Part shown: piece after piece, positions 1 to 64,000 of the stretch
Position numbering within the stretch: position 1 is the stretch's first letter
Layout of the letters: each line of letters opens with the position of its first letter
DNA from: Candidatus Eiseniibacteriota bacterium
Lineage (GTDB): Bacteria > Eisenbacteria > RBG-16-71-46
NCBI GenBank assembly: GCA_963717505.1
Contig: OY970342.1
Location: 2,464,001-2,528,000, forward strand
Length of the DNA stretch: 64,000 bases
Direction: 5' to 3'
Translations under genes and position numbers: made by a program
The notes under the pieces: generated by a model
Databases searched by the model: none
What the model was told of the DNA's origin: nothing
Seen by the model: only the letters and a program-made list of their open reading frames with translations

Positions 1-972
1 ACCTCGGGCTTCGTATGGGGCCGCGGCTGGGAGCACTTCACGCCGCCGGCGACGACGTTCGCGCTCGATGACCGCGTCACCCTGCGCGCGATCGACCTGG
101 CCACGGGACGCGTCGAAATGCTGCAGTCGTGGCCGACGATCGCCCATCGTCGGGCGGTTCCTTCGCGAGTACCGAGGCCGTTCGTTCCAGATCCTGAATT
201 CGGTGATACGCGCGGATATCGCCGGCGGCGTCGACTACACCATCGGGCTCTCGATCACGCGCATCGGGATCTCCGATCAATACTTCCTTTCGGGTCGCTG
301 GCACCCGGGGACTCCAACCCACGGAGGCTGGCACCCAGGGTGGTCGCCGCAGTCGACCAGTGAGCCCGTCTTGCACGGCGACAGCGAGGTCATGACGATC
401 CCCGGTCCGCGAGTCGTTTCCCGTCGGCCCTGGTGGTCTTCGATTCCGGCGGCGTGAGGACGAAGGCGGTTCGCGCCCAACGCGACGTTCGAGCGCCAGC
501 TATCCGGACGGCGTTCCACCGTCGTTTCTGGTAACGAGCGCTCGCGGCGTCCGGATCTCGAGCGAGCCGCCGAGGTCCAACGGGTCCATGACGAATGGGT
601 CGCCAAGTTTCGGCGGACGGCGCTGGCGAGAACGAGGCCCTGCTGCGCGCCGGCAAGGAAATGGAACGACTCGGCTACTACCCGCGCTCGGCCTACCTGG
701 TCGCGCGCGAGATTCGCTCCGAGGCTCGTGCGGACAGCGTCGGCCCGATGTTCGAGATCGCCGCCGAGGAATTCCAGGTCGGCCTGTTCCCGGACCTGGA
801 ACGCGCGATCGCGCATCCCGGTGAGGAAGTGGACGCCAGCATGGGCGGCTACATCGTCCATCGCGACTTCACGACCAGCGAGCGGCTGAATGCGTTCCTG
901 GAGCAGGGGGGACGGGTGTTCGAGGTGCGAACCGGCGGCCGGCGCTACGAAGTGACTCTGGTTCGTCCCTGA
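1..972 (+). CDS. Hypothetical protein, 5'-truncated and apparently split by frameshifts
   Basis: Frame 1 reads TSGFVWGRGWEHF...LQSWP. Plausible protein continues in another frame (SPIVGRFLREYRGRSFQ...) and then in ORF 595..972. No family recognised. Confidence 0.4.
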
Positions 973-988
973 GAAGCGCCGAGTCTGG

Positions 989-2278
989 TCAGGCGAGAAC
1001 CGCTTCGAGACTCCGCGGTACGCCCGCGGTCAGCACCTCGGGCTCGTCGCGCCGTACGCGGACGTTGTCCTCGATCCGGATGCCGCCGAACTCCTCGAGC
1101 TCGTCGACGCGCGACCAGACCACCGTGTCGCGATGCTCCGCGCGGCGCTCCGGATTGTTGAGCAACGCGGAAATGAAGTAGACGCCGGGCTCGACCGTGA
1201 TCACGTAGTCGAGTTCGAGCGGCAGATCGGTGCGCAGCATGCCCAGCCCGGGCCGCGTGCTGCGGATGCGTCCCGGGAGATAACCGCTGGCGTCGCGCAC
1301 GCCGAGCCCGACCAAATGCCCGAGCCCGTGCGGGTAGAACAGTGCGTGGGCGTCGCGCTCGACCAACTCTTCGGGGTGGCCGCGGAGGATTCCGAGGTCC
1401 ACGAGCCCGGCCGCGATCTCGTACGCTGATTTCATGTGGACGTCACGCCACTCGGCTCCGGGTACGCAGCGCGCGACCGCCCGTTCGTTGACGCCGAGCA
1501 CCAGCGCGTACAGCTCGCGGAAGAAGCCCGGATCGCCGCCGGCAGCGCGGTAGGTGCGCGTGACGTCGCTCGCGTAGCGCTGGACTTGCGCTCCGGCGTC
1601 GATCAGAACGCTGTCGCCTTCGCGGATCACGCGAGTACTCGGCGTGAAGTGGAGGACGGCCGAGTTGGATCCGGCGCCGACGATGGTGTGATACGCGGTA
1701 GCATCGCCGCCGTTTCGCTGGAACGTGGCCTCCAGTTCGATCTGGACGGCGCGCTCGGTGACCCCGGCCTGAATCATACGCTGGGCGGCTTCGAAACCGG
1801 CCGCGGTGGCGGCCGCCGCGCGGCGCATGCGTTCGAGCTCGACCGCATCCTTCGGTCGGCGCGCGTGCATGAGGATCTCGCGCAGCTCCAGGGCGCGCGC
1901 GGTGTCGCCCTGGATTCCCGGCAATGCGCAGCCGAGCGAAATGATCGGTTGCCCGCGGCGCGCTTCGAGCCAACCTGCCAGTTCGTCGAGCGGCGTACCC
2001 GGCGCCTCGGTGCGCCCTTCCCACACGCGTTCGGCCTCGGTCACCGGCGGAACGAAGTCGGTCCAGCCCGATTGGGGATCGAACGCGAGCACGCCGCCGG
2101 GAGTCTCGCGATCGGCGAGATAGAAGTACTCGGCATGACTCATGAACGGATAAACCTGGTCGGCGCCTCCGGGCACCGAGATCAGCTCGCCGGCGCCGAA
2201 CAGGACGACCTCGCGCTCGAGCTTCCAGGCGGCGGCGATGCGCTCACGGCGTCGTTTCAGGTAGTCGGTCATGCGCAT
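989..2278 (-). CDS. pepP: Xaa-Pro aminopeptidase/dipeptidase (M24B)
   Basis: N-terminal AMP_N-like region; metal-ligand motifs LIDAG, YASDVTRT, PHGLGHLVGL, TVEPGVY, GIRIEDNV. Confidence 0.9.
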   Translation of the reverse strand: MRMTDYLKRRRERIAAAWKLEREVVLFGAGELISVPGGADQVYPFMSHAEYFYLADRETPGGVLAFDPQSGWTDFVPPVTEAERVWEGRTEAPGTPLDELAGWLEARRGQPIISLGCALPGIQGDTARALELREILMHARRPKDAVELERMRRAAAATAAGFEAAQRMIQAGVTERAVQIELEATFQRNGGDATAYHTIVGAGSNSAVLHFTPSTRVIREGDSVLIDAGAQVQRYASDVTRTYRAAGGDPGFFRELYALVLGVNERAVARCVPGAEWRDVHMKSAYEIAAGLVDLGILRGHPEELVERDAHALFYPHGLGHLVGLGVRDASGYLPGRIRSTRPGLGMLRTDLPLELDYVITVEPGVYFISALLNNPERRAEHRDTVVWSRVDELEEFGGIRIEDNVRVRRDEPEVLTAGVPRSLEAVLA

Positions 2279-2281
2279 ACT

Positions 2282-3823
2282 CTAGCCGGTCGCGACGCGA
2301 TCGCGAAAACGCTGCAACCGGCCGCGATCGACCTTGCCCAGGTGCGTGCGTGGCAGGGCGTCGAGGAACACGACTTCGCGGGGGTGCTTGTAGGCGTCGA
2401 GCCGGGTGCGCACGAACTCGCGCAGCTCCTCGCCGAGCCCGTCGCGGCGCTCCTTGGCGACCACGAACGCCAGCGGCTTGACCAGCCCATTCGCATCCGC
2501 GACGCCGACCACCGCCGCCTCGCTCACCGCCGGGTGCTGGAGCAGGCAGCCCTCGACTTCGGCCGGGGCCAGCCACTTGCCGGCAACCTTGAGCAGCTCG
2601 TCGCCGCGGCCGCAGTAGGTGACGAAGCCGTCGGCGTCGCGGCGAATCAGGTCGCCCGAGACGTACCAGTCGCCGCGGAAGCCTTGCTGGGTCTTTTCCA
2701 TCTGCTGCCAGTAGGCGATCGCGCGCGCGCCGCCGCGCACCCACAGCCAGCCGGTCTCTCCGGGGGGCAGGTCGCGCCCGTCGTCGTCGCAGACTTTGAC
2801 CTCGAAGCCGGGAACGACCGTGCCGAGTGTCCCCGGACGCGCGGCACCCGGACGGTTCGAGATGAAGATGTGCCACATCTCGGCGGTGCCGAGGCCGTCG
2901 AGCAGATCGACGCCGAAGGTCTCGCGCCAGCGCTCGTGCAGCTCGACCGGCAGCGCTTCGCCCGCCGAGGTGCACACCCGCAGCGAGGACAAGTCCTGCG
3001 CCTTGGCGTCGGGGTGGGACACCATCTTGTGGATCATGGTCGGAACGTTGATCAGGATGGTCGGCCGGAACCGCCGGATACGCTCGAACACGACGTCGGC
3101 GGTGACCGGCTCGGGAAACAACGCCGAGGCGCCGCCGGCCGCAAACGGAAACAGCAGGTTCGAGCCGGTCGCGTACCCGAAGTAGAGCTTGGGGATCGAC
3201 ATCGTGACGTCGTCACGCGAGTAGCCGATCACCTGCCGGGCGTAGCAGTCATTCGTAAAGGCGAACGAGCGGTGCGTCTGGACGACGGCTTTCGGGCGGC
3301 CGGTGGTGCCGCCGGAGAAGAGCCAGATGGCGGCATCGTCCCGATGGGAGGGGAAGGTCTCGAAGTCGGGCGAGGACGCGGCGAGCTTGTCGTCGGTCTC
3401 GCGCTCGCCGATCACCAGGATCGCCTTCACGAAACGCGATCCGTCCGCCGCCTCGCGGAACGTAGCGGCCGTGTCGCGGTGAGCGACGACAACGCGCGCG
3501 CGCGAGTAGTCGAGCAGGTGACGGAGGTCGGAGGCCGGCAGCGCCGGATTCACCATCACGACCACCGCGCCGAGCTCGAGCGTGCCGAACAGCGCGCCGA
3601 CGAACTCGGGGCCGTCCGGCAGCGCGATCAGCACGCGCTGCTCGGGTTCCGCGCCGGATGCGGCGAGCAGGTTCGCGAAGCGGTGGGCCAATGCCTGGAC
3701 ATCGGCGTAGCTCAAAGTGCCGCCGTCGGTGCGCAGGGCGGCGCGCTCGCCGAGTCCTTCGCGCACTCGGGCATCGAGGAACCAGTCGGCGACGTTCAAC
3801 TGTTCCGGCGGATCGAAGCTCAT
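2282..3823 (-). CDS. Benzoate/2-aminobenzoate-CoA ligase family (AMP-binding)
   Basis: Start reassigned to MSFDPPEQLN (ATG at 3823). Motifs FSGGTTGRPK, PKLYFGYATG, SAGEALP, DGLGTAE, SGD..RRD, PRTHLGK. Adjacent to the anthraniloyl-CoA monooxygenase cluster. Confidence 0.85.
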   Translation of the reverse strand: MSFDPPEQLNVADWFLDARVREGLGERAALRTDGGTLSYADVQALAHRFANLLAASGAEPEQRVLIALPDGPEFVGALFGTLELGAVVVMVNPALPASDLRHLLDYSRARVVVAHRDTAATFREAADGSRFVKAILVIGERETDDKLAASSPDFETFPSHRDDAAIWLFSGGTTGRPKAVVQTHRSFAFTNDCYARQVIGYSRDDVTMSIPKLYFGYATGSNLLFPFAAGGASALFPEPVTADVVFERIRRFRPTILINVPTMIHKMVSHPDAKAQDLSSLRVCTSAGEALPVELHERWRETFGVDLLDGLGTAEMWHIFISNRPGAARPGTLGTVVPGFEVKVCDDDGRDLPPGETGWLWVRGGARAIAYWQQMEKTQQGFRGDWYVSGDLIRRDADGFVTYCGRGDELLKVAGKWLAPAEVEGCLLQHPAVSEAAVVGVADANGLVKPLAFVVAKERRDGLGEELREFVRTRLDAYKHPREVVFLDALPRTHLGKVDRGRLQRFRDRVATG

Positions 3824-3838
3824 GGTAGGTTGCGCATC

Positions 3839-5098
3839 ATGGACGCGCGATTCCGAGGTGGCAACTCCGGAAGGGCCAACGCGGTCGGTAGCGGAGTCGG
3901 CGCTTCGACGGGGGCTCCGGCGCGTTTCGGCCGGGACCTGCTGAAACTCTGGCCGCTGGACCCGAACATCATCTACCTGAATCACGGCACGGTCGGCGCG
4001 CCACCGCGTCGCGTGCTCGAGGCGCAGCAGCGGATCCGCGACGAAATGGTGCGGCAGCCCTCGCGATTCCTGTTGCGCGAGCTGACGCTGATCGGGGCCG
4101 GAGCCCACCGACCCGCCCTGCCGCGGATGCGGGCGGCGGCGGGTGAGGTCGCCGGTTTCGTCGGCGCACGCGCCGACGATCTGGTGTTCGTCGACAACGC
4201 GACCACCGGCGCCAACGCCGTGCTGCGCTCGTTCGACCTGCGGGCCGGCGACGAGATCCTGATGCTCGAAGGCTGCTACGGCGCAGTCCTCAATACGGCT
4301 CGCTACGTGTCACGGATGCGCCAGGCCGAGGTGCGCATCGTCGAGTTGCCGTACCCGCTGGATGGACCGGACGCGATCACGCGCGCGTTCACCAGCGCGC
4401 TCGGACCCAGGACACGCATTGCCGTGATCGACCACATCATGTCGGAGAGCGCGTTACTGCTGCCGGTCGCCGAGATCGCGGCGGCCTGTCGGGCCCGAGG
4501 TGTGCCGCTGTTGGTCGATGGCGCTCATGCACCCGGCGCGATTGCGTTGGACATTCCGTCTCTGGGCGTGGATTGGTACACGGGAAACTTGCACAAATGG
4601 GCGCAGTCACCACATACGTCGGCGATTCTGTGGGTGTCGCCCGAGCGTCAGAAAGACATGCATCCGGTGGTCATTTCGTGGGGACTCGATCAAGGTTTCA
4701 CGACGGAATTCGATCTGGTCGGCACCCGCGACCCCTCGGCGCATCTCGCCGCACCCGAAGGCATCGCGTTCATGCGCGAGCTGGGCGTGCGCGAGATGCA
4801 GGCTTACAACCATGCGCTGGCCTGGGAGTCGGGCAAGCTGCTGACGCGGCGGTTCGAAACCGAGATCGGAAAGCCGGAGAGTATGGTCGGCACCATGATC
4901 ACGATTCCGCTACCCGAGCGCGCTGGGCGCACGCGCGAGCAGGCTGCGACCCTGCGCGATGCCCTGCTGTTCGAGGATCGGATCGAGGTCCCGATCCACG
5001 CCTGGCGCGAGCGGTTGTGGGTGCGGGTGTCGGCGCAGGTCTACAACGACCTGCGCGACGTCGAGCGATTGGCGGAAGCGCTGGCGGCAAGGGTTTGA
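3839..5098 (+). CDS. PLP-dependent class V aminotransferase-fold enzyme (isopenicillin N epimerase/cysteine desulfhydrase/EgtE-like)
   Basis: Only the C-terminal part of ORF 1436..5098 is real: YLNHGTVG, NATTG, VDGAHAPG, GNLHKW (PLP Lys), GTRD, RVSAQVYN. Start uncertain. Confidence 0.8.
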   Translation: MDARFRGGNSGRANAVGSGVGASTGAPARFGRDLLKLWPLDPNIIYLNHGTVGAPPRRVLEAQQRIRDEMVRQPSRFLLRELTLIGAGAHRPALPRMRAAAGEVAGFVGARADDLVFVDNATTGANAVLRSFDLRAGDEILMLEGCYGAVLNTARYVSRMRQAEVRIVELPYPLDGPDAITRAFTSALGPRTRIAVIDHIMSESALLLPVAEIAAACRARGVPLLVDGAHAPGAIALDIPSLGVDWYTGNLHKWAQSPHTSAILWVSPERQKDMHPVVISWGLDQGFTTEFDLVGTRDPSAHLAAPEGIAFMRELGVREMQAYNHALAWESGKLLTRRFETEIGKPESMVGTMITIPLPERAGRTREQAATLRDALLFEDRIEVPIHAWRERLWVRVSAQVYNDLRDVERLAEALAARV

Positions 5099-5216
5099 GC
5101 GACGGGTGGTCCTGGGCTGATACCGAAGAAACAAGGACCAGGCCGTCCCCGGCGAATCCGCGTCGTTTGAAGTGGGATTTCGTCGCGGCGGCTCCGAGAC
5201 GCTAGTCTGGACCGCC

Positions 5217-5987
5217 ATGAGCGCTCCCCAACTCGCCGAACTCACTTGGGAAGAGGTGCGCGATCTCGACCACGCGCGGACCGTGGCGATTCTGCCGGTC
5301 GGCGCGATCGAGGCGCATGGCCCTCATCTGCCGATCGGCACCGACGTCGTGATCGCGAACGCCATGGCGCGCGCCGCGGCCGAAAAGCTTGCGGGCGAGG
5401 GTCGGAAAGCCGTGCTCCTGCCGGCGCTGCACTACACGGCAGCGCCTTTCGGGGCCGCATTCCCCGGAACGATTTCTGTGGCTCCTGCGACGGTCACCGC
5501 TCTGGCTCTGGACATCGCCCGAGAGCTGACGCGACACGGCTTCGCGATCCTGGCCATCGCGAATCCCCATCTCGATCCCACGCATCTCGGGGCGTTGAAC
5601 GACGCAGTCGCGCGCGCGCGCGAGGAGAAACTGCTTCCTGTCGCTTTCCCCGACCTGACCCGCAAGCCGTGGGCCGGACGGTTGACCGAGGAGTTCCAAA
5701 GTGGCGCCTGCCACGCCGGACGTTTCGAGGGCTCGATCGTGATGGCGGAACGTCCGGATCTGGTGCGCAAGGCGATCGCGAGCGGGTTGGCGCCGAATCC
5801 ATCATCGCTTTCGGACGCGATTCGCCGGGGGGATCGCACATTCGAGGCGGCCGGCGGACCGCGCGCATATTTCGGCGCGCCCGCCGAGGCGACGATCGAG
5901 GAAGGTCGAGCGTCGATCGCGATACTCGGCGCGATTCTGGCCGAGTCGGTGCTGATCACGATGTCCGGCGCCGAGGCGCGACCGTGA
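5217..5987 (+). CDS. Creatininase-family amidohydrolase (creatinine amidohydrolase / Fe(II) formamide hydrolase family)
   Basis: LTWEEV, PVGAIEAHGPHLPIGTD, CHAGRFEGS motifs. TGA overlaps the next GTG. Confidence 0.85.
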   Translation: MSAPQLAELTWEEVRDLDHARTVAILPVGAIEAHGPHLPIGTDVVIANAMARAAAEKLAGEGRKAVLLPALHYTAAPFGAAFPGTISVAPATVTALALDIARELTRHGFAILAIANPHLDPTHLGALNDAVARAREEKLLPVAFPDLTRKPWAGRLTEEFQSGACHAGRFEGSIVMAERPDLVRKAIASGLAPNPSSLSDAIRRGDRTFEAAGGPRAYFGAPAEATIEEGRASIAILGAILAESVLITMSGAEARP

Positions 5988-7171
5988 CCCTGCTGCTCGC
6001 CGGGCGCGCGGCGGTGGTCACCGGCGGCGGACGCGGAGTCGGCGCCGCGATTGCGGGAGCGTTGGCCGGCGCTGGGGCCCGCGTGGTGGTCGCGGCGCGC
6101 ACCGCGAGCGAGGTCGAGAGCGTAGCCTCGACGATGCGCGCCGAGGGCGCCCAGATCTGGGCGACGACCTGCGACGTCTCGGACGAGGCCAGCGTGCGGG
6201 TACTGGGAGAGACCGCGCGCAAACATGCCGGGAGCATCGACATTCTCGTGAACAATGCCGGGACCGCGGCGTCGGCGCCGCTCGCGCGCATCGGCCTCGA
6301 CGACTGGAACGCCATGTTCGCGGTCAACGCGACCGGCACGTTCCTGTGCAGCCGCGAGTTCGTGCCCGACATGGTCGCGCGCGGCCGCGGCCGGGTGGTC
6401 AACATCGCTTCGATCGCCGGCCTCGAAGGCGGCCGCTACATCGCGCACTACAGCGCCGCCAAGCATGCGGTGGTCGGCTTCACGCGCTCGCTGGCGCACG
6501 AAGTCGCCGGCACCGGCGTCACCGTCAACGCGGTCTGTCCCGGCTACGTCGACACCTCGATCACGACGCGCTCGATCGACCACGTGGTCGCCCGGACTGG
6601 CCGGTCGCGCGACGAGGCGCTGGCCGCCATACTGGCGACCACCGGCCAGTCGCGGTTGATCGCGCCGGGCGAGGTGGCCGAGGCGGTGCTCGCGTTGTGC
6701 GGCGACCGGGCGTCGGAGATCAACGGCAGAACGCAGGTGCTCGAGGGGGTCGTGGGCGAAAGCGGATTCGAGATCGTGAACCCGGCGGAACTGGGCGAAC
6801 CCAAAGGCTGGAGCAATGGCATGCTGGCGCCGGCGCGCGGCCGCTTGCTGCTGATCGCCGGGCAAACCGGCTTGCCGGCGCAAGGCGCCGCCGCAGCGCC
6901 GCCGTTCGTCGAACAATTCGCGCGCGCGCTCGATCGCGTACTGGCGGTGGTGCGCGAGGCCGGCGGCCGTCCGGTCGACATCGGGCGCATGACCGTGTAC
7001 GTCACCGACCTGGCCGCCTACGTCGACAGTCGCAAGGCGCTGGCCGTGGTATGGCGCGAGCGATTCGGGAAGCACTACCCGGCGATGGCGCTGCTCGAGG
7101 TCCGCGGACTGGTCGACGCCGGAGCCCAGGTCGAAATCGAGGCGACGGCGGTGATCGGGGGGAGCGGCTAG
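5984..7171 (+). CDS. Fusion of short-chain dehydrogenase/reductase (3-hydroxyacyl-CoA DH-like) and RidA/YjgF domain
   Basis: TGGGRGVG, NNAG, YSAAK, NAVCPG, followed in frame by VNPAELGEPKGWSNG...AGQ...FGKHYPAMALLEV..LV...VEIEATA (RidA). Confidence 0.85.
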   Translation: MTLLLAGRAAVVTGGGRGVGAAIAGALAGAGARVVVAARTASEVESVASTMRAEGAQIWATTCDVSDEASVRVLGETARKHAGSIDILVNNAGTAASAPLARIGLDDWNAMFAVNATGTFLCSREFVPDMVARGRGRVVNIASIAGLEGGRYIAHYSAAKHAVVGFTRSLAHEVAGTGVTVNAVCPGYVDTSITTRSIDHVVARTGRSRDEALAAILATTGQSRLIAPGEVAEAVLALCGDRASEINGRTQVLEGVVGESGFEIVNPAELGEPKGWSNGMLAPARGRLLLIAGQTGLPAQGAAAAPPFVEQFARALDRVLAVVREAGGRPVDIGRMTVYVTDLAAYVDSRKALAVVWRERFGKHYPAMALLEVRGLVDAGAQVEIEATAVIGGSG

Positions 7172-7974
7172 TGCCGATCGCACCGAAGTCGTTCCTCTAT
7201 TCAGTCGACTCGGCGAGTGGCGTTGCGACCATCACTCTTAACCGCCCCGAGCGCCTGAACGCCCTGACGTTCGAGGTCTACGGCGAGTTGCGCGACACGT
7301 TCCGCGCACTCGACACCGAGCCCGGCGTTCGCGCGATCGTCATCACCGGCGCGGGTCGCGGCTTCTGCTCGGGCGGCGATGTCGAGGACATCATCGGCGC
7401 ACTGTTCGGACGAGACTCCGCAGGGCTCCTCGCATTCACCCAAATGACCTGCGACCTGGTGCTCGCGATCCGGCATTGCTCGCGGCCGGTAATTGCGGCG
7501 CTCAACGGCACGGTGGCCGGCGCCGGTGCGGTGATCGCCACCGCCTGCGACTTCCGGATTGCCGCCGAGTCGGCGAAGATCGCGTTCCTGTTCGTGCGCG
7601 TCGGACTCTCGGGCGCCGACATGGGAGCCTCGTGGCTGCTGCCGCGCATCGTGGGGCTGGGACATGCGACCGAGCTGTTGATGACCGGGGAATTCATCGA
7701 CGCGAAACGTGCGGCCGAGATCGGGCTCTACCATCGCGTGGTGGCTCAGGACCGGGTGGTGGCCGACGCCACGGAATTCGCGGCCCGCCTGGCGCGCGGT
7801 CCGCTCGCGGCACTCGCGGTGACCAAGCAGGCATTGGAACTCGAGGCCGACATGACCCTCGCCGACGCGCTGGCCCACGAGGCTCGTGTCCAGGCCGAGC
7901 TGATGGAGCATCCCGACTACCGCGAGGCCTACGAGGCGTTTCGCGCCAAGCGCGAGCCGAGGTTCGCGCGGTGA
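7171..7974 (+). CDS. Enoyl-CoA hydratase/isomerase
   Basis: [44 protein letters not shown] start overlaps the upstream TAG. Confidence 0.9.
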
Positions 7975-9128
7975 TGCGTATTCCCGACGCCGCGCCGATT
8001 CGCGCGCTGCTCGACCCGGCGCACGTTGCGTTCGCCGGCAAGGTCGGCGCCTTCGCGGCACGCGAAATTTCGAGCCTGCCGGCGCCCGAGAGCGACGACG
8101 CAGCCCGGCGCACCGCGCGCGAGCTGGTCTCGCGGCTCGGCGGCGCCGGGTGGTTCGAGCCGATCCGCCGGCAGGACTGGCGTGCCTGCTGCCTGACGCG
8201 CGAGGCGCTGGCCGCCGCACTGCCGCTCGCCGACGCCGTGTTCGCGCTTCAGGGGTTGGGTTCCCTGCCGATCTTCGCCGCGGGCAGCAACGAATTGCGG
8301 ACAGGCTGGGCCGACGCGGCGATCGAAGGCCGCGCCATGGCCGCCTTCGCAATGACCGAGCGCGACGCGGGCTCCGACGTCGCCGCGATGGCGACCACCG
8401 CGCGGCGCGACGGCGATCACTACGTGCTCGATGGCACCAAGACCTACATCTCGAATGCCGGCATCGCCGACTTCTACACCGTGTTCGCCAAGACCGATCC
8501 CGCCGCCGGCAGCCGCGGCGTCTCTTGCTTCGTGGTGCCGGCCGACACGCCGGGATTGCGTTTCGTCCGGCCGCTGGTGCTCTCGGCGCCGCATCCGCTG
8601 GGCGAGATCGCTTTCGAAGGTTGCCGGGTGCCGGCGGCGAATCGATTGGGCGAGGAGGGCAAAGGATTCGGACTCGGACTCAAGGTGCTCGATCGCATGC
8701 GCGCCACCGTGGGTGCGGCCGCGTGCGGCATGGCCGCGCGCGGATTGTCCGAAGCGCTCGACTACGCTCGCGCTCGAAGGCAATTCGGCAAGCCGATCGC
8801 CGAGTTCCAACTGGTGCAGGAGAAGCTGTCGCGCATGGCGACCGAGCTGACCGCGGCGCGCCTCATGGTCTATCGGGCGGCGTGGGCGGCCGACGGCGGC
8901 GCCGAGCGAGTGACCCTCGAGGCAGCGATGGCCAAGAGCTTCGCGACCGAGGCGGCGCAGCGCATCGTCGACGACGCGGTCCAGGTGCTGGGTGGGGTGG
9001 GACTCATGGCGTCGCACCCGGTCGACCACCTCTATCGCGCGGTGCGCGCGCTCCGCATCTACGAAGGCACGACCGAGATCCAGCACCTGGTGATCGCCGG
9101 GCAACTCTTGAAGGAGGCCGAGGCGTGA
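7974..9128 (+). CDS. Acyl-CoA dehydrogenase
   Basis: [47 protein letters not shown]. Confidence 0.92.
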
Positions 9129-11428
9129 AGGCCGTCGCCATCGGCGGCGGGCCGGCCGGCCTGTTCTTCGCATTGCTTTTGAAGAAGGCCAACCCGAAGC
9201 ACGACGTGTCGGTCTATGAGCGGAACCGGCTCGATGACACCTTCGGCTTCGGCGTCGTGTTCTCGGATGCGACCGAGGAGGCACTCGCCCAGGCCGATCC
9301 CGAGACCATCGCCGCGATGGCGGCGGCCTGCCACCGCTGGGACGACATCGAAATCCACTATCGGGGTGAGATGCTGACCTCGACCGGCCACGGTTTCTCG
9401 GGTCTATCGCGGCGAACCTTGCTCGAGATCCTGGCCGGCCGATGCCGGGCCGCAGGTGTCCACCTGTGCTTCGAGCGCGAGATCAAAGACCCCGAGTCGC
9501 TGCGCGACGCCGATCTGGTGTTCGCTGCAGACGGCGTCAACTCGATGGTGCGCGAGCGCTATCGCGAACACTTCCAGCCGGTGATCGACACCCGACCCAA
9601 CAAGTTCGTGTGGCTGGGCACCACCCGGCCGTTCCCGGCGTTCACCTTCTATTTCAAGCCCACCGAACACGGCCTGTGGCGGGTGCACGCCTACCAGTAC
9701 GAGCCGGGCGCCTCGACCTTCATCGTCGAGGCGCGCGACGAGACCTGGCGCGCCGCGGGGCTCGAACGCGCGAGCGAAGCCGACACGATCGCGTTCTGCG
9801 AGCGGCTGTTCGCCGAGGAACTCGACGGTCACCGGTTGGTCTCGAATCGCTCGGTGTGGCGCAGCTTCCCGACCATCCGCAATCAGCACTGGCATCACGG
9901 CAACCTCGTGCTCGCCGGCGACGCCGCGCACACAGCGCACTTTTCGGTGGGTTCGGGGACCAAGCTGGCGATGGAGGACGCGATCGCACTGGTCGCCGCC
10001 CTCGGCGCGCACCGCGACATCCCGGAGGCGCTTGCCGCCTACGAGGCGGTTCGCCGCCCGGGGGTCGAAAGTCTCCAGCGCGCGGCGCAGGCCAGTCTTC
10101 AGTGGTTCGAGGACACCGAGCGCTACATGGATCTCGAGCCGATCCAGTTCGCGTTCACGCTGCTCACGCGCAGCCTGCGGGTCACGCACCAGAATCTGAA
10201 GGTGCGCGATCCCAAGTTCGTCGCCCAGGTCGATGAGTGGTTCGCCGATCGGGCCGACCGACAGGTGGCAGGTAAGAGCGGTTCTTCCGGCGTGAAAGGA
10301 GAGGCCGTTGGCAAGATCTCGGCGGGCACACCGCCCGGGCGCGTGCCGCCCCCGATGTTCACGCCGTTTCGCTTGCGCGACCTGCTGCTCGAGAACCGCG
10401 TCGTGGTCTCGCCGATGTGCCAATACTCGGCCGAGGACGGCATGCCCGACGACTGGCACCTCGTGCATTTGGGTGCGCGCGCGGTGGGCGGCGCCGGGCT
10501 GGTCTACGCCGAGATGACCGACGTCAGCCGTGACGGCCGCATCTCGCCGGGCTGCACCGGCCTCTACAAGCCCGAGCACGTGCCGGCGTGGAAGCGCATC
10601 GTCGACTTCGTGCACGGGAACACCCGCGCCAAGATGGGGATCCAGCTCGGGCACGCCGGCCGCAAAGGGTCGACTCGTTTGTCGTGGGAGGGCGACGTCG
10701 AGCCGCTGATCGCCGAGAACTGGCCGATCGTCTCGGCCTCGGCCATTCCGTGGCGGCCCCACAGCCAGGTGCCGAAGGAGATGACCCGCGCCGACATGGA
10801 TGGGGTGATCGCCGACCACGTGCGCGCCGCGGGCTACGCACTCGAAGCCGGCTTCGACCTGCTCGAAATCCACATGGCGCACGGCTATTTGCTGGCGAGC
10901 TTCATCTCGCCGCTCACCAACCGTCGCACCGACGAGTACGGGGGTACGATCGAGAACCGCATGCGTTTCCCGCTCATGGTGTTCGATGCGGTGCGCGCCG
11001 CGTGGCCCCAGCACCAGCCGATGTCGGTGCGCATCTCGGCGGTCGACTGGTTCCCGGGTGGCCACGACCCGGCCGATGCGGTCGATGTCGCGCGCCTGCT
11101 CGCCGAACACGGCTGCGACATCGTCGACGTCTCGGCCGGGCAAACCGTGCCCGATCAGCAACCGATCTACGGACGGATCTTCCAGACCCCATTCGCCGAT
11201 CGCATTCGCCACGAAGCCGGGATCGCGACCATGGCGGTCGGCAACATCTCGTCGTACGCGGACGTCAACACCATCCTCGCGGCGGGCCGGGCCGATCTGT
11301 GCCTGCTCGCGCGCGCTCATTTGTGGGATCCCTACTGGACCCGACACGCCGCCTACGAACTCGGCTGGCCACTGGCCTGGCCCGATCCCTACGAGTCCCT
11401 GAACACGTTTCGGCCGCGGTTCACCTAG
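9125..11428 (+). CDS. abmA: Bifunctional anthraniloyl(2-aminobenzoyl)-CoA / salicylyl-CoA monooxygenase-reductase
   Basis: FAD monooxygenase N-half ([40 protein letters not shown]) fused to an old-yellow-enzyme C-half ([32 protein letters not shown]). Confidence 0.92.
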
Positions 11429-11475
11429 ACATTTCGTGCCGCGACGCCAGTCGCCGCGGCGCAGGAGATCGGACG

Positions 11476-12252
11476 ATGACCGTCACCTACGGCAGTTACC
11501 TCAGACTCGACGAGCTGCTCGCGCAGCAGCAGCCGCTCTCGGACGAACACGACGAGATGCTGTTCATCGTCATCCACCAGGTCTACGAGCTGTGGTTCAA
11601 GGAACTGCTGCACGAAATCGATTATCTGAAGAAGATGCTGGAGGCCGGCGACGAGCCGCGCGCGCTGCACACGTTCAAGCGCATCCTGACCATCCTCAAG
11701 GTCGTGGTCGCCCAGATCGACGTGCTCGAAACCATGACCCCGCTCGAGTTCCTGTCGTTCCGCAACCGACTCGAAAGCGGGAGCGGATTCCAGTCGTTCC
11801 AGTTCCGCGAGCTGGAGTTCGTGCTCGGCGCGAAAGACCCGGCGGCGCTCGAGCGCTACCCGAATGGCAGCGCTGCGCGCGGACGACTCGAACGGCGTGT
11901 GGCGGAGCCGACGCTGTGGGACTCGTTCCTGCGCTACCTGGTGTTGCGCGGGCATCCGGTGCCGCGCATGCAGCTCCAGCGCGACGTGCGCCAGCCGGTG
12001 GCGGCCGCGCCCGAGTTGGAGCCGCTGCTGCTGGACCTCTATCGTAGGGACTCGATGGTCCGCACGCTGTGCGAACGACTGGTCGACCTCGACGAAGGCA
12101 TCCAGGAATGGCGCTACCGGCACGTCAAAATGGTGCAGCGCACGATCGGCACGCGGCGCGGCACGGGAGGGTCGGCGGGCGCGGACTACTTGATGCAAAC
12201 GATCAATCGACCGATGTTTCCCGACCTATGGAGCATTCGGACGCAATTCTAG
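11476..12252 (+). CDS. kynA: Tryptophan 2,3-dioxygenase
   Basis: TYGSYLRLDELL, HDEMLFIVIHQVYELWFK, SGFQSFQFR, WRYRHVKMVQRTIG..RGTGGSAG. RBS AGGAGA. Confidence 0.95.
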   Translation: MTVTYGSYLRLDELLAQQQPLSDEHDEMLFIVIHQVYELWFKELLHEIDYLKKMLEAGDEPRALHTFKRILTILKVVVAQIDVLETMTPLEFLSFRNRLESGSGFQSFQFRELEFVLGAKDPAALERYPNGSAARGRLERRVAEPTLWDSFLRYLVLRGHPVPRMQLQRDVRQPVAAAPELEPLLLDLYRRDSMVRTLCERLVDLDEGIQEWRYRHVKMVQRTIGTRRGTGGSAGADYLMQTINRPMFPDLWSIRTQF

Positions 12253-12279
12253 GCCGACACACAACAGGAGGTTCGAAGC

Positions 12280-12501
12280 ATGAACAAGTCCCTGCGGTTG
12301 CTGCCCACTCTCTTGCTCTTTGCCACGTCCGCGCACGCGCATGATGGCCATGGTGTTGTGGAGCGGTCGGGGTCGTGGCTCCACTACGTGCTCGAACCGG
12401 TGCACCTGCCAGTGACACTGCTCGCGGTCGGGATCTTGCTGGTCGGCGGTCGCTGGACGTTCCGGCGCCTCGAACGATCGATGTCCTCCCGCCGCCGTTG
12501 A
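12280..12501 (+). CDS. Small secreted/membrane protein with His-rich N-terminus (HupE/UreJ N-terminus-like)
   Basis: Strong RBS (AGGAGG), signal peptide ending AHA, then HDGHG..SWLHYVLEPVH and one TM helix. Stop overlaps the kynU TTG. Confidence 0.65.
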   Translation: MNKSLRLLPTLLLFATSAHAHDGHGVVERSGSWLHYVLEPVHLPVTLLAVGILLVGGRWTFRRLERSMSSRRR

Positions 12502-13733
12502 CGCACCCGTCGCCGGCCGCTGGGGCCGTGCATTCCATCGAGTCATTGGCGCGCGACACCAACTCGCTCGCCCCTCTCTACTCTCGGTTCCGCGTCGCCG
12601 ATCGGCTGCTGCTGACCGGCCACTCTCATCAGGCGTGGCCGGACGTGGCGTTCGAGGGCCAGAATCAAGCATGGCTCGATGCCGCTGAATTCGTGGACGA
12701 AAAGTGGTTGCGCGCCGAGCAACAGGCCGACGCGGTTCGCGCGGGGTTCGCGCGGCTGCTCGACGATCGCGACGGCCTGATCGCGCTCGGCACCAGCACC
12801 CACGAGCTGGTGATCCGCTTCCTGTCGGCGCTGCCGCTCGAGCAACGGCCGCGGCTGGTGACCACCGACGGCGAGTTCCACACGCTGCGCCGTCAGCTCG
12901 ATCGTTTCGCCGAGACCGGGCGCATCGAGGTAGTCAAGGTTCCGGCGCTGCCGGCAGCGACCGCTGCCGATCGCCTGGCCGCCGCCGTCAACGATCGCAC
13001 GGCCGCGGTGCTGGCTTCTTCGGTCCTGTTCGCCAATTCGCACATGGTGCCCGGCCTCGGCCGCGTACTCGAGGCCTGCCGCAAGGTCGGAGCGGAGCTC
13101 TTGGTCGACGTCTATCACCAGCTCAATGTCGTCCCGGTGTCGGTGGAGCGAGAACACCTCGGCGGCGCGTTCGTGGTCGGCGGCGGCTACAAGTACTGCC
13201 AGCTCGGCGAGGGCAATTGCTTCCTGCGCGTCCCGCCCGGGCGCGACGAGCTGGCGCCGGTGATCACCGGATGGTTCAGCGAGTTCGGACGCCTCGCCCA
13301 ACGCCCGGAAGGCGCCGTGCCTTACGGGGAAGGTGCCGCACGCTGGGCGGGGGCGACTTACGACCCGACCAGCCACTATCGCGCCGCGCGAGTCTTCAAC
13401 TTCTTCGAGGCGCAGTCGCTATCGCCCGAGTTCCTGCGTGCGGTCAGCCAGAGCCAGATCGGCGTCCTGGCGTCGGCGTTCGATTCGCTCGACCTCGATC
13501 CCAGGATCGTCACGCGCGATCGCGACACGCCGCTCGCGGCAATTGGTGGATTCCTGGCGCTCATCAGTCCGCACGCAGAGGAGCTCTCACTCTTGTTGCG
13601 CGCGCGGGGTGTGGCCACCGACGTACGCGGCCCGCTGCTCAGGCTCGGTCCAGCGCCGTACCTGTCGGACTCACAACTGCGCGACGCGATCGCGGTGCTC
13701 GGCACGGTCGTGCGGCAGGACTTGGCGCGCTAG
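12498..13733 (+). CDS. kynU: Kynureninase
   Basis: LLTGHSHQAWP, DGEFHT, VDVYH, GGYKYCQLGEG (PLP Lys), TGWF, LRLGPAPY; next to kynA. Start is TTG 12498 or GTG 12528. Confidence 0.85.
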   Translation: MTHPSPAAGAVHSIESLARDTNSLAPLYSRFRVADRLLLTGHSHQAWPDVAFEGQNQAWLDAAEFVDEKWLRAEQQADAVRAGFARLLDDRDGLIALGTSTHELVIRFLSALPLEQRPRLVTTDGEFHTLRRQLDRFAETGRIEVVKVPALPAATAADRLAAAVNDRTAAVLASSVLFANSHMVPGLGRVLEACRKVGAELLVDVYHQLNVVPVSVEREHLGGAFVVGGGYKYCQLGEGNCFLRVPPGRDELAPVITGWFSEFGRLAQRPEGAVPYGEGAARWAGATYDPTSHYRAARVFNFFEAQSLSPEFLRAVSQSQIGVLASAFDSLDLDPRIVTRDRDTPLAAIGGFLALISPHAEELSLLLRARGVATDVRGPLLRLGPAPYLSDSQLRDAIAVLGTVVRQDLAR

Positions 13734-13750
13734 GACTCGCGGCCGCGCGG

Positions 13751-14305
13751 TTACCCGGCGGTCGCGGTGCGCTTGAGACGGGACGCGTACTTGGCGCGCA
13801 GCTTCGCCATCTTGGGCCCGATCGTGGCCGCGCAGTAAGGCTGGGTCGGATTCTGCCGGTAGTAGCCCTGGTGATACTCCTCCGCCGGGTAGAACGTGCC
13901 GAGCGGTTCGACTTCGGTCACGATCGGCTTCGGAAACACGTCTTCGGCAGTCAGCGCCGAGATCACCTCGCGCGCAGTCCGTTCCTGTTCGGGCGAGTGG
14001 GTGTAGATCGCCGAGCGGTACTGGGTGCCGACGTCGGCGCCCTGACGGTTGAGCGTGGTCGGGTCGTGAAACGCGAAGAACAGCTCGAGCAGGTCCCGGT
14101 ACGAGATCTTCGCCGGGTCGAACGTCACCTGTACGACCTCGGCGTGCCCCGTGGTTCCGGCACACACTTCCTTGTAACTCGGGTTCGAGGTCCGTCCGCC
14201 GGCGTAGCCGGAGACCACGCCCAACACCCCCTCGAGCGGTTCGAACACCGCCTCGAGGCACCAGAAGCAGCCACCGGCCAATGTCGCGACTTCATGCGTA
14301 GCCAT
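13751..14305 (-). CDS. msrA: Peptide-methionine (S)-S-oxide reductase
   Basis: [41 protein letters not shown]. Confidence 0.96.
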
Positions 14306-14394
14306 GACATTCCTCCAACCTCGACCCAGGTAACCCCGTGCGGCAACACGATAACGCAACCGGAGGGGAGATGTGACCGAGGGGGGACGGCGGC

Positions 14395-15189
14395 TTACGC
14401 GGCGCGACGGACGTGCTTGAGCATCTCGTGGTGATGGTGGGTCTTGAGCACGGTCGCGGCGCAATGCTCGGCGAACGAAGCGAGCATCTTCAGGTGCATG
14501 TCGCTGAACGGCTCGCCGGTGGTGCGCGAGACGCTGACCACGCCGATCGGCTGTCCACGGAAGCGCATCGGGACGCACAGCCCGCCGACGATCTTGCGCC
14601 CCTGCTTGCGGTGCTCGTTGAATCGCTTGGCCATCAGTTCCGGCGTGAGATTCAGAGCTTCGCCGGTCGAGAAAACGGTGCCCGCGACACCTTCACCGGG
14701 TTTCACCTGGCCGCCGAGCACCAAGCCGGTGTCGACGCCCGACGCCGCCTTGACCTCGAGCATTCCGGTCGCCTCGTCGTGGAGCATGATCGACGCCTGG
14801 TGCGCATCCAGGCAGGGAATCAGCCGCTGGGCCGCCATGTCGAGCATGCCCTGCAGGTCGAGCCGCAGCTGGAGCTGCGTGCTGGTATCGAACAGGAACG
14901 AAAGCTCGCCGAAGCGGGCCTGTAGCGACGCCTCGCGCACCGCCATGTCGCGCAACTGGGTCTCGAGCTCGGCCAATTGGCGGAACCGGTAGTGGTTGTA
15001 GAGCACGAACAACAGCACCAGCCCGACCAGCCCGACCAGGGTTGGCCAGCGTTGCCCGAAGTTCCACGTGGCCGACTCGCCGTTCCAGCTCATCAGGATG
15101 AGTGCCCCGCACATGGCGGCCATGACCACGCCGCCGAGCGTGGCGATCCGGTTGCGCTGGCGTTCGACCTTCTCGAAACCCTGGGACAT
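14395..15189 (-). CDS. Two-TM membrane protein with coiled coil and C-terminal GAF domain
   Basis: Two hydrophobic helices, a heptad segment, then GAF motifs ([28 protein letters not shown]). Confidence 0.75.
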
Positions 15190-15290
15190 GTTGGGGATCT
15201 CCGACCCACGGAAAATGTGGGCTCGATCGGTTATCGGTCGAAGCGCAGGCGAACTTGAGTGGCGGGCCGGGCGCTGCGCAGGTGTGGGAG

Positions 15291-15317
15291 GGGGTAGCGA
15301 GCGAACCTCGCTACCCC
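15291..15317 (-). terminator. Perfect 11-bp stem-loop downstream of the BON gene (terminator-like, no U tract)
   Basis: GGGGTAGCGAG-CGAAC-CTCGCTACCCC, about 40 nt after the stop at 15355. Confidence 0.55.
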
Positions 15318-15354
15318 TTGTCCCGTTTATCGGCTTCGGTGGAACGAACCTACG

Positions 15355-16410
15355 TCACTTCTGACTGGTCTGCGGACCCTCCATGAGCAGATCGTTCTGG
15401 ACCCGCGCGACGCCCGGAGTCGCGCGCGCGATTGCCACAACGGCGTATCGATCAGAGGCCCGCTGAACCGTGCCGGTCAGGCGCGCCGTCCCGGCTTTGA
15501 CCTCGACCTTCACGTTCGCGCCCTCAATCTTCGCATCGGTGATCCGCTGGCGAACGGCGGATTCCACCTGATCGTCCTTCGCGGTCGCCTGCTTCTTCTG
15601 CGACGCCGCGACCACACGCAGCTCGCGGTTCACCGACTTGACGCCTGCCACTTCGCTCGCCACGCGGACCGCCTTGTCCGAGATCGCTTTGGTCGGCACG
15701 GTGCCGAACAGGGTCACGACGCCTCGGCGGGTGTCCACATTGATGTCGCTCGCCGGGATGTCGGCGTCCGTCATGAAACGCATCTTGGTCTGAGCGGTGA
15801 TCCATCCGTCCGTCACCGCGTTCCTGCTCGCAGGATCGGCCGGCGTGTCGTCATACCAGATTTCGCGATCACTGAACTCGTCCGGGCTTTCGATCTCCGA
15901 GGCGACCTGACGAACGCCCGGAACGACGGAGGCCACTTCGAGTGCCAGCAGGTGATCGGACAGAGTGTTGGCCTTGCCCGCCAGCAGCACCACGCCTTTG
16001 TTGACCGACTTGGTCTGGATCGAGCTGTTGGCGAGTGCCGGCTCGGCCTTCAGGGCGGCATTCACTTCATCCTTGAGTCGGTCGTCGGCGACCTCGACGC
16101 TCTTTTGCCGGCTGTCGGGCACCACCTGGAGCAGGTTGCGAACCGACACGACGCCGGTGCCGGCGCGCGCGATCCGCTCGGCTTCCGTCTTCTCGGCGTT
16201 CGAGGGGACCTTGCCATGCAGCGTCACGCGGCCTTCGTCGGTGTCGACGTCGATCGGGAACCCGCTGACCATCGGCGAGTTCAAGAGCAACATCTTCACT
16301 TTGGCCGAGACCCACGCGTCCGACACGCCCGCCTGAGCCGGAATAGCCCCGATGACGAGCATCGCGGCCAAGCAGGCCATGAGCATCCACGGTTGCATCT
16401 TCGAATTCAT
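15355..16410 (-). CDS. Periplasmic protein with four BON domains (OsmY-like)
   Basis: RBS AGGAGA, signal peptide (AQA), four repeats starting SDAWV/ADDRL/TDGWI/KDDQV, each with a GxVxLxG..GV..V.N.L pattern. Confidence 0.88.
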   Translation of the reverse strand: MNSKMQPWMLMACLAAMLVIGAIPAQAGVSDAWVSAKVKMLLLNSPMVSGFPIDVDTDEGRVTLHGKVPSNAEKTEAERIARAGTGVVSVRNLLQVVPDSRQKSVEVADDRLKDEVNAALKAEPALANSSIQTKSVNKGVVLLAGKANTLSDHLLALEVASVVPGVRQVASEIESPDEFSDREIWYDDTPADPASRNAVTDGWITAQTKMRFMTDADIPASDINVDTRRGVVTLFGTVPTKAISDKAVRVASEVAGVKSVNRELRVVAASQKKQATAKDDQVESAVRQRITDAKIEGANVKVEVKAGTARLTGTVQRASDRYAVVAIARATPGVARVQNDLLMEGPQTSQK

Positions 16411-16852
16411 TACGTTTCTCCTTCGATTTCGCGCTACGCGCTCGTCGCGGATTGCGACGGGACGCAAGGCGCTGGGAACTTGATCACGAGGCCGAGCGAG
16501 TAATCGGCGGTGGGGCTCGCAAATCGGTGATGTGGGCTGGTAGGCGTCCTTGCGGATCGGGGACATCACCGCCATCCCAACCAGGTCGTTTGTTACAACG
16601 ACCATGTAGGTTCTAGGGCATCAGCGACATGGCACGCCCCATTCCGGCGCTAACCGACTGTGAATGCACCACTCCTGTAATTGCCTTGGGCTCGGCGCGC
16701 AAGGTATCCGCAAGAAGCAGGCCAACAGTGGCTTGGCGGTGGAGTGTGTCGGCATCGCGGCTTGACTCGCCGCCGCGCGCCGCTGAGAGTGCGAACGCAG
16801 AACGATCCTTCTGCGATGGACCGATCGAGGAGCGCCTGGCCATGGGAGGCCG

Positions 16853-18130
16853 ATGATGAACTCGATTCTCGCTCCCGACATTCTCGGCCAGATCGACGAA
16901 ATCAGCTCGGCGGACGTCATCGTCGGCATTCCTTCGTTCAACAACGCGCGCACGATCGGGCATGTGGTTCACGCGGCGGTCACCGGGCTTGCGAAGTACT
17001 TTCCGGACCTGCGCACGGTCCTGGTCAATTCCGACGGTGGCTCGACCGACGGCACCGCCGATGTGGTCGCGGGATCCGAGTTAGGGGGCGCCCAGGCGCT
17101 GCTGCTGCGCCGCGAGGCGCGGCCCGTGCGCAAGGTGATCACTGCGTACCAGGGAATTCCCGGCAAGGGCAGTGCCTTTCGTACGATCTTCGAGATCGCG
17201 CACCGGCTGGGGGCCAGGGCCTGCGTGGTCGTCGACAGCGATCTGCGCAGCATCACGCCCGAATGGTTCGAGCTGTTGCTCGGTCCGGTTCTGCACGACG
17301 GCTTCGACTACGTCTGTCCGCTCTATTCGCGGCACAAGTACGACGGCACGATCACCAACTCGATCGTCTACCCGCTGGTGCGCTCCCTTTACGGCTCGCG
17401 CATCCGACAGCCGATCGGTGGCGACTTCGGCTTCTCCGGCGCGCTCGCCGGGCACTTCCTCGAGCACGACGTGTGGAACACGGATGTCGCGCGCTTCGGC
17501 ATCGACATCTGGATGACCACGACCGCGCTGGTCGGCCGGTTCAAAGTGTGCCAGTCGTATCTCGGGGCCAAGATTCACGACGCCAAGGACCCCGGCGCCC
17601 ACCTGAGCGCGATGCTCATGCAGGTCACCGGCGCGCTGTTCGAGCAGCTCGAGACCCACGAGCGGTTCTGGCAGCCGATCCGGGGATCGGAGGCGGTGCC
17701 GCAGTTCGGTTTTCACTACGCGGTGGGTCTCGAGCCGGTCCCGGTCCAGGTCGCGCGCATGGTGCACGCGTACCGCCAGGGAATTCAGGAGTTCTCCAGC
17801 ATCTATCAGAAATTCCTGTCGGAGGCGACGCGGTCCGAGCTCGAGGAAGTCGCGCGTCAGCCCGACGACGCGTTCCACATGCCGGCCGAGGTCTGGGTGC
17901 GCGTGGTCTACGAATTCGCGGCGGCGGCGCACCACCGGCGCTTGCCCAGCGAACATTTGCTGCCGACGCTGACGCCTTTGTATCTGGGCCGAACCGCCTC
18001 TTGGGTGCACCAGGCGGCGGAGTTCGGCTCCGCGGAAGTCGAACACGAGCTGGATGCTCTGGGCCAGCGCTTCGAAGAGTGGAAGCCATGGTTCGTGGAG
18101 CGCTGGCATGAAGGGAGGAGTACCCAATGA
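16853..18130 (+). CDS. ggs: One-step glucosylglycerate/mannosylglycerate synthase-like glycosyltransferase (Ggs-type)
   Basis: ADVIVGIPSFNN, NSDGGSTDGT, GIPGKGSA, VDSDLRSITPEW, RHKYDGTITN, RQPIGGDF, FGIDIWMT; context with gpgS/gpgP. Confidence 0.75.
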   Translation: MMNSILAPDILGQIDEISSADVIVGIPSFNNARTIGHVVHAAVTGLAKYFPDLRTVLVNSDGGSTDGTADVVAGSELGGAQALLLRREARPVRKVITAYQGIPGKGSAFRTIFEIAHRLGARACVVVDSDLRSITPEWFELLLGPVLHDGFDYVCPLYSRHKYDGTITNSIVYPLVRSLYGSRIRQPIGGDFGFSGALAGHFLEHDVWNTDVARFGIDIWMTTTALVGRFKVCQSYLGAKIHDAKDPGAHLSAMLMQVTGALFEQLETHERFWQPIRGSEAVPQFGFHYAVGLEPVPVQVARMVHAYRQGIQEFSSIYQKFLSEATRSELEEVARQPDDAFHMPAEVWVRVVYEFAAAAHHRRLPSEHLLPTLTPLYLGRTASWVHQAAEFGSAEVEHELDALGQRFEEWKPWFVERWHEGRSTQ

Positions 18131-18828
18131 ACTCGGACTATTCTTCGATCTGGGCACCGCTCGAGCGGTTCCTGGAGCGCAGCGCGGCGCTGGTGCCGGT
18201 GATGATCGCCGTGCTGGTCGTCCTGTCCGCCGGGCTGGTGGTGGCGCTGTTGCTCGAGAACCTGGTGCGCTGGCTTTTGAACTCCATCGGCTTCGACCGC
18301 CTCGGGCGCGGCCGGCACGTGGCCGAGGTGTTGCGCCGTACCAGCCTCCGACAGACCCCGTCGGCCATGGCGGGGCAAGTGGTTCGCTGGCTGGTGGTGG
18401 TGTTCACGCTGCTCGGTGCGTTGTCGATCCTGAGCGCCGAGGCGACCGACACCGTGCTGACCGCGATGGTCCACTACCTGCCGCGTCTGGCGGCGGGACT
18501 GTTGCTGATCGCCCTGGGCTGGGCGGTGGGCACGTTCGCGACCCGCAGCGTATTGATCTGGGCGGTCAACTCGCGACTCCAGGGCGGGCCGTGGCTCGCG
18601 GCCGGCGTACGGATTCTGGTCAGCGTGTTCTTCCTGGCGCTGGCGCTCGAGAACCTGGGTTTCGGGCGCGACATCGCGCTGGTGGTGCTCGCCATCCTGC
18701 TCGGGGGCGGCGTGCTCGCGGCGGCATTGGCGTTCGGTCTCGCGGGCAAGGACCTGGCGCACACCTACCTCGAGAAGATGACGCGCGATCTGTCGGAGGA
18801 AGATCGCGACACGTTGTCGCACTTGTAG
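18127..18828 (+). CDS. Conserved TM-helix protein (CmpX / MscS transmembrane region-like)
   Basis: Several TM helices with YLPRLAAGLLLIALGW and ALAFGLAGKDLA motifs. No cytoplasmic MscS beta domain. Confidence 0.7.
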   Translation: MNSDYSSIWAPLERFLERSAALVPVMIAVLVVLSAGLVVALLLENLVRWLLNSIGFDRLGRGRHVAEVLRRTSLRQTPSAMAGQVVRWLVVVFTLLGALSILSAEATDTVLTAMVHYLPRLAAGLLLIALGWAVGTFATRSVLIWAVNSRLQGGPWLAAGVRILVSVFFLALALENLGFGRDIALVVLAILLGGGVLAAALAFGLAGKDLAHTYLEKMTRDLSEEDRDTLSHL

Positions 18829-18836
18829 GCCTGGCC

Positions 18837-20042
18837 ATGAGCGACTTCTTCCAGAACGGCGTCATCGCCACGCTCCACCGCCTCGGCCGGCCGAACCCGG
18901 ACGCACTCGAGGAGCGGCTGATCGCACATGCGCGCGTCATGCCCACGGCCCTGGTACTGCCCTGCCTGATCGGTGAGCTGGACGGTCCGGCCCTGGGCCC
19001 GATCGTCGACACGCTGGCGCGCAACCGCTACTTGAGCGAGATCGTCATCGCGCTCGGGCGCGCCGATCGGCGGGACTTCGAGCGCGCTCGCAAGTTCTTC
19101 GAACCGCTCGGATCGCGCGCCATGATCCTGTGGATCGAAGGTCCACGGGTCCAGGAGTTCGTCCGGCAGCTCGACGACAACGAGCTGGACATCGGCGCAC
19201 CCGGCAAGGGGAGGGCGACGTGGCTGTCGATCGGCTGCGTGCTCGGCGGCCGCTGTACCGCCATGGTGCTGCACGACGCCGACATCCTGACCTACGACCG
19301 CAATCTGCTGGCGCGGCTCTGCTACCCGATCATGGATCCCAGCCTCGGGTACGAGTACGTCAAAGGCTACTACAGCCGCGTCACCGATCGGCTGCACGGT
19401 CGCGTGACCCGTCTGTTCCTGACGCCTTTGATTCGAGCCTTGGTCCACGTCATCGGCTCGACCCCGTTCCTGCGCTACATGGACAGCTTCCGTTACGCGC
19501 TGTCCGGCGAGTTCGGCATGACCGTGGACCTGGCCCGCTCGATTCGTTTTCCCGGGGACTGGGGACTCGAGGTCGGCGTGCTCGCCGAGGTCTATCGCAA
19601 CACCGCCATGCGCCGGGTGTGCCAGGTCGACGTGCTCGACAACTACGACCACAAGCACCAATCGCTGTCGCCCGAGGACGAATCCACCGGGCTCAATCGC
19701 ATGACCCGCGACATCGCCAAGTCGCTGCTGCGCACCATCACCATGGAAGGGTTCGCCTGCCCCGAGGGGTTCTATACGGCGCTCAAGGTCACGTATCTGC
19801 GCATGGCCGAGGACGCGGTGCGCACCTATCACGACGACGCGATCGTCAACGGCCTGCAGTTCGACCGGCACTCCGAGACTCTTGCGGTCGAAGTGTTCAC
19901 GCGCTCGCTGTCGCGCGCGTGCGACGAGTTTCGGGAAGCGCCGCTCGCCTATTTCGGTTTGCCCAACTGGAATCGCGTGACGTCGGCGATTCCCGGCGTG
20001 CTCGAGCACTACCGGGGAGCCATCGAAAAGGACAATGCCTAG
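18837..20042 (+). CDS. gpgS: Glucosyl-3-phosphoglycerate synthase (GpgS-type)
   Basis: MSDFFQNGVIATLH, PGKGRATW, LHDADI, KGYYSRV..RLHGRVTRL, RYALSGEF, DWGLEVGVLAEV, YDHKHQ. Confidence 0.82.
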   Translation: MSDFFQNGVIATLHRLGRPNPDALEERLIAHARVMPTALVLPCLIGELDGPALGPIVDTLARNRYLSEIVIALGRADRRDFERARKFFEPLGSRAMILWIEGPRVQEFVRQLDDNELDIGAPGKGRATWLSIGCVLGGRCTAMVLHDADILTYDRNLLARLCYPIMDPSLGYEYVKGYYSRVTDRLHGRVTRLFLTPLIRALVHVIGSTPFLRYMDSFRYALSGEFGMTVDLARSIRFPGDWGLEVGVLAEVYRNTAMRRVCQVDVLDNYDHKHQSLSPEDESTGLNRMTRDIAKSLLRTITMEGFACPEGFYTALKVTYLRMAEDAVRTYHDDAIVNGLQFDRHSETLAVEVFTRSLSRACDEFREAPLAYFGLPNWNRVTSAIPGVLEHYRGAIEKDNA

Positions 20043-20901
20043 CGCCGCAGGGGGGCCGCGCGAACCGCAGGCCAGCCCGCCGTTGATCGTGGTGTTCAGC
20101 GACCTGGACGGCACGCTGCTCGATCACGACACCTACGACGCGGCTCCGGCGCGCCCGGCGCTCGATCGGCTCGCCTCGCTCGGGGCGATCGTCGTGCTCG
20201 CGAGCAGCAAGACTCGCGCAGAAATGGAAGCGTGGCGCGAACGGCTCGGCCTCGGCGGTCCGTTCATCAGCGAGAACGGTGGTGCCCTCTACGTGCCGGC
20301 CGGAGGTGTCGCGGGATCGTGGCCGGGGGCGGAGCGCGAGGGTGACTTGTGGTGCGTCGCGATCGGCACGCCGTACGCCGAACTGCGCCGCGCGCTTCCC
20401 GAGTTGGCCGCCGCGGTCGGCGCCAGGCTCACCGGCTTGGGCGACCTGTCGGTCGCCGAGGTCGCCGCGGCCACCGGGCTCACCCTCGCCGACGCCCTTC
20501 TCGCCCAGCGGCGGGAATGGGACGAGCCGTTCACCAGCGACCGCATGCTCGGCGGCGACGATCTACGCACGCTCGAGCGCGCGGCTCGAGCCCGCGGGCT
20601 CAGCGTGACCCGCGGCGGGCGCTTCCATCACCTGGTGGGACCCTCGAGCAAGGGGGCTGCGGCTCGACGGTTCCTCGCCGGACTCGACACCGGTGGCCGC
20701 CGGGTGCAAACGCTCGGGTTCGGTGACGGGCCGAACGATCTCGAGCTGCTCGAGGTCGTGGAGCGGCCGGTCGTGGTTGCGCGGCCCGACGGTTCACACG
20801 ATCCCGACCTGCGCGCGGCACTTCCCGTCGCGACGTTCACGCGCGCCCCCGGAGCGCGCGGCTTCGCCGAAGCGATTGCCGCGGAACTGCCTCAGGGATA
20901 G
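20035..20901 (+). CDS. gpgP: Glucosyl/mannosyl-3-phosphoglycerate phosphatase (HAD IIB)
   Basis: FSDLDGTLLD, SSKTRAE, FISENGG, RGGRFHH, SKG, GDGPND. Confidence 0.88.
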   Translation: MPSAAGGPREPQASPPLIVVFSDLDGTLLDHDTYDAAPARPALDRLASLGAIVVLASSKTRAEMEAWRERLGLGGPFISENGGALYVPAGGVAGSWPGAEREGDLWCVAIGTPYAELRRALPELAAAVGARLTGLGDLSVAEVAAATGLTLADALLAQRREWDEPFTSDRMLGGDDLRTLERAARARGLSVTRGGRFHHLVGPSSKGAAARRFLAGLDTGGRRVQTLGFGDGPNDLELLEVVERPVVVARPDGSHDPDLRAALPVATFTRAPGARGFAEAIAAELPQG

Positions 20902-22211
20902 ACCAGCACCACCACCAGATCGTTGACGTTGGTGCCGCTGGCTCCCGGGCGCCACGCGTCGCCGAGTTTCGCGAAGAAGGTCGCGGTGTCGTTGTCGGCG
21001 AGGGCGGCGTCGGCGAAGAGACCGAGGGATCGCGCGCGCGCCAACGTGTCGCCGGTCGCCACCGCTCCGGCGCTGTCGCCGCTGCCGTCGATGCCGTCGG
21101 TGGCAAAGCTCAGCACCGCGACTCGATCCAGGCCGGCGATTTCGAGGGCTGAACCCAGCGCCAGTTCGCTGTTCCGCCCGCCGCGGCCCTGGCCGCGGAC
21201 GGTCACCGTGGTTTCGCCGCCGAACACCAGACACGCAGGCGCGGCCAGTGGCACGCCATGCGTGCGCATGGTGCGGGCAACCCCGCCGATCACCCGCCCG
21301 GCCTCGCGCGCCTCGCCGCGCAGGAACAGGCTCGCGATGCGCGCGCGAAACCCGAGCGACTCCGCATGATGGCGCACGGCCTCGACCGCGATCCGGTTCG
21401 ATCCGACCATCACAACGGTCGCCTCGGGGGCCGCCGCGGCCACGTCCTTGCGCGCCGCATCGAGTGCCGACACCAGATCGGGATGGCCGGCCGCGAGGTC
21501 GTAGCGAACCAGCACGGCCCGCGCTTCCTCGGGTCCGGTGGGCGAGGGGACCACCGGGCCCGAGGCGATGGCGGCCGGATCGTCGCCGACCACGTCGGAG
21601 AGGAGGAGCGCAACCACCCGTGCTGGTGCTGCCAGACGCGCGAGCCCGCCCCCCTTGATGCGCGACAGCGCACGCCGCACGGTGTTGAGCTCGTGAATGT
21701 CAGCCCCGGCGTGCTGGAGCGCCTGAGTTCCCGCGCGCAGCCGTTCGAGCTCGATGCCGGGGAGGGGCAGCTCCATCAGTGCCGATCCGCCTCCCGAGAC
21801 CAGCACCAGCACGACGTTCTCGGGCTGTCCGTCGGCCAACATCGCCGCAACCGATCGTCCGGCCTCGAGACTCCCGGCGTCTGGCAAGGGATGGCCGGCG
21901 CCGACCATGCGCACGCGCCCCGTGATTCCTTCGACCTTGGCTCCATGCGGACAGGCGACGAGTCCGGCGGTCACGCGATCGCCGAGGACGTCGAGTGCCG
22001 CGCGTGTCATTCCCGGCGACGCCTTGCCCAGAGCGATCAGCGACAACCGGGCGTCCGGCGTCAGCTCGATGCTCGCGCCTCCGGCACCGAGCACGCGGCC
22101 GTCCCAGGTCAGGTGGCGGCGCACCGCCGCTGCGGGATCGGCGGCGTCGAGGGCCGCGCGATGTAGCGCTTCCAGGTGTTGGGGGAGTGAGGACCAGGCG
22201 GGATCCGACAT
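20892..22211 (-). CDS. Glycerate kinase, MOFRL family (DUF4147 + MOFRL)
   Basis: GKAS, AGHPLPD, SGGGSAL, IKGGGLA, SDVVGDD..IASGP, GGETTV, GGRNSE, TDGIDG, GTNVND. Confidence 0.92.
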   Translation of the reverse strand: MSDPAWSSLPQHLEALHRAALDAADPAAAVRRHLTWDGRVLGAGGASIELTPDARLSLIALGKASPGMTRAALDVLGDRVTAGLVACPHGAKVEGITGRVRMVGAGHPLPDAGSLEAGRSVAAMLADGQPENVVLVLVSGGGSALMELPLPGIELERLRAGTQALQHAGADIHELNTVRRALSRIKGGGLARLAAPARVVALLLSDVVGDDPAAIASGPVVPSPTGPEEARAVLVRYDLAAGHPDLVSALDAARKDVAAAAPEATVVMVGSNRIAVEAVRHHAESLGFRARIASLFLRGEAREAGRVIGGVARTMRTHGVPLAAPACLVFGGETTVTVRGQGRGGRNSELALGSALEIAGLDRVAVLSFATDGIDGSGDSAGAVATGDTLARARSLGLFADAALADNDTATFFAKLGDAWRPGASGTNVNDLVVVLVYP

Positions 22212-22318
22212 TCCGCGCAGCCTAGCACGGTCGTGGACGATGACCGCGCGTGTCGACCGGCCGCGCGTGATCCGGTGTTTCCACGTCCGTGATATTCTCC
22301 ACCGTTCAGGTTTCCCCT

Positions 22319-23941
22319 ATGACCCTTCATCTCTCCGGCACCGTCAACGGCGAATTCCAGAGCTGGGTCCTCGATCGGCCCCGCATGGCGATCGGCCGTG
22401 CCTCAAAGAACGACATCCAGCTCGCGGACGCCACGATCTCCAAGGAACACGCAGAGATCCTGGTCGAGAACGGGCGGGTTCGGATCCGCGACCTGGGGAG
22501 CCGAAACGGCACCCGGGTGAACGGGGCGGACGCGAAAGCGGCGCTGCCGATCCAAGCCGGCGACCGGGTCGAGATCGGCCACCTGGCGATGGCGGTTTCG
22601 GTCGACGCTCCGAGCCGGCCGCTGTCGCTCAATGACCGCACGGTGCTCGGCTCCTCGCACCGCATCCATCTCGATCACGTGCTCGAACGGCGCACCCAGA
22701 ACTCGGCGAGCGCTCGCACGATCGTGCAGCTCCTGGCCGAGGCCGGGCAGGTGCTGGTGCTGCCGCGGCCGCTCAAGGAGACCTGCGAGCAGATCCTCGA
22801 GATCGCAGCCAGGGCGGTGCCGGCGTCGCGCTACGTGGTGTTGTTCGGCAGCGAGCCCGACGCCGACCCGGTGCAGATCGCCGCGCGTATGGCCGAAGGG
22901 ATGACCGACAAGCCCCTGATCCTGTCGCGCTCGATCATGAGGGCGGTGCTCGATGAGTGCACGTCGGTGTTGACTGCCGACGCCGCGTCGGACATCCGCT
23001 TCGCGGGGCAGGAGAGCATCATCGCGCAGGCTGTCCACTCCGCGATGGCGGTGCCCCTGTTCGACAACGAACGGGTCCTCGGGCTGATCTACGTCGACCG
23101 ACAGGATCGGAGCGGACCGTTCGATCACGAGCAGCTCGAGCTGCTCACGCTGCTCGCCAACATGGCGGCGGTCAAGATCCGGAACGCGCAACTGCTCGAC
23201 GCCGAGCGCGCCTCACAGCAAATGGCGCAGCAGCTCGAGACCGCGGCGTCGATTCAGCGCGGATTGCTGCCGGGCGCCCCGCCGTCGGTGGATGGCTGGG
23301 AGTTCGACGCGTTTCTCGAATCCTGCTACGCGGTGGGCGGCGATCTCTACGACTTCTACCGGCATCCGGACGGCCGGCTGGTGTTCCTGGTCGGCGACGT
23401 GTCGGGCAAGGGGCTCGGGGCTGCACTCCTCATGTCGTCGCTGATCTCGGCGGCTCGGGTGCTCTACCCGACCTGCGACAGCGTCTCCGAGCTGGCGAAC
23501 CAGATGTCGGCCGCGGTGTTCCGGAGCAGCGATCCCGGACGCTTCGTGACCGGTGTCGTGGGCTGCCTCGATCCCGCGAGCGGCTCGCTCCACTACGTCA
23601 ATGCCGGACATCCGCCGCCGTGCATCGTTTCGCGCGGTGAGATCACCGAGCTGGCAGCGACCGGCGTCCCGTTCGGGGTGCTGCCCGGATTTCGCTACGA
23701 AGTGCGTGACGCCACGATGTCCCCCGGGGATCTGCTCGCGGTGTTCAGCGACGGCATCCCCGAAGCGCAGCGCGGCGAGGAATTCTTCGACGAAGCGCGA
23801 GTCCACGAAGCCCTGCGCGAGGCGGCACTGGCGCCCGACCTGGCAACGGCGCGCCGCGCCCTGGTCGCGCGCGTGGACGCATTCGCCTCGGGCGCCGGAC
23901 GCGGCGACGACCTGACCTTGTTCCTGGCGCGGCGCAAGTGA
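22319..23941 (+). CDS. FHA-GAF-PP2C (SpoIIE/RsbU-type) phosphatase
   Basis: FHA (IGR, ISKEHA, DLGSRNGT), GAF (SAMAVPL, LGLIYVD), SpoIIE (VGGDLYD, GDVSGKG, NAGHPP, SDG, DDLT). Confidence 0.9.
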   Translation: MTLHLSGTVNGEFQSWVLDRPRMAIGRASKNDIQLADATISKEHAEILVENGRVRIRDLGSRNGTRVNGADAKAALPIQAGDRVEIGHLAMAVSVDAPSRPLSLNDRTVLGSSHRIHLDHVLERRTQNSASARTIVQLLAEAGQVLVLPRPLKETCEQILEIAARAVPASRYVVLFGSEPDADPVQIAARMAEGMTDKPLILSRSIMRAVLDECTSVLTADAASDIRFAGQESIIAQAVHSAMAVPLFDNERVLGLIYVDRQDRSGPFDHEQLELLTLLANMAAVKIRNAQLLDAERASQQMAQQLETAASIQRGLLPGAPPSVDGWEFDAFLESCYAVGGDLYDFYRHPDGRLVFLVGDVSGKGLGAALLMSSLISAARVLYPTCDSVSELANQMSAAVFRSSDPGRFVTGVVGCLDPASGSLHYVNAGHPPPCIVSRGEITELAATGVPFGVLPGFRYEVRDATMSPGDLLAVFSDGIPEAQRGEEFFDEARVHEALREAALAPDLATARRALVARVDAFASGAGRGDDLTLFLARRK

Positions 23942-26900
23942 AGGCAGCGACCCCGCGGCCGCGCACCCCCACGATCCCGGCCTGGGGTGCCTGGTGTTTC
24001 CTGGCCTCCGGTGCCGCGGCGCTGATCTACGAAGTCGTGTGGTTCAAGCAGCTCTCGTATCTGCTCGGGAACTCGTTGCACGCGGTGGCGACCGTGGTCG
24101 CGGCGTTCCTGGCCGGGCTGGCACTCGGCGCGCGCTTTCTGGGGACACCGCTCGCCCGGCGCGGCGAGGGTGCGAGGATGTACGGGTTGCTCGAGCTGGG
24201 AGTCGGACTGATCGGCTTGGTCTCCATGCCCGGACTGCGCGCGCTCGATCCGGTGATCGGCACGCTGTATCAAAGCCTGGGGGGCGAAGGCACCGCGTTC
24301 GGGTTTGCCCGACTCGGCCTGATGTTCGTGCTGCTGGTGCCGCCCGCGGCCCTGATGGGCGCCACCCTGCCGGTGCTGGTCGCTCATTTCGAACGCGGCA
24401 AGCTCGGCCCCGGGCTCGCGCGGCTCTATGCGATCAACACGTTCGGAGCCGTGGTCGGCTCGGTCACGGGCGGCTTCCTGCTGCTGCCCAATCTGGGACT
24501 GCTGGCGACGACCTGGGTCGCCGCAGGACTCAACTTCCTGGTCGCGCTGGTGTCGTGGCGCGCGGCGGGTCCGCGTGCCGCGCCTGTGGCACGCGAGGCC
24601 GCGCGCGAAGCCGAGGTGCCTCCGATGATCGAGGGCGCCATCACCGGAGGCGCGCGTGCCGTTTTCGCCTTTGCATTTGCGCTCTCCGGGTTCGCGGCAC
24701 TCGCGTTCCAGATCGCGTGGGTCCGTCTGTTCAGCCTGACCTTCGGCTCTTCCGTCTACTCGTTCGCCGCGGTGCTCGGCATCTACCTCACCGGACTGGC
24801 CCTCGGCGCCGCCGCCGCCTCTGGTCTGCTGCGTCGTGGCGTGCGGCTCGCCGATTTCGCACGCCTCGAGCTGGCGCTCGCCGTGCTCGCCGCGCTCATG
24901 TTGCAAGCGTTCCAGCTCCTGCCGCAGTGGATGTACGAGCTGGTCGAGCGCTCGGGCACCAACTGGGGTGCGGTGATGATCGGCGAGATGATGCTGGTCG
25001 CCGCCCTGATCCTGGTGCCGTGCGCCCTGCTCGGGGCGGTGTTCCCGGTGGCGACGCGGCTGCTGCAGGTGCGCGACGGCGGCCACGCCGCGGGTCTCGC
25101 CTACGCGGTGAACACGGCGGGGACGATCGCCGGCTCGCTGGTCGCCGGCTTCGTGCTGGTCCCGACGTTCGGCGTCCAGGGGACGCATCTGACTGCGGTG
25201 GCGGTCACGATGGTGACCGGGCTGGTCGTCCTCGGGCTCGCCCGGATGCGCCGCGAATCCACCGGGGCTGTCGACCTGGCCTGGGGCGCGAGCGCGGTGG
25301 TGGTGGCCGGGGCCCTGGCGTTCATGGCCCCGCGCTGGGATCCGGCGCTCATGTCCGCCGGACTCTTTCGTCCCATCCAGGCGCGCACGGTTTCGACCCT
25401 CGCCCGCCAGGCGCCGCAGGAGGCGCGCGCCGTGTGGCGCGCCACGCGCGACGAGCGGGTCCTGTTCTACCGCGACGGAATCAACGGCTCGGTGCTGGTT
25501 GCGACCGATCCGATGGAGAGTGCGCGCTGGCTGCGGGTCGGCGGCAAGGTCGACGCCAGCACCAACGACATGGAAACGCAGGTGCTGATCGGACTGATTC
25601 CCGCGATGCTCGCCGATTCCGGCGCCCGCACGCTGGTGATCGGCCATGGCTCCGGAATCACGGCCGCGGCCGTGCTCGCGGGTGGGGCGGGCCCGACCGA
25701 GATCATCGAGATCGAGCCGCACGTGATCGAGGCGTCGCGCTTCTTTCACGCGCCGGGCGAAGATCCGCTCGACGATCCGCGCGTGAAGGTGATCCTCGGC
25801 GACGCGCGAACCCATCTCCTTCACGCCGGCCGACGCTACGACGTCATCGTTTCGGAGCCGACCAATCCCTGGATCAGCGGCGTGAACAGCCTGTTCACGG
25901 TGGATTTCTATCGGCGCGTGCGCGACCGACTGGAACCCGGCGGTGTCTTCGGCCAGTGGATGCAGCTCTACGAGCTGTCGCCCGAGACCTTCCGCTCCTT
26001 GGTGGCGTCGCTGATCGAGGTGTTTCCCGAAGGCCAGGTGTTCGCGGTCTGGCGCGCGGTGGACGTCTTGTTCGTGGTGGTTCCTCCCGATCGCCGCCTG
26101 GCGGTCGAGCGACTCGACACGCCCGCGGGAGCGCGAATGCTCGAACGTGCACAGATCCCTTCGGTGGATGCCCTCGCCGCCTACTACGCCGGGCCGTTCG
26201 CAGCCATGCGCTCGAGTATTCGCCAGGCCACGCTCAACCGGGACGATCGACCGTACGTCGAGTATCGAGCGCCACGCGACGTGATCGAAGTCGGCCGCGC
26301 CGCACTGTTTGGCGATCCCCAGGTGATGGCGCTCCTGCCTTTCGCCGAGGGGCCGCCCGAAGGCCCGCTGTTCGCCGCATGGCCGGCGGATCGCTGGTAC
26401 GAGGCACGCGCGCACTTTCTCGCCCAGCAGGGCGACGTGACCCGGGCGATGATGACGGTGCGTTATGCGCGCGAGGCGGGCTTTCCTGAATCGGCGGATC
26501 GACTGAAGGTCGAAGTCGAGGCCCTCGAGCGTCGTCGACAAAGCGCGGAGGCGTTCGACCGGTCGCGGATGCTCTCCCAGTCCAACCCCACTGAGGCGCT
26601 GGCCGCGCTCGAGACCGCGGTCGAGATCGATCCCACCCACATTCGGGCGTGGCTGGTGCTCGGGGACAAGCGCCGCCAGGCGGGGGACCTGGATGGCGCC
26701 GAAGCCGCGCTGGCCCAGGCCGGCCACAGCAAGGATCCCGGGATTCTGGCCGAGGTGGCGATCATCGGCGGTCTGATCGAGATCGCCCGCGGGCATCCGT
26801 CGATCGCAGCCGAACGATTCCGCGAGGCGCAGCGACTGACGCCGGATCGCGCAAAACCCTACGCGCTCGAGGCGCGAGCGCGGTACGCATCCGGCGATGC

Positions 26901-26997
26901 TGCCGGGGCCGCGGACGCGCTCCAGCGCGGACTGGCTGCGGTCCCGAACGACCCGGAACTGGTGGCGACCCAAAAGGAGATGTCGCGGCAGCGTTGA
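23938..26997 (+). CDS. Multi-TM (MFS-like) / spermidine-synthase-like / TPR fusion protein
   Basis: Two repeats SG.AAL..E/QI.W...GN/SS and LYA.NT.G; SAM-binding IGHGSG, EIEP, GDAR, YDVIVSEP.NPW; C-terminal TPRs. Confidence 0.85.
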   Translation: MKAATPRPRTPTIPAWGAWCFLASGAAALIYEVVWFKQLSYLLGNSLHAVATVVAAFLAGLALGARFLGTPLARRGEGARMYGLLELGVGLIGLVSMPGLRALDPVIGTLYQSLGGEGTAFGFARLGLMFVLLVPPAALMGATLPVLVAHFERGKLGPGLARLYAINTFGAVVGSVTGGFLLLPNLGLLATTWVAAGLNFLVALVSWRAAGPRAAPVAREAAREAEVPPMIEGAITGGARAVFAFAFALSGFAALAFQIAWVRLFSLTFGSSVYSFAAVLGIYLTGLALGAAAASGLLRRGVRLADFARLELALAVLAALMLQAFQLLPQWMYELVERSGTNWGAVMIGEMMLVAALILVPCALLGAVFPVATRLLQVRDGGHAAGLAYAVNTAGTIAGSLVAGFVLVPTFGVQGTHLTAVAVTMVTGLVVLGLARMRRESTGAVDLAWGASAVVVAGALAFMAPRWDPALMSAGLFRPIQARTVSTLARQAPQEARAVWRATRDERVLFYRDGINGSVLVATDPMESARWLRVGGKVDASTNDMETQVLIGLIPAMLADSGARTLVIGHGSGITAAAVLAGGAGPTEIIEIEPHVIEASRFFHAPGEDPLDDPRVKVILGDARTHLLHAGRRYDVIVSEPTNPWISGVNSLFTVDFYRRVRDRLEPGGVFGQWMQLYELSPETFRSLVASLIEVFPEGQVFAVWRAVDVLFVVVPPDRRLAVERLDTPAGARMLERAQIPSVDALAAYYAGPFAAMRSSIRQATLNRDDRPYVEYRAPRDVIEVGRAALFGDPQVMALLPFAEGPPEGPLFAAWPADRWYEARAHFLAQQGDVTRAMMTVRYAREAGFPESADRLKVEVEALERRRQSAEAFDRSRMLSQSNPTEALAALETAVEIDPTHIRAWLVLGDKRRQAGDLDGAEAALAQAGHSKDPGILAEVAIIGGLIEIARGHPSIAAERFREAQRLTPDRAKPYALEARARYASGDAAGAADALQRGLAAVPNDPELVATQKEMSRQR

Positions 26998-27073
26998 GGT
27001 AGTGCTTGAGCGGGGTTCAGCCGGAGCGTACGCTGATGGAGTTCCGATCTCTCCGGCCGCGAGGTCGTCCGAC

Positions 27074-27982
27074 ATGCCGAACCCGACGCAGCCCATTTCG
27101 CCCATCTCCGGCGCCGAAACGCCCCCGGTGACGCCCCGTGCGGTCACCGTCGAGGTCGCGGCGTTGACCGACCGCGGCCGTGTCCGTGAACGCAACGAAG
27201 ATGCGTTCGTCATCTATCGCCTGCGCCGGCTGCTCGAGCAGGTCGAGAGCAGCATCCAGGGGCCGGGCCTGCTCGAGCGACACGAGGATGCCGGCTACCT
27301 GATGATCGTGGCCGACGGCATGGGCGGGCACGCGGGCGGCGAAGTCGCCAGCCGTGAAGCGTTGACCGCAATCATCCAGTTGACGGTCCAGGCTCCCAAG
27401 TGGGTGCTGCGCTTCGACGACCCGGCCACCCGTGAACGTGAGATCGCGGAAGTGTTCAGCCGCGGCCGCGAACGCCTGGCCCGCGTGCACCAGCTCCTGC
27501 GTGAGCAGGCCGCGGCCGATCCCGAGCTGGCCGAGATGGGCACCACCCTCACCGGCGCGTACACCGCCGGGACCGATCTGTTCGTGCTGCACATCGGCGA
27601 TTCCAAGGCCTTCCTGCTGCGGAACGGCGTGCTGTCGCCGATCACCCGCGACCACACCATGGCCCAGGAGTACGCCGACCTCGGGCTGATCTCGCAGGAG
27701 GAGGTCGGCACCCATGCGATGAAGCACGTCCTGACCCGCGCGATCGGCGGTCCCGAGGACCAGATAGCCGTGGATATGCAGCATCGCGCGCTCCAGAACG
27801 GCGACCGCGTGCTGCTCTGCTCCGACGGTCTCACCGACATGGTGGATCGCGACGAAGTCGCGCGCCTGCTCCAAGCCCACCCCGGGAGCGCCGAGGCCTG
27901 CCGCGCGTTGATCGATCGAGCCCTCGAGCGCGGCGGTCGCGACAACGTGACGGTGATCGTCGCGCGTTTCACGGTGGCGTGA
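27074..27982 (+). CDS. PP2C-family Ser/Thr protein phosphatase
   Basis: TDRGRVRERNED, VADGMGGHAGGEVAS, MGTT, HIGDS, TRDHT, LTRAIG, CSDGL, GGRDNVT. Confidence 0.93.
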   Translation: MPNPTQPISPISGAETPPVTPRAVTVEVAALTDRGRVRERNEDAFVIYRLRRLLEQVESSIQGPGLLERHEDAGYLMIVADGMGGHAGGEVASREALTAIIQLTVQAPKWVLRFDDPATREREIAEVFSRGRERLARVHQLLREQAAADPELAEMGTTLTGAYTAGTDLFVLHIGDSKAFLLRNGVLSPITRDHTMAQEYADLGLISQEEVGTHAMKHVLTRAIGGPEDQIAVDMQHRALQNGDRVLLCSDGLTDMVDRDEVARLLQAHPGSAEACRALIDRALERGGRDNVTVIVARFTVA

Positions 27983-29040
27983 CGCGGCCGCGGGCCAGGC
28001 CCCCGTGGTTGGGGCCGGTTCTGGCGGCGGGAGCACTCGCCACTCTTCTGGTTCTCATCCTCGAAGTTTCCGGCGATCCGGTGCGCGGGCTCGAACGCCG
28101 CGCGCGCCCGGTGATTACGGTGTTGCGCGACGACGCCCCCGATCTGGGTCCTCGAGTCGAACGCTGGCGCATCGTGCTCGCCGGAGGCGACACCGTGCGG
28201 GCCCTTTGGCGGCGCGCCCCGGACCACGTGATGCGGCCGTGGACGGTCGTGCTCATGGGCGGATTGCACACCGGGGATCGCGCGGCACTGGTGTTGCCCG
28301 ACGACACGCCGGCCAACGCGCTCGCGGTCGACTGGCCGTGGCGCGGTCCGCGCAAGATGAGCGTGATGCGCTTCGTGTTCAGCCTGCCGGCGATCCGCGA
28401 GGCACTTCTGTGTTCGCCCGCGGCCATGGCTTCGGGGCTCGAGGCGGTTGCCCGAAGCGGGGAAGTGGATACGAGTCGTATCGTGGCCCTGGGCGCGAGC
28501 ATGGGTGCGCCGGTCGCGCTGGCCGCGCTGCGCGTGTCGAACGATGCCCGAGCACTGGTCCTGATCGACGGCGGCGCGGGCCTGGACGTTCTGCTGCGGG
28601 CGGAAGCGGCTCGCTACTTGCCCGCGTGGGTGGCCGCGTGGGCGGGGCCGCTGGCCGCGTGGCTGGTCCGGCCGCTCGAGCCGGCGCTCCATGCGCCGGT
28701 GGCGCGCACACTGCCGACGCTGTTGATCAATGCGCGCGCCGATGAGCGTCTGCCGCCAGGCGTCATCGAGCGGCTGCACGCGGCACTGCCGAATGCCGAG
28801 GTGCGGTGGCGGGAGTCGCAGCACATTCGTCCGGATCGGTCGGAGATGATTCGGGAGATGACGGCGGGAATCGTGTCCTGGCTCGATGGGGTCACGGCGC
28901 GTGCCTCGTCCAACCTCATGCCGCCCCGCGCCGCAGGATTCGCGAGTCAGCACGCGCCGCTTGATCCTGCTGCGCTAAGACCCGCTTCGCTCCGGGGTAC
29001 GCGAGCGGCCCTGCCCGAGCAGCGCCCCAAACCCTTTTGA
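27979..29040 (+). CDS. Alpha/beta hydrolase with N-terminal membrane anchor
   Basis: RIVALGASMG nucleophile elbow, LLINA..DE and late His (ESQH). The C-terminus overlaps tyrA by 66 bp, so the true end is uncertain. Confidence 0.65.
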   Translation: MTRPRARPPWLGPVLAAGALATLLVLILEVSGDPVRGLERRARPVITVLRDDAPDLGPRVERWRIVLAGGDTVRALWRRAPDHVMRPWTVVLMGGLHTGDRAALVLPDDTPANALAVDWPWRGPRKMSVMRFVFSLPAIREALLCSPAAMASGLEAVARSGEVDTSRIVALGASMGAPVALAALRVSNDARALVLIDGGAGLDVLLRAEAARYLPAWVAAWAGPLAAWLVRPLEPALHAPVARTLPTLLINARADERLPPGVIERLHAALPNAEVRWRESQHIRPDRSEMIREMTAGIVSWLDGVTARASSNLMPPRAAGFASQHAPLDPAALRPASLRGTRAALPEQRPKPF

Positions 29041-30051
29041 ATCCCGCGCGCGAATGGCCCCGACGATGCGGTCCAGGGCCTCGCGAATCCGCTCGATCGC
29101 CTGCGCCGAGTGCGGATTCATGACCTGGATCTCGTAGTAGACGTCCGGGCTTTCCCGCACGACCTTCGCGGCCAGGGACTCGAGCGCCTGAAACGTCGTG
29201 CTGCGCACCGGATGCTCTGCCTCGGGCAGCGCCAGGGCGAATGCGATGGCGGTGGCATGCGCCAGGCTCAAGAGATCGGCCATGATGCGGTCGTGGTCGG
29301 CGAGCGGCAGGCGCACGAGGTGCGCGGTCGTCGGCTCGAACAATCGCTCGACCGCCAAGGTGGCCTCGGCATCGCCGGTGTCGCAGATCACCACGTCGGC
29401 ATCGCGTAACAACACGGCCGAAGGGCCGAACATGGGATGGATCGACGCCACGCGGCCGCCCGCGCGTTGGAGTGTCCGGATCGGCTCGATCAGCGGCGTC
29501 TTGATGCTGGCGATGTCGACGACCACGCCCGACGGGGGATTGCGCGACCACTCGCGGTAGAGCGTGGCGGTGGACGCCGGCGGCGTGGAGCAGACGATGA
29601 GCTCTGCGGTCGGCAACACCGCGCGCGCGCGTAGGGTCTCCTCGCGAGCCGCGGCCGGATCGAGAATGTACGTCGCGTATCCCTGCGCCGACAGGAAGCG
29701 CTCCATCCAGCGCCCCATGCGGCCGGCGCCGCCGACCACGATCGCGCTCTGGCCGCTGCCCATGGCCGCAACACGGAGCCGGTCCTCGTCCTGCGCCGTG
29801 ACCGAGGCCCGGATCAGCCCCGCGAACAGCTCCTCGGCGACTCCGGGGTCGAGCCCGCGTTCCCGAGCCACGGTGCGCGCCCGGTCCAACACCACGCGTT
29901 CCTGCGCGTAGTCCACGATCGGCAACTCGAGCTGACGCTTGAGTTCCCCCAGCTGCCGCGCGAGCCTCACGCGTTCCGCCGTCCGTTCCAGAAGCTCGAG
30001 GTCGAGCTGCCGGATCCGATCGCGCAGTTGCTCCAGGTTCGGCTCGGACAT
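28975..30051 (-). CDS. tyrA: Chorismate mutase / prephenate dehydrogenase (T-protein)
   Basis: N-terminal CM (LRDRIRQLD...RVRLA..LGELK, QERVV); PDH VGGAGRMG, DIASIK, HPMFGP, HDRIMA..LAH. Confidence 0.88.
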   Translation of the reverse strand: MSEPNLEQLRDRIRQLDLELLERTAERVRLARQLGELKRQLELPIVDYAQERVVLDRARTVARERGLDPGVAEELFAGLIRASVTAQDEDRLRVAAMGSGQSAIVVGGAGRMGRWMERFLSAQGYATYILDPAAAREETLRARAVLPTAELIVCSTPPASTATLYREWSRNPPSGVVVDIASIKTPLIEPIRTLQRAGGRVASIHPMFGPSAVLLRDADVVICDTGDAEATLAVERLFEPTTAHLVRLPLADHDRIMADLLSLAHATAIAFALALPEAEHPVRSTTFQALESLAAKVVRESPDVYYEIQVMNPHSAQAIERIREALDRIVGAIRARDSKGFGALLGQGRSRTPERSGS

Positions 30052-30058
30052 CGCGATC

Positions 30059-30995
30059 CTAGTTCCCGGCCGGTTTCGCGGCCTCGGCCCGCCTTCGGAA
30101 TCGGTCCGCGTACTCGCGCGTGAAGCACGCCCCGATCAGACAGCAGGTGCGCCGAGTAGGAGATCCAGAGCAACAGCACCACCACGGCGCCCGCCGCGCC
30201 GTAGAGCGAGGCCAGCATGTTCTTGCGCAGCAGAGTCGCGAGCAGGGTGTTGCCGGCGGTGAACGCGAGCGCGGTCAGCACTGCCCCGATGCGCACGTCG
30301 CCCCAGCGCACGCCGGCACGCGGGCCGTACCGGTAGATCAATCCCAGCAGCAGGGTCATCAGCAGGAACGGCACCACCGCGCGGCTCACCGGCCAGGCGG
30401 GCGCGTTGGGTGGCAGCAATTGCTCGACGATCGGGGCGACCAGCGTATGCAGGAACGAGAACGCCATCAGCAGCATTCCCGCGGCGACCGCTCCCGGCAC
30501 GATGATCAGTGAAATGAGCCTCTGTACCAGCAGGCCGCCCAACCCGGCGCGCGGGGGAACATCCCAGATCCGGTCGAGGGCGGCGCCCAACTCATGGAAC
30601 ACCGCCGAGGCGAAGTACGCCATGATCAGGACGCTGAGCACGGTCGCGATCGCGTTGCCGCGCGCGTCGACGATCATCTCGACCGTGGCGCGCAACGCCG
30701 GAGTCAGGGCTGGCTCGCCCAAGGCGTCGATCGCGGCGAACAACCTCGTGCGCGCCGCATCCGAGCCGAGCACCGTGGAGGCACCGCTCAGCACCAGGAG
30801 AAGGAGCGGCGCCAGCGACAGGAGCGCGTGGAACGCGATGGCCGCCGCCAGTCCCGGCACGTTGGCGAGCATGGTCCGGCGTGACGTGGCGACCACGAGT
30901 CCCGAGAGATCGACCAGAAACTGCTGGAACCCGGTGAGGATTCCGGCGAGCTTCCGGCGGGAAGCGGAATGAGTCGTTCGCGCGTCGCGTGCCAC
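30059..30995 (-). CDS. YihY/BrkB-family membrane protein (one frameshift near 30140)
   Basis: AAAIAFHALLSLAP, ALDRIW, SLYGAAGAVVVLLLWISYSA. Removing one base restores LLLIGACFTREY and a TAG at 30059-30061. Confidence 0.82.
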
Positions 30996-31139
30996 GGCTA
31001 CCTCGTCGCATGCGGCCGCGGCTCATCCGCAACCGGCCCCGCGAGCCTAGAAGCCATCGACCGCCGCGGCAAGGTCGCGGGCCGACACGCGAGGCGCTAT
31101 GCTCCGAACTCCTTCCGACCCCCACCTGGAGAATCCTCG

Positions 31140-31955
31140 ATGCCCGCGCCCGTCTCGACCACCGCCGCACCGCAGCATCAGCTCGCGGTGTTCATCGATT
31201 TCGAGAACATCGCGCTCGGCCTCAAGGGCGACGGGCGTTTCGACGTGCGCCGGGTACTCGACCGCCTGCTCGAGAAGGGCAAGGTGATCGTCAAAGTCGC
31301 CTACGCCGACTGGAACCGCTTCCGCCAGTACACCCAGTCGCTGCACGAGCACGGCATCGAGCTGATCGAGATTCCCGGCCGCGCCACCAGCGGCAAGAAC
31401 TCGGCCGACATCCGCCTGTGCGTCGACGCCATGGACCTGAGCTGGAGCAAGGAACACATCGACACCTTCGTCATCATCTCGGGCGACAGCGATTTCTCGC
31501 CGCTGGTCTCCAAGCTCAAGGAGAACGGCCGGCGGGTGATCGGGCTCGGCATGAAGGGATCGACCTCGCCGCTGCTCGCCAACGCGTGCGACGAGTTCGT
31601 CTACTACGAAGAGATCGAGTCCGGCGGCGGTGGACCGGCGGCCGAGAAGCCGGGGCGCAACGGCGAGGACGCGTTTCACCTGTTGGTCGATACGGTGCGC
31701 GCGCTCCAGCGCGAAGGCTTCGACCTGATCCAGGCGTCCCTGGTCAAGGACACCATGAAGCGCAAACGCCCGGCGTTCAGCGAATCGGCGCTCGGCTATG
31801 GCAGCTTCAGCGACCTGCTCGAAGCGGCCGAAAAGGCCGGGGTCGTTGAGCTGCGCCAGGACGAGCGCAGCGGGACCTACGTGGTCACCGGGGTCAGCGA
31901 GCGACCGATTCGAGCCGCGCGATCCAGCGCGCCTTCACGCCGCCGGCGGTCCTAG
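31140..31955 (+). CDS. NYN (LabA/DUF88, PIN-like) domain protein with C-terminal OST-HTH/LOTUS
   Basis: AVFIDFEN, AYADW, KNSADIRLCVDA, ISGDSDFSPL, ACDEF; C-terminal KRPAFSE..GY.SFSDLL. Confidence 0.88.
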   Translation: MPAPVSTTAAPQHQLAVFIDFENIALGLKGDGRFDVRRVLDRLLEKGKVIVKVAYADWNRFRQYTQSLHEHGIELIEIPGRATSGKNSADIRLCVDAMDLSWSKEHIDTFVIISGDSDFSPLVSKLKENGRRVIGLGMKGSTSPLLANACDEFVYYEEIESGGGGPAAEKPGRNGEDAFHLLVDTVRALQREGFDLIQASLVKDTMKRKRPAFSESALGYGSFSDLLEAAEKAGVVELRQDERSGTYVVTGVSERPIRAARSSAPSRRRRS

Positions 31956-32965
31956 TTCGGCGGCGTGAACACGAACGGCGTCTGGAAGGAGGTCGAGCCT
32001 CCGGAGATCGCCGGGAACTTCCACTCGCGGATCTGCGACAACGCACACTGTGCGAGCCGCGAGGAGCCGACTGTGTTCTCGACGATGGTCGCTTCGGTTA
32101 CGGCACCCGACGCGGACACGGTCAGTGCCACGACCAGCTTGCCTTTGAGCCCGGGGTCGCGCTTGAGCTCGTTGCCGTAGCAATACTGGATGCCGGCCGC
32201 GTACCTCTGGATGATCGCCAGCAGCGACGCATTGCTCCGGTAGACTCCGGGCAGCGCGCCGGTGCCGCCACCGGTGCCACCCTCGGTGCCCGAGCCGCCC
32301 TCGACACCGCCGCCGCCGGTTCCTCCCAACTCGCCGATCGAGATCCGCGACCCGGCGACCGTCGAGCCACCGAGGTCGACCAGCGCGCCGGTGCCGGCGA
32401 CGTCCGTGGCGACCGCGCCGACTTCGGCGCCGGAACGTCCGGAACGCACGCCGCGCGAGCGGCGGCGTCCGGCCGGCGCCTGGGTCGCGGCCGTGGGCGA
32501 CGAAGACGCCAGTGACGACGACAGGTTCTTGAGGCTCCGGTCGAGCGCCTCGGTCGATTTCTCGAGGCGTGTGGCGACCTCCTTCGTGGCGCGCGAGCGT
32601 CCGACCTGGCCGGCATTGGGCGCCAGCGGCTTCGCCGGCTCGACTCTCCGAGCGCGCGGCGGTGGCGGCGCGGGCTTCGGCGTCTCGACCTGGGCAGGTG
32701 CCTCCGGCGCGGAGGACTGCTCGATCGTCGCCTGCGCCGCAGGTCCGGGAGCGGCCGCCTTGGGCTTCTCGAGGATCAGGCGCGCGATGCGCGGTGGCAA
32801 TTGTTCGACGGTCAGCACCGCCTGCGGGCGCGCCGGCCACAGAAAGACCGCGAGCAGGAACCCGAGTCCGATCGCCGACGAGACGATCAGACAGCGGTGG
32901 AACAACGGGTCGTTGGGGCCGAACGGGGCCCGGCGGTACGCCTGTGCGGAGGCGATGACAGCCAT
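31952..32965 (-). CDS. TonB-like energy transducer with AgmX/PglI(GltG)-type C-terminal domain
   Basis: One N-terminal TM, Pro/Ala- and Gly-rich linker, then IQYCYGNELKRDPGLKGKLVVALTV...LAQC..IREWKFP...PFVF. Confidence 0.82.
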   Translation of the reverse strand: MAVIASAQAYRRAPFGPNDPLFHRCLIVSSAIGLGFLLAVFLWPARPQAVLTVEQLPPRIARLILEKPKAAAPGPAAQATIEQSSAPEAPAQVETPKPAPPPPRARRVEPAKPLAPNAGQVGRSRATKEVATRLEKSTEALDRSLKNLSSSLASSSPTAATQAPAGRRRSRGVRSGRSGAEVGAVATDVAGTGALVDLGGSTVAGSRISIGELGGTGGGGVEGGSGTEGGTGGGTGALPGVYRSNASLLAIIQRYAAGIQYCYGNELKRDPGLKGKLVVALTVSASGAVTEATIVENTVGSSRLAQCALSQIREWKFPAISGGSTSFQTPFVFTPPN

Positions 32966-32974
32966 GGTCGTCTC

Positions 32975-33469
32975 CTAGGTGTGCTTGATCACGGCGAGCG
33001 CGATGTCTTCGAATCCACTCTGCCCAAGCGTGTACATGACGCGCTGCAACACACGGAATTCGATGTCGCGATCGCCCTGGATGGTCACGGTGCGAGCCTG
33101 CGCCTCGGAGTCACCCTGGTGATGGGCAATATCGTCGAGTTGTTGCCACATGGCGTCGAGTCGGTCCGCCATGGGCTCGATCAACATGCCGTCGCTGCTC
33201 CCGACTTCGCTCACGCTGGCCACGCGCTCGCCGCCGACCAGGATGTCGTCGTCGTCGATCGCGACGACCAGCGACGACACCATGGCGTTTTCCGCAGTCG
33301 ACGCCGGCAGCTCGAGTCCCGGCGGAGGCACGGAGACCTCGCCGCCGGCCACGAACGCCTTGAGCACGAACAGCAAGAGCGTGGTCAGGATGTCCATCAT
33401 CGAAGTCATGCGCAGGCCGCCGGGGGCCGAACTTGGGTTTCGCCACTTTCTCTTGCGTTGCCGCCTCAC
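32975..33469 (-). CDS. ExbD/TolR-family stator subunit (AglQ/S-like), with Asp
   Basis: LRMTSMMDILTTLLLFVL TM, LELP, IQGD..I.F..L..VM.T...GF..IALAV. Confidence 0.88.
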   Translation of the reverse strand: MRRQRKRKWRNPSSAPGGLRMTSMMDILTTLLLFVLKAFVAGGEVSVPPPGLELPASTAENAMVSSLVVAIDDDDILVGGERVASVSEVGSSDGMLIEPMADRLDAMWQQLDDIAHHQGDSEAQARTVTIQGDRDIEFRVLQRVMYTLGQSGFEDIALAVIKHT

Positions 33470-33933
33470 GATGCCTCCTCGCCCTGAAGTCCTGCCTGGG
33501 ACAGGCCCGCCGCGCGCGCCAGGTCCATCACGGCGATGATGACTTCGTACCGGGTAGTTTCCTCGGCAACGATCTTCACGTCACGAACGTCCGGATGAGC
33601 GGCTACGAATGCATCGAGCGCCGCGCCAAGCTGGTTCCAGGCCGCGACTCCTGCCGGGCCGTCGCTGCCTCGGGGAATCACCTGGGCGGGCGCTCCGGTC
33701 GCTTGCACGACATAGGCCGCTTCGGTGATGCGCACCGTGACCACCACCGGTTCCTCGTTCGAGGTCGCCGCCGCATCGCCCGGCAGTCTCATGTCGATGA
33801 CCCGGATCTCCATGAACACCGCCGAGAGCAGCAGCATGGGGATCAGCACGATGAACAGGTTCATGAGCGGCAACAACTCGAGGTCCTCAGTGACCTTCTG
33901 CCGCCACGCTCGCTTTCTGCCGAACACCTTCAT
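33466..33933 (-). CDS. ExbD/TolR-family stator subunit (AglQ/S-like), Asp replaced by Asn
   Basis: LELLPLMNLFIVLIPMLL TM, IDMRLP, TRYEVIIAVMD..R.AG. Confidence 0.85.
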   Translation of the reverse strand: MKVFGRKRAWRQKVTEDLELLPLMNLFIVLIPMLLLSAVFMEIRVIDMRLPGDAAATSNEEPVVVTVRITEAAYVVQATGAPAQVIPRGSDGPAGVAAWNQLGAALDAFVAAHPDVRDVKIVAEETTRYEVIIAVMDLARAAGLSQAGLQGEEAS

Positions 33934-33937
33934 GGAA

Positions 33938-34636
33938 CTAGCGGCTCCCCTGGACGACGCGACCTTGGCCTCCCGACATCGGCACGACCTGCGCCGCGCC
34001 GCGCGCAACCGCCGACATCGCGATCGCACGACTCAGCCGGATGCTCATGTCGTCCACCTGGTCGGCGATGCCCTCGACCATCGAAGACAGCCAGCCGTGG
34101 AGCAGCAGCGTCGGCACTGCGACCAGAAGTCCGAAGGCCGTGGTGTTGAGTGCTTGCGAGATGCCGACCGCCAGGAACGCCGAGCGCTGCGCCGGATCGG
34201 CGGCGCTCACCGACGAAAACGCGATCATGAGCCCGAAGATCGTCCCGAGCAGACCGAGCAGCGTGGCGACATTGGCCAGCATGTTGAGATGGGCGAGACG
34301 CTTGGACAGCGGCGGCAGCACCAGGGTGGCAGCATCGTCGGCTGCGGACTGGAGACGCGCCTCGTCGCCGGGGCCGGCCATCAGGATCGCCTGCGCGACC
34401 CGAGCGACCGGCGTCTTGGACAAGAGGCTCAGGTTCCGGGCTCCCGCCAGGTCGCCTCGCCCCACGGCGGACACCAGGTCGTCGGTCAACTTCCTGCTGT
34501 TCACCGCGCCCGCCCCGAGGATCACGATCGTCCGTTCAGCGACGATCGCGATGATGGCGACCCCTGCGGCCAGGATGAGGTGCATGAACTCGCCACCTTC
34601 CTTGTAGAAGGAGGCGACGGAAGAGAAGTCGATCAT
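33938..34636 (-). CDS. MotA/TolQ/ExbB proton-channel protein (AglR-like)
   Basis: EGGEFM TM1, IVAER, ATLLGLLGTIFGLMIAF, GISQALNTTAFGLLVAVP. RBS AGGAGA. Confidence 0.92.
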   Translation of the reverse strand: MIDFSSVASFYKEGGEFMHLILAAGVAIIAIVAERTIVILGAGAVNSRKLTDDLVSAVGRGDLAGARNLSLLSKTPVARVAQAILMAGPGDEARLQSAADDAATLVLPPLSKRLAHLNMLANVATLLGLLGTIFGLMIAFSSVSAADPAQRSAFLAVGISQALNTTAFGLLVAVPTLLLHGWLSSMVEGIADQVDDMSIRLSRAIAMSAVARGAAQVVPMSGGQGRVVQGSR

Positions 34637-34932
34637 GGTTGAATCTCCTTTTGTTCTCCCACGGGCCCGGCAAGCACGGTGCTCCAAACCGGGAGCGCCG
34701 TGGCCTGGCCGAGCTCGAGGCTCGTCCTGAGGTAGCGTCGATGATGGAAATCCATGAAACGCCGCTGATCGCGGGTGGTGATGAACAACACCTGGGGCAC
34801 CGGAATCTCGCCTTCGATGTACACGTCCTCGAGACGCCGGGGTGCTCCGCTCTTCGTCTCTGCGCTCGAAACACCCGCGAGACACAAGGTCAGCAGGCCG
34901 GCGAGCGCGCCGGCAAGAATCGATCGGTTCAC
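34633..34932 (-). CDS. Small secreted protein, GltF/CglF-like
   Basis: 99 aa, signal peptide, LEDVYIEGEIPVPQVLFI motif. Sits between the TPR lipoprotein and the motor genes, as gltF does. Confidence 0.55.
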   Translation of the reverse strand: MNRSILAGALAGLLTLCLAGVSSAETKSGAPRRLEDVYIEGEIPVPQVLFITTRDQRRFMDFHHRRYLRTSLELGQATALPVWSTVLAGPVGEQKEIQP

Positions 34933-35867
34933 TTTTCCTCCCGCTTGCCGGCCAGGTCCTTGGCACTGCCGCTCATCACGCCCGCGATTCCGTCGGGGTC
35001 ATCGTGCGAGCGCTCCCAGTAACGCGCGAACCAGCGCGTCGCGGCCTCGTCGTCGAGCATGTAGAACTTTTCCAGGATCGCGAGGTTGTAGTAGGGACCG
35101 GGGAGTGTCGGCTCGAGGTCGATTGCCTTGAGGAATGCGCGCCGCGCCGATTCCGGGTCGCCGGCCCGCAGCCGGGTGATGCCGAAGTTGTTCTGGTTGG
35201 CGGCACTCTTCGAGTCCTCGGCGACGACGCGAGCCGCGAGCTCGCCGGCGCCATCCGGCTGATCGCCGCGCAGCGTCAGGTAGACGTACGCCGGGCCGCC
35301 CTCGCGCGGATCGGGGCGGGTCATCTCGGTCAGCACCTGCTGGGCCAGGTCGTGGCGGTCGAGCGCGTCATAGTGGAGCGCGAGTCCCGCCAGCAGCGCC
35401 TGCGGCACGCCGTTGGGGAAGGCCTTCGGTCGCTGGCGCGCGGCCTCGAGCATCTGGATCGCCTCCTGGTGGCGACGGGTCTCGAAGTAGAGGCGCGACA
35501 GGAGTGACAGAGCCGGCGCGTAGTTCGGGTCACGCGCCAGCGACGCCTTGAGCTCGACTTCGGCGCGCGCGGTCGAATCGGCGCCGGCGTAGAGCTGGGC
35601 GATCCGGAACGGCCAGTACGGCTCACCGGGCGCCAGGGCCGACTGCGTGCGCGCCTCGGACACCTCGCGATCGAGGGTCGATCCTTCGACCTTGGGCAGA
35701 GCCGCCGAGGGTCGCGAGGTCAGCGGCTGCCAGCCGAAGACCTTGAGTCCGCAACCGGCGAGCGCCGGCGCCAACGCCAGGAGCGCGACCAGGGCAGCCC
35801 ACGAACCCTGCGCCGCCCGTACCGGCGTGGTGCGCTGCGAGGGCGCGGCGAGTCGGTTCGAGGTCAT
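34929..35867 (-). CDS. TPR lipoprotein (GltE/AglT-like)
   Basis: Lipobox LAPALAGC, TPRs (DPNYAPALSLLS, ANQNNFG...AFLKAIDLEP, PYYNLAILEKFY..D..AA..WF.RY). ATG overlaps the upstream TGA. Confidence 0.75.
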   Translation of the reverse strand: MTSNRLAAPSQRTTPVRAAQGSWAALVALLALAPALAGCGLKVFGWQPLTSRPSAALPKVEGSTLDREVSEARTQSALAPGEPYWPFRIAQLYAGADSTARAEVELKASLARDPNYAPALSLLSRLYFETRRHQEAIQMLEAARQRPKAFPNGVPQALLAGLALHYDALDRHDLAQQVLTEMTRPDPREGGPAYVYLTLRGDQPDGAGELAARVVAEDSKSAANQNNFGITRLRAGDPESARRAFLKAIDLEPTLPGPYYNLAILEKFYMLDDEAATRWFARYWERSHDDPDGIAGVMSGSAKDLAGKREEK

Positions 35868-38800
35868 TTCGGGCTCCGTTGACGTTCGGCCGGCGTGGCG
35901 GCGGCGAGCGGGTGCTCCGCCTCCGGCATGTAGAAGAAGCGACGGGCCAGTCGCTGCCAGAGGGATTCGCGCGCTTTGGCGACCCATTCGCTGGCGGCCG
36001 TCTCGTCGCGCTGTGCGCGCAGCAGGTCCGTCCATACCTGCTCGCCGCGGGCGTGGAATGCGTCGGCCTGGCCGAGCAGCACGTCCTCGTAAGCGATCAG
36101 GTCATCCCCGGTTAGATCGGCAGGACGCTCGCTCTTCTCCAGCGCCTCGCCGAAACCGATCAGCGCTTCGCCAATGCGAAATGCCGAGGCTTGCGCCCAT
36201 TTCGCAACACCGACCTCGGCGCTGCGTCCGTAGGCGGCGATCAGGCTGTCCAGCAACCGCTGGCGGACCGTGATCGACTTGTCGAGCGGCTGGGTCAGAC
36301 GCGCACCCACGTAGGCGCGGCGTGCCTCATCACCCTGGAGGAAGCGTACCTCGGCGATCAGGTCCTTCGACGCCAGGTCGGGTCGCAGGCCCGCGCGCCG
36401 GAGGTACTCGGCCAGGTGCGATGCCGGACGCGTGGTATCCGGGGCCGCGGGTTTCGTCTTAGCTTTCTTCTTCGCCGGCGGCGCCGGTTTCGGCAGCAGG
36501 CTCGAGATCGGCTTATCGGTTCCCAGTGCGGCCACCTCACGACGCGCAAGCTTCTCGTAGATCTCCATCGCCATCTCGACGTCTTCCGGGTGGAGCCGGA
36601 TGTAGGCGATCCGGGTCGCGTCCGCGCGCCCGGTCAGCCCGGCGGCCTCGAGCAAATCGGCTGACTTGAGCAGGGCTTCGCCGGCGCTCTCGTCGTCGGG
36701 GTGACTGGCGGCGAACGCAGCCCAGGCTTCGGCGGCCCGCTCGCGCTCGCCCGATTTCTCCCAGGCGTGTGCGATCTGGAGCCGCGCGTCACGGACGTAT
36801 TCGCTTCTCGGGAAGTCGCGGATCAGCTCCTCGAGCGCCTGGATGCCCGCGGCGCGCGATCCGGCGGCCAACCACGCCAGTCCGGCGCGATACTTGGCCA
36901 CGTGGGCGTGTTCGTAGTTCGGCCAGCGCACGGCGACCCGCTCGAACAGCGCCGCATGCTTCTCGTGTGCGGTCGAGTCCTTGGCGACGGCCGCGTCGGC
37001 GTGCCGGAAGTAGCAAACCGGAATCGCCGCAGACGCGTAACGCGCCAACGAGTCCACGCCAGCGCGTTGCGCGGTAGCCAGCGCGCGTTCATACGCCGCG
37101 CCGGCATCCTCGAAACGCTCGAGGCGAAAGAACGCGTCGGCGCGCAGCCGGGCCGCGATCGGCAGTCGCTTGTCGCTCGAGTCGCGGAGCGCCATTCGGC
37201 CGAAGTCCTCGGCCGCGCGCTCGAACCAGCCATGGGCGAAGGCGAGATTGCCCTGGCGCCAGCGGACGTCGGCCGCCTGCGCGTGCTCGGGGTAGCGCGC
37301 GAGCAACGCGTCGCCGGCCTCGAGCACCGCGCGCGCCAGCGAGTCGTTCCGGGTGGTGTCGCCCGTGGCGCGCGTTCGGCTGTACCAGGAATCGGTCACT
37401 GCCAGTCGCTGCCACAAGGCGAGTGCCACGATGCTGTCGACCCCCGAAGCCGCGGCCGCCTGGTAGTGGACCAGGGCTTCGGCGGGATCGCCCAGCTCGG
37501 CGGCGGCTTCGGCGGCGAACAGGCGCAGCGACGGAGCTTCGGCGTCGTCCGGCCATGCGCGCAGCACGTGCTCGTAGAGTCGACGCGATTCACGCCAGTC
37601 ACTTTCGACATCCTTCTCGCGCGCCAGGCGGTGATGATGCTTGGCGACCGCGAGCATCGAGGTGCGCGCGAACGTGGCGCCCGCAACGCGGACCGAGTCG
37701 GACGTCTGGGCCTCGTACCACTTGCCGCCGGGCGCGAAACCGGCCGCGTGCTCGAGCTGGGCGCGACGGGCGTCGTCCGGACGCTCCGCGCGCCGTTGGG
37801 TCTCGATCATGCGTTCGGCCGCGAGGAGTGCGCCCGGATCCAGCGGGTGGCGCTCGAGCACCAACTGGTCCACGGCCGCCGCCTCGGCGAACATGCTGTA
37901 GCGGCGGAAGTGCTGGCCGAGGGCCAGCAGCAGTCGCAGGTCGTAGGGCCGCCGGCCGACGCGATCGAAGTAGGCGGTGAAGGCTTCGGCGCCGCCGGCC
38001 CGCGACAGGGCGTGCATCAGGTAGGTCTCGGCCTCGTCTTCGACGTCGGCCTGGATCGCGGCGCGTCCGGCCGAGGCGTACAGGTCGAGCACGACGCGGA
38101 ACGCGTCCACGGCCTCGAGGAAGCGGTCTTCGTTGAAGTACGCCCAGCCCTGTTTGAAGCGCGCGATGGCGGTCAGACTCGTGTCCGGACCGGCGGCCGC
38201 GTGCTCGTAGAGATCGACGCAGGCCGAGAAGTGTTTCTCGGAGAATTCCAGGTCGCCCATGCGCAGCCACGACTCCTGAACGTAGGGGGATTCGGGGTGC
38301 GTGGTCACCAGTGTGCGGAACAGGGTCGCTGCTTCAGGGTCGGCGCCGTCGGCCAGGATCATGCCGGCGTTGAACAAGACGGCGTCGCGGCGTTCGAAGT
38401 CGGCGTCCTCAGCCAGGATTTTCCGATAGAGCGCGAGCGCCGGGTCGTAGGTCAGCACCGGCAGGGTCGAAGCCGCCTGACCTGCCTCCTGATCGCGCAG
38501 GTAGGCCTCCATCTGCTGGCGGAAGCGATGGCGGGCCGCGACCAGCAGCAGATCGGCGAGATGGAAGCGCATCTCACCGCGCGCGGGCGACGCCGGGTGG
38601 CGTTCCAGGAACGCAGTCATATGGGCGATCGACGCGCTACGCCAGGCTTCGGCGTGCGGATCGTCCAGGGTGTCGGCGGGAGCCGCGGCCGCGAGCGAAT
38701 CCGACGCCGACAGCCCCACGCTCTGCGCATACGATGAAGCGGCCAGACCGTAGTCGATGCCCTCGCGCTCGGCATCGAGGTCGGCGAGCGTGCGCTCGAT

Positions 38801-40594
38801 CGCGGCGCGTGCCACGCGCGCGCGCAGGGTCTGATGCCCGGCGCGCAGCGAGTCGACGGCGCGAGCCAGTCCCGCCGCCCGCGACTCGAGTGCGGCAAGC
38901 TCGGCGCTGGTGGCAAACGCCTTACGGCTCGAGTCCATGGCGGCAGCCAGCGACCGAGTCCAGATGCGCAGGGCGCGCGCTTCGGCATCGAGCGCCTGAG
39001 CCCGCCCGACCAGGTCGGGACGCCAGGATTCGGCGTACGAGCGGGCGATCAGTCCCGGCACCTCGGCCGCGATCCGTGCTGCGGTCTCGAGAATCAGCGT
39101 GGTCAGCAGGTCCTCCTGGCCGAGGAGGTCGCGCTCGGCGGGCAGGCCCGGAGGTGGCGGCGACCGACGCCCGACCCACGGCCCTTCGAGGTGGAAGTGG
39201 CGCATGGCATGCATCCACGTCAGACTCAGGCGTCCCGACTCGATGATCGCACGGGTGCGCGACAGCATCCGGCTCGTCGCCGTGTCGCGCACGGACTGGA
39301 GCAGCGAGTCCAGAATGTCGAGATGCCGGCGCAGCGAGTCGAGCAACGCCGCGTGCGCGTCCAGCTCCGCGGCTTCGCGTGCCGCGCGGTCGAGGCCGAC
39401 GGTCAGGTACCGGCGATGCGCCGCCAACCGCTGGCGCTCGCGCTCGGCATCGAGCTGGGTGCGCGCCAGGTGGTATTGGTGCTCGTCGAGCACCTGCGCC
39501 GAGGTCGCGACCGCGAGCCAATCGGACCGTGGCGGGGGCAGCACCGGCCACATGGGTGCCGGGGCGGGAGGTGCGATCTCGAACACCGGGGCCGGAAGCT
39601 CCGGCTCGCTCAGCAGGTCGGCGGTGGCCGACGCCATCAGTTCCGCGAGCTTGGCGGTCGCTTCGGCGTCGAGCACGATGCCTTCGGACAGGCCGGGATT
39701 CGTGGCCCACGAGGTCCACAGCGACTCGTAGTCCGCAGTGGCCACGAGTCCCTTCAACGTGTCCCGGTGCTGGACCCAGTCCGTGTCGATCTTCCGGTAG
39801 ACGTCGTACGCTTCGTTCCATCGACCGCGATCGAGCGCGCGCCCGGCCAGAGCGAGGTGCACCTCCCGACGCGACGCGTAGCCCGGATCCGCGACCAGCA
39901 GCGACTCGAGCACGGCCGCACCCTGGTCGATCAGGCCACGCTCCATGAGCGACACGCCGAGCATGTGGCGTGCGCGCGCGGCGTAGCGACTGCCGGCCGG
40001 CACCGACTCGAGTAGCGAGGAAGCGTCCGCGCCGCGCGCCAATGCCGCCGTGGCTCGCCGCATCGCCTCGGCGCCGGCGAGGTCGCGCCCGAGGCGGGTC
40101 TCCGGATCCGGCGCCGGCAGGTCCGACACCCAGGTCGAGTCGCCGGCGGCCGCCGCGGCCAGGTGCTCCTGATGCCGCAGCCAATCGGTGTAGCGACTGC
40201 GTGGGCTCCAGCGGGCAACGACGCGCGCGAGACCCAGGAAATGGTCGCGGCTCCCCAGCGCCAGGTAGGCGTGGCCCAGGAGGAACGCGGCGCGGTCGGC
40301 CTTGGGGAAGGCGGGCGTCGTGAAATCCAGCGGCTCGAGCTGCGCGATCACGCCGTGGTAGTTGCCGAGTCGCTGCTCCATGGCCGCACGCGCCAGTCTC
40401 AGCGCGCCGTCGTCGGGTGCCTCGGCGGACGGCGTGACTTGCGACGGCTGCAGCACACGCTCGCTGGTGTCCTGGGGAGTGGACGACGCCGCGGCCGCGC
40501 GCGGTATCCCCGCAACGGCTAAGCCGGCCGCCACCAGCATCGTGACGGCGAGGATCGGGGCCATGAGGCCCCGGTGGCGGAACGTTCGGCGCAC
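35864..40594 (-). CDS. Giant secreted TPR protein (1576 aa), probable GltC-like + GltD-like fusion
   Basis: Signal peptide, TPR block, long coiled coil, second TPR array (ESWLRMGDLEF, ARFKQGWAYF), C-terminal AFRIGEAL..FG.AL..SERPADL...YEDVL..QA. Confidence 0.8.
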   Translation of the reverse strand: MRRTFRHRGLMAPILAVTMLVAAGLAVAGIPRAAAASSTPQDTSERVLQPSQVTPSAEAPDDGALRLARAAMEQRLGNYHGVIAQLEPLDFTTPAFPKADRAAFLLGHAYLALGSRDHFLGLARVVARWSPRSRYTDWLRHQEHLAAAAAGDSTWVSDLPAPDPETRLGRDLAGAEAMRRATAALARGADASSLLESVPAGSRYAARARHMLGVSLMERGLIDQGAAVLESLLVADPGYASRREVHLALAGRALDRGRWNEAYDVYRKIDTDWVQHRDTLKGLVATADYESLWTSWATNPGLSEGIVLDAEATAKLAELMASATADLLSEPELPAPVFEIAPPAPAPMWPVLPPPRSDWLAVATSAQVLDEHQYHLARTQLDAERERQRLAAHRRYLTVGLDRAAREAAELDAHAALLDSLRRHLDILDSLLQSVRDTATSRMLSRTRAIIESGRLSLTWMHAMRHFHLEGPWVGRRSPPPPGLPAERDLLGQEDLLTTLILETAARIAAEVPGLIARSYAESWRPDLVGRAQALDAEARALRIWTRSLAAAMDSSRKAFATSAELAALESRAAGLARAVDSLRAGHQTLRARVARAAIERTLADLDAEREGIDYGLAASSYAQSVGLSASDSLAAAAPADTLDDPHAEAWRSASIAHMTAFLERHPASPARGEMRFHLADLLLVAARHRFRQQMEAYLRDQEAGQAASTLPVLTYDPALALYRKILAEDADFERRDAVLFNAGMILADGADPEAATLFRTLVTTHPESPYVQESWLRMGDLEFSEKHFSACVDLYEHAAAGPDTSLTAIARFKQGWAYFNEDRFLEAVDAFRVVLDLYASAGRAAIQADVEDEAETYLMHALSRAGGAEAFTAYFDRVGRRPYDLRLLLALGQHFRRYSMFAEAAAVDQLVLERHPLDPGALLAAERMIETQRRAERPDDARRAQLEHAAGFAPGGKWYEAQTSDSVRVAGATFARTSMLAVAKHHHRLAREKDVESDWRESRRLYEHVLRAWPDDAEAPSLRLFAAEAAAELGDPAEALVHYQAAAASGVDSIVALALWQRLAVTDSWYSRTRATGDTTRNDSLARAVLEAGDALLARYPEHAQAADVRWRQGNLAFAHGWFERAAEDFGRMALRDSSDKRLPIAARLRADAFFRLERFEDAGAAYERALATAQRAGVDSLARYASAAIPVCYFRHADAAVAKDSTAHEKHAALFERVAVRWPNYEHAHVAKYRAGLAWLAAGSRAAGIQALEELIRDFPRSEYVRDARLQIAHAWEKSGERERAAEAWAAFAASHPDDESAGEALLKSADLLEAAGLTGRADATRIAYIRLHPEDVEMAMEIYEKLARREVAALGTDKPISSLLPKPAPPAKKKAKTKPAAPDTTRPASHLAEYLRRAGLRPDLASKDLIAEVRFLQGDEARRAYVGARLTQPLDKSITVRQRLLDSLIAAYGRSAEVGVAKWAQASAFRIGEALIGFGEALEKSERPADLTGDDLIAYEDVLLGQADAFHARGEQVWTDLLRAQRDETAASEWVAKARESLWQRLARRFFYMPEAEHPLAAATPAERQRSPK

Positions 40595-40604
40595 GCTTTC
40601 GCCG

Positions 40605-41507
40605 TCACCCGTCGACGGCAGGAACGCGCGTGTCGTGGAGCCAGGTGCTCGCCGACATGCCGCTCGACCCGTGCACGCCGGTCAGATTCAGCCGGAGGAA
40701 GGTGATTCGATCACGCGCCGGCTCGAGCGTGACGAAGCCGCGATCGGCTTCGGGGCGACCCTGGCCGGTGACGGCGATCTCGATCACCTGCTCGCGCGGC
40801 TCGACGAACGCATGGAACACCTGGATGACGCCGCCGCGGCGCAACGATGCCTGGTGCTCGGGCGTCAGTGGCACCTGAACCTGGGCGCCGTCCTCGAGGG
40901 TCACCGTGATCTCGGTCAGCGCGCCCTCGGCCGGATGGCCACCGACCACCACCACCAGTGCCGTGCGCTGGTCGCCGGTGAAGTCCTCCTGGAGCATTCC
41001 GAGTCGCACGCGCTGGGCGGCCAACGCGCGTTCGATCTGGTCGAGTTGGGCTTCGAGGCTTCCGAGCATGGTCACGCTCGCCATCAGCTCCAGCCGCTGG
41101 CGTTCGGATTCGGCGGTGTTCACCGAGTCGGTGCCCGCCAGGACGGCGGCGAGCATCTCCTGGTAGGCCAGGTAACGGGGATCGATCTCGGCCGCCGTCT
41201 CGACGTGTTCCCCGGGCTTCTCGCGCAGCAGGTCGAAGCGTGCGCGAATGAAGCCCCGGTTCTCCTTGAGGAATCGCAGGGTCGGGTGCTTCTCGCGCTT
41301 GGGCTTGATCCGCTCGATGCGCACCTCGGCGGCGTCCATCGGTCGGAGGGGCTGCGAATCCGGGGCCGGATCCGAGAGCGCAGGCGGTACCGCCGCATCG
41401 CTCGGGGGCGCGTTCGAAGCCGGCGTCGACTCAGCGGCGGCCGACGCGGCGATCAGGGTGCATGCGGCGAGCGCCAGGGCGTGCCGGTGAAATCTCGGTC
41501 GTCGCAT
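40605..41507 (-). CDS. Secreted coiled-coil + beta-sandwich protein conserved upstream of Glt-core TPR genes
   Basis: Start MRRPRF (ATG 41507), signal peptide, coiled coil, then L...QASLRRGGVIQVF...IEIAVTG. Family link is from memory of similar clusters. Confidence 0.6.
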   Translation of the reverse strand: MRRPRFHRHALALAACTLIAASAAAESTPASNAPPSDAAVPPALSDPAPDSQPLRPMDAAEVRIERIKPKREKHPTLRFLKENRGFIRARFDLLREKPGEHVETAAEIDPRYLAYQEMLAAVLAGTDSVNTAESERQRLELMASVTMLGSLEAQLDQIERALAAQRVRLGMLQEDFTGDQRTALVVVVGGHPAEGALTEITVTLEDGAQVQVPLTPEHQASLRRGGVIQVFHAFVEPREQVIEIAVTGQGRPEADRGFVTLEPARDRITFLRLNLTGVHGSSGMSASTWLHDTRVPAVDG

Positions 41508-42136
41508 CAGCCCCTCCACGTGCGGCGCACTTCGCCGCTTCTGGCATCCACCACCACGAACAACGGCGGCACGCCGGCCGCGGCGTAGACCAGAGTCCAG
41601 GTCGCGCGGTCGGGGTCGTCGTCGTGAAACGCGCCGCGCATCAGCAGCATCGTGCGCAGCTCGCCTCCGTGCTTGGTCCGGAACTTCCCGGCGGCATCGT
41701 TTTCCGCCGCCGCGATCGCAGCACCGCTGTCGATCCAGTCGCTCGGGACCGGCGGCGCTTCGAACTTCATCTCGAGGTTCTCGGCGACCAGGATCTTGTC
41801 GTTGCGGATCGAGTACGCGCGCGAAGCCCCCAGGGACGGCGAATGGAACAGATAGCCCCAGCGCACGGACGCGCCCTGTCCGTCGACCGGTTCGTCGTTC
41901 TCGACGTACACCAGCACGGCGTCGGCCGCCCACGACTGCGCGGCGGCGGTCGCCAGGTCGAGCCCGTGGCGCGCGGCGAACGGCGGCGGCGGGGCCGCCG
42001 AGACCGAACCGATCCACAACAGCAGCAACAGCGCCGCGATTCCGGCGCGGCACAAGGCCACGGGCGCCCACAGCCACGCGATGCGGGCGGGCACCCGGGG
42101 GCGCCAGCGACCGGGGAATCCTCGGTGAACGGTCAT
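41507..42136 (-). CDS. Secreted hypothetical protein (PepSY-like C-terminus)
   Basis: Signal peptide; WIDS.AAIAAA, W.L.Y, VVVDARSGEV pattern. Confidence 0.6.
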   Translation of the reverse strand: MTVHRGFPGRWRPRVPARIAWLWAPVALCRAGIAALLLLLWIGSVSAAPPPPFAARHGLDLATAAAQSWAADAVLVYVENDEPVDGQGASVRWGYLFHSPSLGASRAYSIRNDKILVAENLEMKFEAPPVPSDWIDSGAAIAAAENDAAGKFRTKHGGELRTMLLMRGAFHDDDPDRATWTLVYAAAGVPPLFVVVDARSGEVRRTWRG

Positions 42137-42146
42137 CGGATGGCTC

Positions 42147-43068
42147 CTAGAAGAGGAACGAGGTGCCGAGGGTGAACTCGATGTTGTTGTTGGTGCGGCG
42201 TGCGGCATCGGAGCCGAACTCGAAGACGTAGTCGCGGACTTCCCAGCGCATGGCGGTCTTCCTGGACAGGAACAATGCGGTGCCGGCGCCGAAGTTGAAG
42301 CTCGATTCGGTGTCGCCCTGCATGATCGAGGAGCCGACGCCGCCGACCAGGTAGGGGACCATCTGGCGTCCGGGCAGCACCTCGATGATCACGTCCAGGT
42401 GGTAGAACAGCATGTGGAAGTCCTCGGCCTCGAGCGACAGGCCGAACAGCGACTCGACGATCTCGGCCGGACGCTGGATGTGCGTCCACGCGCCGCCGGC
42501 TTCGACCTGGATCCGGTCGAACACGTAGTAGCCGAGCGCGTCCGCCGAGGACGAGCGAGTTCGACTTGCGGTCGAACGCGTAGGCGCCGCCGTAGCCGCT
42601 GAGGATGAACGTGCCGGTGCGCGAGTAGAGCCGGGGATTCGGCTGGAACTTGAGGTCCGACAGGTCGTCGAACTCCTCGCACAGCGACGCGTGGATCCAG
42701 CCGGTCTCGCTCTCGGAGATCTGGACGTTGTACCAGTCGTCGCTCTTCGCGAGCACCGGAAAGTCCGAGCCCTTCTTGAACACACCGACGATCGCGTAGG
42801 CGTCGCCGGGGCCGGCGCGCATCACGTTGCGCGCGGCCTCGTTCAGCCGGACCATGCGGCGTGACGTCATCCGCTCGTTCATGGTCGCGGCGATCGACGT
42901 CGATCCCACCCGGACGGTGTCCGTGGGCGAGGCGGAGTCGAGGCCGTTCGCGGCGACCGAATCGACCGGCGCCGGATCCTCCAACTGGGCGTACGCCATG
43001 CTCGGCGCGGCCAGGGCCGCAACGACGAGCCAGGCCCACGCGGCGCGTACCGAAATCGATCGCATCAT
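42147..43068 (-). CDS. SH3b-domain + outer-membrane beta-barrel protein (one frameshift near 42540)
   Basis: SH3b (NVMRAGPG...DWYNV...TGWI), then after a 1-bp shift an amphipathic barrel (VPYLVGGVG, FNFGAG, RWEVRD) ending in C-terminal F (LGTSFLF). Confidence 0.75.
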
Positions 43069-43081
43069 CGGGACGTCCCTT

Positions 43082-43762
43082 TCACCAGGACCCGCGGAGC
43101 CAGGCCAGCTCCAGACGGGCGTTCCATTCGCCAAACGATTCGCGTTCACGCACGACCGTGCCGCCGCTCTGGTGGGCGGTGTCGAGCGCGAACACGCGAT
43201 GGTCCACTTCCAAGCCCAGCGCCCACGCGGGGCCGATCGACCTGCGCACGGCGAGTCCGCCGCCGCCGATCCACTCGGTGACCGGATCGAACGCGACCTC
43301 GATCGGCGTTCCGCCCGCGTCGAGCGTCACGTGATCGGGGCTCCACCCCAGGTGAATCAGTCCGGTGCTGGCGATGGCGGCGACCTCGGTGCCCCACAGG
43401 GTGCCGAGTCGCGCACGCCCGACGACTTCGCCGGTGGTCGAGCGCACGGTCGGGGACGGAGCGCTGGCGCCCAGATCCTGCGTGGTCGCTCCACTCCACA
43501 GACGAAGTCCGGCCGACCAGCGCGCAGCACCCGCGAGCGCCTGAATGCCCCACGCGGCGCGGGGCTCCGCATTCCACTGGTAGTTCGAAAGCGAGGCGGC
43601 GGGCACCCACGTGCCGGCGAGTACCCCGACCGACAGCCAGCGTCCGCCCTGCGGCCCGGCGTCGGCGTCACACGCCGTCGCCGCGTGCAGCATCACCGCG
43701 GCCGCCAGTGCGGCGGCCGTGCTTGCCACGCGAGCCCGCGTCGCATCCCTGCGAGCGCCCAT
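43082..43762 (-). CDS. Putative small outer-membrane beta-barrel protein
   Basis: Signal peptide, alternating hydrophobic/Gly/aromatic strands, C-terminal WNARLELAWLRGSW. Confidence 0.55.
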   Translation of the reverse strand: MGARRDATRARVASTAAALAAAVMLHAATACDADAGPQGGRWLSVGVLAGTWVPAASLSNYQWNAEPRAAWGIQALAGAARWSAGLRLWSGATTQDLGASAPSPTVRSTTGEVVGRARLGTLWGTEVAAIASTGLIHLGWSPDHVTLDAGGTPIEVAFDPVTEWIGGGGLAVRRSIGPAWALGLEVDHRVFALDTAHQSGGTVVRERESFGEWNARLELAWLRGSW

Positions 43763-43763
43763 G

Positions 43764-44405
43764 TCAGGGGCCCACACTCAATTCGAGCCCGACCGGCAGG
43801 ATCTCGTACTGGGCCGAGGGGAACGGCGTCACGATCAGCGAGTCCTGGCCGTTCTGCAGTTCGACCTCTTCGCCCGACCCGAGATAGCAGACGAGGAACA
43901 ATCCGGCTGGCGGCGCACCCGAGGTGTCCATCGGCGCCGATCCGGTGAACGCCAGATCGATGTGCTGGATCAGGTGGTCCCAGCCGGTGACCGCGCGGGT
44001 GGCGCGTCCGACCGAGACCGAGTTGGCCAGCAGGCTGTCGATGTTCGCGGCCATCAGCTCGCGCGGGGCATCGGGGTGCAAGGTCACCTGGGCGGGCGTG
44101 ATCGTGCTGCTCGCCCGCACCTCGGCGATCACGAATCCGGTGAGGATCGACCGATAGGTGATCGCGGCCCGCACGTTGATCGGCAGGCTGCCGCCGGCCG
44201 GCACGATCTGCCCGGGCGTCACGTTCGACGCCGCGAAGTCGAGACGCGTCCAACGGTCCTCGATCTCCGGCTCGTCGAACGCTTCGCACCCCGCGAGCAG
44301 AACGGCGGCGAGCACGACCGACACCCGGAGCGCCCCGCGCAGTCGAGGTCCGGGACGGCCGGCGCTCGCGCGCCGGCCCCCGTGACGGAGTGGAGTGTGC
44401 ATCAT
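43764..44405 (-). CDS. Hypothetical lipoprotein
   Basis: Lipobox AVLLAGC, beta-rich mature region. ATG overlaps the upstream stop. Confidence 0.65.
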   Translation of the reverse strand: MMHTPLRHGGRRASAGRPGPRLRGALRVSVVLAAVLLAGCEAFDEPEIEDRWTRLDFAASNVTPGQIVPAGGSLPINVRAAITYRSILTGFVIAEVRASSTITPAQVTLHPDAPRELMAANIDSLLANSVSVGRATRAVTGWDHLIQHIDLAFTGSAPMDTSGAPPAGLFLVCYLGSGEEVELQNGQDSLIVTPFPSAQYEILPVGLELSVGP

Positions 44406-46053
44406 CAATTGACGACCACCAGGCGCTGCATCTGGCGGACCGCATCGGCATTCAGGCGCAGGAAGTAGACGCCCGCTGCGGCACGTGCGCCCTTCTGATT
44501 GCGACCATCCCAAATGACCTCGTGGAGTCCGGCCCCGAACGTGCCGTCGAAGCTCTTCACGCGACGGCCGAGAGCGTCGTAGATGCCGAGCGAGACTTCG
44601 CGGTCGCCGCCCGCCGGCAACACGAACGCGATGCGGGTCGAGGCGAACACCGGGTTGGGCGTGATGCCGACCAGCATCGGCCGGGCCGGCAGAATCGAAG
44701 CATCGCCTCCGCGCAGAGCGGTCTGGGCGGTCGCGACCGGGCCCCCTTCGTAGGCCGAGGCCACGGCGACGCGAAGCAGGACGTCCGGCGAACCGGCGGC
44801 CGCCGCCAGCTCGGCATTGCCGATCGTGAGCGCATGATTGCCGGCCGGGAGCGAGCCTGCCGACTGCTGCGCCAGCGAACGGCCGCTGCGGGTGTCGACC
44901 AGCTCGAGCGTGACGTCCGCCTGGTCGGTCAACAGGAAGCTCGCGACCGGGGCAGCGCCACCGTGGACCGCGAGGTTCTGGACTTCGACGCCCAGGCCCC
45001 ACAGGCGCATGCCGCTGCCGTCGGTCCACTGATCGACCGAGACGCCGCTCGGCGAGCCGACGCGCTCCATCCGCCGGCGCCGCGATGGTCGCGTACGTTG
45101 CGGAACGGCACGTGGAAGGCGCGCGGACGCGCCAGGTCGCCCTTGAGCTCGGCCACCGGAGTCAGGTCGGGCGCGAACTTGCGCACGACGCCCTGATTCG
45201 GAGCCGCCGCGTAGAGGTTGCCCCACTGGTCGGTGTCGAGCGACGTCACGACGTCGGCGTCGTGCTGCACGTCGTCGACCCACGCGAAGCTGCCGGCCGA
45301 TGACGCAGGTGCACGATACGGCGCGTGTGAGCGTCGGCGACATAGACGTCGCGGCGTGTTCGCGCCGTCCGTGCGTCCGACGGCGATCGCCATCGGACCG
45401 GCGAAGCGGCCACGGCCGCTGCCCAGCTCGCCGATCGCGGCGACGCGGCGCGCGCCATTCGTGGTCAGCGCGTACGCGACCACGCGATTGCCGCCGGTGT
45501 CGGCGACGTAGAGGACGTCGTCGCCGGGGACGAACGGCGTGCCGCCGTCGGAGAACGCCACGTCGTGCGGCTCGTGTAGGCCGGCGATCTCGAAGCTCGG
45601 CGCCAGGTCCATGTCGCCGAACTCGGTCCGAGCGTCGAGCACCAGGACGCGGTCGTTGCCGGCGTCGGCGACGTACACGCGGTCGTTCTCGTCCACCGCC
45701 AGTGCCGCGCGGGTTCCTGAGCGCCCCGAACGGACGGCCCTGGCCGTCGATACGCGCGGAGGCTGCGGCCGACCTCGCCGAACACCAGACGGTTCCAGCG
45801 CGGATCGGAGACGACCTGGAAGGTCCGCGACTCGACGTAGGGGAACACGTCGTAGACGTCGACGTTCTCGATGCGTCACCGTCGCGTAGGGATTCGCGAA
45901 CAGGTCGCGACCCAGCTGCTCACGCGCCACGCCCCGGGTCAGGGCGTCGAGGCCGAGCTCGGGTGCGATCGCGCGATCGATCGAACGTCCCCGCACCCAG
46001 CGGCGAGCCGCGACCAGGGCCAGGGTCAGTGTCAGCAGGATGGGTCGTCGCAC
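44405..46053 (-). CDS. NHL-repeat beta-propeller protein with C-terminal FlgD-Ig/T9SS-like sorting domain (multiple frameshifts)
   Basis: RBS GAGGAG + GTG. NHL repeats (VYVADAGNDRV, LYVADTGGNRV, F.GP..IAV). C-terminal PNP..ST.I.F.LP...V.L.IYD..GR.V...G.H...WDG.....AGVYFLRL. Confidence 0.72.
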
Positions 46054-46084
46054 AGGATGCTCCTCTCGCGAGATGCCGCGACCC

Positions 46085-47227
46085 TCAGAACCGGAAACCG
46101 ATCCCGGTTTCGAGGATGTTCGCCGAGTAGTTGTTGCTGTTGAAGTAGCGCTCGTCGTTGAGCCACAGCGCTGAAGCGGCCGCAACGTCGGATGGTCGGC
46201 CGAGATGCCGTCGAGGTCGAGATTCAGAGCGACGCCGAACAGGTGCGACGACAGCGTCCGCCATGCGGTAGTCACCGGTCCGGTAGCCGTCGATGCCGTT
46301 CGCGTCGGTGTATTCGTCGCGGTAGAAGTCGGCCGCGCGTCTGCGTGTACCAGCGGTACTCGTAGCGCGCGAACACGCCGTGCGTGACGTACTGGCTGAG
46401 CTTGGTGCCGACCTCGTGCGAGTCGATGCCCCAGTCGTCGTTGTAGAGGCGGTAGTGGAGCTTCAGGCTCGAGCGGTTCGGCAGGTACTGGTTGAGCTTC
46501 GACGAACGCGTCGCGGCGCTGGCGCTGGTCCGGGTGGCGCTCCGGCACGTTGGTGCCGCCGGCGTAGACGTTGCGATACGGGTTGTGCTGCAGGCCGTCG
46601 ACCAGGTTGTACTCGACGCCGACGCGCATCATGGTGCGTCGGCGTCAGCACCTGGGTCGCGACCGCGTTCCAGTGGAGCGTGGTCTTGGTGTCCGCGTCG
46701 GTCTGGGTGTCGTCGTCGGCCAGCGGATCGATCGCGTCCCAGCCGTAGCTGGTGCCCACCGACAGGTTGAGCTGCGAGTCCATGAAGGTCGCGGTGTAAC
46801 GGGCGCCGAGCTGCTGGGCCAGGTAGTCGGTCTCGCTCGAGAAGTAGTAGTCGACCGACGCGTGGCCGCGGCTCAACTCGCCCTGCGAACTCGTTGCGGA
46901 TCTTGACGAAGTCCTGTAGGCGTTGCCCGAGATCGGGCGGCTCGCGGTGGTGATCGCGTCCACCGCCTCCGGGCTGCCGACCGGAGCGTCGATCGCGGGG
47001 ATCATCACGCGCTCGTTGTTCCAGTGGAAGTTGAGTCCGAGATCGCTGCGCAGCTTGAACGCGTAGTCGCCGAGGAACGATCGCACCGACACCTGGTCGG
47101 AGTCGGTGAACAGGCGCAGCATGGACCCCAGGTTCTGGTCCTCGAGCTCCATCATCGAGCCCGAGGCCGGAGCCGCGGCGGCGCAAAGTCCGAGTGCGAG
47201 CGCCACGATGCCGCACCTCAGTTGCAC
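46085..47227 (-). CDS. DUF3570-family outer-membrane beta-barrel (multiple frameshifts)
   Basis: GTG-QL start overlapping the DUF4266 CACN-stop. VDAITTAS, S.E.DY, NPYR, ER.PD.R.R, YRLY.DDWGI.SH, RY.Y.Q..ADFY; ends IGFRF. Confidence 0.8.
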
Positions 47228-47478
47228 GCGCAGCCCCCGCCGGCGCCGCCGTTGCCGCCGGTCGAGCCCTCGCGGGCCTCGAGCGACTTGGTGAGGCGCG
47301 CGTCCTTGCGGGCTTCTGCGTCGAACGACATGATGCGATCGGTCAGGCGTTCGCGCTGATAGGCGCTCACCGCCCCGCAACCGGTCACCAGGAAATGCAG
47401 GGCGACGATCAGGGCCAGCGCGAACAGGCGGAGCGCGAAGCCCGAAGCCGTGGTCGCCGCCGGGAACGTGCGTTTCAT
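47218..47478 (-). CDS. DUF4266-family small lipoprotein
   Basis: Lipobox LVTGC, V.AYQRE.L...M, REGSTGGNGGAGGGCACN C-terminus. Confidence 0.85.
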   Translation of the reverse strand: MKRTFPAATTASGFALRLFALALIVALHFLVTGCGAVSAYQRERLTDRIMSFDAEARKDARLTKSLEAREGSTGGNGGAGGGCACN

Positions 47479-48038
47479 GGCGCGTCTCCTTCCGTGGCGC
47501 GCGTCGCCATCGGCGGACGCGCCAGCTCCTGTTTGGTCACCTGGCGCAGCGCGGCCAGCGACGCGGCGTCCGAGCCGGACGTGGCATGCACGACGTCGCC
47601 GCTGCGATCGAGGACGACGGTGTACGGAACGTGCTGCAGGTCGAGCGTGCGGGCCAGCCCGTCGGGCCCGTCGTGATAGACCGGGAGCGACAGGTGGTAG
47701 CGCCGCAGAAGCGCTTGACGTTGCGCGCGTCGTGGTCGATGGAGACCGCCAGCACGCGGCCGCCCTGCTTGGCGATCTCGGCATGGAGCGCGTCGAGCTC
47801 GGGCAGCTCGCGCCGGCAGGGCGCGCACCAGGTCGCCCAGAAGTTGATGACCACGACCTCGCCCTCGAGTGAGGCCATCGGCACGCGGGTGCCGTCGAGG
47901 GCTACGCAATTCGTGCCCGGCGAGCGCGGCGCGCGTCCGCGTCCTGGCCGGCGCCTGCGGCACCCGCAGCGTGCCGCCGCCACCAGCAGTGCGGCGAGTG
48001 CCGAGCAGCGCAGGGCTCATGGCTCGAATCCGGTTCAC
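47475..48038 (-). CDS. TlpA-family thiol-disulfide oxidoreductase (frameshifted)
   Basis: VVINFWATWCAPCRRELP, VLAVSID, then after a shift HVPYTVVLDRSG (cis-Pro). RBS GAGGAG. Confidence 0.85.
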   Translation of the reverse strand: MNRIRAMSPALLGTRRTAGGGGTLRVPQAPARTRTRAALAGHELRSPRRHPRADGLTRGRGRGHQLLGDLVRALPARAARARRAPCRDRQAGRPRAGGLHRPRRAQRQALLRRYHLSLPVYHDGPDGLARTLDLQHVPYTVVLDRSGDVVHATSGSDAASLAALRQVTKQELARPPMATRATEGDAP

Positions 48039-48049
48039 GCCCGACTCCT

Positions 48050-50055
48050 CTACTTGTACTGGGCGCCGAGCAGCACCCAGAGGTTGAAGTCGGCGCGTTC
48101 TCGCTCGGTCAGCGCGGGCGCCGTCGGATGCGAACCCATGCCGGCACGCGAGCCGAGGCCGAGGACGTAGTCGATCAGGCGCGACCGGCGCGGGAACGCC
48201 GGCGTCACTTCCTGGTTCTGCATGCTCATCGACTCGCCCGACAGGTTGATGTAGCCGCGCGGGAAGATGCGGTCCTCCATCGTCGTGTCCGGCACGGCGG
48301 TCAGGTCGAGGTTGCCCGCGGCCGCGGTCGTGTCGGTGCCCACGATGGTCGGCTGGTGACAGCTGACGCACTTGTTGGCCACGATCGGACCGATCGTCGA
48401 TTCGTAGTTGATGATCCTGCCAGCTGCGACGCGGGCAGGTTGAGGTCGTGCGCCGGGACCATCGCCGCCATCGGGTTCGGATTGGTCACCACCGGGCCGC
48501 CGGCCGCACGGTCCTCGTGACAGCCGACGCACTTGTCGAACTCCTCGCCGGGCGCACGAAGAGGTGGGTGCGCTTGACGACGAAGCCGCGGCTCAGGTTG
48601 TCGAGCGTGGCGAAGCTGATCGGCGTGTTGGCCGGCACCTTGATGCGGAACGAGCCGTCGGACTGGACCGGCGCGATGCCGATCAGCGCGCGCTTCTCGA
48701 ACTCGTTGGCCGAGAAGTCGTTCATCTCACCGGGCCTGGTCGGACGCGCGGCGATGACGGCGATGCTGTCGATCACGTCGATGCCTTCGATCGGACGCTC
48801 CTGCCCGTCGCTGGTGCCGCGGTTGAACACGTCCTGCGCCAGGAACACGCCGTAGGTCAGGCTCTGTGTTCAACGTCGAGGGAATGACCGGCGGCTTGGT
48901 CTGCGGCGCCAGCAGCTGCGCGTCGTACTCGTTGGCCGTCGGATCGTTGTAGAGGAAGGTCAGGTTGTCGAGCGTGAACGTCGCCGGGTCGCCCGCGCGC
49001 CGGCGCCGGTCTGGGTCAGCGTGAAGGTGTAGAGGCCGTAGTCGACATCGCCTTCGGTCGCCGCCGGCAGCGTGTACGACGCGACGAACTGGTTGCCGCC
49101 GATCGGGTGCGGATACTTGAACGCACCGTAGGGCCAGGGCTCGCCGTCGTTGTTGACCTGCGCGGTCACCACGTCCCAGTGCTGCGAGCTCGGGCCGTTG
49201 GCCGGGTCGGCCGGGCCTTCTTCGAGCTTGAGCACCGCGATCGGACCCGCGTCCTCCTCGATCATCGTCGACTCGATCGCGATCAGGCGGCCGTCGGGCG
49301 TCGGCGACGGCGTGGAAGAAGTTGCGGTCGTGCGGGCCGAACTCGTGGAACGTGCCCGAGCCGTCGGGGTTGGTGAAGAACAGCGGGAAGCGGTTCATCG
49401 TCCCGAAGTGCTCCCAGCGCGTGTAGACGATGCGGCCGTCGGGGAGCAGGGTCGGGTCGAAGTCGTCGCTCTGGTTGAAGCTGATGCGCTCGAGGTTGCC
49501 GCCGTCGGCGTCGCAGACGTAGCAGGTGCTCGGCGGGCGCGTGGTTGTACTCGTCCATCTCGTCGTCGCGCGAGCTGGTGAACATGATCCGGTCGTCCGG
49601 CAGGTAGAGCGGGTCGAAGTCGTGGCCGCCGCCGGTGGTGACCTGGCGCAGCCCGGTGCCGTCGGCGTTGATCTCGCAGATGTTCTTCCGGGAGCCCCGG
49701 ACGGGCGCATCGAGAACAGGATCTTCTTGCCGTCGAACGACACGCACGGGTCCGAGATGCTGGCGCCGGCGAAGTTGGTGATCGGCGTGACCACGCCGTC
49801 CGGCGAGATCGGCGAGAGCTTGTACAGGTTGCTCGGCGCCCAGGTGCGATTGAGCGTCTCCTCGGCGTCGGTCTTGACGAACACCAGCGCCTCGGTGGTC
49901 GGCTCGTCCTGGATCAGGTCGTCAGGCGCGCTGTCGCGACAGCCGGCAAAGCCGGTCGTCAGCAATCCGACGGCGGCCAACGCGGCGAGCATGGCCAGCG
50001 CGTGGAACGCGCGGAGTCGCCGCGAAGCGGGTGCGGTAGCAGGATGTCGGGTCAT
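48050..50055 (-). CDS. Hydrazine-synthase-alpha-like lipoprotein: TolB/PD40 propeller + HZS-alpha middle domain + two c-type heme motifs (multiple frameshifts)
   Basis: Lipobox GFAGC; DP.VSFDG..ILFSM, DFDP.YLPD.RI.F.S.R, DGRIVYTRWEH, F..NPDG; DGSFRIKVPANTP; CVGCH (48517-48531) and CVSCH (48356-48370). Confidence 0.78.
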
Positions 50056-50086
50056 GGCGTGCTGATGCCTCCGAGGGTGGTGCGGA

Positions 50087-50749
50087 TTACGGGGCGATCG
50101 TGCGGTAGAACGAAAGCCCGATCGTCTGCTGGAGGTATCGGATAAGCCACGATGCCCTCGCCGTTACTTTGCGAGCCGAACACCGTGGCATGGACGACCT
50201 CGGCGCGGAGCGCCAGGTCGTTTCGGATGAAGAACTCGAGTCCGCCGCCGGCCGTGAGTGCGTTCTTGGTCACCGGGTCGGCGTTCAACGCGAGCGGCCG
50301 GGGGAAACCATCATCATCCCGTAGCCGAGGCTGACGTACGGCTGAAAACGCCCTGGCAGCGGGTAGCGGACCAGCGCGCTCACCGAATGGAGCACCGCGT
50401 GCACCGACTGGCCCGGGTTGTGGCCGAGCGAGCCTTCGTAGCCGAGCCAGGAGTTTGGGTTGTACGCGAGCCGAAGGGTGAATAGCGCTTCGGAGCCGAG
50501 CGAGCCGTAGCCCGGCGTCAGCGAGAAGCGATGCAGATACGGCCGCGTTCCCGGCTCCAGCCGATACGGTTCCGTCGCGATATCGGGCACGAGAGCCTCG
50601 AGGCCGGCCCGAGTTCGCGCCACTTCCTTGACGGCGGTCTTCTCCTCCTCGGTCGCGTCGGCGTTCACGCCGCTCGAAGACGCCGCCAGCGACACGACCG
50701 CCCATGCGACCACCCGCCAGAGTGCGGAACGGCGCAGTTGGAGGTTCAT
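50087..50749 (-). CDS. Outer-membrane beta-barrel protein (GltA/B/H-like small barrel; frameshifted)
   Basis: Signal peptide, RFSLTPGYG, LRLAY, FQPYVSLGYG, GGGLEFFI..LALRAEV. Restored end YLQQTIGLSFYRTIAP-stop. Confidence 0.65.
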
Positions 50750-51198
50750 GGCTCCACCCCCGCGAGGATCCAATCGAGGATGGCCTGGTAGCCGACGTCG
50801 GTGGTGTCCGCGAACGGCTTGGTCTGATGTGGTGTTCCGCCGGCGGCGAGCGCCAAAGGTTCGGTCAGGATCGGGCTCTGTTCCCGATCGGTCGCCAAGA
50901 CCTGAAGTGAGACCTGGTCGAAATCGAACTGCGGGTCCTTGTCTCCGACCGGCGACAGCTGCAGCGAGCCGCGGATGCCACCGCCGTGACAGTCGCCACC
51001 GGCATCGCAGCCATGGGCGGCCAGGATCGGCGCCACGTCCTGCTGGTATTGAGCAAAGCTCAACACCAGGCTGGTGCCGCCCCCGGGCGGCGCCGGCGGC
51101 GCCGTCGGTGAGCTGCAACCGTGCACGACGCCCGGCAGTGCGAGCAGCGTGACCGCGATCGATGCCATACGTCGCGGGGTCGGTTTCGTGTCCGCCAA
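50746..51198 (-). CDS. Small cytochrome c-like lipoprotein with CX5CH motif
   Basis: RBS GGAGAGG + TTG (alternative ATG 51168), lipobox VVHGC, F..Y...VAPIL..GCDAGGDCHGG, S.ILT.PL....H, YQAILDWI. Confidence 0.62.
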   Translation of the reverse strand: MADTKPTPRRMASIAVTLLALPGVVHGCSSPTAPPAPPGGGTSLVLSFAQYQQDVAPILAAHGCDAGGDCHGGGIRGSLQLSPVGDKDPQFDFDQVSLQVLATDREQSPILTEPLALAAGGTPHQTKPFADTTDVGYQAILDWILAGVEP

Positions 51199-51364
51199 TG
51201 CGTAGTCCTCTCCGAGCCGTGCGTCGTGCACGCGTCCCACGGTCAAATCGCGGTGCGGAAGCGATGCCCGGCTCGCATCTGCGAACCGGTTGCCGCCTAT
51301 CGCCTTGCGACTCCGTGGCGTCTCGTTCAGCGCTCCCCGTCGATGGGAAAGCGCCAGGGATCAC

Positions 51365-51379
51365 GCAAGCGCCGGGCCA
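51365..51379 (-). promoter_or_regulatory. Sigma54 (-24/-12) promoter for the Agl-Glt-like/redox operon
   Basis: Minus strand TGGCCC-GGCGC-TTGC, one mismatch to TGGCAC-N5-TTGC with exact GG-N10-GC spacing, about 170 bp upstream of the first gene. Confidence 0.6.
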
Positions 51380-51559
51380 CCGAACCGGTCACTCCACCAG
51401 CGAGTGTGCGCGAATGAAACAGTGGGGGAGAGGACGCAGCCCATTCGCAAAACGCGATGGCTGGGGCGTCGCGCGCAGCAGAAGCGGGCACGTCCCTCGC
51501 GGGCTCACGTCGCGAGGGGCCGGCGGAACGCAGGACTTTGGCGGCGGCGGTCGGAGGCG

Positions 51560-51820
51560 CTAGGGTGTCGCGGCGGGCTTGCTGGCCATCTGCAGCATCC
51601 GGCCGACGGCCATGCCGAGCAGGATCCAGAGGAACAACACCACACCGACGCCGGCGCCGTAGGCCAGGTGGGCGATGCGCGAGGATTGGGTGGTGAAGTC
51701 GCTGAGCGCGACCGGGGGAATGGCTTTCAGGTAGAGACGAAAGAACCACTCGCCGAGTGCGACACCGACGGCTTCACTGACCACGAACAAGACGATCAAC
51801 GTGACCGTTCTGGTCGACAT
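51560..51820 (-). CDS. Small two-TM membrane protein
   Basis: 86 aa from MSTRTVTLIVLF, two hydrophobic helices. No family recognised. Confidence 0.55.
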   Translation of the reverse strand: MSTRTVTLIVLFVVSEAVGVALGEWFFRLYLKAIPPVALSDFTTQSSRIAHLAYGAGVGVVLFLWILLGMAVGRMLQMASKPAATP

Positions 51821-51905
51821 GGGAGGATCTCCGGTGATTTCGGGACGGTCGGGTTCCAGACGGAAGGCTATCGCACGGCTCTCGAGACGGAAAGGCTGGG
51901 GGGTA

Positions 51906-52649
51906 ATGACGCGTTCGACAGTTGGAATCGTGCTGGCGCTGGCCGCGGGGATCGCCGCGGCCGCAGTCCGTCCCGCGGCCGCCGACATCACCATCTTCGG
52001 GAGGTACACCTTCGCGAATGGCGACACCGCGACCCGAGCGTCGTACTTCTCGCGCAAACGGGTGCGCATGACGGCTCCGGACGGCAAGGAGTTCATTCAC
52101 GACGCCCAGGCCAAGCGGGTGACGGTGATCGACCACGTCGGCCGGCGCTACTACACCGGCACGATCACCCAGGCCGACAGCCTGGCCGCCAAGCTGCTTC
52201 TCGAGCGAAACCAGGAAATCAAGCCGCTGATCGAGGCCAACCAGGAGCGCTGGTTGCAGATGATGAAGGGGTTCAACGACTCGATCGAGGTGGTGGAAAC
52301 CGGCGATACCCGCACGATCGCCGGCTACCCGTGCACCCGGTGGACCATGCGCGCCGCGTCCTACATGACCCACGAACGCTGGGTGGCGCGCGGGCTGAGC
52401 GTGCCCAACTACGGAGGCGAGCTGGAAAAGGTGGTCATGGCCACGGTGCTCGACCCGCTGGGACGCCAGCTCATGCGGATGTTGATCCAGTTGCGGGAGC
52501 AACCGGGGGCGGTATTGGCCTCGTCCACGAAGTTTCAGACCCTGACGCAAAGCGGCGCCTTCTCGTGGGAGGCGGACAGCACCGACTCGCGGACCATCCC
52601 CCCGGCAGTTTGGGAAGTACCGAAGGACTACACGAGGGTGCAACCCTAG
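51906..52649 (+). CDS. DUF4412-like secreted protein
   Basis: Signal peptide (AAA-D), KRVRM, VIDH..R.Y, TGDTRTIAGYPC, IPPAVWEVPKDY. Confidence 0.7.
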   Translation: MTRSTVGIVLALAAGIAAAAVRPAAADITIFGRYTFANGDTATRASYFSRKRVRMTAPDGKEFIHDAQAKRVTVIDHVGRRYYTGTITQADSLAAKLLLERNQEIKPLIEANQERWLQMMKGFNDSIEVVETGDTRTIAGYPCTRWTMRAASYMTHERWVARGLSVPNYGGELEKVVMATVLDPLGRQLMRMLIQLREQPGAVLASSTKFQTLTQSGAFSWEADSTDSRTIPPAVWEVPKDYTRVQP

Positions 52650-52982
52650 GTCCTGCGGGGCGACGCCCGACGCGTTCGTGCTCCATTCGCCTCGCGCGCG
52701 CCGGCTGGTTTCGATCGGCACGGAAACTGCCACGTCCACGCGACCCTTGACGTCGCCGGGGTCGTCGGCCGCTCAGGGATGAGGCGTCTTCCGGGCGCAC
52801 GTGCGCGTACAACGTGCCTTCGGAGCGGGGAACGCCTGTTGTCCGGCTCTCTCGCTTCGAGGGCTCGAAGCGTGCGGTCTGCCCCTTGGTCCATTGCCCT
52901 CCGCAATTCGTGGGGCTTCCGGATCCCTCGCTCGTCGTGTGCAAGTGCAACGACTTGCGGCCGTTTCATCTAGAAACCGCCG

Positions 52983-52997
52983 TGGCACGGAGCTTGC
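52983..52997 (+). promoter_or_regulatory. Sigma54 (-24/-12) promoter for the minor pilin operon
   Basis: Perfect consensus TGGCAC-GGAGC-TTGC, 45 bp upstream of the first pilin ATG, which has RBS GGAGAGG. Confidence 0.78.
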
Positions 52998-53042
52998 GGT
53001 CAATTAGCTGCATTTCGACCGTCTTCGTCCGAGGGAGAGGGA

Positions 53043-53513
53043 ATGGATTATCCACGCGCAGCACTCGATGGGACACAACATCCCTTCCGGCAGGATGCCG
53101 TCCGGTCGTGGACGAAGGGCTTCACGCTCACCGAGCTGCTCATCGTCGTTTCGGTGATGGGCCTGCTGATCGCCTTCGGGGTGCCGTCGATGTCGGGGTA
53201 CATCCGCTCGACCCGGCTGACGGGGGCGACCAACATGATGATCGCGGACATTCACTACGCCCGCTCGCTGGCCACGGCCAAGCGGCGCACCTACCAGGTG
53301 GCGTTCGACAGCCTCGGCTATTCGATCGCCCAGGCCAGCCCGTGGGACGTGATTCGGAGCCGTGAGCTGCCGCGCGGAGTGAATTGCGCCGCGACCGACA
53401 CGGTGACGCTGTTCGCGTGGGGCCTGACGACGCCGACCACGATCACGGTCAACGGCCACGACGGAACGAAGACCCTGCAGGTGAGCGCCAACGGGAGCGT
53501 GTCCCATGACTAA
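53043..53513 (+). CDS. FimT/FimU/GspH-family minor pilin
   Basis: Prepilin site KG|FTLTELLIVV, ARSLA motif. Confidence 0.88.
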   Translation: MDYPRAALDGTQHPFRQDAVRSWTKGFTLTELLIVVSVMGLLIAFGVPSMSGYIRSTRLTGATNMMIADIHYARSLATAKRRTYQVAFDSLGYSIAQASPWDVIRSRELPRGVNCAATDTVTLFAWGLTTPTTITVNGHDGTKTLQVSANGSVSHD

Positions 53514-53868
53514 GGCCCCGCGAGCCGCCGAGTCCGGGGTCACCCTGGTCGAGCTGATGATCGCGCTGGTCATCATCGGAGTCGGGATCCTGACGCTCTC
53601 CGCCGTCCAGACGCACTCGAGCCGCGACGTCACGGTCACCGCCCAGCACACGCGCGCCCTCAGTTTGGCGCAGGCCCAGGTCGAGAACGCTCGGATCGCC
53701 GGCTTCGACGCCGCGGTGGCGGACTCGGGTGTCAATGGCGTCTACAACTGGCGCCGGGAGATCACTTCGGTTGGCACCGGCCTGAATCGGGTGCGGGTCA
53801 CGGTCAACTGGAACGCTCAGGGCGTTCCTCGCGGCCTCGAAATCAGCACCCTGATGTCCACCCGATGA
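53506..53868 (+). CDS. pilV: PilV-like minor pilin
   Basis: SG|VTLVELMIALVI, short pilin, RVRVTVNW. Confidence 0.8.
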   Translation: MTKAPRAAESGVTLVELMIALVIIGVGILTLSAVQTHSSRDVTVTAQHTRALSLAQAQVENARIAGFDAAVADSGVNGVYNWRREITSVGTGLNRVRVTVNWNAQGVPRGLEISTLMSTR

Positions 53869-54467
53869 GGCCCGCCGTGAATCGACCCGTTCGCTTCAAC
53901 CACGGTTGCGCCGGCCTGACGCTGGTCGAGCTCACCGTCACGGTCGTGATTCTCGCCGTGGTGTTCTTGATCGTCAGCAGTCTGTTCCTGTCGACCAGCC
54001 GGTTCCAGTCGCGGACCGTGCGCCGCGCCGAGGTGCAGATGTCCGGCATGCAGGGCATGTCGCTGATGACCATGGAGATCCGCCAGGCCGGGGCGGATCC
54101 CGCGGACCCGCAGATCGGCGTCGTGCCCATCGTCACCGCGTCCGCCACCCAGATTCGCGTGCGCTCCGACCTCAACGCCGACGGCGTCCTGCAGACCACC
54201 GAGCCGTCGGAGGACGTGACCTACAGCTACGACGCGGGACAGCAGGCGATTCTGCGCGACCCGGGGTCCGGGGCCGCGGTCGCGATCCCCAACGTCACCG
54301 ACATGGCGTTGACCTATTTCGACGCGAGCGACACGCCTCTGACCACGTTTCCGCTCAGCGCGACCGACGCCGCCCTGGTGCGCTCGGTGGGCCTGACCAT
54401 GACCACTCAGGATCGTGATTCCGTCGGCATGACGCTCACCACGCGCATCATGCTCCGGAATCTCTAA
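53865..54467 (+). CDS. pilW: PilW-like minor pilin
   Basis: AG|LTLVELTVTV, EIRQAG, DLNADG Ca-loop, C-terminal RN. Confidence 0.8.
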   Translation: MRPAVNRPVRFNHGCAGLTLVELTVTVVILAVVFLIVSSLFLSTSRFQSRTVRRAEVQMSGMQGMSLMTMEIRQAGADPADPQIGVVPIVTASATQIRVRSDLNADGVLQTTEPSEDVTYSYDAGQQAILRDPGSGAAVAIPNVTDMALTYFDASDTPLTTFPLSATDAALVRSVGLTMTTQDRDSVGMTLTTRIMLRNL

Positions 54468-54511
54468 GGCGGAACTCGATGCCGAACACGATGCTCACCC
54501 GGAGGTGCCCG

Positions 54512-54961
54512 ATGACGGAACAGCGGGAGTGCGAACGCGGATCGGCCATGATCCTGACCCTGGCCGTGGTCGCGGGCCTGGCCCTGCTGGCGATGATCGT
54601 GGTGTCGATCGCGACGTCGGCCAAGTGGACCGAGTTCGCCGAGTACACGCACAGCCGGGCGTTCTACTCCGCGGATGCCGCCGGGGAAGCCGCGATCAAC
54701 TGGATCCGCTTCCAGCCGAGCCCGCCGGCGATCATCGACGGCCAGAACCACGTGTTCGTCGCCGGCGGTGCGACCGTTCTCAGCGCGAACCACAGCTACC
54801 AATACGACGTCCAGTTCGTGCGCAAGCGTTTTCGAGAGGGATGGAGCCTTGACTATAAAGACTACGAGTATCTGATCGACGCTGACGGCGCTAGCGCGCA
54901 GCAGTCCGAAGCCGCTATCGAAGTACGCGTCACGCGCCTGTTTAAGGAGGGCTACCAATAA
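54512..54961 (+). CDS. pilX: PilX-like minor pilin
   Basis: RBS GGAGG; ERG|SAMILTL without Glu5, AFYSADAAGE motif. Confidence 0.78.
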   Translation: MTEQRECERGSAMILTLAVVAGLALLAMIVVSIATSAKWTEFAEYTHSRAFYSADAAGEAAINWIRFQPSPPAIIDGQNHVFVAGGATVLSANHSYQYDVQFVRKRFREGWSLDYKDYEYLIDADGASAQQSEAAIEVRVTRLFKEGYQ

Positions 54962-54962
54962 C

Positions 54963-57677
54963 ATGTTCACGCGACTGCACAAATCCGGCGCGGCGCTCAT
55001 GGTGCTCATGGCGGTTGTCACCATGAGCGACGTGGCGGCCGCGCAAACCTGTGATATCCCGTTGGTCGTCCGCCGGACCGCGGGCGAAGCCAACGTGCTG
55101 ATCATCTTCGATACCTCGGGCAGCATGAACGAGGCCATGTGGCACAGCGCCTACGATCCGACCGTCAATTACAGCGGCCGGTTCGATCCCGATGAGACTT
55201 ACAACATCTCGACGGACGGCAACTATCGCCAGCGCGACTTCCGGAGCACGTGGCCGACCACGCCGACCGCGTACCTGGTCGACAGCGACCAGGGCGAGGA
55301 CGGCCGGTACTCGGGCAACTACCTGAACTGGATCTATTCGCATGCGACCACGGCTCAGCGGGCTGCGATCCCGAGGCTGACCCGCATCCAGGCCGCCAAG
55401 CCGGCGGTGGTCAGCATCCTGAATGCTGGCAGCAACATCAGCTATGGGCTCATGGATTTCAACGGCGACGACGGCGGCACCCTGCTGTCGCCGATCGGCA
55501 CCGCTCCGGCCAGCATCATCAGCACGGTCAACACTCTGCGTGGTGATTCGTGGACGCCGCTGGCCGAGACCATGGTCGACGCCCTGGACTACTTCAAGAC
55601 GACCGGCGCCAGTGCTCCGATCAAGGCGGCCTGCCAGAAGACGTTCATCATCCTGGCCACCGACGGCCATCCGACCAAGGACCTGAACGTCCCGGCGTAC
55701 CTTCAGGACTACGACCACGATGGCCGTGAACCGGGCAGTTGCGCGAGCCTGGGGGCGCCGTTCCCTAATTCGTCCGACTGCAGCGAGTACCTCGACGACG
55801 TCGCCGCCTACATGTTCAGCAACGACCTGCGTCCGGATCTGGAGGGCTTCCAGAACGTGACCACGTACGTGATCGGCATGAACATCAACGCCTGGATTCT
55901 GAACGACACCGCGGACAAGGGCGGTGGCGAGTACTTCTCGGCGAACGATCCCGCCCAAATGGCGGAAGCCCTCGATCGGGCCATGAACATCATCGAGACC
56001 AAGATCTCGGCTGGTTCGTCGGTGTCGGTCGTGGCTTCGGAAGGCCAGACCAACGACCGGCTGTATCGCGCGCGGTACGAGTCGGTCTCGTGGCGCGGAT
56101 TCGTCGAAGCGTTCGATCTTCCCTACCACGCCGGCGACCCGCCGGTGTGGCAAGCCGGCGAGCTGTTGCAGAGCCGGGATCCCGCCTCGCGCGAGATCTT
56201 CACTTCGACCACCGGCAGCAACAAGGTGAACCTGACGTCGGCCAACGCTTCGACGCTGATGTCGCCGCTCGGAGCGGCCACCACGGCTGCCGCGACCGAC
56301 ATCATCAACTATTCCCGCGGCGTGGACGTGGCCGGGTTCCGTGATCGCGACGAGTGGAAGCTCGGCGACATCGTCGACTCGTCGCCAATCGCGGTCGGCA
56401 AGCCGTCGCAGGGCTATGACTTCCTGTCCTACGAAAGCTACCGCGCGAGCCACATGACCCGCACCGAGGTCATCTACGTCGGGGCCAACGACGGCATGCT
56501 GCACTGCTTCAACGCCGACGACGGCGTCGAGCGGTGGGCCTACGTGCCCAAGAACCAGCTGCCCCGGCTCGACGAGCTGATGAGCCCGGGCTACTGCCAC
56601 AGCTACTACGTCAACATGCCCCCCGCGGTGTTCGACATCCACAACGGGTCCACCTGGAAGACGGTCCTGATCGGTGGCCAGGAACGTGGCGGCACCGGGT
56701 TGTTCGCTCTGGACGTGACCAACCCCGACCCGAACAACGTGAGCGTGATGTGGGACATCGACTATCCGACGCTCAAGGGCTCGTGGAACAGGCCCGAGCT
56801 GGTGCGGGACAAGACGCTCAACGCGTTCGTCCTGGTCGCGCCCACCGGACTGGATTCGGTCACCCGCCAGGGCCGGCTGCTGGTGTTGAATCCGACCAAC
56901 GGCAACCTGCTCGCGACGCACAACCTGGGTACGGCGGCCACCACGACCAATATGGTCACCTCGGCCAAGGCGATCGACAAGAACTTCGACGGCTACGACG
57001 ACCTGCTCTACTGCGGGGACCTCGCGGGCCGTCTGTGGCGCGTGAACCTCACGACCAATCCGTGGACGGTCTCGCTCTTGTTCAACAACAACCAGCCGAT
57101 CCAGGGCACGCCGGTTCTCAGCATCGACAAAGCCGGCCGGGTTCTCGTCTACTTCGGAACCGGCCGCTATCTGACCGATGCGGACCTGTATACCACCGCT
57201 CAGCAGACGCTGTTCGGGATCTTCGACGATCACTCGGGGACGACGATCACCAAGACCGACTTGGTGAACCAGACCTCGACGATCAACGCGGTGCCCGCGA
57301 ACGCGAAGGGGTGGTACATCAACCTCAGCCAGCACGCCGCCGAGCGGGTGATTCGCAGCCCGGCTCTGGTCGCCGGCGCCCTGTTCTTCACGTCGTTCCG
57401 GCCGCGCTCGGACGTGTGCGAGAGCGGTGGCGAGTCGTGGCTGTACAGCCTGGACTTCGCCGACGGATCGGCGCCCGACAATGCGAACAAGACCGAGAAC
57501 AACAACCTCTCGGCTCGGGTCGAGTCGAAGGGCGATGGCGTCCTCTCGAACCCGACCGTCGACATTGCCAACGAGGAGATCATCTTCCAGTCGTCCGACA
57601 CGTCGTTGATCAGCCATGACATCGACATCGCGCTGCAGAAGGTGCTCGTCCGTTCGTGGCGCCAGCGCTGGAACTAG
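54963..57677 (+). CDS. pilY1: PilY1/PilC tip adhesin with vWA domain
   Basis: Signal peptide, MIDAS FDTSGSM, TPLAE, ILATDG; PilC propeller WKLGDIVDSSP, YVGANDGMLHCF, E.WAYVP, Ca-loop DKNFDGYDD..Y.GDL.G, YFGTG, KGWYINL, SWRQ. Confidence 0.92.
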   Translation: MFTRLHKSGAALMVLMAVVTMSDVAAAQTCDIPLVVRRTAGEANVLIIFDTSGSMNEAMWHSAYDPTVNYSGRFDPDETYNISTDGNYRQRDFRSTWPTTPTAYLVDSDQGEDGRYSGNYLNWIYSHATTAQRAAIPRLTRIQAAKPAVVSILNAGSNISYGLMDFNGDDGGTLLSPIGTAPASIISTVNTLRGDSWTPLAETMVDALDYFKTTGASAPIKAACQKTFIILATDGHPTKDLNVPAYLQDYDHDGREPGSCASLGAPFPNSSDCSEYLDDVAAYMFSNDLRPDLEGFQNVTTYVIGMNINAWILNDTADKGGGEYFSANDPAQMAEALDRAMNIIETKISAGSSVSVVASEGQTNDRLYRARYESVSWRGFVEAFDLPYHAGDPPVWQAGELLQSRDPASREIFTSTTGSNKVNLTSANASTLMSPLGAATTAAATDIINYSRGVDVAGFRDRDEWKLGDIVDSSPIAVGKPSQGYDFLSYESYRASHMTRTEVIYVGANDGMLHCFNADDGVERWAYVPKNQLPRLDELMSPGYCHSYYVNMPPAVFDIHNGSTWKTVLIGGQERGGTGLFALDVTNPDPNNVSVMWDIDYPTLKGSWNRPELVRDKTLNAFVLVAPTGLDSVTRQGRLLVLNPTNGNLLATHNLGTAATTTNMVTSAKAIDKNFDGYDDLLYCGDLAGRLWRVNLTTNPWTVSLLFNNNQPIQGTPVLSIDKAGRVLVYFGTGRYLTDADLYTTAQQTLFGIFDDHSGTTITKTDLVNQTSTINAVPANAKGWYINLSQHAAERVIRSPALVAGALFFTSFRPRSDVCESGGESWLYSLDFADGSAPDNANKTENNNLSARVESKGDGVLSNPTVDIANEEIIFQSSDTSLISHDIDIALQKVLVRSWRQRWN

Positions 57678-57691
57678 GAGGAGTGACATCC

Positions 57692-58093
57692 ATGAAGACG
57701 CATAAGAGCATGGCGCTGTGCGCCCTGGCGGTGGTGGTGCTGACGTCGGTGTCCTCGGACGCTGGTGCCGACCGCCGCAAACTGAATGACGAGAGCAAGA
57801 GTAAGGGTCGGACGTTCTCGGTCTCGATGGAGTACACCGGACGCGTCGGCGACGACATGGTCATCGGAGGGGTCCGGTATCGAATCGGAAAGAATGTGCC
57901 CGTGTATGTCGTCGGCCAGGGCGCCACGTTCCAGGGCGTCACGGTCACTCGCCAGTCGATCTTCCTCGCCGGCGAGATGCGCGGCAGCGACGCAATCGTC
58001 AAGTCGGTGATCGTGCGTCCGGCGACCACGACCCAGGAAGGGCTCGACAACAGCATGAACGTGAAGCTCATGCCGGCCGGATCACCGCAGTAA
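57692..58093 (+). CDS. Small secreted beta-rich protein (PilY2-like position)
   Basis: RBS AGGAGG, signal peptide, about 110-aa beta-rich mature part directly after pilY1. Confidence 0.55.
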   Translation: MKTHKSMALCALAVVVLTSVSSDAGADRRKLNDESKSKGRTFSVSMEYTGRVGDDMVIGGVRYRIGKNVPVYVVGQGATFQGVTVTRQSIFLAGEMRGSDAIVKSVIVRPATTTQEGLDNSMNVKLMPAGSPQ

Positions 58094-58094
58094 G

Positions 58095-59058
58095 ATGGAC
58101 TCTCACGGACGGCGACGGATCGACGTCCCAACGCCCGGTGTGCGGGCGTGCTTCGTGGCCCTGGCCGTAGCCCTGATCCTGACGGGCTGCGGCAGGGCCA
58201 AGCCACAAGGCGGCGCGAATCCGGCGTCGGCGGAACACAAGGGAGTCCGCCTGTCGCCGGATCCGGCGTTTGCGGCGTCGCGCATCGACGTGATCTTCGA
58301 CGATCGCTGGATCGATCCCGCCCGGTGTCGATTCCGGTGGACCCGAAACGGATCGACGATCATCGGCGCCGAGTCGAGCGCCCTGGACCCGGTTCACGTC
58401 TCGAAGGGGAGTGTGATCGCGGTCGAGGTGGTGGTCGACGATCCGGCCACCGGCGAACCGCGCACGCTCGGTGCCCAGGTTCCGGTGGTCAACACGCCCC
58501 CCAGGATCCATCGAGTCTCGCTGGTGGTGGCCGCGGCCACGGGCAACGCCGAAGTCCGCGCCAGCGTCGAGGGCATCGATCCCGACCAGGACGCGCTGTC
58601 CTACGGATATCACTGGTTCAAGAACGACGCGGCGATGGAAGGCGCGAGCCAGGCCGTCGCTACCGTTGTCGAGCCTGACCCGCGGGGATCGCGTCGCGGT
58701 CGAGGTCGTGGCCAGCGACGGGGAGGCCAACGCGCCGGGGATGCGCAGCGACGTGCTCGAGATCGAGAACGGCCCGCCGCGGTTCACGTCTCAAGCGACG
58801 GCACCCAAGGCCGGCGACGAGTCGTTCCGCTACCGGCCGGTTGCCGTGGATCCCGACGGCGACGCCGTCAAGTACCAACTGCTCGAGGGGCCGATCGGCA
58901 TGATGATGTCCTCCGACGGCACCGTCTCGTGGTCGCTGCCGCCCCAGGGCCAGCGCTCGGGGCAGCATCGGGTCCGCATTCAGGCCAGCGACGCCAAGGG
59001 CGGCGTCACCGTCCACACGTTCTCGATCGACCTGGAGGCCTTGGCCACCCGGCGCTGA
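58095..59058 (+). CDS. Lipoprotein with tandem Ig/cadherin-like repeats (one frameshift near 58655)
   Basis: Lipobox LILTGC; repeats NTPP.I, DPDQD.L.Y.Y.W, GD.V.VEV..SDG, PP.FTS, A.DPDGD..Y.L..GP.GM. The C-terminal half is in ORF 58471..59058. Confidence 0.72.
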
Positions 59059-59115
59059 GCGATCGAGGCGGGTTGACCCCGGTGCCGGGACGCGGTACCG
59101 ATCTCCTTGCCCGCC

Positions 59116-60021
59116 ATGTCGATCCGACCCGTCAAACGCATCCTCGAATCCCAGCCCACCGTGGAGGGCGCCGGCGTCAAGCTGCGCCGCGCTTTCGGGT
59201 TCGGCGATACGAGCGAGTTCGATCCCTTCCTGTTGTTCGACGACTTCCGCAACGACGATCCGAAGGACTTCCTCGCGGGATTCCCCTGGCACCCGCACCG
59301 CGGGATCGAGACCATCACGTACGTGCTCGCCGGCACGGTCGAGCACGGCGACAGCCTGGGGAACCGCGGCACGCTGGGCGCCGGCGACGTCCAGTGGATG
59401 ACCGCCGGCAGCGGGATCCTCCACCAGGAGATGCCGCAGGGCGATCCTCGCGGACGCATGCACGGCTTCCAGCTGTGGGCCAACCTGCCCTCGACCCTGA
59501 AGATGACCGCCCCGCGCTATCAGGACATCGCCGCGCGCGACGTCGAGGAAGTCACCGACGACGACGGCACCCGAGTGCGCGTGATCTGCGGCGAGTACTG
59601 GGGGCGTCGCGGGCCGGTCGACGGCATCGCCGCCGATCCCAGCTACCTCGACGTCTGGGTGCCGCCCGGCCGCCGCAAGAGTCTCAAGGCGGAAACCCAT
59701 CGACACGCGTTCGCTTACGTGTTCGAAGGCGCGGGGTCGTTTCGCGGCGCCTCGCCGCCGCAGAACGTCGCGACCGAGTCGGTCGGCGCCGGCGGGGTGC
59801 TCGGCGATCGGGAATCCGCAGACCGCTCGCTCGTGCTGTTCGACGCGGGCGACGAAGTCACGGTGCAGGCGGGCGAACGCGGCGTGCGCTTCCTGTTGGT
59901 TTCCGGCAAGCCGATCGAGGAGCCGGTCGCCTGGCGCGGTCCGATCGTGATGAACACCCAGGACGAATTGCGCCAAGCCTACCGCGAGCTTGGTGAAGGC
60001 ACCTTCATTCGCAAGCGCTAG
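59116..60021 (+). CDS. Pirin-family protein
   Basis: EGAGV, DPFLLFD, GFPWHPHRGIETITY, VQWMTAGSGILHQE, QLWANLP, GPIVMNT. Confidence 0.93.
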   Translation: MSIRPVKRILESQPTVEGAGVKLRRAFGFGDTSEFDPFLLFDDFRNDDPKDFLAGFPWHPHRGIETITYVLAGTVEHGDSLGNRGTLGAGDVQWMTAGSGILHQEMPQGDPRGRMHGFQLWANLPSTLKMTAPRYQDIAARDVEEVTDDDGTRVRVICGEYWGRRGPVDGIAADPSYLDVWVPPGRRKSLKAETHRHAFAYVFEGAGSFRGASPPQNVATESVGAGGVLGDRESADRSLVLFDAGDEVTVQAGERGVRFLLVSGKPIEEPVAWRGPIVMNTQDELRQAYRELGEGTFIRKR

Positions 60022-60059
60022 GCGCCGCCGGCGCCATTCCCGATCTCCCGGAGGACTTT

Positions 60060-61472
60060 GTGCCGTTTTCCCGACTCGGCCTGCCCGCACCCATCGTCAA
60101 AGGCGTGCGCGCAGCCGGCTACACTGAACCCACCCCCATCCAGCATCGGGCGATCCCGATCATTCTGGAGGGACACGATCTGGTCGGCGCCGCCCAGACC
60201 GGGACCGGCAAGACCGCGGCGTTCCTGTTGCCGATCCTGACTCGGTTGATCAGCGGAGAACGGGCGCTGCGCGCACTGATCCTGGTGCCGACCCGCGAGC
60301 TGGCGGCCCAGGTCGAGACCAACGCCCGAGACTACGCGCGCTTCACCAACGTGCGCGCCGGAGTCGTCTTCGGTGGCGTGCCGATCGGCCCGCAGGAACG
60401 AATGCTCCGTCATCAGGGCGTCGATCTCCTGGTCGCGACACCAGGCCGATTGCTCGACCTCCACGGGCGCCAGAGCGTGACGTTCGATGACATCGAAGTC
60501 CTGGTCCTCGACGAAGCCGACCGCATGGTCGACATGGGCTTCGCGCCCGACCTGAAACGCATCCTGCGATTGCTGCCGAGTCGCCGGCAGACGCTGATGT
60601 TCTCGGCCACCATGCCGCCCGAGCTCAATCGTGTCGCGGGCGAAGCCCTGCACGATCCGCGCCGGGTCGATCTCGCACCGCCGTCGCGCCCGGCGGCCGG
60701 CATCACCCAGGCCATCTATCCCGTGCCCCGCCATCTCAAGACCGACCTGCTCGACCAGGTGCTGCTCGCCTCGGACGTCGGTAGCGTCATCGTGTTCACC
60801 CGCACCAAGCACGGCGCCGACCGACTGACGCGCCAGCTCAAGCAACGCGGCCATACCGTGGCCGCCCTGCACGGGGACCGTACGCAGGGTCAGCGGGAAC
60901 GGGCGTTGGCCGACCTCAAACGCGGCCGGGTGCAGGTCCTGGTCGCGACCGACATCGCCTCGCGCGGGATCGACGTCGAGGACATCTCGCACGTCATCAA
61001 CTACGACGTACCGCACACTCCCGAGGACTACGTACACCGGATCGGTCGCACCGGCCGCGTCGACGCGGTTGGCGACGCCTTCACCCTGATGAGCCCCGAG
61101 GAGCGCAGCGACGTCGTCGCGATCGAGCGGTTCCTCGGCCGCTCGATTCCCCGCGTGCAGGTGCCGGACTTCGACTACAAGCGCGCGGCCGAACGTGGAG
61201 CGCCGCCTCCGAGTCGCGAGCGGGCGCGCGGTTCGGCTCCGGGACGCGGCGGCTCGGGTCGTGGACCCAAACGGGAGGGAGGCCGGAATGGCGTCGCCGA
61301 GGGCGGCGCGCGCGAGCGCGGCACCCGGCGCAGCCCGGCGCCCGCCGCACCGTCCTCGGGAGAAACCGGATCCACGGGGCGCGACGCGAGCGTCAAGTGG
61401 GACTGGCCTCAGCCGGCGCATGGCCGGCGGCCGAAGCGCAACGCCCCCGATCGCCGCCGGCGCCGGATGTGA
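60060..61472 (+). CDS. rhlE: DEAD-box RNA helicase (RhlE-like)
   Basis: Q motif PTPIQ, AQTGTGKT, PTRELA, TPGR, DEAD, SAT, HRIGRTGR; basic C-terminal tail. Confidence 0.92.
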   Translation: MPFSRLGLPAPIVKGVRAAGYTEPTPIQHRAIPIILEGHDLVGAAQTGTGKTAAFLLPILTRLISGERALRALILVPTRELAAQVETNARDYARFTNVRAGVVFGGVPIGPQERMLRHQGVDLLVATPGRLLDLHGRQSVTFDDIEVLVLDEADRMVDMGFAPDLKRILRLLPSRRQTLMFSATMPPELNRVAGEALHDPRRVDLAPPSRPAAGITQAIYPVPRHLKTDLLDQVLLASDVGSVIVFTRTKHGADRLTRQLKQRGHTVAALHGDRTQGQRERALADLKRGRVQVLVATDIASRGIDVEDISHVINYDVPHTPEDYVHRIGRTGRVDAVGDAFTLMSPEERSDVVAIERFLGRSIPRVQVPDFDYKRAAERGAPPPSRERARGSAPGRGGSGRGPKREGGRNGVAEGGARERGTRRSPAPAAPSSGETGSTGRDASVKWDWPQPAHGRRPKRNAPDRRRRRM

Positions 61473-61488
61473 GTGCGAATCGTCGCGG

Positions 61489-63324
61489 CTAGCGACGCTG
61501 GCTGCGCTTCGGCAAGGGAATGACCCTAGCCTCGGACACGAGGCCCCGTGACAGCAGTGTGGCGGCGGAGATGTTGGCGCGATCGGACGAACGGTAGACG
61601 CCGAGCACGACGCGATACGAACCGTCGCCTTCAGAGTCTTCGATCACCCAGCCTTTGAGATCGGTTTCGGCCACGAGCCGGTCGCGCTCGACCTCGGCCC
61701 GGTAGCTGCTGATGTAGGAACCCACGTCGAGGGCGTAGCGCTGCGCGTCCGCCGGGCGAGCGGCCGGTGCCGGCTTCGCGGGATCGCTCGTGCGCTTGGC
61801 GGAAGACGACGCGCCGGCGAGCACCTGGGAGACTTCCAGCGGCTGCGGTGGCGCGGATCGTCGCGGCACCAGGACCAGCACGAATGCGCCGGTGGCGATG
61901 AAGACGCCGACCGCGGCCGGCATCAGCCACGCACGCGGCACGCGCGGCAGGCGCAGAATCGGCAGCCTGAGGGGCATCCGCGGCGCGGGGAAACGTCGCC
62001 GGCGCAGCAACGGTCCACCGCGGCGACGCGGCGCCGGGACCGGTACGGTCGCCTGAGTTCGCTCCGACGAATCGGCTTCGGTCTGTCGGAGGTCACCCTC
62101 GGAGGCCCGGGTCCGTAGCTCGACGCTGAGCAGCGAACCGAATCGGGGCTCGTCCGGCCCGATGAAGCGCTCCACCCACTCGCGACGTCGCTCTTCGGTG
62201 GGTCGCGTGTCCACGACGCGACGCTCGACCGCTGGCGGCGGCGAGGGCATCGAGGTCGGCGCTGCCTTCGCCGCGGGCGCAGGTGTCGGCATCGGCGCCG
62301 ACTTCGCCGCGGGCGCAAGTGTCGGGGTCGACGCCGCCTTGGATTCCGAGGCGGCCGGTGGCTTCTGGAGTGGCGCGGGAGTTGGCGCCGGCACCGGGCG
62401 CGTTGCGGCCACCGACTGGGTGGTCTCGACCCGCGAGGGAGCGGAAACGGCCACGGGCTTCGATGCGATCGTGGGTGTCGTGGCCTGCGCGGCCGGCACC
62501 GGGGCGTCGTCACGAGAATCGTCTTCGGTCCCACTCGCCGCGGCGCCCAGACCGAGAGCCTTGGCGGCGGCCTGCACGTGCTCCGTGGTCACCGAGGATG
62601 CTCCCGACTCACGCGCGCGGCGGAACGCCTCCTCGGCGAGCGCCTGAATCTTGAGTGGCACGCCACCAGAACGGCGGAAGATTTCGCCGCACGCCTTGCG
62701 CGCGAAGGGCCCCGAGGACTCTCCCGGCGCCACCCCGGCAATCTCGTGCAGGTAGCGTCGGGTTTCCTGAATGGTCAGCGGACCCACGTGGCATTGCGCG
62801 CCGATCCGTTGGCGCAGCGAAGCGTGGATCGGGTCGGCGAGTCGGACTTCGAGGTGCGGGAGTCCCGAGAGCACGATGGTCAGCGACAGATCGGCCTGCG
62901 CCGTGGCGTTGGTCAGGAGCCGCAATTCGCCGAGCAGTTCGTCGTCGAGGTCGTGGGCATCGTCGACCACGATCACCGGAATCTGGCCGTTCTCGACCAC
63001 CTCGGCCAGGCGCTGCTCCAGGCAGGCGAGGAGCTGCGGCTTGGTGGCTTCGGTGGGCGGGGTCACGCCGAAGCGCCGAATGATCTCCTCGAGCAGCTCG
63101 GTGCGGGTCAGGGCCGGATTGGTGACGAACGCCACCGCGGCACGCGCTGCCCATCGTGCAACCGCGTCGCGCACCAGCTTGGTCTTGCCCATCCCGGCCT
63201 CACCGGTGACCAGCAGGAATGGTTCGCGAGCGCCCAGGTGATGACACAGATGGTCGAGCTGCTCGCCGCGCGGCGAAGACTCGGAGGTTTGCCCGCTGGC
63301 GGGCGATGGGAGATTGCTGCTCAC
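61489..63324 (-). CDS. ExeA/GspA-type AAA ATPase - Pro/Ala linker - TM - SPOR domain protein
   Basis: GEAGMGKT, VIVVDDAH, LRLLTN, LRQRI, SGGVP; TM AVGVFIATGAFVLV; SPOR YALDVGSY...YRVVLGVY. Confidence 0.82.
   Translation of the reverse strand: MSSNLPSPASGQTSESSPRGEQLDHLCHHLGAREPFLLVTGEAGMGKTKLVRDAVARWAARAAVAFVTNPALTRTELLEEIIRRFGVTPPTEATKPQLLACLEQRLAEVVENGQIPVIVVDDAHDLDDELLGELRLLTNATAQADLSLTIVLSGLPHLEVRLADPIHASLRQRIGAQCHVGPLTIQETRRYLHEIAGVAPGESSGPFARKACGEIFRRSGGVPLKIQALAEEAFRRARESGASSVTTEHVQAAAKALGLGAAASGTEDDSRDDAPVPAAQATTPTIASKPVAVSAPSRVETTQSVAATRPVPAPTPAPLQKPPAASESKAASTPTLAPAAKSAPMPTPAPAAKAAPTSMPSPPPAVERRVVDTRPTEERRREWVERFIGPDEPRFGSLLSVELRTRASEGDLRQTEADSSERTQATVPVPAPRRRGGPLLRRRRFPAPRMPLRLPILRLPRVPRAWLMPAAVGVFIATGAFVLVLVPRRSAPPQPLEVSQVLAGASSSAKRTSDPAKPAPAARPADAQRYALDVGSYISSYRAEVERDRLVAETDLKGWVIEDSEGDGSYRVVLGVYRSSDRANISAATLLSRGLVSEARVIPLPKRSQRR
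62267..62338. repeat. Imperfect 36-bp tandem repeat (2 copies) encoding the PT(L/P)APAAK linker
   Basis: TTCGCCGCGGGCGCA(G/A)GTGTCGG... begins at both 62267 and 62303. Confidence 0.7.
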
Positions 63325-63334
63325 GTGGCGGCTC

Positions 63335-64000
63335 CTAGAAGTACTCGACCCGGAATCGGGCGCGGCCCTCGGCTTCGAGGAAGAACCGATCCTTGAGACC
63401 CGATTCGACCCAAACGGTGTCCAGGCCGTCGCGGCCCTCCTCGACCAGCACCACCATCAGATCGCCGCGTTCGAGCGCCTTGCGCCGCGCCGCCTCGGGG
63501 CCGAGCACGAACAGCGCCGTGCTCCACACGTCGGCGGTCATCGCGGAGGGGGCCAGGACCGTCACCGAGATCAGGCCTTCCGCCGGCCGACCGCTGCGTG
63601 GATCCATGATGTGGCCGTAGGTCTTGCCGTCGGCCGCGACGAACTGTTCGTACTTGCCCGAGGTCGAGATCCCTTCTCCGGCGGGTACGTGCAGTCGCGC
63701 GAAGTAGGGCATGCGGTCCCGCGGATCGCGGATTCCGATCCGCCAGTGATCGGCATTGGCCGGCGAGCCCAGGGCGCGCATGTTGCCCGAGATGTCGACC
63801 AGCCCATCGGTCACGCCGCGGGCGCGCAGGGAGTCCGCGGCGACGTCGACCGCGTAGCCCTTCGCGATGCCGCCGAGATCGATCTGAACCCCGGGTTGGG
63901 CGAAGTGCAGCGTGTGGGCGCCGGAGTCGAACACCAGCTTGCGTGCGCCGACCCGGCGGAACGCCGCCTCGGCTTCCTGCGGCGACGGCACGCGCGGACG
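63335..64000 (-). CDS. apbE: FAD:protein FMN transferase (5' end outside the window)
   Basis: IDLGGIAKGYAVD, WRIGIRDP, ISTSGKYE, YGHIMDPRSG, SVTV, AD..STAL. Confidence 0.93.
   Translation of the reverse strand, partial: RPRVPSPQEAEAAFRRVGARKLVFDSGAHTLHFAQPGVQIDLGGIAKGYAVDVAADSLRARGVTDGLVDISGNMRALGSPANADHWRIGIRDPRDRMPYFARLHVPAGEGISTSGKYEQFVAADGKTYGHIMDPRSGRPAEGLISVTVLAPSAMTADVWSTALFVLGPEAARRKALERGDLMVVLVEEGRDGLDTVWVESGLKDRFFLEAEGRARFRVEYF

Follow-up and report, generated by a model that had tools for sequence, protein, structure and literature searches.

The eukaryotic kynurenine formamidase AFMID/Bna7 is an alpha/beta hydrolase with a serine hydrolase fold and no metal, and it carries out the same reaction that we propose for the creatininase-family protein described here. 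KynB (PF04199, TIGR03035) is presented in PMC4243253 as a binuclear-metal amidohydrolase; our candidate, as far as its sequence predicts, would be one as well and would fill the same pathway step, and the two replace each other across genomes. KynB is nevertheless unrelated to the candidate in fold and family, so that any resemblance is functional only, and while KynB adjoins canonical kynU in 13 of the 22 KynB loci viewed, the candidate gene adjoins an aryl-CoA ligase gene.

Creatininase opens a five-membered lactam, and archaeal ArfB, which belongs to the same family, needs Fe(II). That the family also includes formamide hydrolases, as the initial annotation of this locus maintained, is backed by BrbF (SMc02977) of Sinorhizobium meliloti, a protein annotated as a creatininase which, according to the excerpted account in PMC9478397, releases formate from an N-formyl-aminopyrimidine and is without sequence similarity to ArfB. 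The substrate of BrbF is an aryl-formamide, like N-formylkynurenine, but BrbF and ArfB serve riboflavin synthesis, and both this pathway and their neighbour genes differ from those of the candidate. The abm clusters of Azoarcus evansii, compared here by the genes that they reportedly carry, and of Arthrobacter sp. Rue61a serve aerobic 2-aminobenzoate metabolism. From what the excerpts of PMC3534580 and PMC4539516 describe, the abm clusters of A. evansii and of Arthrobacter sp. Rue61a share a ligase, an ACMR-type flavoenzyme and beta-oxidation-like genes with the cluster in our window (the whole stretch of 64,000 nucleotides that was analysed), which, unlike them, adds kynA, a kynU-like gene and a creatininase gene.

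On the forward strand, the cluster runs from a PLP enzyme through the creatininase, SDR-RidA, enoyl-CoA hydratase (ECH), acyl-CoA dehydrogenase (ACAD), monooxygenase/reductase and kynA to a sequence-divergent kynU:

989..2278, − strand: M24 metallopeptidase-family protein (Peptidase_M24, 6.6e-50), adjoining the ligase gene
2282..4108, − strand: aryl-CoA ligase, probably an anthranilate-CoA ligase (TIGR02262 benzoate-CoA ligase family, 473.6 bits against a cut-off of 375)
4013..5098, + strand: class-V aminotransferase-fold PLP enzyme (Aminotran_5, 2.4e-24), start uncertain within 4013-4127
5217..5987, + strand: creatininase-family gene, the candidate, 256 aa (ORF 5172-5987, ATG start at 5217)
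5984..7171, + strand: SDR fused to a RidA (L-PSP) domain (adh_short, 2.2e-60; Ribonuc_L-PSP, 1.1e-14)
7171..7974, + strand: enoyl-CoA hydratase family protein (ECH_1, 3.6e-56; NF006107, 365.8 bits against 330)
7971..9128, + strand: acyl-CoA dehydrogenase (Acyl-CoA_dh_1, _M and _2 domains)
9125..11428, + strand: FAD monooxygenase-OYE reductase fusion of the 2-aminobenzoyl-CoA monooxygenase/reductase (ACMR) type (NF006101, 1149.9 bits against 1078)
11476..12252, + strand: tryptophan 2,3-dioxygenase, kynA (PF03301 Trp_dioxygenase, 1.7e-60)
12375..13733, + strand: divergent kynureninase-like PLP enzyme (KYNU_C, 6.5e-5 only), probable start at about 12528-12546

With the ACMR (NF006101) and the aryl-CoA ligase (TIGR02262) both scoring above cut-off, the cluster is of the 2-aminobenzoyl-CoA (abm) type. 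Both kynA and kynU had been reported here; the former is present (its TIGR03036 score, 282.7 bits, is under the cut-off of 390.7), but kynU is far more divergent than was claimed, its KYNU_C match falling below the Pfam cut-off, with no NCBIfam match and no meaningful PDB sequence match at E<=10. The reported translational coupling is real, the creatininase stop overlapping the GTG start of SDR-RidA (GTGA, 5984-5987), but in this window the gene does not head the operon, for the class-V PLP-enzyme gene sits 118 bp upstream. This latter gene, with C-S lyases and cysteine desulfurases as its PDB relatives, is an insertion specific to this genome: it is missing from all 80 related loci, and there the creatininase gene comes first. 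The M24 gene is not conserved at this place either (0/80 related loci); M24 homologues adjoin ACMR in loci L122 and L123. The true start of the aryl-CoA ligase is probably downstream of the first start in its ORF.

Alignment of residue 1 with relatives agrees with the ATG at 5217. The sole Pfam match of the 256-aa protein is PF02633 Creatininase (E 8.3e-54, 183 bits against a cut-off of 31.3, profile positions 1-236 of 238), and it falls outside KynB as defined by TIGR03035/PF04199 and the HxGTHxDxPxH motif. Its AlphaFold model (pLDDT 81.8, pTM 0.84) predicts a creatininase fold; all 26 PDB fold matches of the model at E<=0.001 are creatininase-family chains (TM 0.62-0.70), and sequence identity to solved creatininases is 22-27%. 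ESM Atlas clusters bear the 'creatininase family' label only, while 'creatinine amidohydrolase' is the label that this gene gets everywhere. Another creatininase paralogue, encoded in the genome outside the window, has the usual NGHGGN loop. Compared with the creatinine amidohydrolase of Pseudomonas putida (1j2t, 1q3k, 3a6j), the candidate has the same predicted fold (TM 0.62-0.67) and keeps the aligned E, H, D, H, acidic, H and E positions, but identity is 23-27%, NGHYEN has become NPHLDP, and there is no creatine-related context. Three stretches of the candidate gene carry these residues:

5310..5345, + strand: first metal-ligand block, E32-A-H34-G-P-H-L-P-I-G-T-D43, aligned with EQHGHH...D of solved creatininase
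5562..5585, + strand: subfamily loop, N116-P-H118-L-D120-P-T-H123, replacing NGHYEN or NGHGGN
5712..5729, + strand: H166-A-G-R-F-E171 block, counterpart by alignment of creatininase H178...E183

In the P. putida enzyme the binuclear site is made up of Glu, His, Asp, His and Glu, plus a catalytic His. Counterparts of the creatininase metal and catalytic residues are all kept (E32, H34, D43, H118, D120, H166 and E171, with Asp at D120 where creatininase has Glu), and the seven aligned positions do not vary among 31 homologues and reach at least 95% conservation in 75. The replacement of the usual loop by NPHLDPTH, noticed from the start, is confirmed at residues 116-123 (bases 5562-5585), which align with NGHYEN of solved creatininase. 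The consensus of this loop in 75 orthologues is ANaHlDP.H; H118, D120, P121 and H123 are invariant in the aligned homologues, and P117 of the window protein is a minority residue, replaced by A in most orthologues. The candidate is most likely a creatininase-fold hydrolase that would bind two metal ions.

Canonical kynB, initially reported as missing from the window, is missing from the genome. A genome-wide profile search gave one PF04199 match, a 332-aa protein with SGTQWDALAH in place of HxGTHxD and no NCBIfam match, and tblastn of two canonical KynB queries against the 4.16 Mb genome returned nothing at E<=1e-5. There is, accordingly, a pathway hole: kynA and a kynureninase-like gene are present in a genome with no canonical KynB.

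An anti-correlation between this subfamily and KynB, put forward earlier as a check, is observed both in the phylum of the organism and in a second class. Among 206 genomes surveyed from its own phylum, 66 hold an orthologue; kynA is present in all 66, and a KynB-like gene in 3 of them, compared to 8 of the 18 kynA-positive genomes without the orthologue. Family f18 of this phylum has no KynB-like gene in any of its 41 genomes, 39 of which hold the candidate gene. In the second class (339 genomes), 140 have a ligase-linked homologue, 136 have KynB and none has both, where 56 would be expected by chance; the two sets form blocks in handle order, so that relatedness inflates these statistics. 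None of the 18 second-class holders examined gave a KynB match of more than 71 bits and, as a control, a creatininase-family match at E<=1e-8 was absent in 72 of 80 KynB genomes. Creatininase-family matches in G292-G297 (30-39% identity), the best six of the remaining eight KynB genomes, were considered as instances of co-occurrence and rejected, being paralogues with no ligase or kyn neighbours. Beyond the own phylum (66/206) and the second class (140/339), the ligase-linked clade is found in Gemmatimonadota, Acidobacteriota, Planctomycetota and Dormibacterota, according to record labels.

The exclusion is not absolute, as a canonical-motif KynB-like gene is present in 8 of the 30 holders of a sample made up, according to record labels, mainly of Gemmatimonadota, and in 3 of the 66 holders of the phylum. 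As a marker KynB is also imperfect, since 35 kynA-less genomes of the phylum have KynB-like genes. Divergent kynU is found without the candidate gene in 11 genomes, 4 of them lacking kynA. At the same time, four genomes of good quality from one genus (G112, G123, G124 and G125) have kynA and divergent kynU with neither the candidate gene nor KynB, and no hydrolase lies beside their kynA or kynU, so that a dedicated formamidase cannot be obligatory. The presence of ACMR in 73 of 80 KynB genomes was dropped as a sign of the CoA pathway running without the candidate gene, since in all eight loci viewed ACMR stood alone, with no ligase, ECH or ACAD.

Neither kynA nor kynU is the constant neighbour of the candidate gene; that place is taken by the aryl-CoA ligase. 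Of the 69 related loci whose flanks reach far enough, 67 have the ligase gene next to it in divergent orientation, and all 18 loci of the second class have it adjacent. Immediately downstream lie SDR-RidA (64/68 loci), ECH (56/58), ACAD (48/51) and ACMR (38/42), and a kynureninase-like gene follows kynA in 33 of 39 loci. Canonical kynU of the second class is within 8 kb of the candidate gene in 11 of 18 loci, with kynA usually elsewhere in the genome. Alpha/beta hydrolases adjoin kynU in 2 of 18 loci; proteins of ~240 aa upstream of kynU in some loci were rejected as further rivals of this kind, having no Pfam family and being unlike the two hydrolases seen, as was a second-class gene between kynU and the ligase as a possible kynA, since it encodes a small Pkinase-like protein.

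Translational coupling to SDR-RidA, and the position directly upstream of SDR-RidA, ECH, ACAD and ACMR in most loci, would also suit a hydrolase of the lower 2-aminobenzoyl-CoA pathway. Such an enzyme would take over the non-aromatic compound made by the monooxygenase/reductase and might, for instance, hydrolyse off its enamine nitrogen or cleave the ring in a cyclic diketone CoA ester. Excerpts of PMC3534580 and PMC4539516 describe the late part of the pathway as unresolved, and the creatininase family has a C-C ring hydrolase, IolN (3-dehydro-scyllo-inosose hydrolase, NF041098), to which the candidate shows a weak match of 34.9 bits against a cut-off of 245, confined to the N-terminal 110 residues. 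We nonetheless regard such a role as unlikely, given that three complete clusters that possess the other components have no copy of the candidate gene. Two of these, on a Phyllobacterium plasmid and a Ralstonia megaplasmid, encode ACMR, SDR, ECH, ACAD, ligase and RidA at 34-55% identity, with no creatininase, kynA or kynU. The third, in G086 of the same phylum, comprises ACMR, SDR, ECH, ACAD and ligase with no RidA-domain match; creatininase, kynA and kynU are all absent from it, and this genome instead carries a canonical kynU-KynB pair. ACMR was matched in 532 plasmid records, 240 of them at a coverage of at least 80%, but the candidate protein had no match at E<=1e-20 in 72,556 plasmid records. 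Conversely, in L052, L034 and L071 the candidate gene keeps its ligase neighbour, with flanks devoid of lower-pathway genes; in L052 and L071 it lies beside the ligase and a kynU-like gene, with ACMR on another contig. A lower-pathway role would also leave the exclusion from KynB unexplained.

The alternative raised in the initial annotation, hydrolysis of an amide or lactam formed during ring cleavage, likewise loses ground, since the candidate gene is missing from complete aminobenzoyl-CoA clusters that have no kyn genes. L059 and L068, considered as such clusters that keep it, are not exceptions, because kynA-kynU lie 3-7 kb past the ends first examined. That clusters devoid of kyn genes do without a creatininase gene argues that it is not needed for the CoA route; L052, L071 and the proximity to kynU in the second class argue that it goes with the upper pathway.

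Across phyla, no unit is better conserved than the ligase-creatininase pair, which could mean that the candidate assists the aryl-CoA ligase in a role unrelated to the deformylation of tryptophan metabolites, such as freeing anthranilate from other N-acyl or cyclic amide precursors (N-acetylanthranilate or isatin-type lactams), or clearing a ligase by-product. The ligase is only 34% identical to that of the gene-lacking clusters, compared to 41-55% for the other enzymes, suggesting that the pair may have been recruited together, and creatininase itself acts on a five-membered lactam. In the second class, 7 of 62 holders, which may be incomplete genomes, have no PF03301 match for kynA. However, kynA is present in 131 of the 138 holder genomes tested, most clusters have a kynU-type gene inside or close by, the annotated loci show no oxygenase genes of indole or quinaldine routes, and a strict exclusion from KynB would not be predicted, all of which makes a ligase partner of this kind improbable. 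That the candidate is an ordinary creatinine amidohydrolase, MftE or riboflavin formamidase (BrbF/ArfB) is very improbable indeed: its best NCBIfam matches are to MftE mycofactocin peptidase (TIGR03964, 100.3 bits) and creatinine amidohydrolase (TIGR04448, 85.2 bits) and its nearest solved structures are creatininases, but these scores lie far under the curated equivalog cut-offs of 172 and 235, identity to those structures is low (22-27%), the loop motif differs, and the conserved neighbourhood belongs to a different pathway, with no creatine, mycofactocin or riboflavin gene in the annotated flanks.

We suggest that the candidate is rather likely to be an arylformamidase acting on N-formylkynurenine or N-formylanthranilate and standing in for the missing KynB. 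The absence of kynB and the anti-correlation lend circumstantial support to this deformylation, as initially proposed, which is a predicted activity. As the candidate and KynB are almost never found together, and the cluster has no KynB, it is probably a third kind of kynurenine-pathway formamidase. KynA would open tryptophan to N-formylkynurenine, and the candidate would hydrolyse the aryl-formamide bond with metal-activated water, releasing formate (EC 3.5.1.9 activity), its putative substrate being either N-formylkynurenine before the kynureninase-like step or N-formylanthranilate after it. The adjacent CoA ligase would then activate free anthranilate, and the CoA ester would be broken down by the monooxygenase/reductase and the beta-oxidation-like enzymes encoded downstream, the whole route amounting to tryptophan catabolism via 2-aminobenzoyl-CoA. 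In the literature, judged by title and abstract, we found no paper linking creatininase with 2-aminobenzoyl-CoA, kynurenine formamidase, kynureninase or anthranilate.

A more far-reaching version of the formamidase reading, which we offer as tentative and somewhat doubtful, is that the ligase-linked clade is a third, independently evolved kynurenine-pathway formamidase, and that the order of steps around it may be changed. N-formylkynurenine would be split first, by the kynureninase-type enzyme, into alanine and N-formylanthranilate, leaving the candidate to remove the formyl group from N-formylanthranilate just before the CoA ligase acts. Such an order would explain why the candidate gene is glued to the ligase, why there are kynA-kynU pairs with no formamidase, and why stand-alone anthranilate clusters lack the candidate gene.

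In many bacteria that carry kynA and kynU no formamidase can be recognised, and as a result their tryptophan catabolism is mis-annotated as incomplete. If the proposed activity is true, this formamidase hole would be closed in a sizeable fraction of soil and marine bacteria, and the gene would provide a marker for the little-studied breakdown of tryptophan via anthraniloyl-CoA. It would also represent a third non-homologous solution for one step, next to the cyclase fold of KynB and the alpha/beta hydrolase of eukaryotes, and would make the creatininase fold home to a wider range of formamide hydrolases.

Because the G+C content of the window is ~69%, genes were chosen first on third-position G+C and afterwards on profile matches. 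A PLP enzyme, the creatininase gene, an SDR-RidA fusion, an enoyl-CoA hydratase (ECH), an acyl-CoA dehydrogenase (ACAD), a FAD-monooxygenase/OYE fusion, kynA (tryptophan 2,3-dioxygenase) and a kynureninase-like gene follow each other in this order on the plus strand. The features that matter here are:

989-2278, minus strand: M24 metallopeptidase-family gene, divergently upstream, adjoining the ligase
2282-4108, minus strand: the ligase, a benzoate-CoA-ligase-family gene (above the TIGR02262 cut-off), upstream and divergent; probable anthranilate-CoA ligase
about 4013-5098, plus strand: class-V PLP enzyme, C-S lyase/cysteine desulfurase-like, between ligase and creatininase gene
5217-5987, plus strand: creatininase gene
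5984-7171, plus strand: SDR-RidA fusion, its GTG start overlapping the creatininase stop
plus strand: FAD-monooxygenase/OYE fusion of the 2-aminobenzoyl-CoA monooxygenase/reductase (ACMR) family NF006101 (above its cut-off)
12375-13733, plus strand: divergent kynureninase-like PLP enzyme (kynU), with a weak KYNU_C match only

We conclude that this cluster is a route from tryptophan via anthranilate to anthraniloyl-CoA. The CoA branch of the anthranilate route is known from Azoarcus and Arthrobacter, with later steps given as unresolved (PMC3534580, PMC4539516). We infer that RidA fits hydrolysis of an enamine or imine product of ACMR.

A scan of species genomes with the creatininase-gene protein yielded 80 loci, labelled as Candidatus Eisenbacteria, Gemmatimonadota, Dormibacterota, Acidobacteriota, Planctomycetota and some proteobacteria. 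Among loci with sufficient flank, the ligase was adjacent and divergent in 67/69, and the cluster further comprised SDR-RidA (64/68), ECH (56/58), ACAD (48/51), ACMR (38/42), kynA (33/39) and a kynU-like gene (33/39). Two loci, L059 and L068, were rejected as kyn-free exceptions, as kynA-kynU lie a few kb past the fetched end. Ligase, creatininase and kynU-like genes stand together in L071, and likewise adjoin each other in L052 (labelled Planctomycetota), where ACMR is on a separate contig and unrelated genes lie downstream. SDR and RidA, fused in the window, are separate genes in proteobacterial clusters, and two loci labelled Acidobacteriota have RidA alone after the creatininase gene. Neither the PLP enzyme nor, at the cluster, the M24 gene of the window recurs in any of the 80 loci. 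In two distant genomes, ACMR is immediately preceded by an M24 homologue of 34-36% identity (L122 2637-3443, L123 3697-4476), and others lie a few kb or less from ACMR in L163, L167 and L170; the M24 gene may encode a further pathway hydrolase.

The creatininase ORF spans 5172-5987, and ATG 5217 is its likeliest start, giving 256 aa; alignments of relatives begin at residue 1. The Pfam Creatininase domain is covered in full (E 8.3e-54), and the closest solved proteins by sequence search are creatininases (E about 1e-17). Membership of the three named subfamilies with a match was ruled out by scores far under the curated NCBIfam cut-offs (MftE, 100 vs 172; creatininase, 85 vs 235; IolN, 35 vs 245). 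In the predicted model (pLDDT 81.8), all 26 significant fold matches belonged to the creatininase family, with TM-scores of 0.62-0.70 and 22-27% identity to solved creatininases. Residues E32, H34, D43, H118, D120, H166 and E171 align with the metal and catalytic residues of creatininase; none of them varies among 31 homologues, and their conservation in 75 orthologues is 95% or higher. The unusual NPHLDPTH loop recognized in the initial annotation is indeed present at residues 116-123, aligned with NGHYEN of creatininase, and the subfamily consensus is ANaHlDP.H. The usual NGHGGN loop is carried by a second paralogue in the same genome:

C1:2588369-2588839 (L003 1489-2190), outside the window: creatininase paralogue, 233 aa, ~31% identity to the creatininase gene over 114 residues

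The initial annotation had KynB, the usual kynurenine formamidase, missing from the window, and we extended the search to the whole genome, a single contig of 4.16 Mb. Canonical KynB was not found by profile search or tblastn, the latter giving nothing at E<=1e-5 with two canonical KynB proteins from other genomes. The lone cyclase-family match (332 aa) has SGTQWDALAH where the KynB motif is expected, and no NCBIfam match. The suggested anti-correlation with KynB was also seen across the phylum: a creatininase orthologue occurs in 66/206 genomes, all 66 of them with kynA, and a KynB-like gene (E<=1e-25) in 3/66 of these holders versus 8/18 kynA-positive non-holders (Fisher p = 1e-4, uncorrected for relatedness). 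One of the three co-occurrences is in G103, a genome flagged as unpublished. In family f18 of the phylum, 39/41 genomes have the gene and 0/41 have KynB. A further 35 KynB-like genes of the phylum are in genomes without kynA, which counts against the formamidase reading. Exclusion is incomplete in a sample of 30 holders (mainly Gemmatimonadota as labelled), 8 of which have full-length KynB-like matches of 139-182 bits; the five readable proteins carry the canonical motif, and one of the genes lies next to a canonical kynU, forming a module of its own. As true full-length ACMR tracks the creatininase gene almost exactly in the phylum, the phylum alone cannot separate the CoA module from the tryptophan module.

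In a second lineage, the 339-genome class to which G027 belongs, homologues at E<=1e-45 occur in 140 genomes (six at 57-60% identity, others at 38-50%), KynB (E<=1e-30) occurs in 136, and the two sets do not overlap, compared with 56 genomes expected by chance. As a threshold control, 80 of the KynB genomes were searched with the window protein at E<=1e-8; no match came up in 72, and the six best of the eight matches (30-39% identity) had no ligase or kyn neighbours. Both sets form blocks in handle order, taken to mirror taxonomy, and therefore represent few independent events; KynB genomes stand on either side of a holder only at G413, G511, G516 and G546. Among 18 loci fetched for long contigs and best scores, a non-random sample, the homologue adjoins a ligase homologue in all 18, with canonical-type kynU within 8 kb in 11 and ECH and/or ACAD genes nearby in 9. 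There is no KynB in these loci and no match above 71 bits in their genomes. Of 62 holders tested, 55 have kynA, mostly apart from the ligase-homologue pair. All eight loci viewed in KynB genomes (L155-L162) have the order kynU, KynB, RidA-like, and RidA is thus found alongside canonical and putative formamidases alike. A weak protein-kinase-domain protein (231-289 aa) lies between canonical kynU and ligase in 6/6 loci examined (L137, L138, L142, L147, L148, L150). In 3/3 loci examined, the gene immediately after the creatininase homologue encodes a methylenetetrahydrofolate reductase (L142 7063-7929, L147 9259-10125, L150 9122-10000), an arrangement which might be linked to released formate or merely be synteny shared among relatives.

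The constancy of the ligase, together with seven holders lacking kynA, would also suit a product that partners the ligase by acting on another anthranilate precursor or on a by-product, but this is disfavoured by the presence of kynA in 131/138 holders and by the exclusion from KynB. ACMR, SDR, ECH, ACAD and ligase (34-55% identity) occur without the creatininase gene, kynA or kynU in a Phyllobacterium plasmid, a Ralstonia megaplasmid and G086, a genome of the window's own phylum; RidA is present in both plasmid clusters, with no RidA-domain match in the G086 locus. ACMR has matches in 532 plasmid records, 240 of these with coverage of 80% or above, and the creatininase-gene protein has none in 72,556 records at E<=1e-20. 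In G086, canonical kynU adjoins KynB on another contig. The CoA route can therefore do without the creatininase gene when free anthranilate or canonical KynB is available. A hydrolase of the lower (CoA) pathway is favoured by operon coupling to SDR-RidA, but these three clusters, and loci with ligase and creatininase only, speak against it.

The kynureninase-like gene of the window is very divergent. It contains the GGGYKYCQLGEG motif, has no NCBIfam match and no meaningful PDB sequence match, and its product may act on something other than plain kynurenine. Orthologues occur in 76/206 genomes of the phylum, including four without kynA, where contexts are unrelated. Against the formamidase reading we count these four genomes, and also four good-quality genomes of a single genus in which kynA and divergent kynU occur with neither creatininase gene, KynB nor ACMR; genes flanking these bare pairs (methyltransferase, HTH, NnrS, MFS) have no relation to hydrolysis. 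The loci concerned, and two further genes of the window's own genome, are:

L104 9757-11735 (G124) and L105 4140-6118 (G112): bare kynA and divergent-kynU pairs
C1:2780644-2781642, outside the window: canonical-type kynureninase homologue, 38% identity to canonical kynU of G086
C1:1751587-1756885, outside the window: second FAD-monooxygenase, matching the N-terminal half of ACMR at 45% identity, with a ligase paralogue ~3 kb away

BrbF, a protein annotated as a creatininase, has been demonstrated to liberate formate from a formylamino-pyrimidine (PMC9478397). N-formylkynurenine and N-formylanthranilate are aryl-formamides of the same kind. In the simplest reading, a creatininase fold with an intact predicted binuclear site would direct a metal-bound hydroxide at the formyl carbon and release formate. 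Alternatively, the kynureninase-type enzyme could act first, with N-formylanthranilate deformylated just ahead of CoA activation, an order which fits the tight ligase pairing and the kynA-kynU pairs without any formamidase. Standard pathway maps draw deformylation both before and after kynureninase. In the literature searched, nothing relevant ties creatininase to 2-aminobenzoyl-CoA, kynurenine formamidase, kynureninase or anthranilate. On the basis of comparative genomics, we suggest that a familiar fold, whose formamidase chemistry is also known, probably fills a known step in KynB's stead.

Follow-up and report, generated by a model that had tools for sequence, protein, structure and literature searches.

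Do the proton motor genes and the redox protein genes that lie side by side in this locus of a Candidatus Eisenbacteria genome belong to one envelope system, and what might such a system do? Scans against Pfam and NCBIfam of 32 minus-strand pieces, each running from stop to stop, in the window (the whole 64,000-nt stretch of DNA that was analysed) revealed 19 close-packed envelope genes on the minus strand at 31952-51168, numbered here 01 to 19 in the direction of transcription, and the same gene order was read by such scans from an intact Krumholzibacteriota copy (L048). Given the chosen gene starts, all intergenic gaps in the cluster are ≤31 nt, and clear 1- or 4-nt overlaps of the ATGA/GTGA type occur at 8 junctions. 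A signal peptide, lipobox, or membrane helices were recognized by reading the sequences of 19/19 products. These results reproduce the minus-strand run, gene order, and tight packing described in an initial annotation of this DNA, which had also reported the absence of a classical TonB-dependent receptor, a TolB-Pal pair, and cytoplasmic GltI/J; domain scans of the window and L048 detected neither a TonB-dependent receptor nor Pal in the cluster, and no domain of the FHA/GltI/GltJ type. We put at roughly 55% the probability of our overall reading, which is that the 19 genes encode one conserved, sigma54-controlled, two-module envelope system that works by the mechanism proposed below, and that the frameshifts in the window copy are assembly errors.

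The suggestion that related gene sets exist elsewhere was borne out by 80 public loci in which this set surrounds gene 10 in unchanged order. Because these loci were collected by searching with gene 10, they are copies of the system by construction. Their labels include Eisenbacteria (27), which is the window's own lineage (Candidatus Eisenbacteria), Krumholzibacteri(ot)a (10), Latescibacteria (4), and others, and the full set is present in 6 genomes from the same family as the window but different genera. Among the 52 loci with ≥9 kb of upstream sequence, all nine upstream genes are present in 40 and eight in 12; among the 40 loci with ≥9.9 kb downstream, genes 11-16 are all present in 29 and five of these six in 11. 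All 19 genes occur in 19/35 loci with both flanks. The ExbB/ExbD/ExbD genes are missing from 5/35 of these fully flanked loci, and a genome that is 94% complete (G009) contains no ortholog of the cluster ExbB genome-wide, where the best match is 31% identical.

The motor and redox halves also co-occur across the phylum. In a sample of 201 genomes, which are kin rather than independent samples, an ortholog of the HzsA-like gene 03 was found in 63 and the GltG-type tail of gene 19 in 71. Both are present in 59 genomes, compared to 16 in which they occur apart (HzsA-like only, 4; GltG tail only, 12), and 126 genomes have neither. The two genes lie on one contig in 30/59 cases, always 10-19 kb apart, and on different contigs in the other 29, which are fragmented assemblies. 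Linkage of the two halves, as initially proposed, is retained even after rearrangement. In two distant genomes, where the HzsA-like protein is about 48-52% (G184) and 47-49% (G101) identical, the junction of genes 10 and 11 is the exact point at which the set divides into two divergent operons; these are still adjacent, and gene 11 is at the head of the motor operon. This split with retained adjacency implies two modules that are held together: module A (genes 01-10), containing outer-membrane and redox proteins, and module B (genes 11-19), containing motor and TPR proteins. However, family f3 has GltG-type motor clusters that lack module A and have other partners, a 1292-aa protein without known family and an alpha/beta hydrolase, implying that the motor module is exchangeable.

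A motif search, based on what we take to be the sigma54 -24/-12 consensus, located the element TGGCCCGGCGCTTGC (51365..51379, minus strand) ≈200 nt ahead of the start codon of gene 01 (ATG at 51168). Matches with ≤2 mismatches are not enriched in the window (61 found compared to 57 expected). Nevertheless, the proposal of a single sigma54-type promoter was supported by conservation, as 28/53 loci carry a site with ≤1 mismatch and intact GG/GC in the 450 nt preceding gene 01, compared to 0.6% of control 450-nt segments from the same loci. The intergenic region shared by the divergent operons of G184 and G101 contains sigma54-type sites with 1 mismatch facing both ways.

Four products of module A carry conserved cofactor or thiol motifs. 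Gene 03 (48050..50055) encodes an HzsA-like dihaem beta-propeller lipoprotein (HZS_alpha and PD40 domains; lipobox) and is the most conserved of the 19 genes, with a median identity of 68%. Its best PDB match is hydrazine synthase alpha (5c2v_A; E 5e-19), and its two CXXCH motifs, present in 59/61 copies, align with CSGCH and CAMCH of that protein, in agreement with its earlier description as a di-heme propeller. Gene 01 (50749..51168) encodes a 139-aa lipoprotein with an invariant C-x4/5-C-H-G-G-G motif and is a putative PSCyt1-like monohaem protein. Residues C54, C60, H61, and H114 are invariant in an alignment of 54 sequences (A5); the exact CX5CH spacing occurs in 32/56 copies and CX4CH in at least 4 others. 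Scans of the window and L048 assigned gene 01 to no Pfam family, its nearest named Atlas cluster (PSCyt1, 0.94) is a lead only, and its fold match to FoxE is weak (Z 3.8). Gene 04 (47475..48016; start uncertain) encodes a TlpA/ResA-like thiol-disulfide oxidoreductase (AhpC-TSA/Redoxin) that scores 63 bits against NF047696 TlpA, under the cut-off of that model, and has CXXC in 63/63 copies. Gene 05 (47218..47478) encodes a DUF4266 lipoprotein (PF14086, 50 bits; lipobox) whose C-terminal Cys-Ala-Cys is present in 48/48 copies.

The remaining products of module A are outer-membrane and surface proteins. Genes 02 (50052..50749) and 10 (42147..43068; alignment A1) encode small beta-barrels, the latter with an SH3_3 domain, that match each other in hhalign (probability 80%, E 1.4e-5). 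Against OMP_b-brl, the L048 copies score 28.3 bits (gene 02; cut-off 28.7) and 39 bits (gene 10), and gene 10 scores 57.5 bits against TIGR04565 OMP_myx_plus (cut-off 60). Gene 06 (46085..47227) encodes a divergent DUF3570 16-stranded barrel that is matched by PF12094 in fragments in the window and at 139.8 bits in L048. An AF2 model of the copy from G017 (pLDDT 86.6, pTM 0.80) matches OccK/OprD porins in Foldseek (E 1e-10; BcsC TMq 0.56), and a D-x-[IVL]-[ST]-x-A-S-R-P motif occurs in 64/68 copies. A flavin redox component, which had been proposed, is doubtful, because the operon contains no ApbE gene and the canonical [S/T]GA[S/T] motif is absent from 61/68 DUF3570 copies, which have a conserved but degenerate DxxT(T/S)AS (DxxTTAS) instead. 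Gene 07 (44405..46053) encodes an NHL-repeat protein (NHL and FlgD_ig domains) with a T9SS type A sorting domain (TIGR04183, 31.2 bits; cut-off 23). The window's genome encodes an SprA-like T9SS translocon. Gene 08 (43764..44405), conserved in 72/80 loci, encodes a lipoprotein of ≈210 aa (lipobox LLAGC), and gene 09 (43082..43762), present in 77/80, a secreted protein of ≈225 aa that appears barrel-like by eye; in scans of the window and L048, gene 08 matched no Pfam family and gene 09 no domain family.

Module B starts with gene 11 (41507..42136), encoding a periplasmic protein of ≈190 aa that matched no Pfam or NCBIfam family in the window or L048 and only hypothetical clusters from Eiseniibacteriota and Krumholzibacteriota in the Atlas. 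Gene 12 (40605..41507), present in 70/80 loci, encodes a 300-aa secreted protein to which no tool applied assigned a family. The descriptions of gene 11 as PepSY-like and of gene 12 as coiled-coil in the initial annotation come solely from inspection of the sequence. Gene 13 (35864..40594) encodes a 1576-aa TPR protein (TPR_6 and YfiO) with a CpoB/YbgF-like domain (TIGR02795, 102.1 bits; cut-off 90.1) that is GltD-like by architecture, and gene 14 (34929..35867) a TPR lipoprotein (TPR families; lipobox) that is GltE-like by architecture. Gene 15 (34633..34932) encodes a 99-aa secreted protein, GltF-like by properties only, that matched no family in domain scans of the window and L048; it has a conserved IEGExxxPQVLFITxRD strand, in which I15, G17, P22, V24, and F26 are invariant among 41 sequences (A3). 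Gene 16 (33938..34636) encodes a TolQ/ExbB-type proton channel (MotA_ExbB, 79.6 bits) that scores higher with the tolQ model (58 bits) than the exbB model (43 bits), both under cut-off. Two ExbD/TolR-type subunits follow. In gene 17 (33466..33933; PF02472, 58.9 bits), the membrane Asp is replaced by Asn in a PLMN motif conserved across 35 aligned copies, whereas AglQ and AglS are both reported to carry the Asp; gene 18 (32975..33469; PF02472, 38.5 bits) has the Asp in an MMDILT motif conserved across 33 aligned copies. Gene 19 (31952..32965; alignment A2) encodes a TonB-like protein of 337 aa, in which a short cytoplasmic end and a single membrane helix are followed by a Pro/Gly-rich linker and a C-terminal domain of the GltG/GltJ type, which scores 88 bits against NF033768 (AgmX/PglI C-terminal domain; cut-off 40), 69 bits against NF033760 GltG at model positions 487-648 only, and 29 bits against TonB_C.

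The initial annotation had matched the downstream genes to an AglRQS-GltC/D/E/F/G core. The layout is indeed shared with the Agl-Glt core and the tail of gene 19 is of the GltG/GltJ type, but no GltC counterpart was recognized in the cluster, and the likeness to GltD and GltE is architectural only (20.7 bits for gene 14 against NF033758 GltE; cut-off 225). Nor does GltF belong in the match, as Luciano (2011) gives the published core as aglRQS plus gltC, D, E, and G, with GltF outside. The organism's Tol system is likely elsewhere in the genome, at 3.81 Mb, where a TolQ paralog adjoins a full-length TolB-like gene (318 bits).

The window copy contains at least 8 frame changes at 42.1-50.3 kb, in genes 02 (near 50290), 03 (at least 2), 04 (near 47690), 06 (at least 2), 07 (near 45070), and 10 (≈42537), and none in genes 11-19; the initial annotation had only alluded to such defects. 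Decay of module A would likewise leave changes confined to that module. However, in the same genome a dnaE-like gene (G000 2950877-2955269) is broken into at least 8 frame pieces, sprA and a gene resembling PorV are fragmented as well, and the completeness of this one-contig genome is only 86.7%. Two bases in gene 02, at 50293/50295, are missing from a related contig, but the related contigs, none of them from this strain, fit error and mutation alike. The breakage of genes outside the cluster and the low completeness favor patchy assembly error, which is probably the cause of the frameshifts.

We propose a mechanism based on the predicted properties of the gene products. Module B would be an Agl/Glt-type force-transmission unit, in which a TolQ-like channel and two unlike TolR-like subunits, only one with a proton-binding Asp, act with a TonB-like transducer that is short and of the GltG type, a secreted linker of small size, a giant TPR scaffold that includes a CpoB-like domain, a TPR lipoprotein, and two periplasmic proteins without known family. 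Module A would be an outer-membrane assembly of two paralogous small barrels, one SH3-bearing, a third barrel-like protein, a lipoprotein, a 16-stranded DUF3570-type channel, and a T9SS-sorted NHL propeller at the cell surface, with a redox set composed of the dihaem HzsA-like propeller lipoprotein, the CX4-5CH lipoprotein, TlpA, and the DUF4266 protein with its CXC. Proton flow through the stator would drive the GltG-like protein, which, via the TPR scaffold, would pull on or gate the outer-membrane complex, where the haem and thiol proteins would carry out a redox or transport reaction energised by the motor. We infer the physical contacts between the module proteins and the redox or transport role alike, and it is plausible that the whole is a redox machine of the cell surface or outer membrane that is powered by the pmf. 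The cluster thus hints at a role outside myxobacteria for a widespread gliding-motor-type proton engine, which a nearly unchanged operon, common to several uncultured bacterial phyla, pairs with outer-membrane barrels and haem and thiol proteins.

Because the G+C content of the window is ~69%, we used G+C at the third codon position to pick the true reading frames, scanned 32 stop-to-stop minus-strand pieces (31.9-52.1 kb) against Pfam and NCBIfam, and picked start codons from signal peptides, lipoboxes, and neighboring stops. The resulting series from 51.2 kb to 31.95 kb, numbered here from the promoter end as genes 01-19, agrees exactly with the list of the initial annotation. The genes are also as tightly packed as had been claimed, since every gap is ≤31 nt and many neighbors have 1- or 4-nt start/stop overlaps. 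Neither flank is related to the cluster: a convergent NYN-domain gene lies downstream, and an unconserved 178-aa ORF followed by a divergent minor-pilin/PilY1 operon lies upstream. A scan for signals inside the cluster was uninformative, with terminator-like sites at chance frequency (6 compared to 7.0 expected) and no sigma70 promoter-like sites.

A sigma54-type site, TGGCCCGGCGCTTGC at 51365-51379(-), stands ahead of gene 01. Promoter sites were scored against what we take to be the sigma54 consensus, and matches with ≤2 mismatches are not enriched in this G+C-rich window (61 compared to 57 expected). Since this count is unremarkable, the weight falls on the conservation of the site. With ≤1 mismatch, intact GG and GC, and a position ≤450 nt upstream of gene 01, the site is kept in 28 of 53 loci compared to 0.6% of control segments, which supports the promoter that had been proposed from the sequence. 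Many of the conserved sites read TGGCCC-N5-TTGC. At that stringency, the site was found in 0/6 loci labeled Krumholzibacteria and 0/3 labeled Latescibacteria. A perfect consensus, TGGCACGGAGCTTGC, occurs at 52983-52997 (+), 46 nt upstream of the type IV minor-pilin operon (52983-57677 (+); a GspH/FimT-like protein, three N_methyl proteins, and PilY1), which diverges from the cluster. Elsewhere in the window, 22289-26997 (+) carries an FHA-GAF-SpoIIE phosphatase gene, then a gene for a 1019-aa protein that combines a spermidine-synthase-like domain with TPR repeats, then a PP2C phosphatase gene.

Related gene sets had been expected in other bacteria, and a profile scan of one genome per species with an alignment of gene 10 orthologs found 80 loci in several candidate phyla. 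By record label, 27 loci are Candidatus Eisenbacteria/Eiseniibacteriota, 10 Krumholzibacteri(ot)a, 4 Latescibacteria/Latescibacterota, 5 Gemmatimonad, and 1 Fibrobacteraceae; 28 are unlabeled, and 5 are labeled as other phyla, all in one MAG series whose labels we distrust. Every carrier found is an uncultured MAG. The 19 proteins were then compared with the 80 loci by tblastn. All nine genes upstream of gene 10 are present in 40 of the 52 loci with at least 9 kb on that side, and eight are present in the other 12, where the missing gene is the 68-aa DUF4266 query. Downstream, genes 11-16 are complete in 29 of 40 loci with at least 9.9 kb, and five of the six are present in 11. Where both flanks are present (n=35), all 19 genes were matched in 19 loci; the remainder lack a match only to DUF4266 (7), to DUF4266 and gene 15 (1), to gene 15 alone (1), to gene 14 (1), to gene 19 at the end of the flank (1), or to ExbB, ExbD1, and ExbD2 together (5). 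Only three loci, flagged by the best-hit rule, deviate in gene order or strand, and the Pfam domains of an intact Krumholzibacteriota copy (L048) are those of the window's cluster. Because the loci were found through gene 10, these counts speak to conservation of the system and not to independence of its parts.

The five fully flanked loci without the three stator genes keep gene 19. Stator-less variants were seen at L015/L028 (both in genome G009), L024, L029, L030, and L036, where the GltG-like gene directly follows gene 15. A search of G009, which is 94% complete, found no ortholog of the cluster ExbB, the best match being 31% identical. In another relative, G013, genes 12 and 13 form one 2047-codon open frame (L002 8644-14787), either a possible natural fusion or the result of calling an ORF too long in DNA of very high G+C content. 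Just upstream of the G013 cluster (L003 5686-11510) lie genes for a 974-aa multiheme cytochrome, with 15 Paired_CXXCH_1 stretches and an MtrC/MtrF-like domain, and a P-type cation ATPase; both are absent from the corresponding place in the window.

We next asked how often the two halves of the cluster occur together, using 201 genomes sampled from the phylum, with the HzsA-like ortholog (gene 03) called at E ≤1e-30 and the GltG-type tail (gene 19) called by NF033768 over its cut-off. The HzsA-like ortholog is present in 63/201 genomes and the tail in 71/201. Both are present in 59 genomes (58 without the unpublished genome G026), the HzsA-like ortholog only in 4, which are 78-91% complete, the tail only in 12, and neither in 126. 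Since the genomes are kin, these counts are given without a statistical test. The two genes are on one contig in 30/59 genomes, always 10-19 kb apart, and on different contigs in 29/59, all of them fragmented assemblies. Presence is patchy within families of the phylum (f1, 49/86; f13, 6-7/12; f7, 2/8; f10, 0-1/41). Family f3 supplies 5 of the 12 tail-only genomes and has the motor without genes 01-10, implying that the motor module can serve other partners. One such f3 motor cluster, L012 of genome G032 (4038-17717 (-)), comprises a GltG-like gene, two ExbD genes, ExbB, a small gene, and a gene for an 1886-aa TPR protein, and continues with genes for a 1292-aa protein that belongs to no family and for an alpha/beta hydrolase; it too has no counterpart of genes 01-10.

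In two relatives, G184 and G101, whose HzsA-like proteins were 52 and 49% identical in the genome search, genes 01-10 and genes 11-19 occupy opposite strands and are read outward from the intergenic region between them. In both genomes, this region has outward sigma54-type sites with one mismatch each, CGGCAC-N5-TTGC on the gene 01 side and TGGAAC-N5-TTGC on the gene 11 side, and the divergent halves appear to be co-regulated. This natural inversion marks a boundary between an outer-membrane (OM)/redox module (genes 01-10) and a motor module (genes 11-19), which we regard as two modules of one system. Beside a grouping of the motor genes with ordinary Tol/Exb systems, the initial annotation had named separate transcription of the redox half and failure of the halves to co-occur as the observations that would speak against a joint machine. 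Separate transcription is indeed indicated in these two split lineages, but the halves do co-occur, in 59/201 genomes, and adjacently. The gene set is thus a conserved two-module set with co-occurrence and retained adjacency.

In the window's own copy, tblastn of intact orthologs located at least 8 frame changes within 8.2 kb (42.1-50.3 kb), which hit six genes: gene 10 (~42537), gene 07 (~45070), gene 06 (at least 2 within 46.3-46.6 kb), gene 04 (~47690), gene 03 (~49305 and ~48427), and gene 02 (~50290). The same searches found no frame changes in genes 11-19, 08, 09, or 01. We think it likely that these frameshifts are an artefact of unpolished long-read stretches, because dense frameshift patches occur elsewhere in the otherwise clean sequence of this genome (C1:2950877-2962381 and 2397432-2401563). 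A dnaE-like gene (2950877-2955269) is in at least 8 frame pieces, a PorV-like gene is in 3, the N-terminal part of sprA is in several, and a second uvrA-like gene is split once. The intact rpoB and rpoC genes imply that such errors are patchy rather than uniform. Moreover, the genome is a single 4.16-Mb contig with a completeness of only 86.7%, and the codon-position GC and ortholog identity of the broken genes are undiminished. These observations weigh against the other explanation, that the OM/redox module is truly decaying into pseudogenes in this organism while the motor module is kept, which we hold to be distinctly less likely. The main argument for decay is that the broken stretch ends at the module boundary seen in G184 and G101, with none of the changes in 31.9-42.1 kb. 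Also in favor of decay, long homopolymers are absent at most of the sites, and several of the indels are absent from related contigs. We obtained these from two public read runs that share 7% of the sampled words with the window; no public run matched the window's own strain. The contigs, 88-99% identical to the window, come from related strains or species; relative to them, the window has additional bases at 50293/50295 and 48418/48423 and is one G short at 48549. The indels are therefore specific to this assembly, a result that does not separate error from mutation.

The OM/redox module is built around gene 03 (48050-50055 (-)), the best conserved of the 19 genes (median identity 68% over 60 loci). 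Its product has a lipobox, PD40 repeats, and an HZS_alpha domain, with two CXXCH motifs in 59/61 copies. The best solved relative is the hydrazine synthase alpha subunit (5c2v_A; E 5e-19), in which both motifs align with CSGCH and CAMCH, upholding the earlier description of an HzsA-like diheme propeller. The propeller also matches TolB structures (E 4e-6). The protein thus shares with HzsA a beta-propeller, the HZS_alpha middle domain, and two aligned CXXCH motifs. Unlike HzsA, it is a lipoprotein from a non-anammox lineage and falls far below the equivalog cut-off (17.3 bits against NF052339, hydrazine_alpha, compared to 800), and no HzsB/HzsC partner is evident, since the operon scans showed no further heme-protein or HZS-type family. 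Judged by sequence and fold comparison, gene 03 encodes a relative of HzsA at the level of the fold and not a hydrazine synthase.

Gene 01 (50749-51168 (-)) encodes a lipoprotein with an invariant C-x4/5-C-H-G-G-G-x-R-G motif and a second invariant His in the alignment of its copies; the spacing is CX5CH in 32/56 copies, and CX4CH was seen in four others. Its AF2 model is helical (pLDDT 83) and had no Foldseek match at E ≤0.001. The best VIA scores are to the c-type cytochromes FoxE (Z 3.8) and PccH (Z 3.3), within the noise range, and the nearest named Atlas cluster, a lead only, is PSCyt1, a planctomycete cytochrome c domain (0.94). The product is probably a monoheme protein.

Genes 04 (~47475-48016 (-)), 05 (47218-47478 (-)), and 06 (46085-47227 (-)) encode a TlpA-like protein (AhpC-TSA/Redoxin), a DUF4266 protein (PF14086), and a divergent DUF3570 protein (PF12094), in the same order as canonical TlpA-DUF4266-DUF3570 clusters found elsewhere in the same genomes. 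The thiol motifs are invariant, with CXXC in 63/63 gene 04 copies and a C-terminal CXC in 48/48 gene 05 copies. In the parts of Méheust et al. (2021; PMC8238504) that bear on DUF3570, such trios with ApbE, and sometimes DsbD, are flavinylation-associated clusters. In the canonical clusters of the genomes studied here, DUF3570 is followed by a 300-aa gene that would be ApbE only by analogy. The cluster DUF3570 proteins form a divergent branch, scoring 110-140 bits over profile positions ~111-381 compared to 270-360 bits for canonical copies, and pass the Pfam cut-off in L048. The first canonical flavinylation site is deleted, and the [S/T]GA[S/T] motif is missing in 61/68 copies. The next site is a conserved D-x-[IVL]-[ST]-x-A-S-R-P (D-A-I-T-T-A-S-R-P) in 64/68 copies, with Thr (47), Ser (9), Ala (3), or Gly (5) in the fifth place, so that Gly occurs at the remaining site in only 5/68 copies. 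Section 8 of a review (PMC12052999) gives D-x-x-[S/T]-G-A-[S/T] as the ApbE motif and reports ~50% flavinylation after replacement of its Gly by Ala; by analogy with that tolerance, flavinylation of a DxxTTAS site may be possible.

Pfam scans of the 19 genes in the window and L048 found no ApbE. The flavin component of the initial annotation is therefore doubtful: the DUF3570/DUF4266/thioredoxin-like trio is present, but the operon has no ApbE and the canonical motif is mostly missing. The nearest ApbE gene, 12 kb upstream of the cluster, lies at 63335-63991 (-) and runs off the window end (2527470-2528279 in the genome; 280 bits, an 810-codon open frame). In ~8 kb upstream of the G013 cluster, where two large ORFs were scanned, no ApbE was seen. 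The AF2 model of the DUF3570 copy from genome G017 (pLDDT 86.6, pTM 0.80) is a 16-stranded barrel by DSSP strand count with no plug domain, in which the D-x-[IVL]-[ST]-x-A-S-R-P motif is predicted to sit in the long loop that joins strands 3 and 4. Standard barrel topology would place this loop outside the cell or folded into the lumen. Foldseek matched the model to OccK/OprD porins (E 1e-10), and its best superposition is on BcsC (TMq 0.56).

The remaining genes of this module encode barrels, a lipoprotein, and a surface propeller. Genes 02 (~50052-50749 (-)) and 10 (42147-43068 (-)) encode a small OMP_b-brl barrel and an SH3_3 plus OMP_b-brl barrel that are related to each other (hhalign probability 80%). 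Gene 07 (44405-46053 (-)) encodes an NHL protein with a T9SS type A sorting domain (31.2 bits compared to a cut-off of 23), and an SprA-like translocon is encoded in the window's genome. Gene 08 (43764-44405 (-)) encodes a lipoprotein and gene 09 (43082-43762 (-)) a product that is barrel-like by eye; their C-termini gave an hhalign match (probability 96% over 40 columns), which may reflect overlapping reading frames. All products of the 19 genes are envelope proteins, and the heme and thiol motifs among them are near-invariant.

In the motor module, gene 19 (31952-32965 (-)) encodes a TonB-like protein of 337 aa. A cytoplasmic end of ~25 residues and a single membrane helix are followed by a linker rich in Pro and Gly and by a C-terminal domain, which passes NF033768, the AgmX/PglI model (88 bits compared to a cut-off of 40). 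Plain TonB_C gave only 29 bits. The match to the GltG equivalog NF033760 covers model positions 487-648 only (69 bits compared to a cut-off of 650), and Pfam and NCBIfam scans found no FHA domain, so that the protein is a GltG-type transducer that does not match full-length GltG. Next to it, in the window and in L048, one PF01618 gene and two PF02472 genes adjoin each other. Gene 16 (33938-34636 (-)), the TolQ/ExbB-type channel, scores higher with tolQ (58 bits; cut-off 221) than with exbB (43 bits), both below cut-off, and gene 17 (33466-33933 (-); ExbD1) scores better with TolR than with ExbD (tolR, 31.5 bits compared to a cut-off of 127). Gene 18 (32975-33469 (-); ExbD2) keeps the membrane Asp (MMDILT, conserved in 33 aligned copies), whereas ExbD1 has Asn at this position (PLMN, conserved in 35 aligned copies). 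By contrast, both AglQ and AglS carry a mid-membrane Asp, as stated in the stator passages of a review (PMC9389320). If the two cluster subunits form a heterodimer, the stator axle would have a single protonatable site.

Gene 13 (35864-40594 (-)) encodes a TPR-rich 1576-aa protein with a signal peptide that passes the CpoB/YbgF model (102.1 bits compared to 90.1), and gene 14 (34929-35867 (-)) a TPR protein with a lipobox that scores 20.7 bits with NF033758 (GltE; cut-off 225). These are the only two TPR genes in the operon, where Pfam and NCBIfam scans also matched no GltD model; a divergent counterpart of the GltC connector may be present. Gene 15 (34633-34932 (-)) encodes a 99-aa secreted protein in which a strand-like and strongly conserved motif, IEGExxxPQVLFITxRD, comes after a low-complexity stretch. 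This product recalls GltF in properties only, a resemblance and not homology; in the AlphaFold model of the Myxococcus xanthus machine, as outlined in part of PMC11761067, GltF is largely disordered and contributes a beta-strand to the GltG tail. The initial annotation had also counted GltF in the conserved core, and this has to be corrected, since the gene-core passages of Luciano et al. (2011; PMC3169522) place gltF outside it. Genes 11 (41507-42136 (-)) and 12 (40605-41507 (-)) belong to no family in Pfam or NCBIfam, and the Atlas matches of gene 11 are to unnamed clusters only. Elsewhere in the genome, a TolQ paralog at 3.81 Mb beside a full-length TolB-like gene (318 bits) marks a likely Tol locus.

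At slightly better than even odds (roughly 0.55), we take the motor module and the OM/redox module to make up one functional system. The TolQ-like/TolR-like stator would drive the GltG-like protein, which the gene 15 linker and the TPR proteins would couple to an OM complex of barrels and lipoproteins, and the work done at the OM would serve a redox or transport reaction centered on the diheme enzyme and the TlpA-DUF4266-DUF3570 relay. We prefer a redox role to motility or adhesion because the redox proteins are the most constrained part of the set, because cytoplasmic track-coupling parts are missing, and because loci that have lost the dedicated stator still keep the remaining genes. Tentatively, then, an Agl/Glt-type proton motor may power an OM redox complex, as a 'TonB-energized' electron-transfer or redox-enzyme machine. 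An equally provisional composition for this complex is the diheme HzsA-like enzyme, the monoheme lipoprotein, the TlpA-DUF4266 relay, and a possibly flavinylated DUF3570 channel.

The best-placed alternative, though in our view a rather improbable one, is a surface-transport or adhesion machine like Agl-Glt or Agl-Nfs, in which the motor would move an OM platform carrying the NHL propeller, or a polymer through the DUF3570 channel, leaving the heme and thiol proteins a purely accessory part in maturation or regulation. The parts do parallel the M. xanthus model, in which, according to the corresponding section of PMC11761067, a TPR/GltG/AglRQS transducer bears three OM barrels, a lipoprotein, and a beta-propeller adhesin at the surface. 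Common to the cluster and Agl-Glt/Nfs are a TolQ-like gene with two TolR-like genes, an AgmX/PglI tail on a TonB-like protein, two TPR proteins (one giant, the other a lipoprotein) whose likeness appears to be architectural, and a small secreted linker, as well as the grouping of the genes in one region, as in non-myxobacterial core complexes. Its three small barrels (two of them paralogous), lipoprotein, and NHL propeller with a sorting domain have counterparts there, the SprA-like T9SS translocon is at hand, and the best superposition of the DUF3570 model is on a cellulose channel. On the other hand, Pfam and NCBIfam recognized no GltC, GltI, GltJ, GltK, CglB, or FHA in the cluster, and with only a short cytoplasmic stretch on the GltG-like protein, a cytoplasmic platform is lacking. 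Genes for the synthesis or export of polysaccharides are absent from the operon and its flanks. Moreover, the most conserved gene encodes the diheme protein and not the propeller, and 5 of the 19 genes are of redox type with almost invariant cofactor residues. The cluster further differs from Agl-Glt/Nfs in drawing its OM module from other families (DUF3570, SH3-barrel) with five redox genes built in, in its sigma54-type promoter, and in its uncultured FCB-group hosts.

We consider it improbable that the cluster is a second, specialized Tol-Pal-like system for envelope tethering or OM maintenance. The two share a TolQ/TolR-like stator, a TonB/TolA-like transducer, a CpoB-like TPR domain, and a TolB-like propeller; the better scores of the channel and ExbD1 with TolQ/TolR than with ExbB/ExbD, the CpoB/YbgF match of the giant TPR protein, and the TolB matches of the HzsA-like propeller are what such a system would lead one to expect, and the SH3 domain could bind the cell wall. 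However, TolB scores 19 bits compared to 343, the other Tol equivalogs are also far below cut-off, and there is no Pal. The likely Tol cluster is separate, the patchy distribution (63-71/201 genomes) fits an accessory system, the tail domain is of the GltG/GltJ type, and the redox genes would be left unexplained. The absence of Pal, of GltI/GltJ, and of a TonB-dependent receptor noted in the initial annotation was confirmed in the operon scans: no Plug or TonB_dep_Rec match was found in the 19 genes of the window or L048, where the largest barrel is the 16-stranded one. The GldLM T9SS/gliding machinery of Bacteroidota likewise links a proton motor to a T9SS-sorted surface protein in FCB-superphylum hosts; its GldL/GldM stator differs from the MotA_ExbB/ExbD-family stator of the cluster, whose operon has no T9SS core gene. 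Least likely is that a redox set of DUF3570 type and a motor of Glt type, unrelated to each other, merely lie side by side: canonical TlpA-DUF4266-DUF3570 clusters stand alone in the same genomes, f3 has motor-only clusters, and five loci lack stator genes, but the linkage holds in every fully flanked locus, 59 genomes have both halves compared to 16 with one and 126 with neither, the modules remain neighbors after the inversion at their boundary, where sigma54-type sites face both ways, and the collinear form has one promoter and junctions of ≤31 nt.

Thus, we read the cluster as a complete envelope-spanning relative of the Agl-Glt machine, predicted from its genes, in which a union of parts is fixed across several candidate phyla. 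Both building blocks, the Glt-type motor and the DUF3570-type set, are of known kinds. What appears to be new is the fixed union of motor and redox modules, a DUF3570 branch that lacks ApbE but has cytochromes, and the pairing of Asp and Asn in the stator. No published description of this gene set was found in a limited literature search; the passages of a 2023 Science Advances article that came up concern myxobacteria. The TlpA-like, DUF4266 (CXC), and DUF3570 genes follow the order of the systems of Méheust et al., but here the trio stands inside a 19-gene motor operon with heme proteins instead of ApbE. Known DUF3570 systems are thereby extended to a form without ApbE but with cytochromes, which fits the interchange of flavins and cytochromes noted in part of that study (PMC8238504). 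Luciano et al. (2011; PMC3169522) traced the gliding motor back to a conserved gene core and described the core complex found outside myxobacteria, consisting of aglRQS and gltC, D, E, and G, as having an unknown function there. The fixed OM module and its five near-invariant redox genes make the question of that function concretely testable. If our reading is true, the cluster would provide the first functional context for this orphan core complex outside myxobacteria, in a machine common to Eisenbacteria, Krumholzibacteriota, and Latescibacterota.
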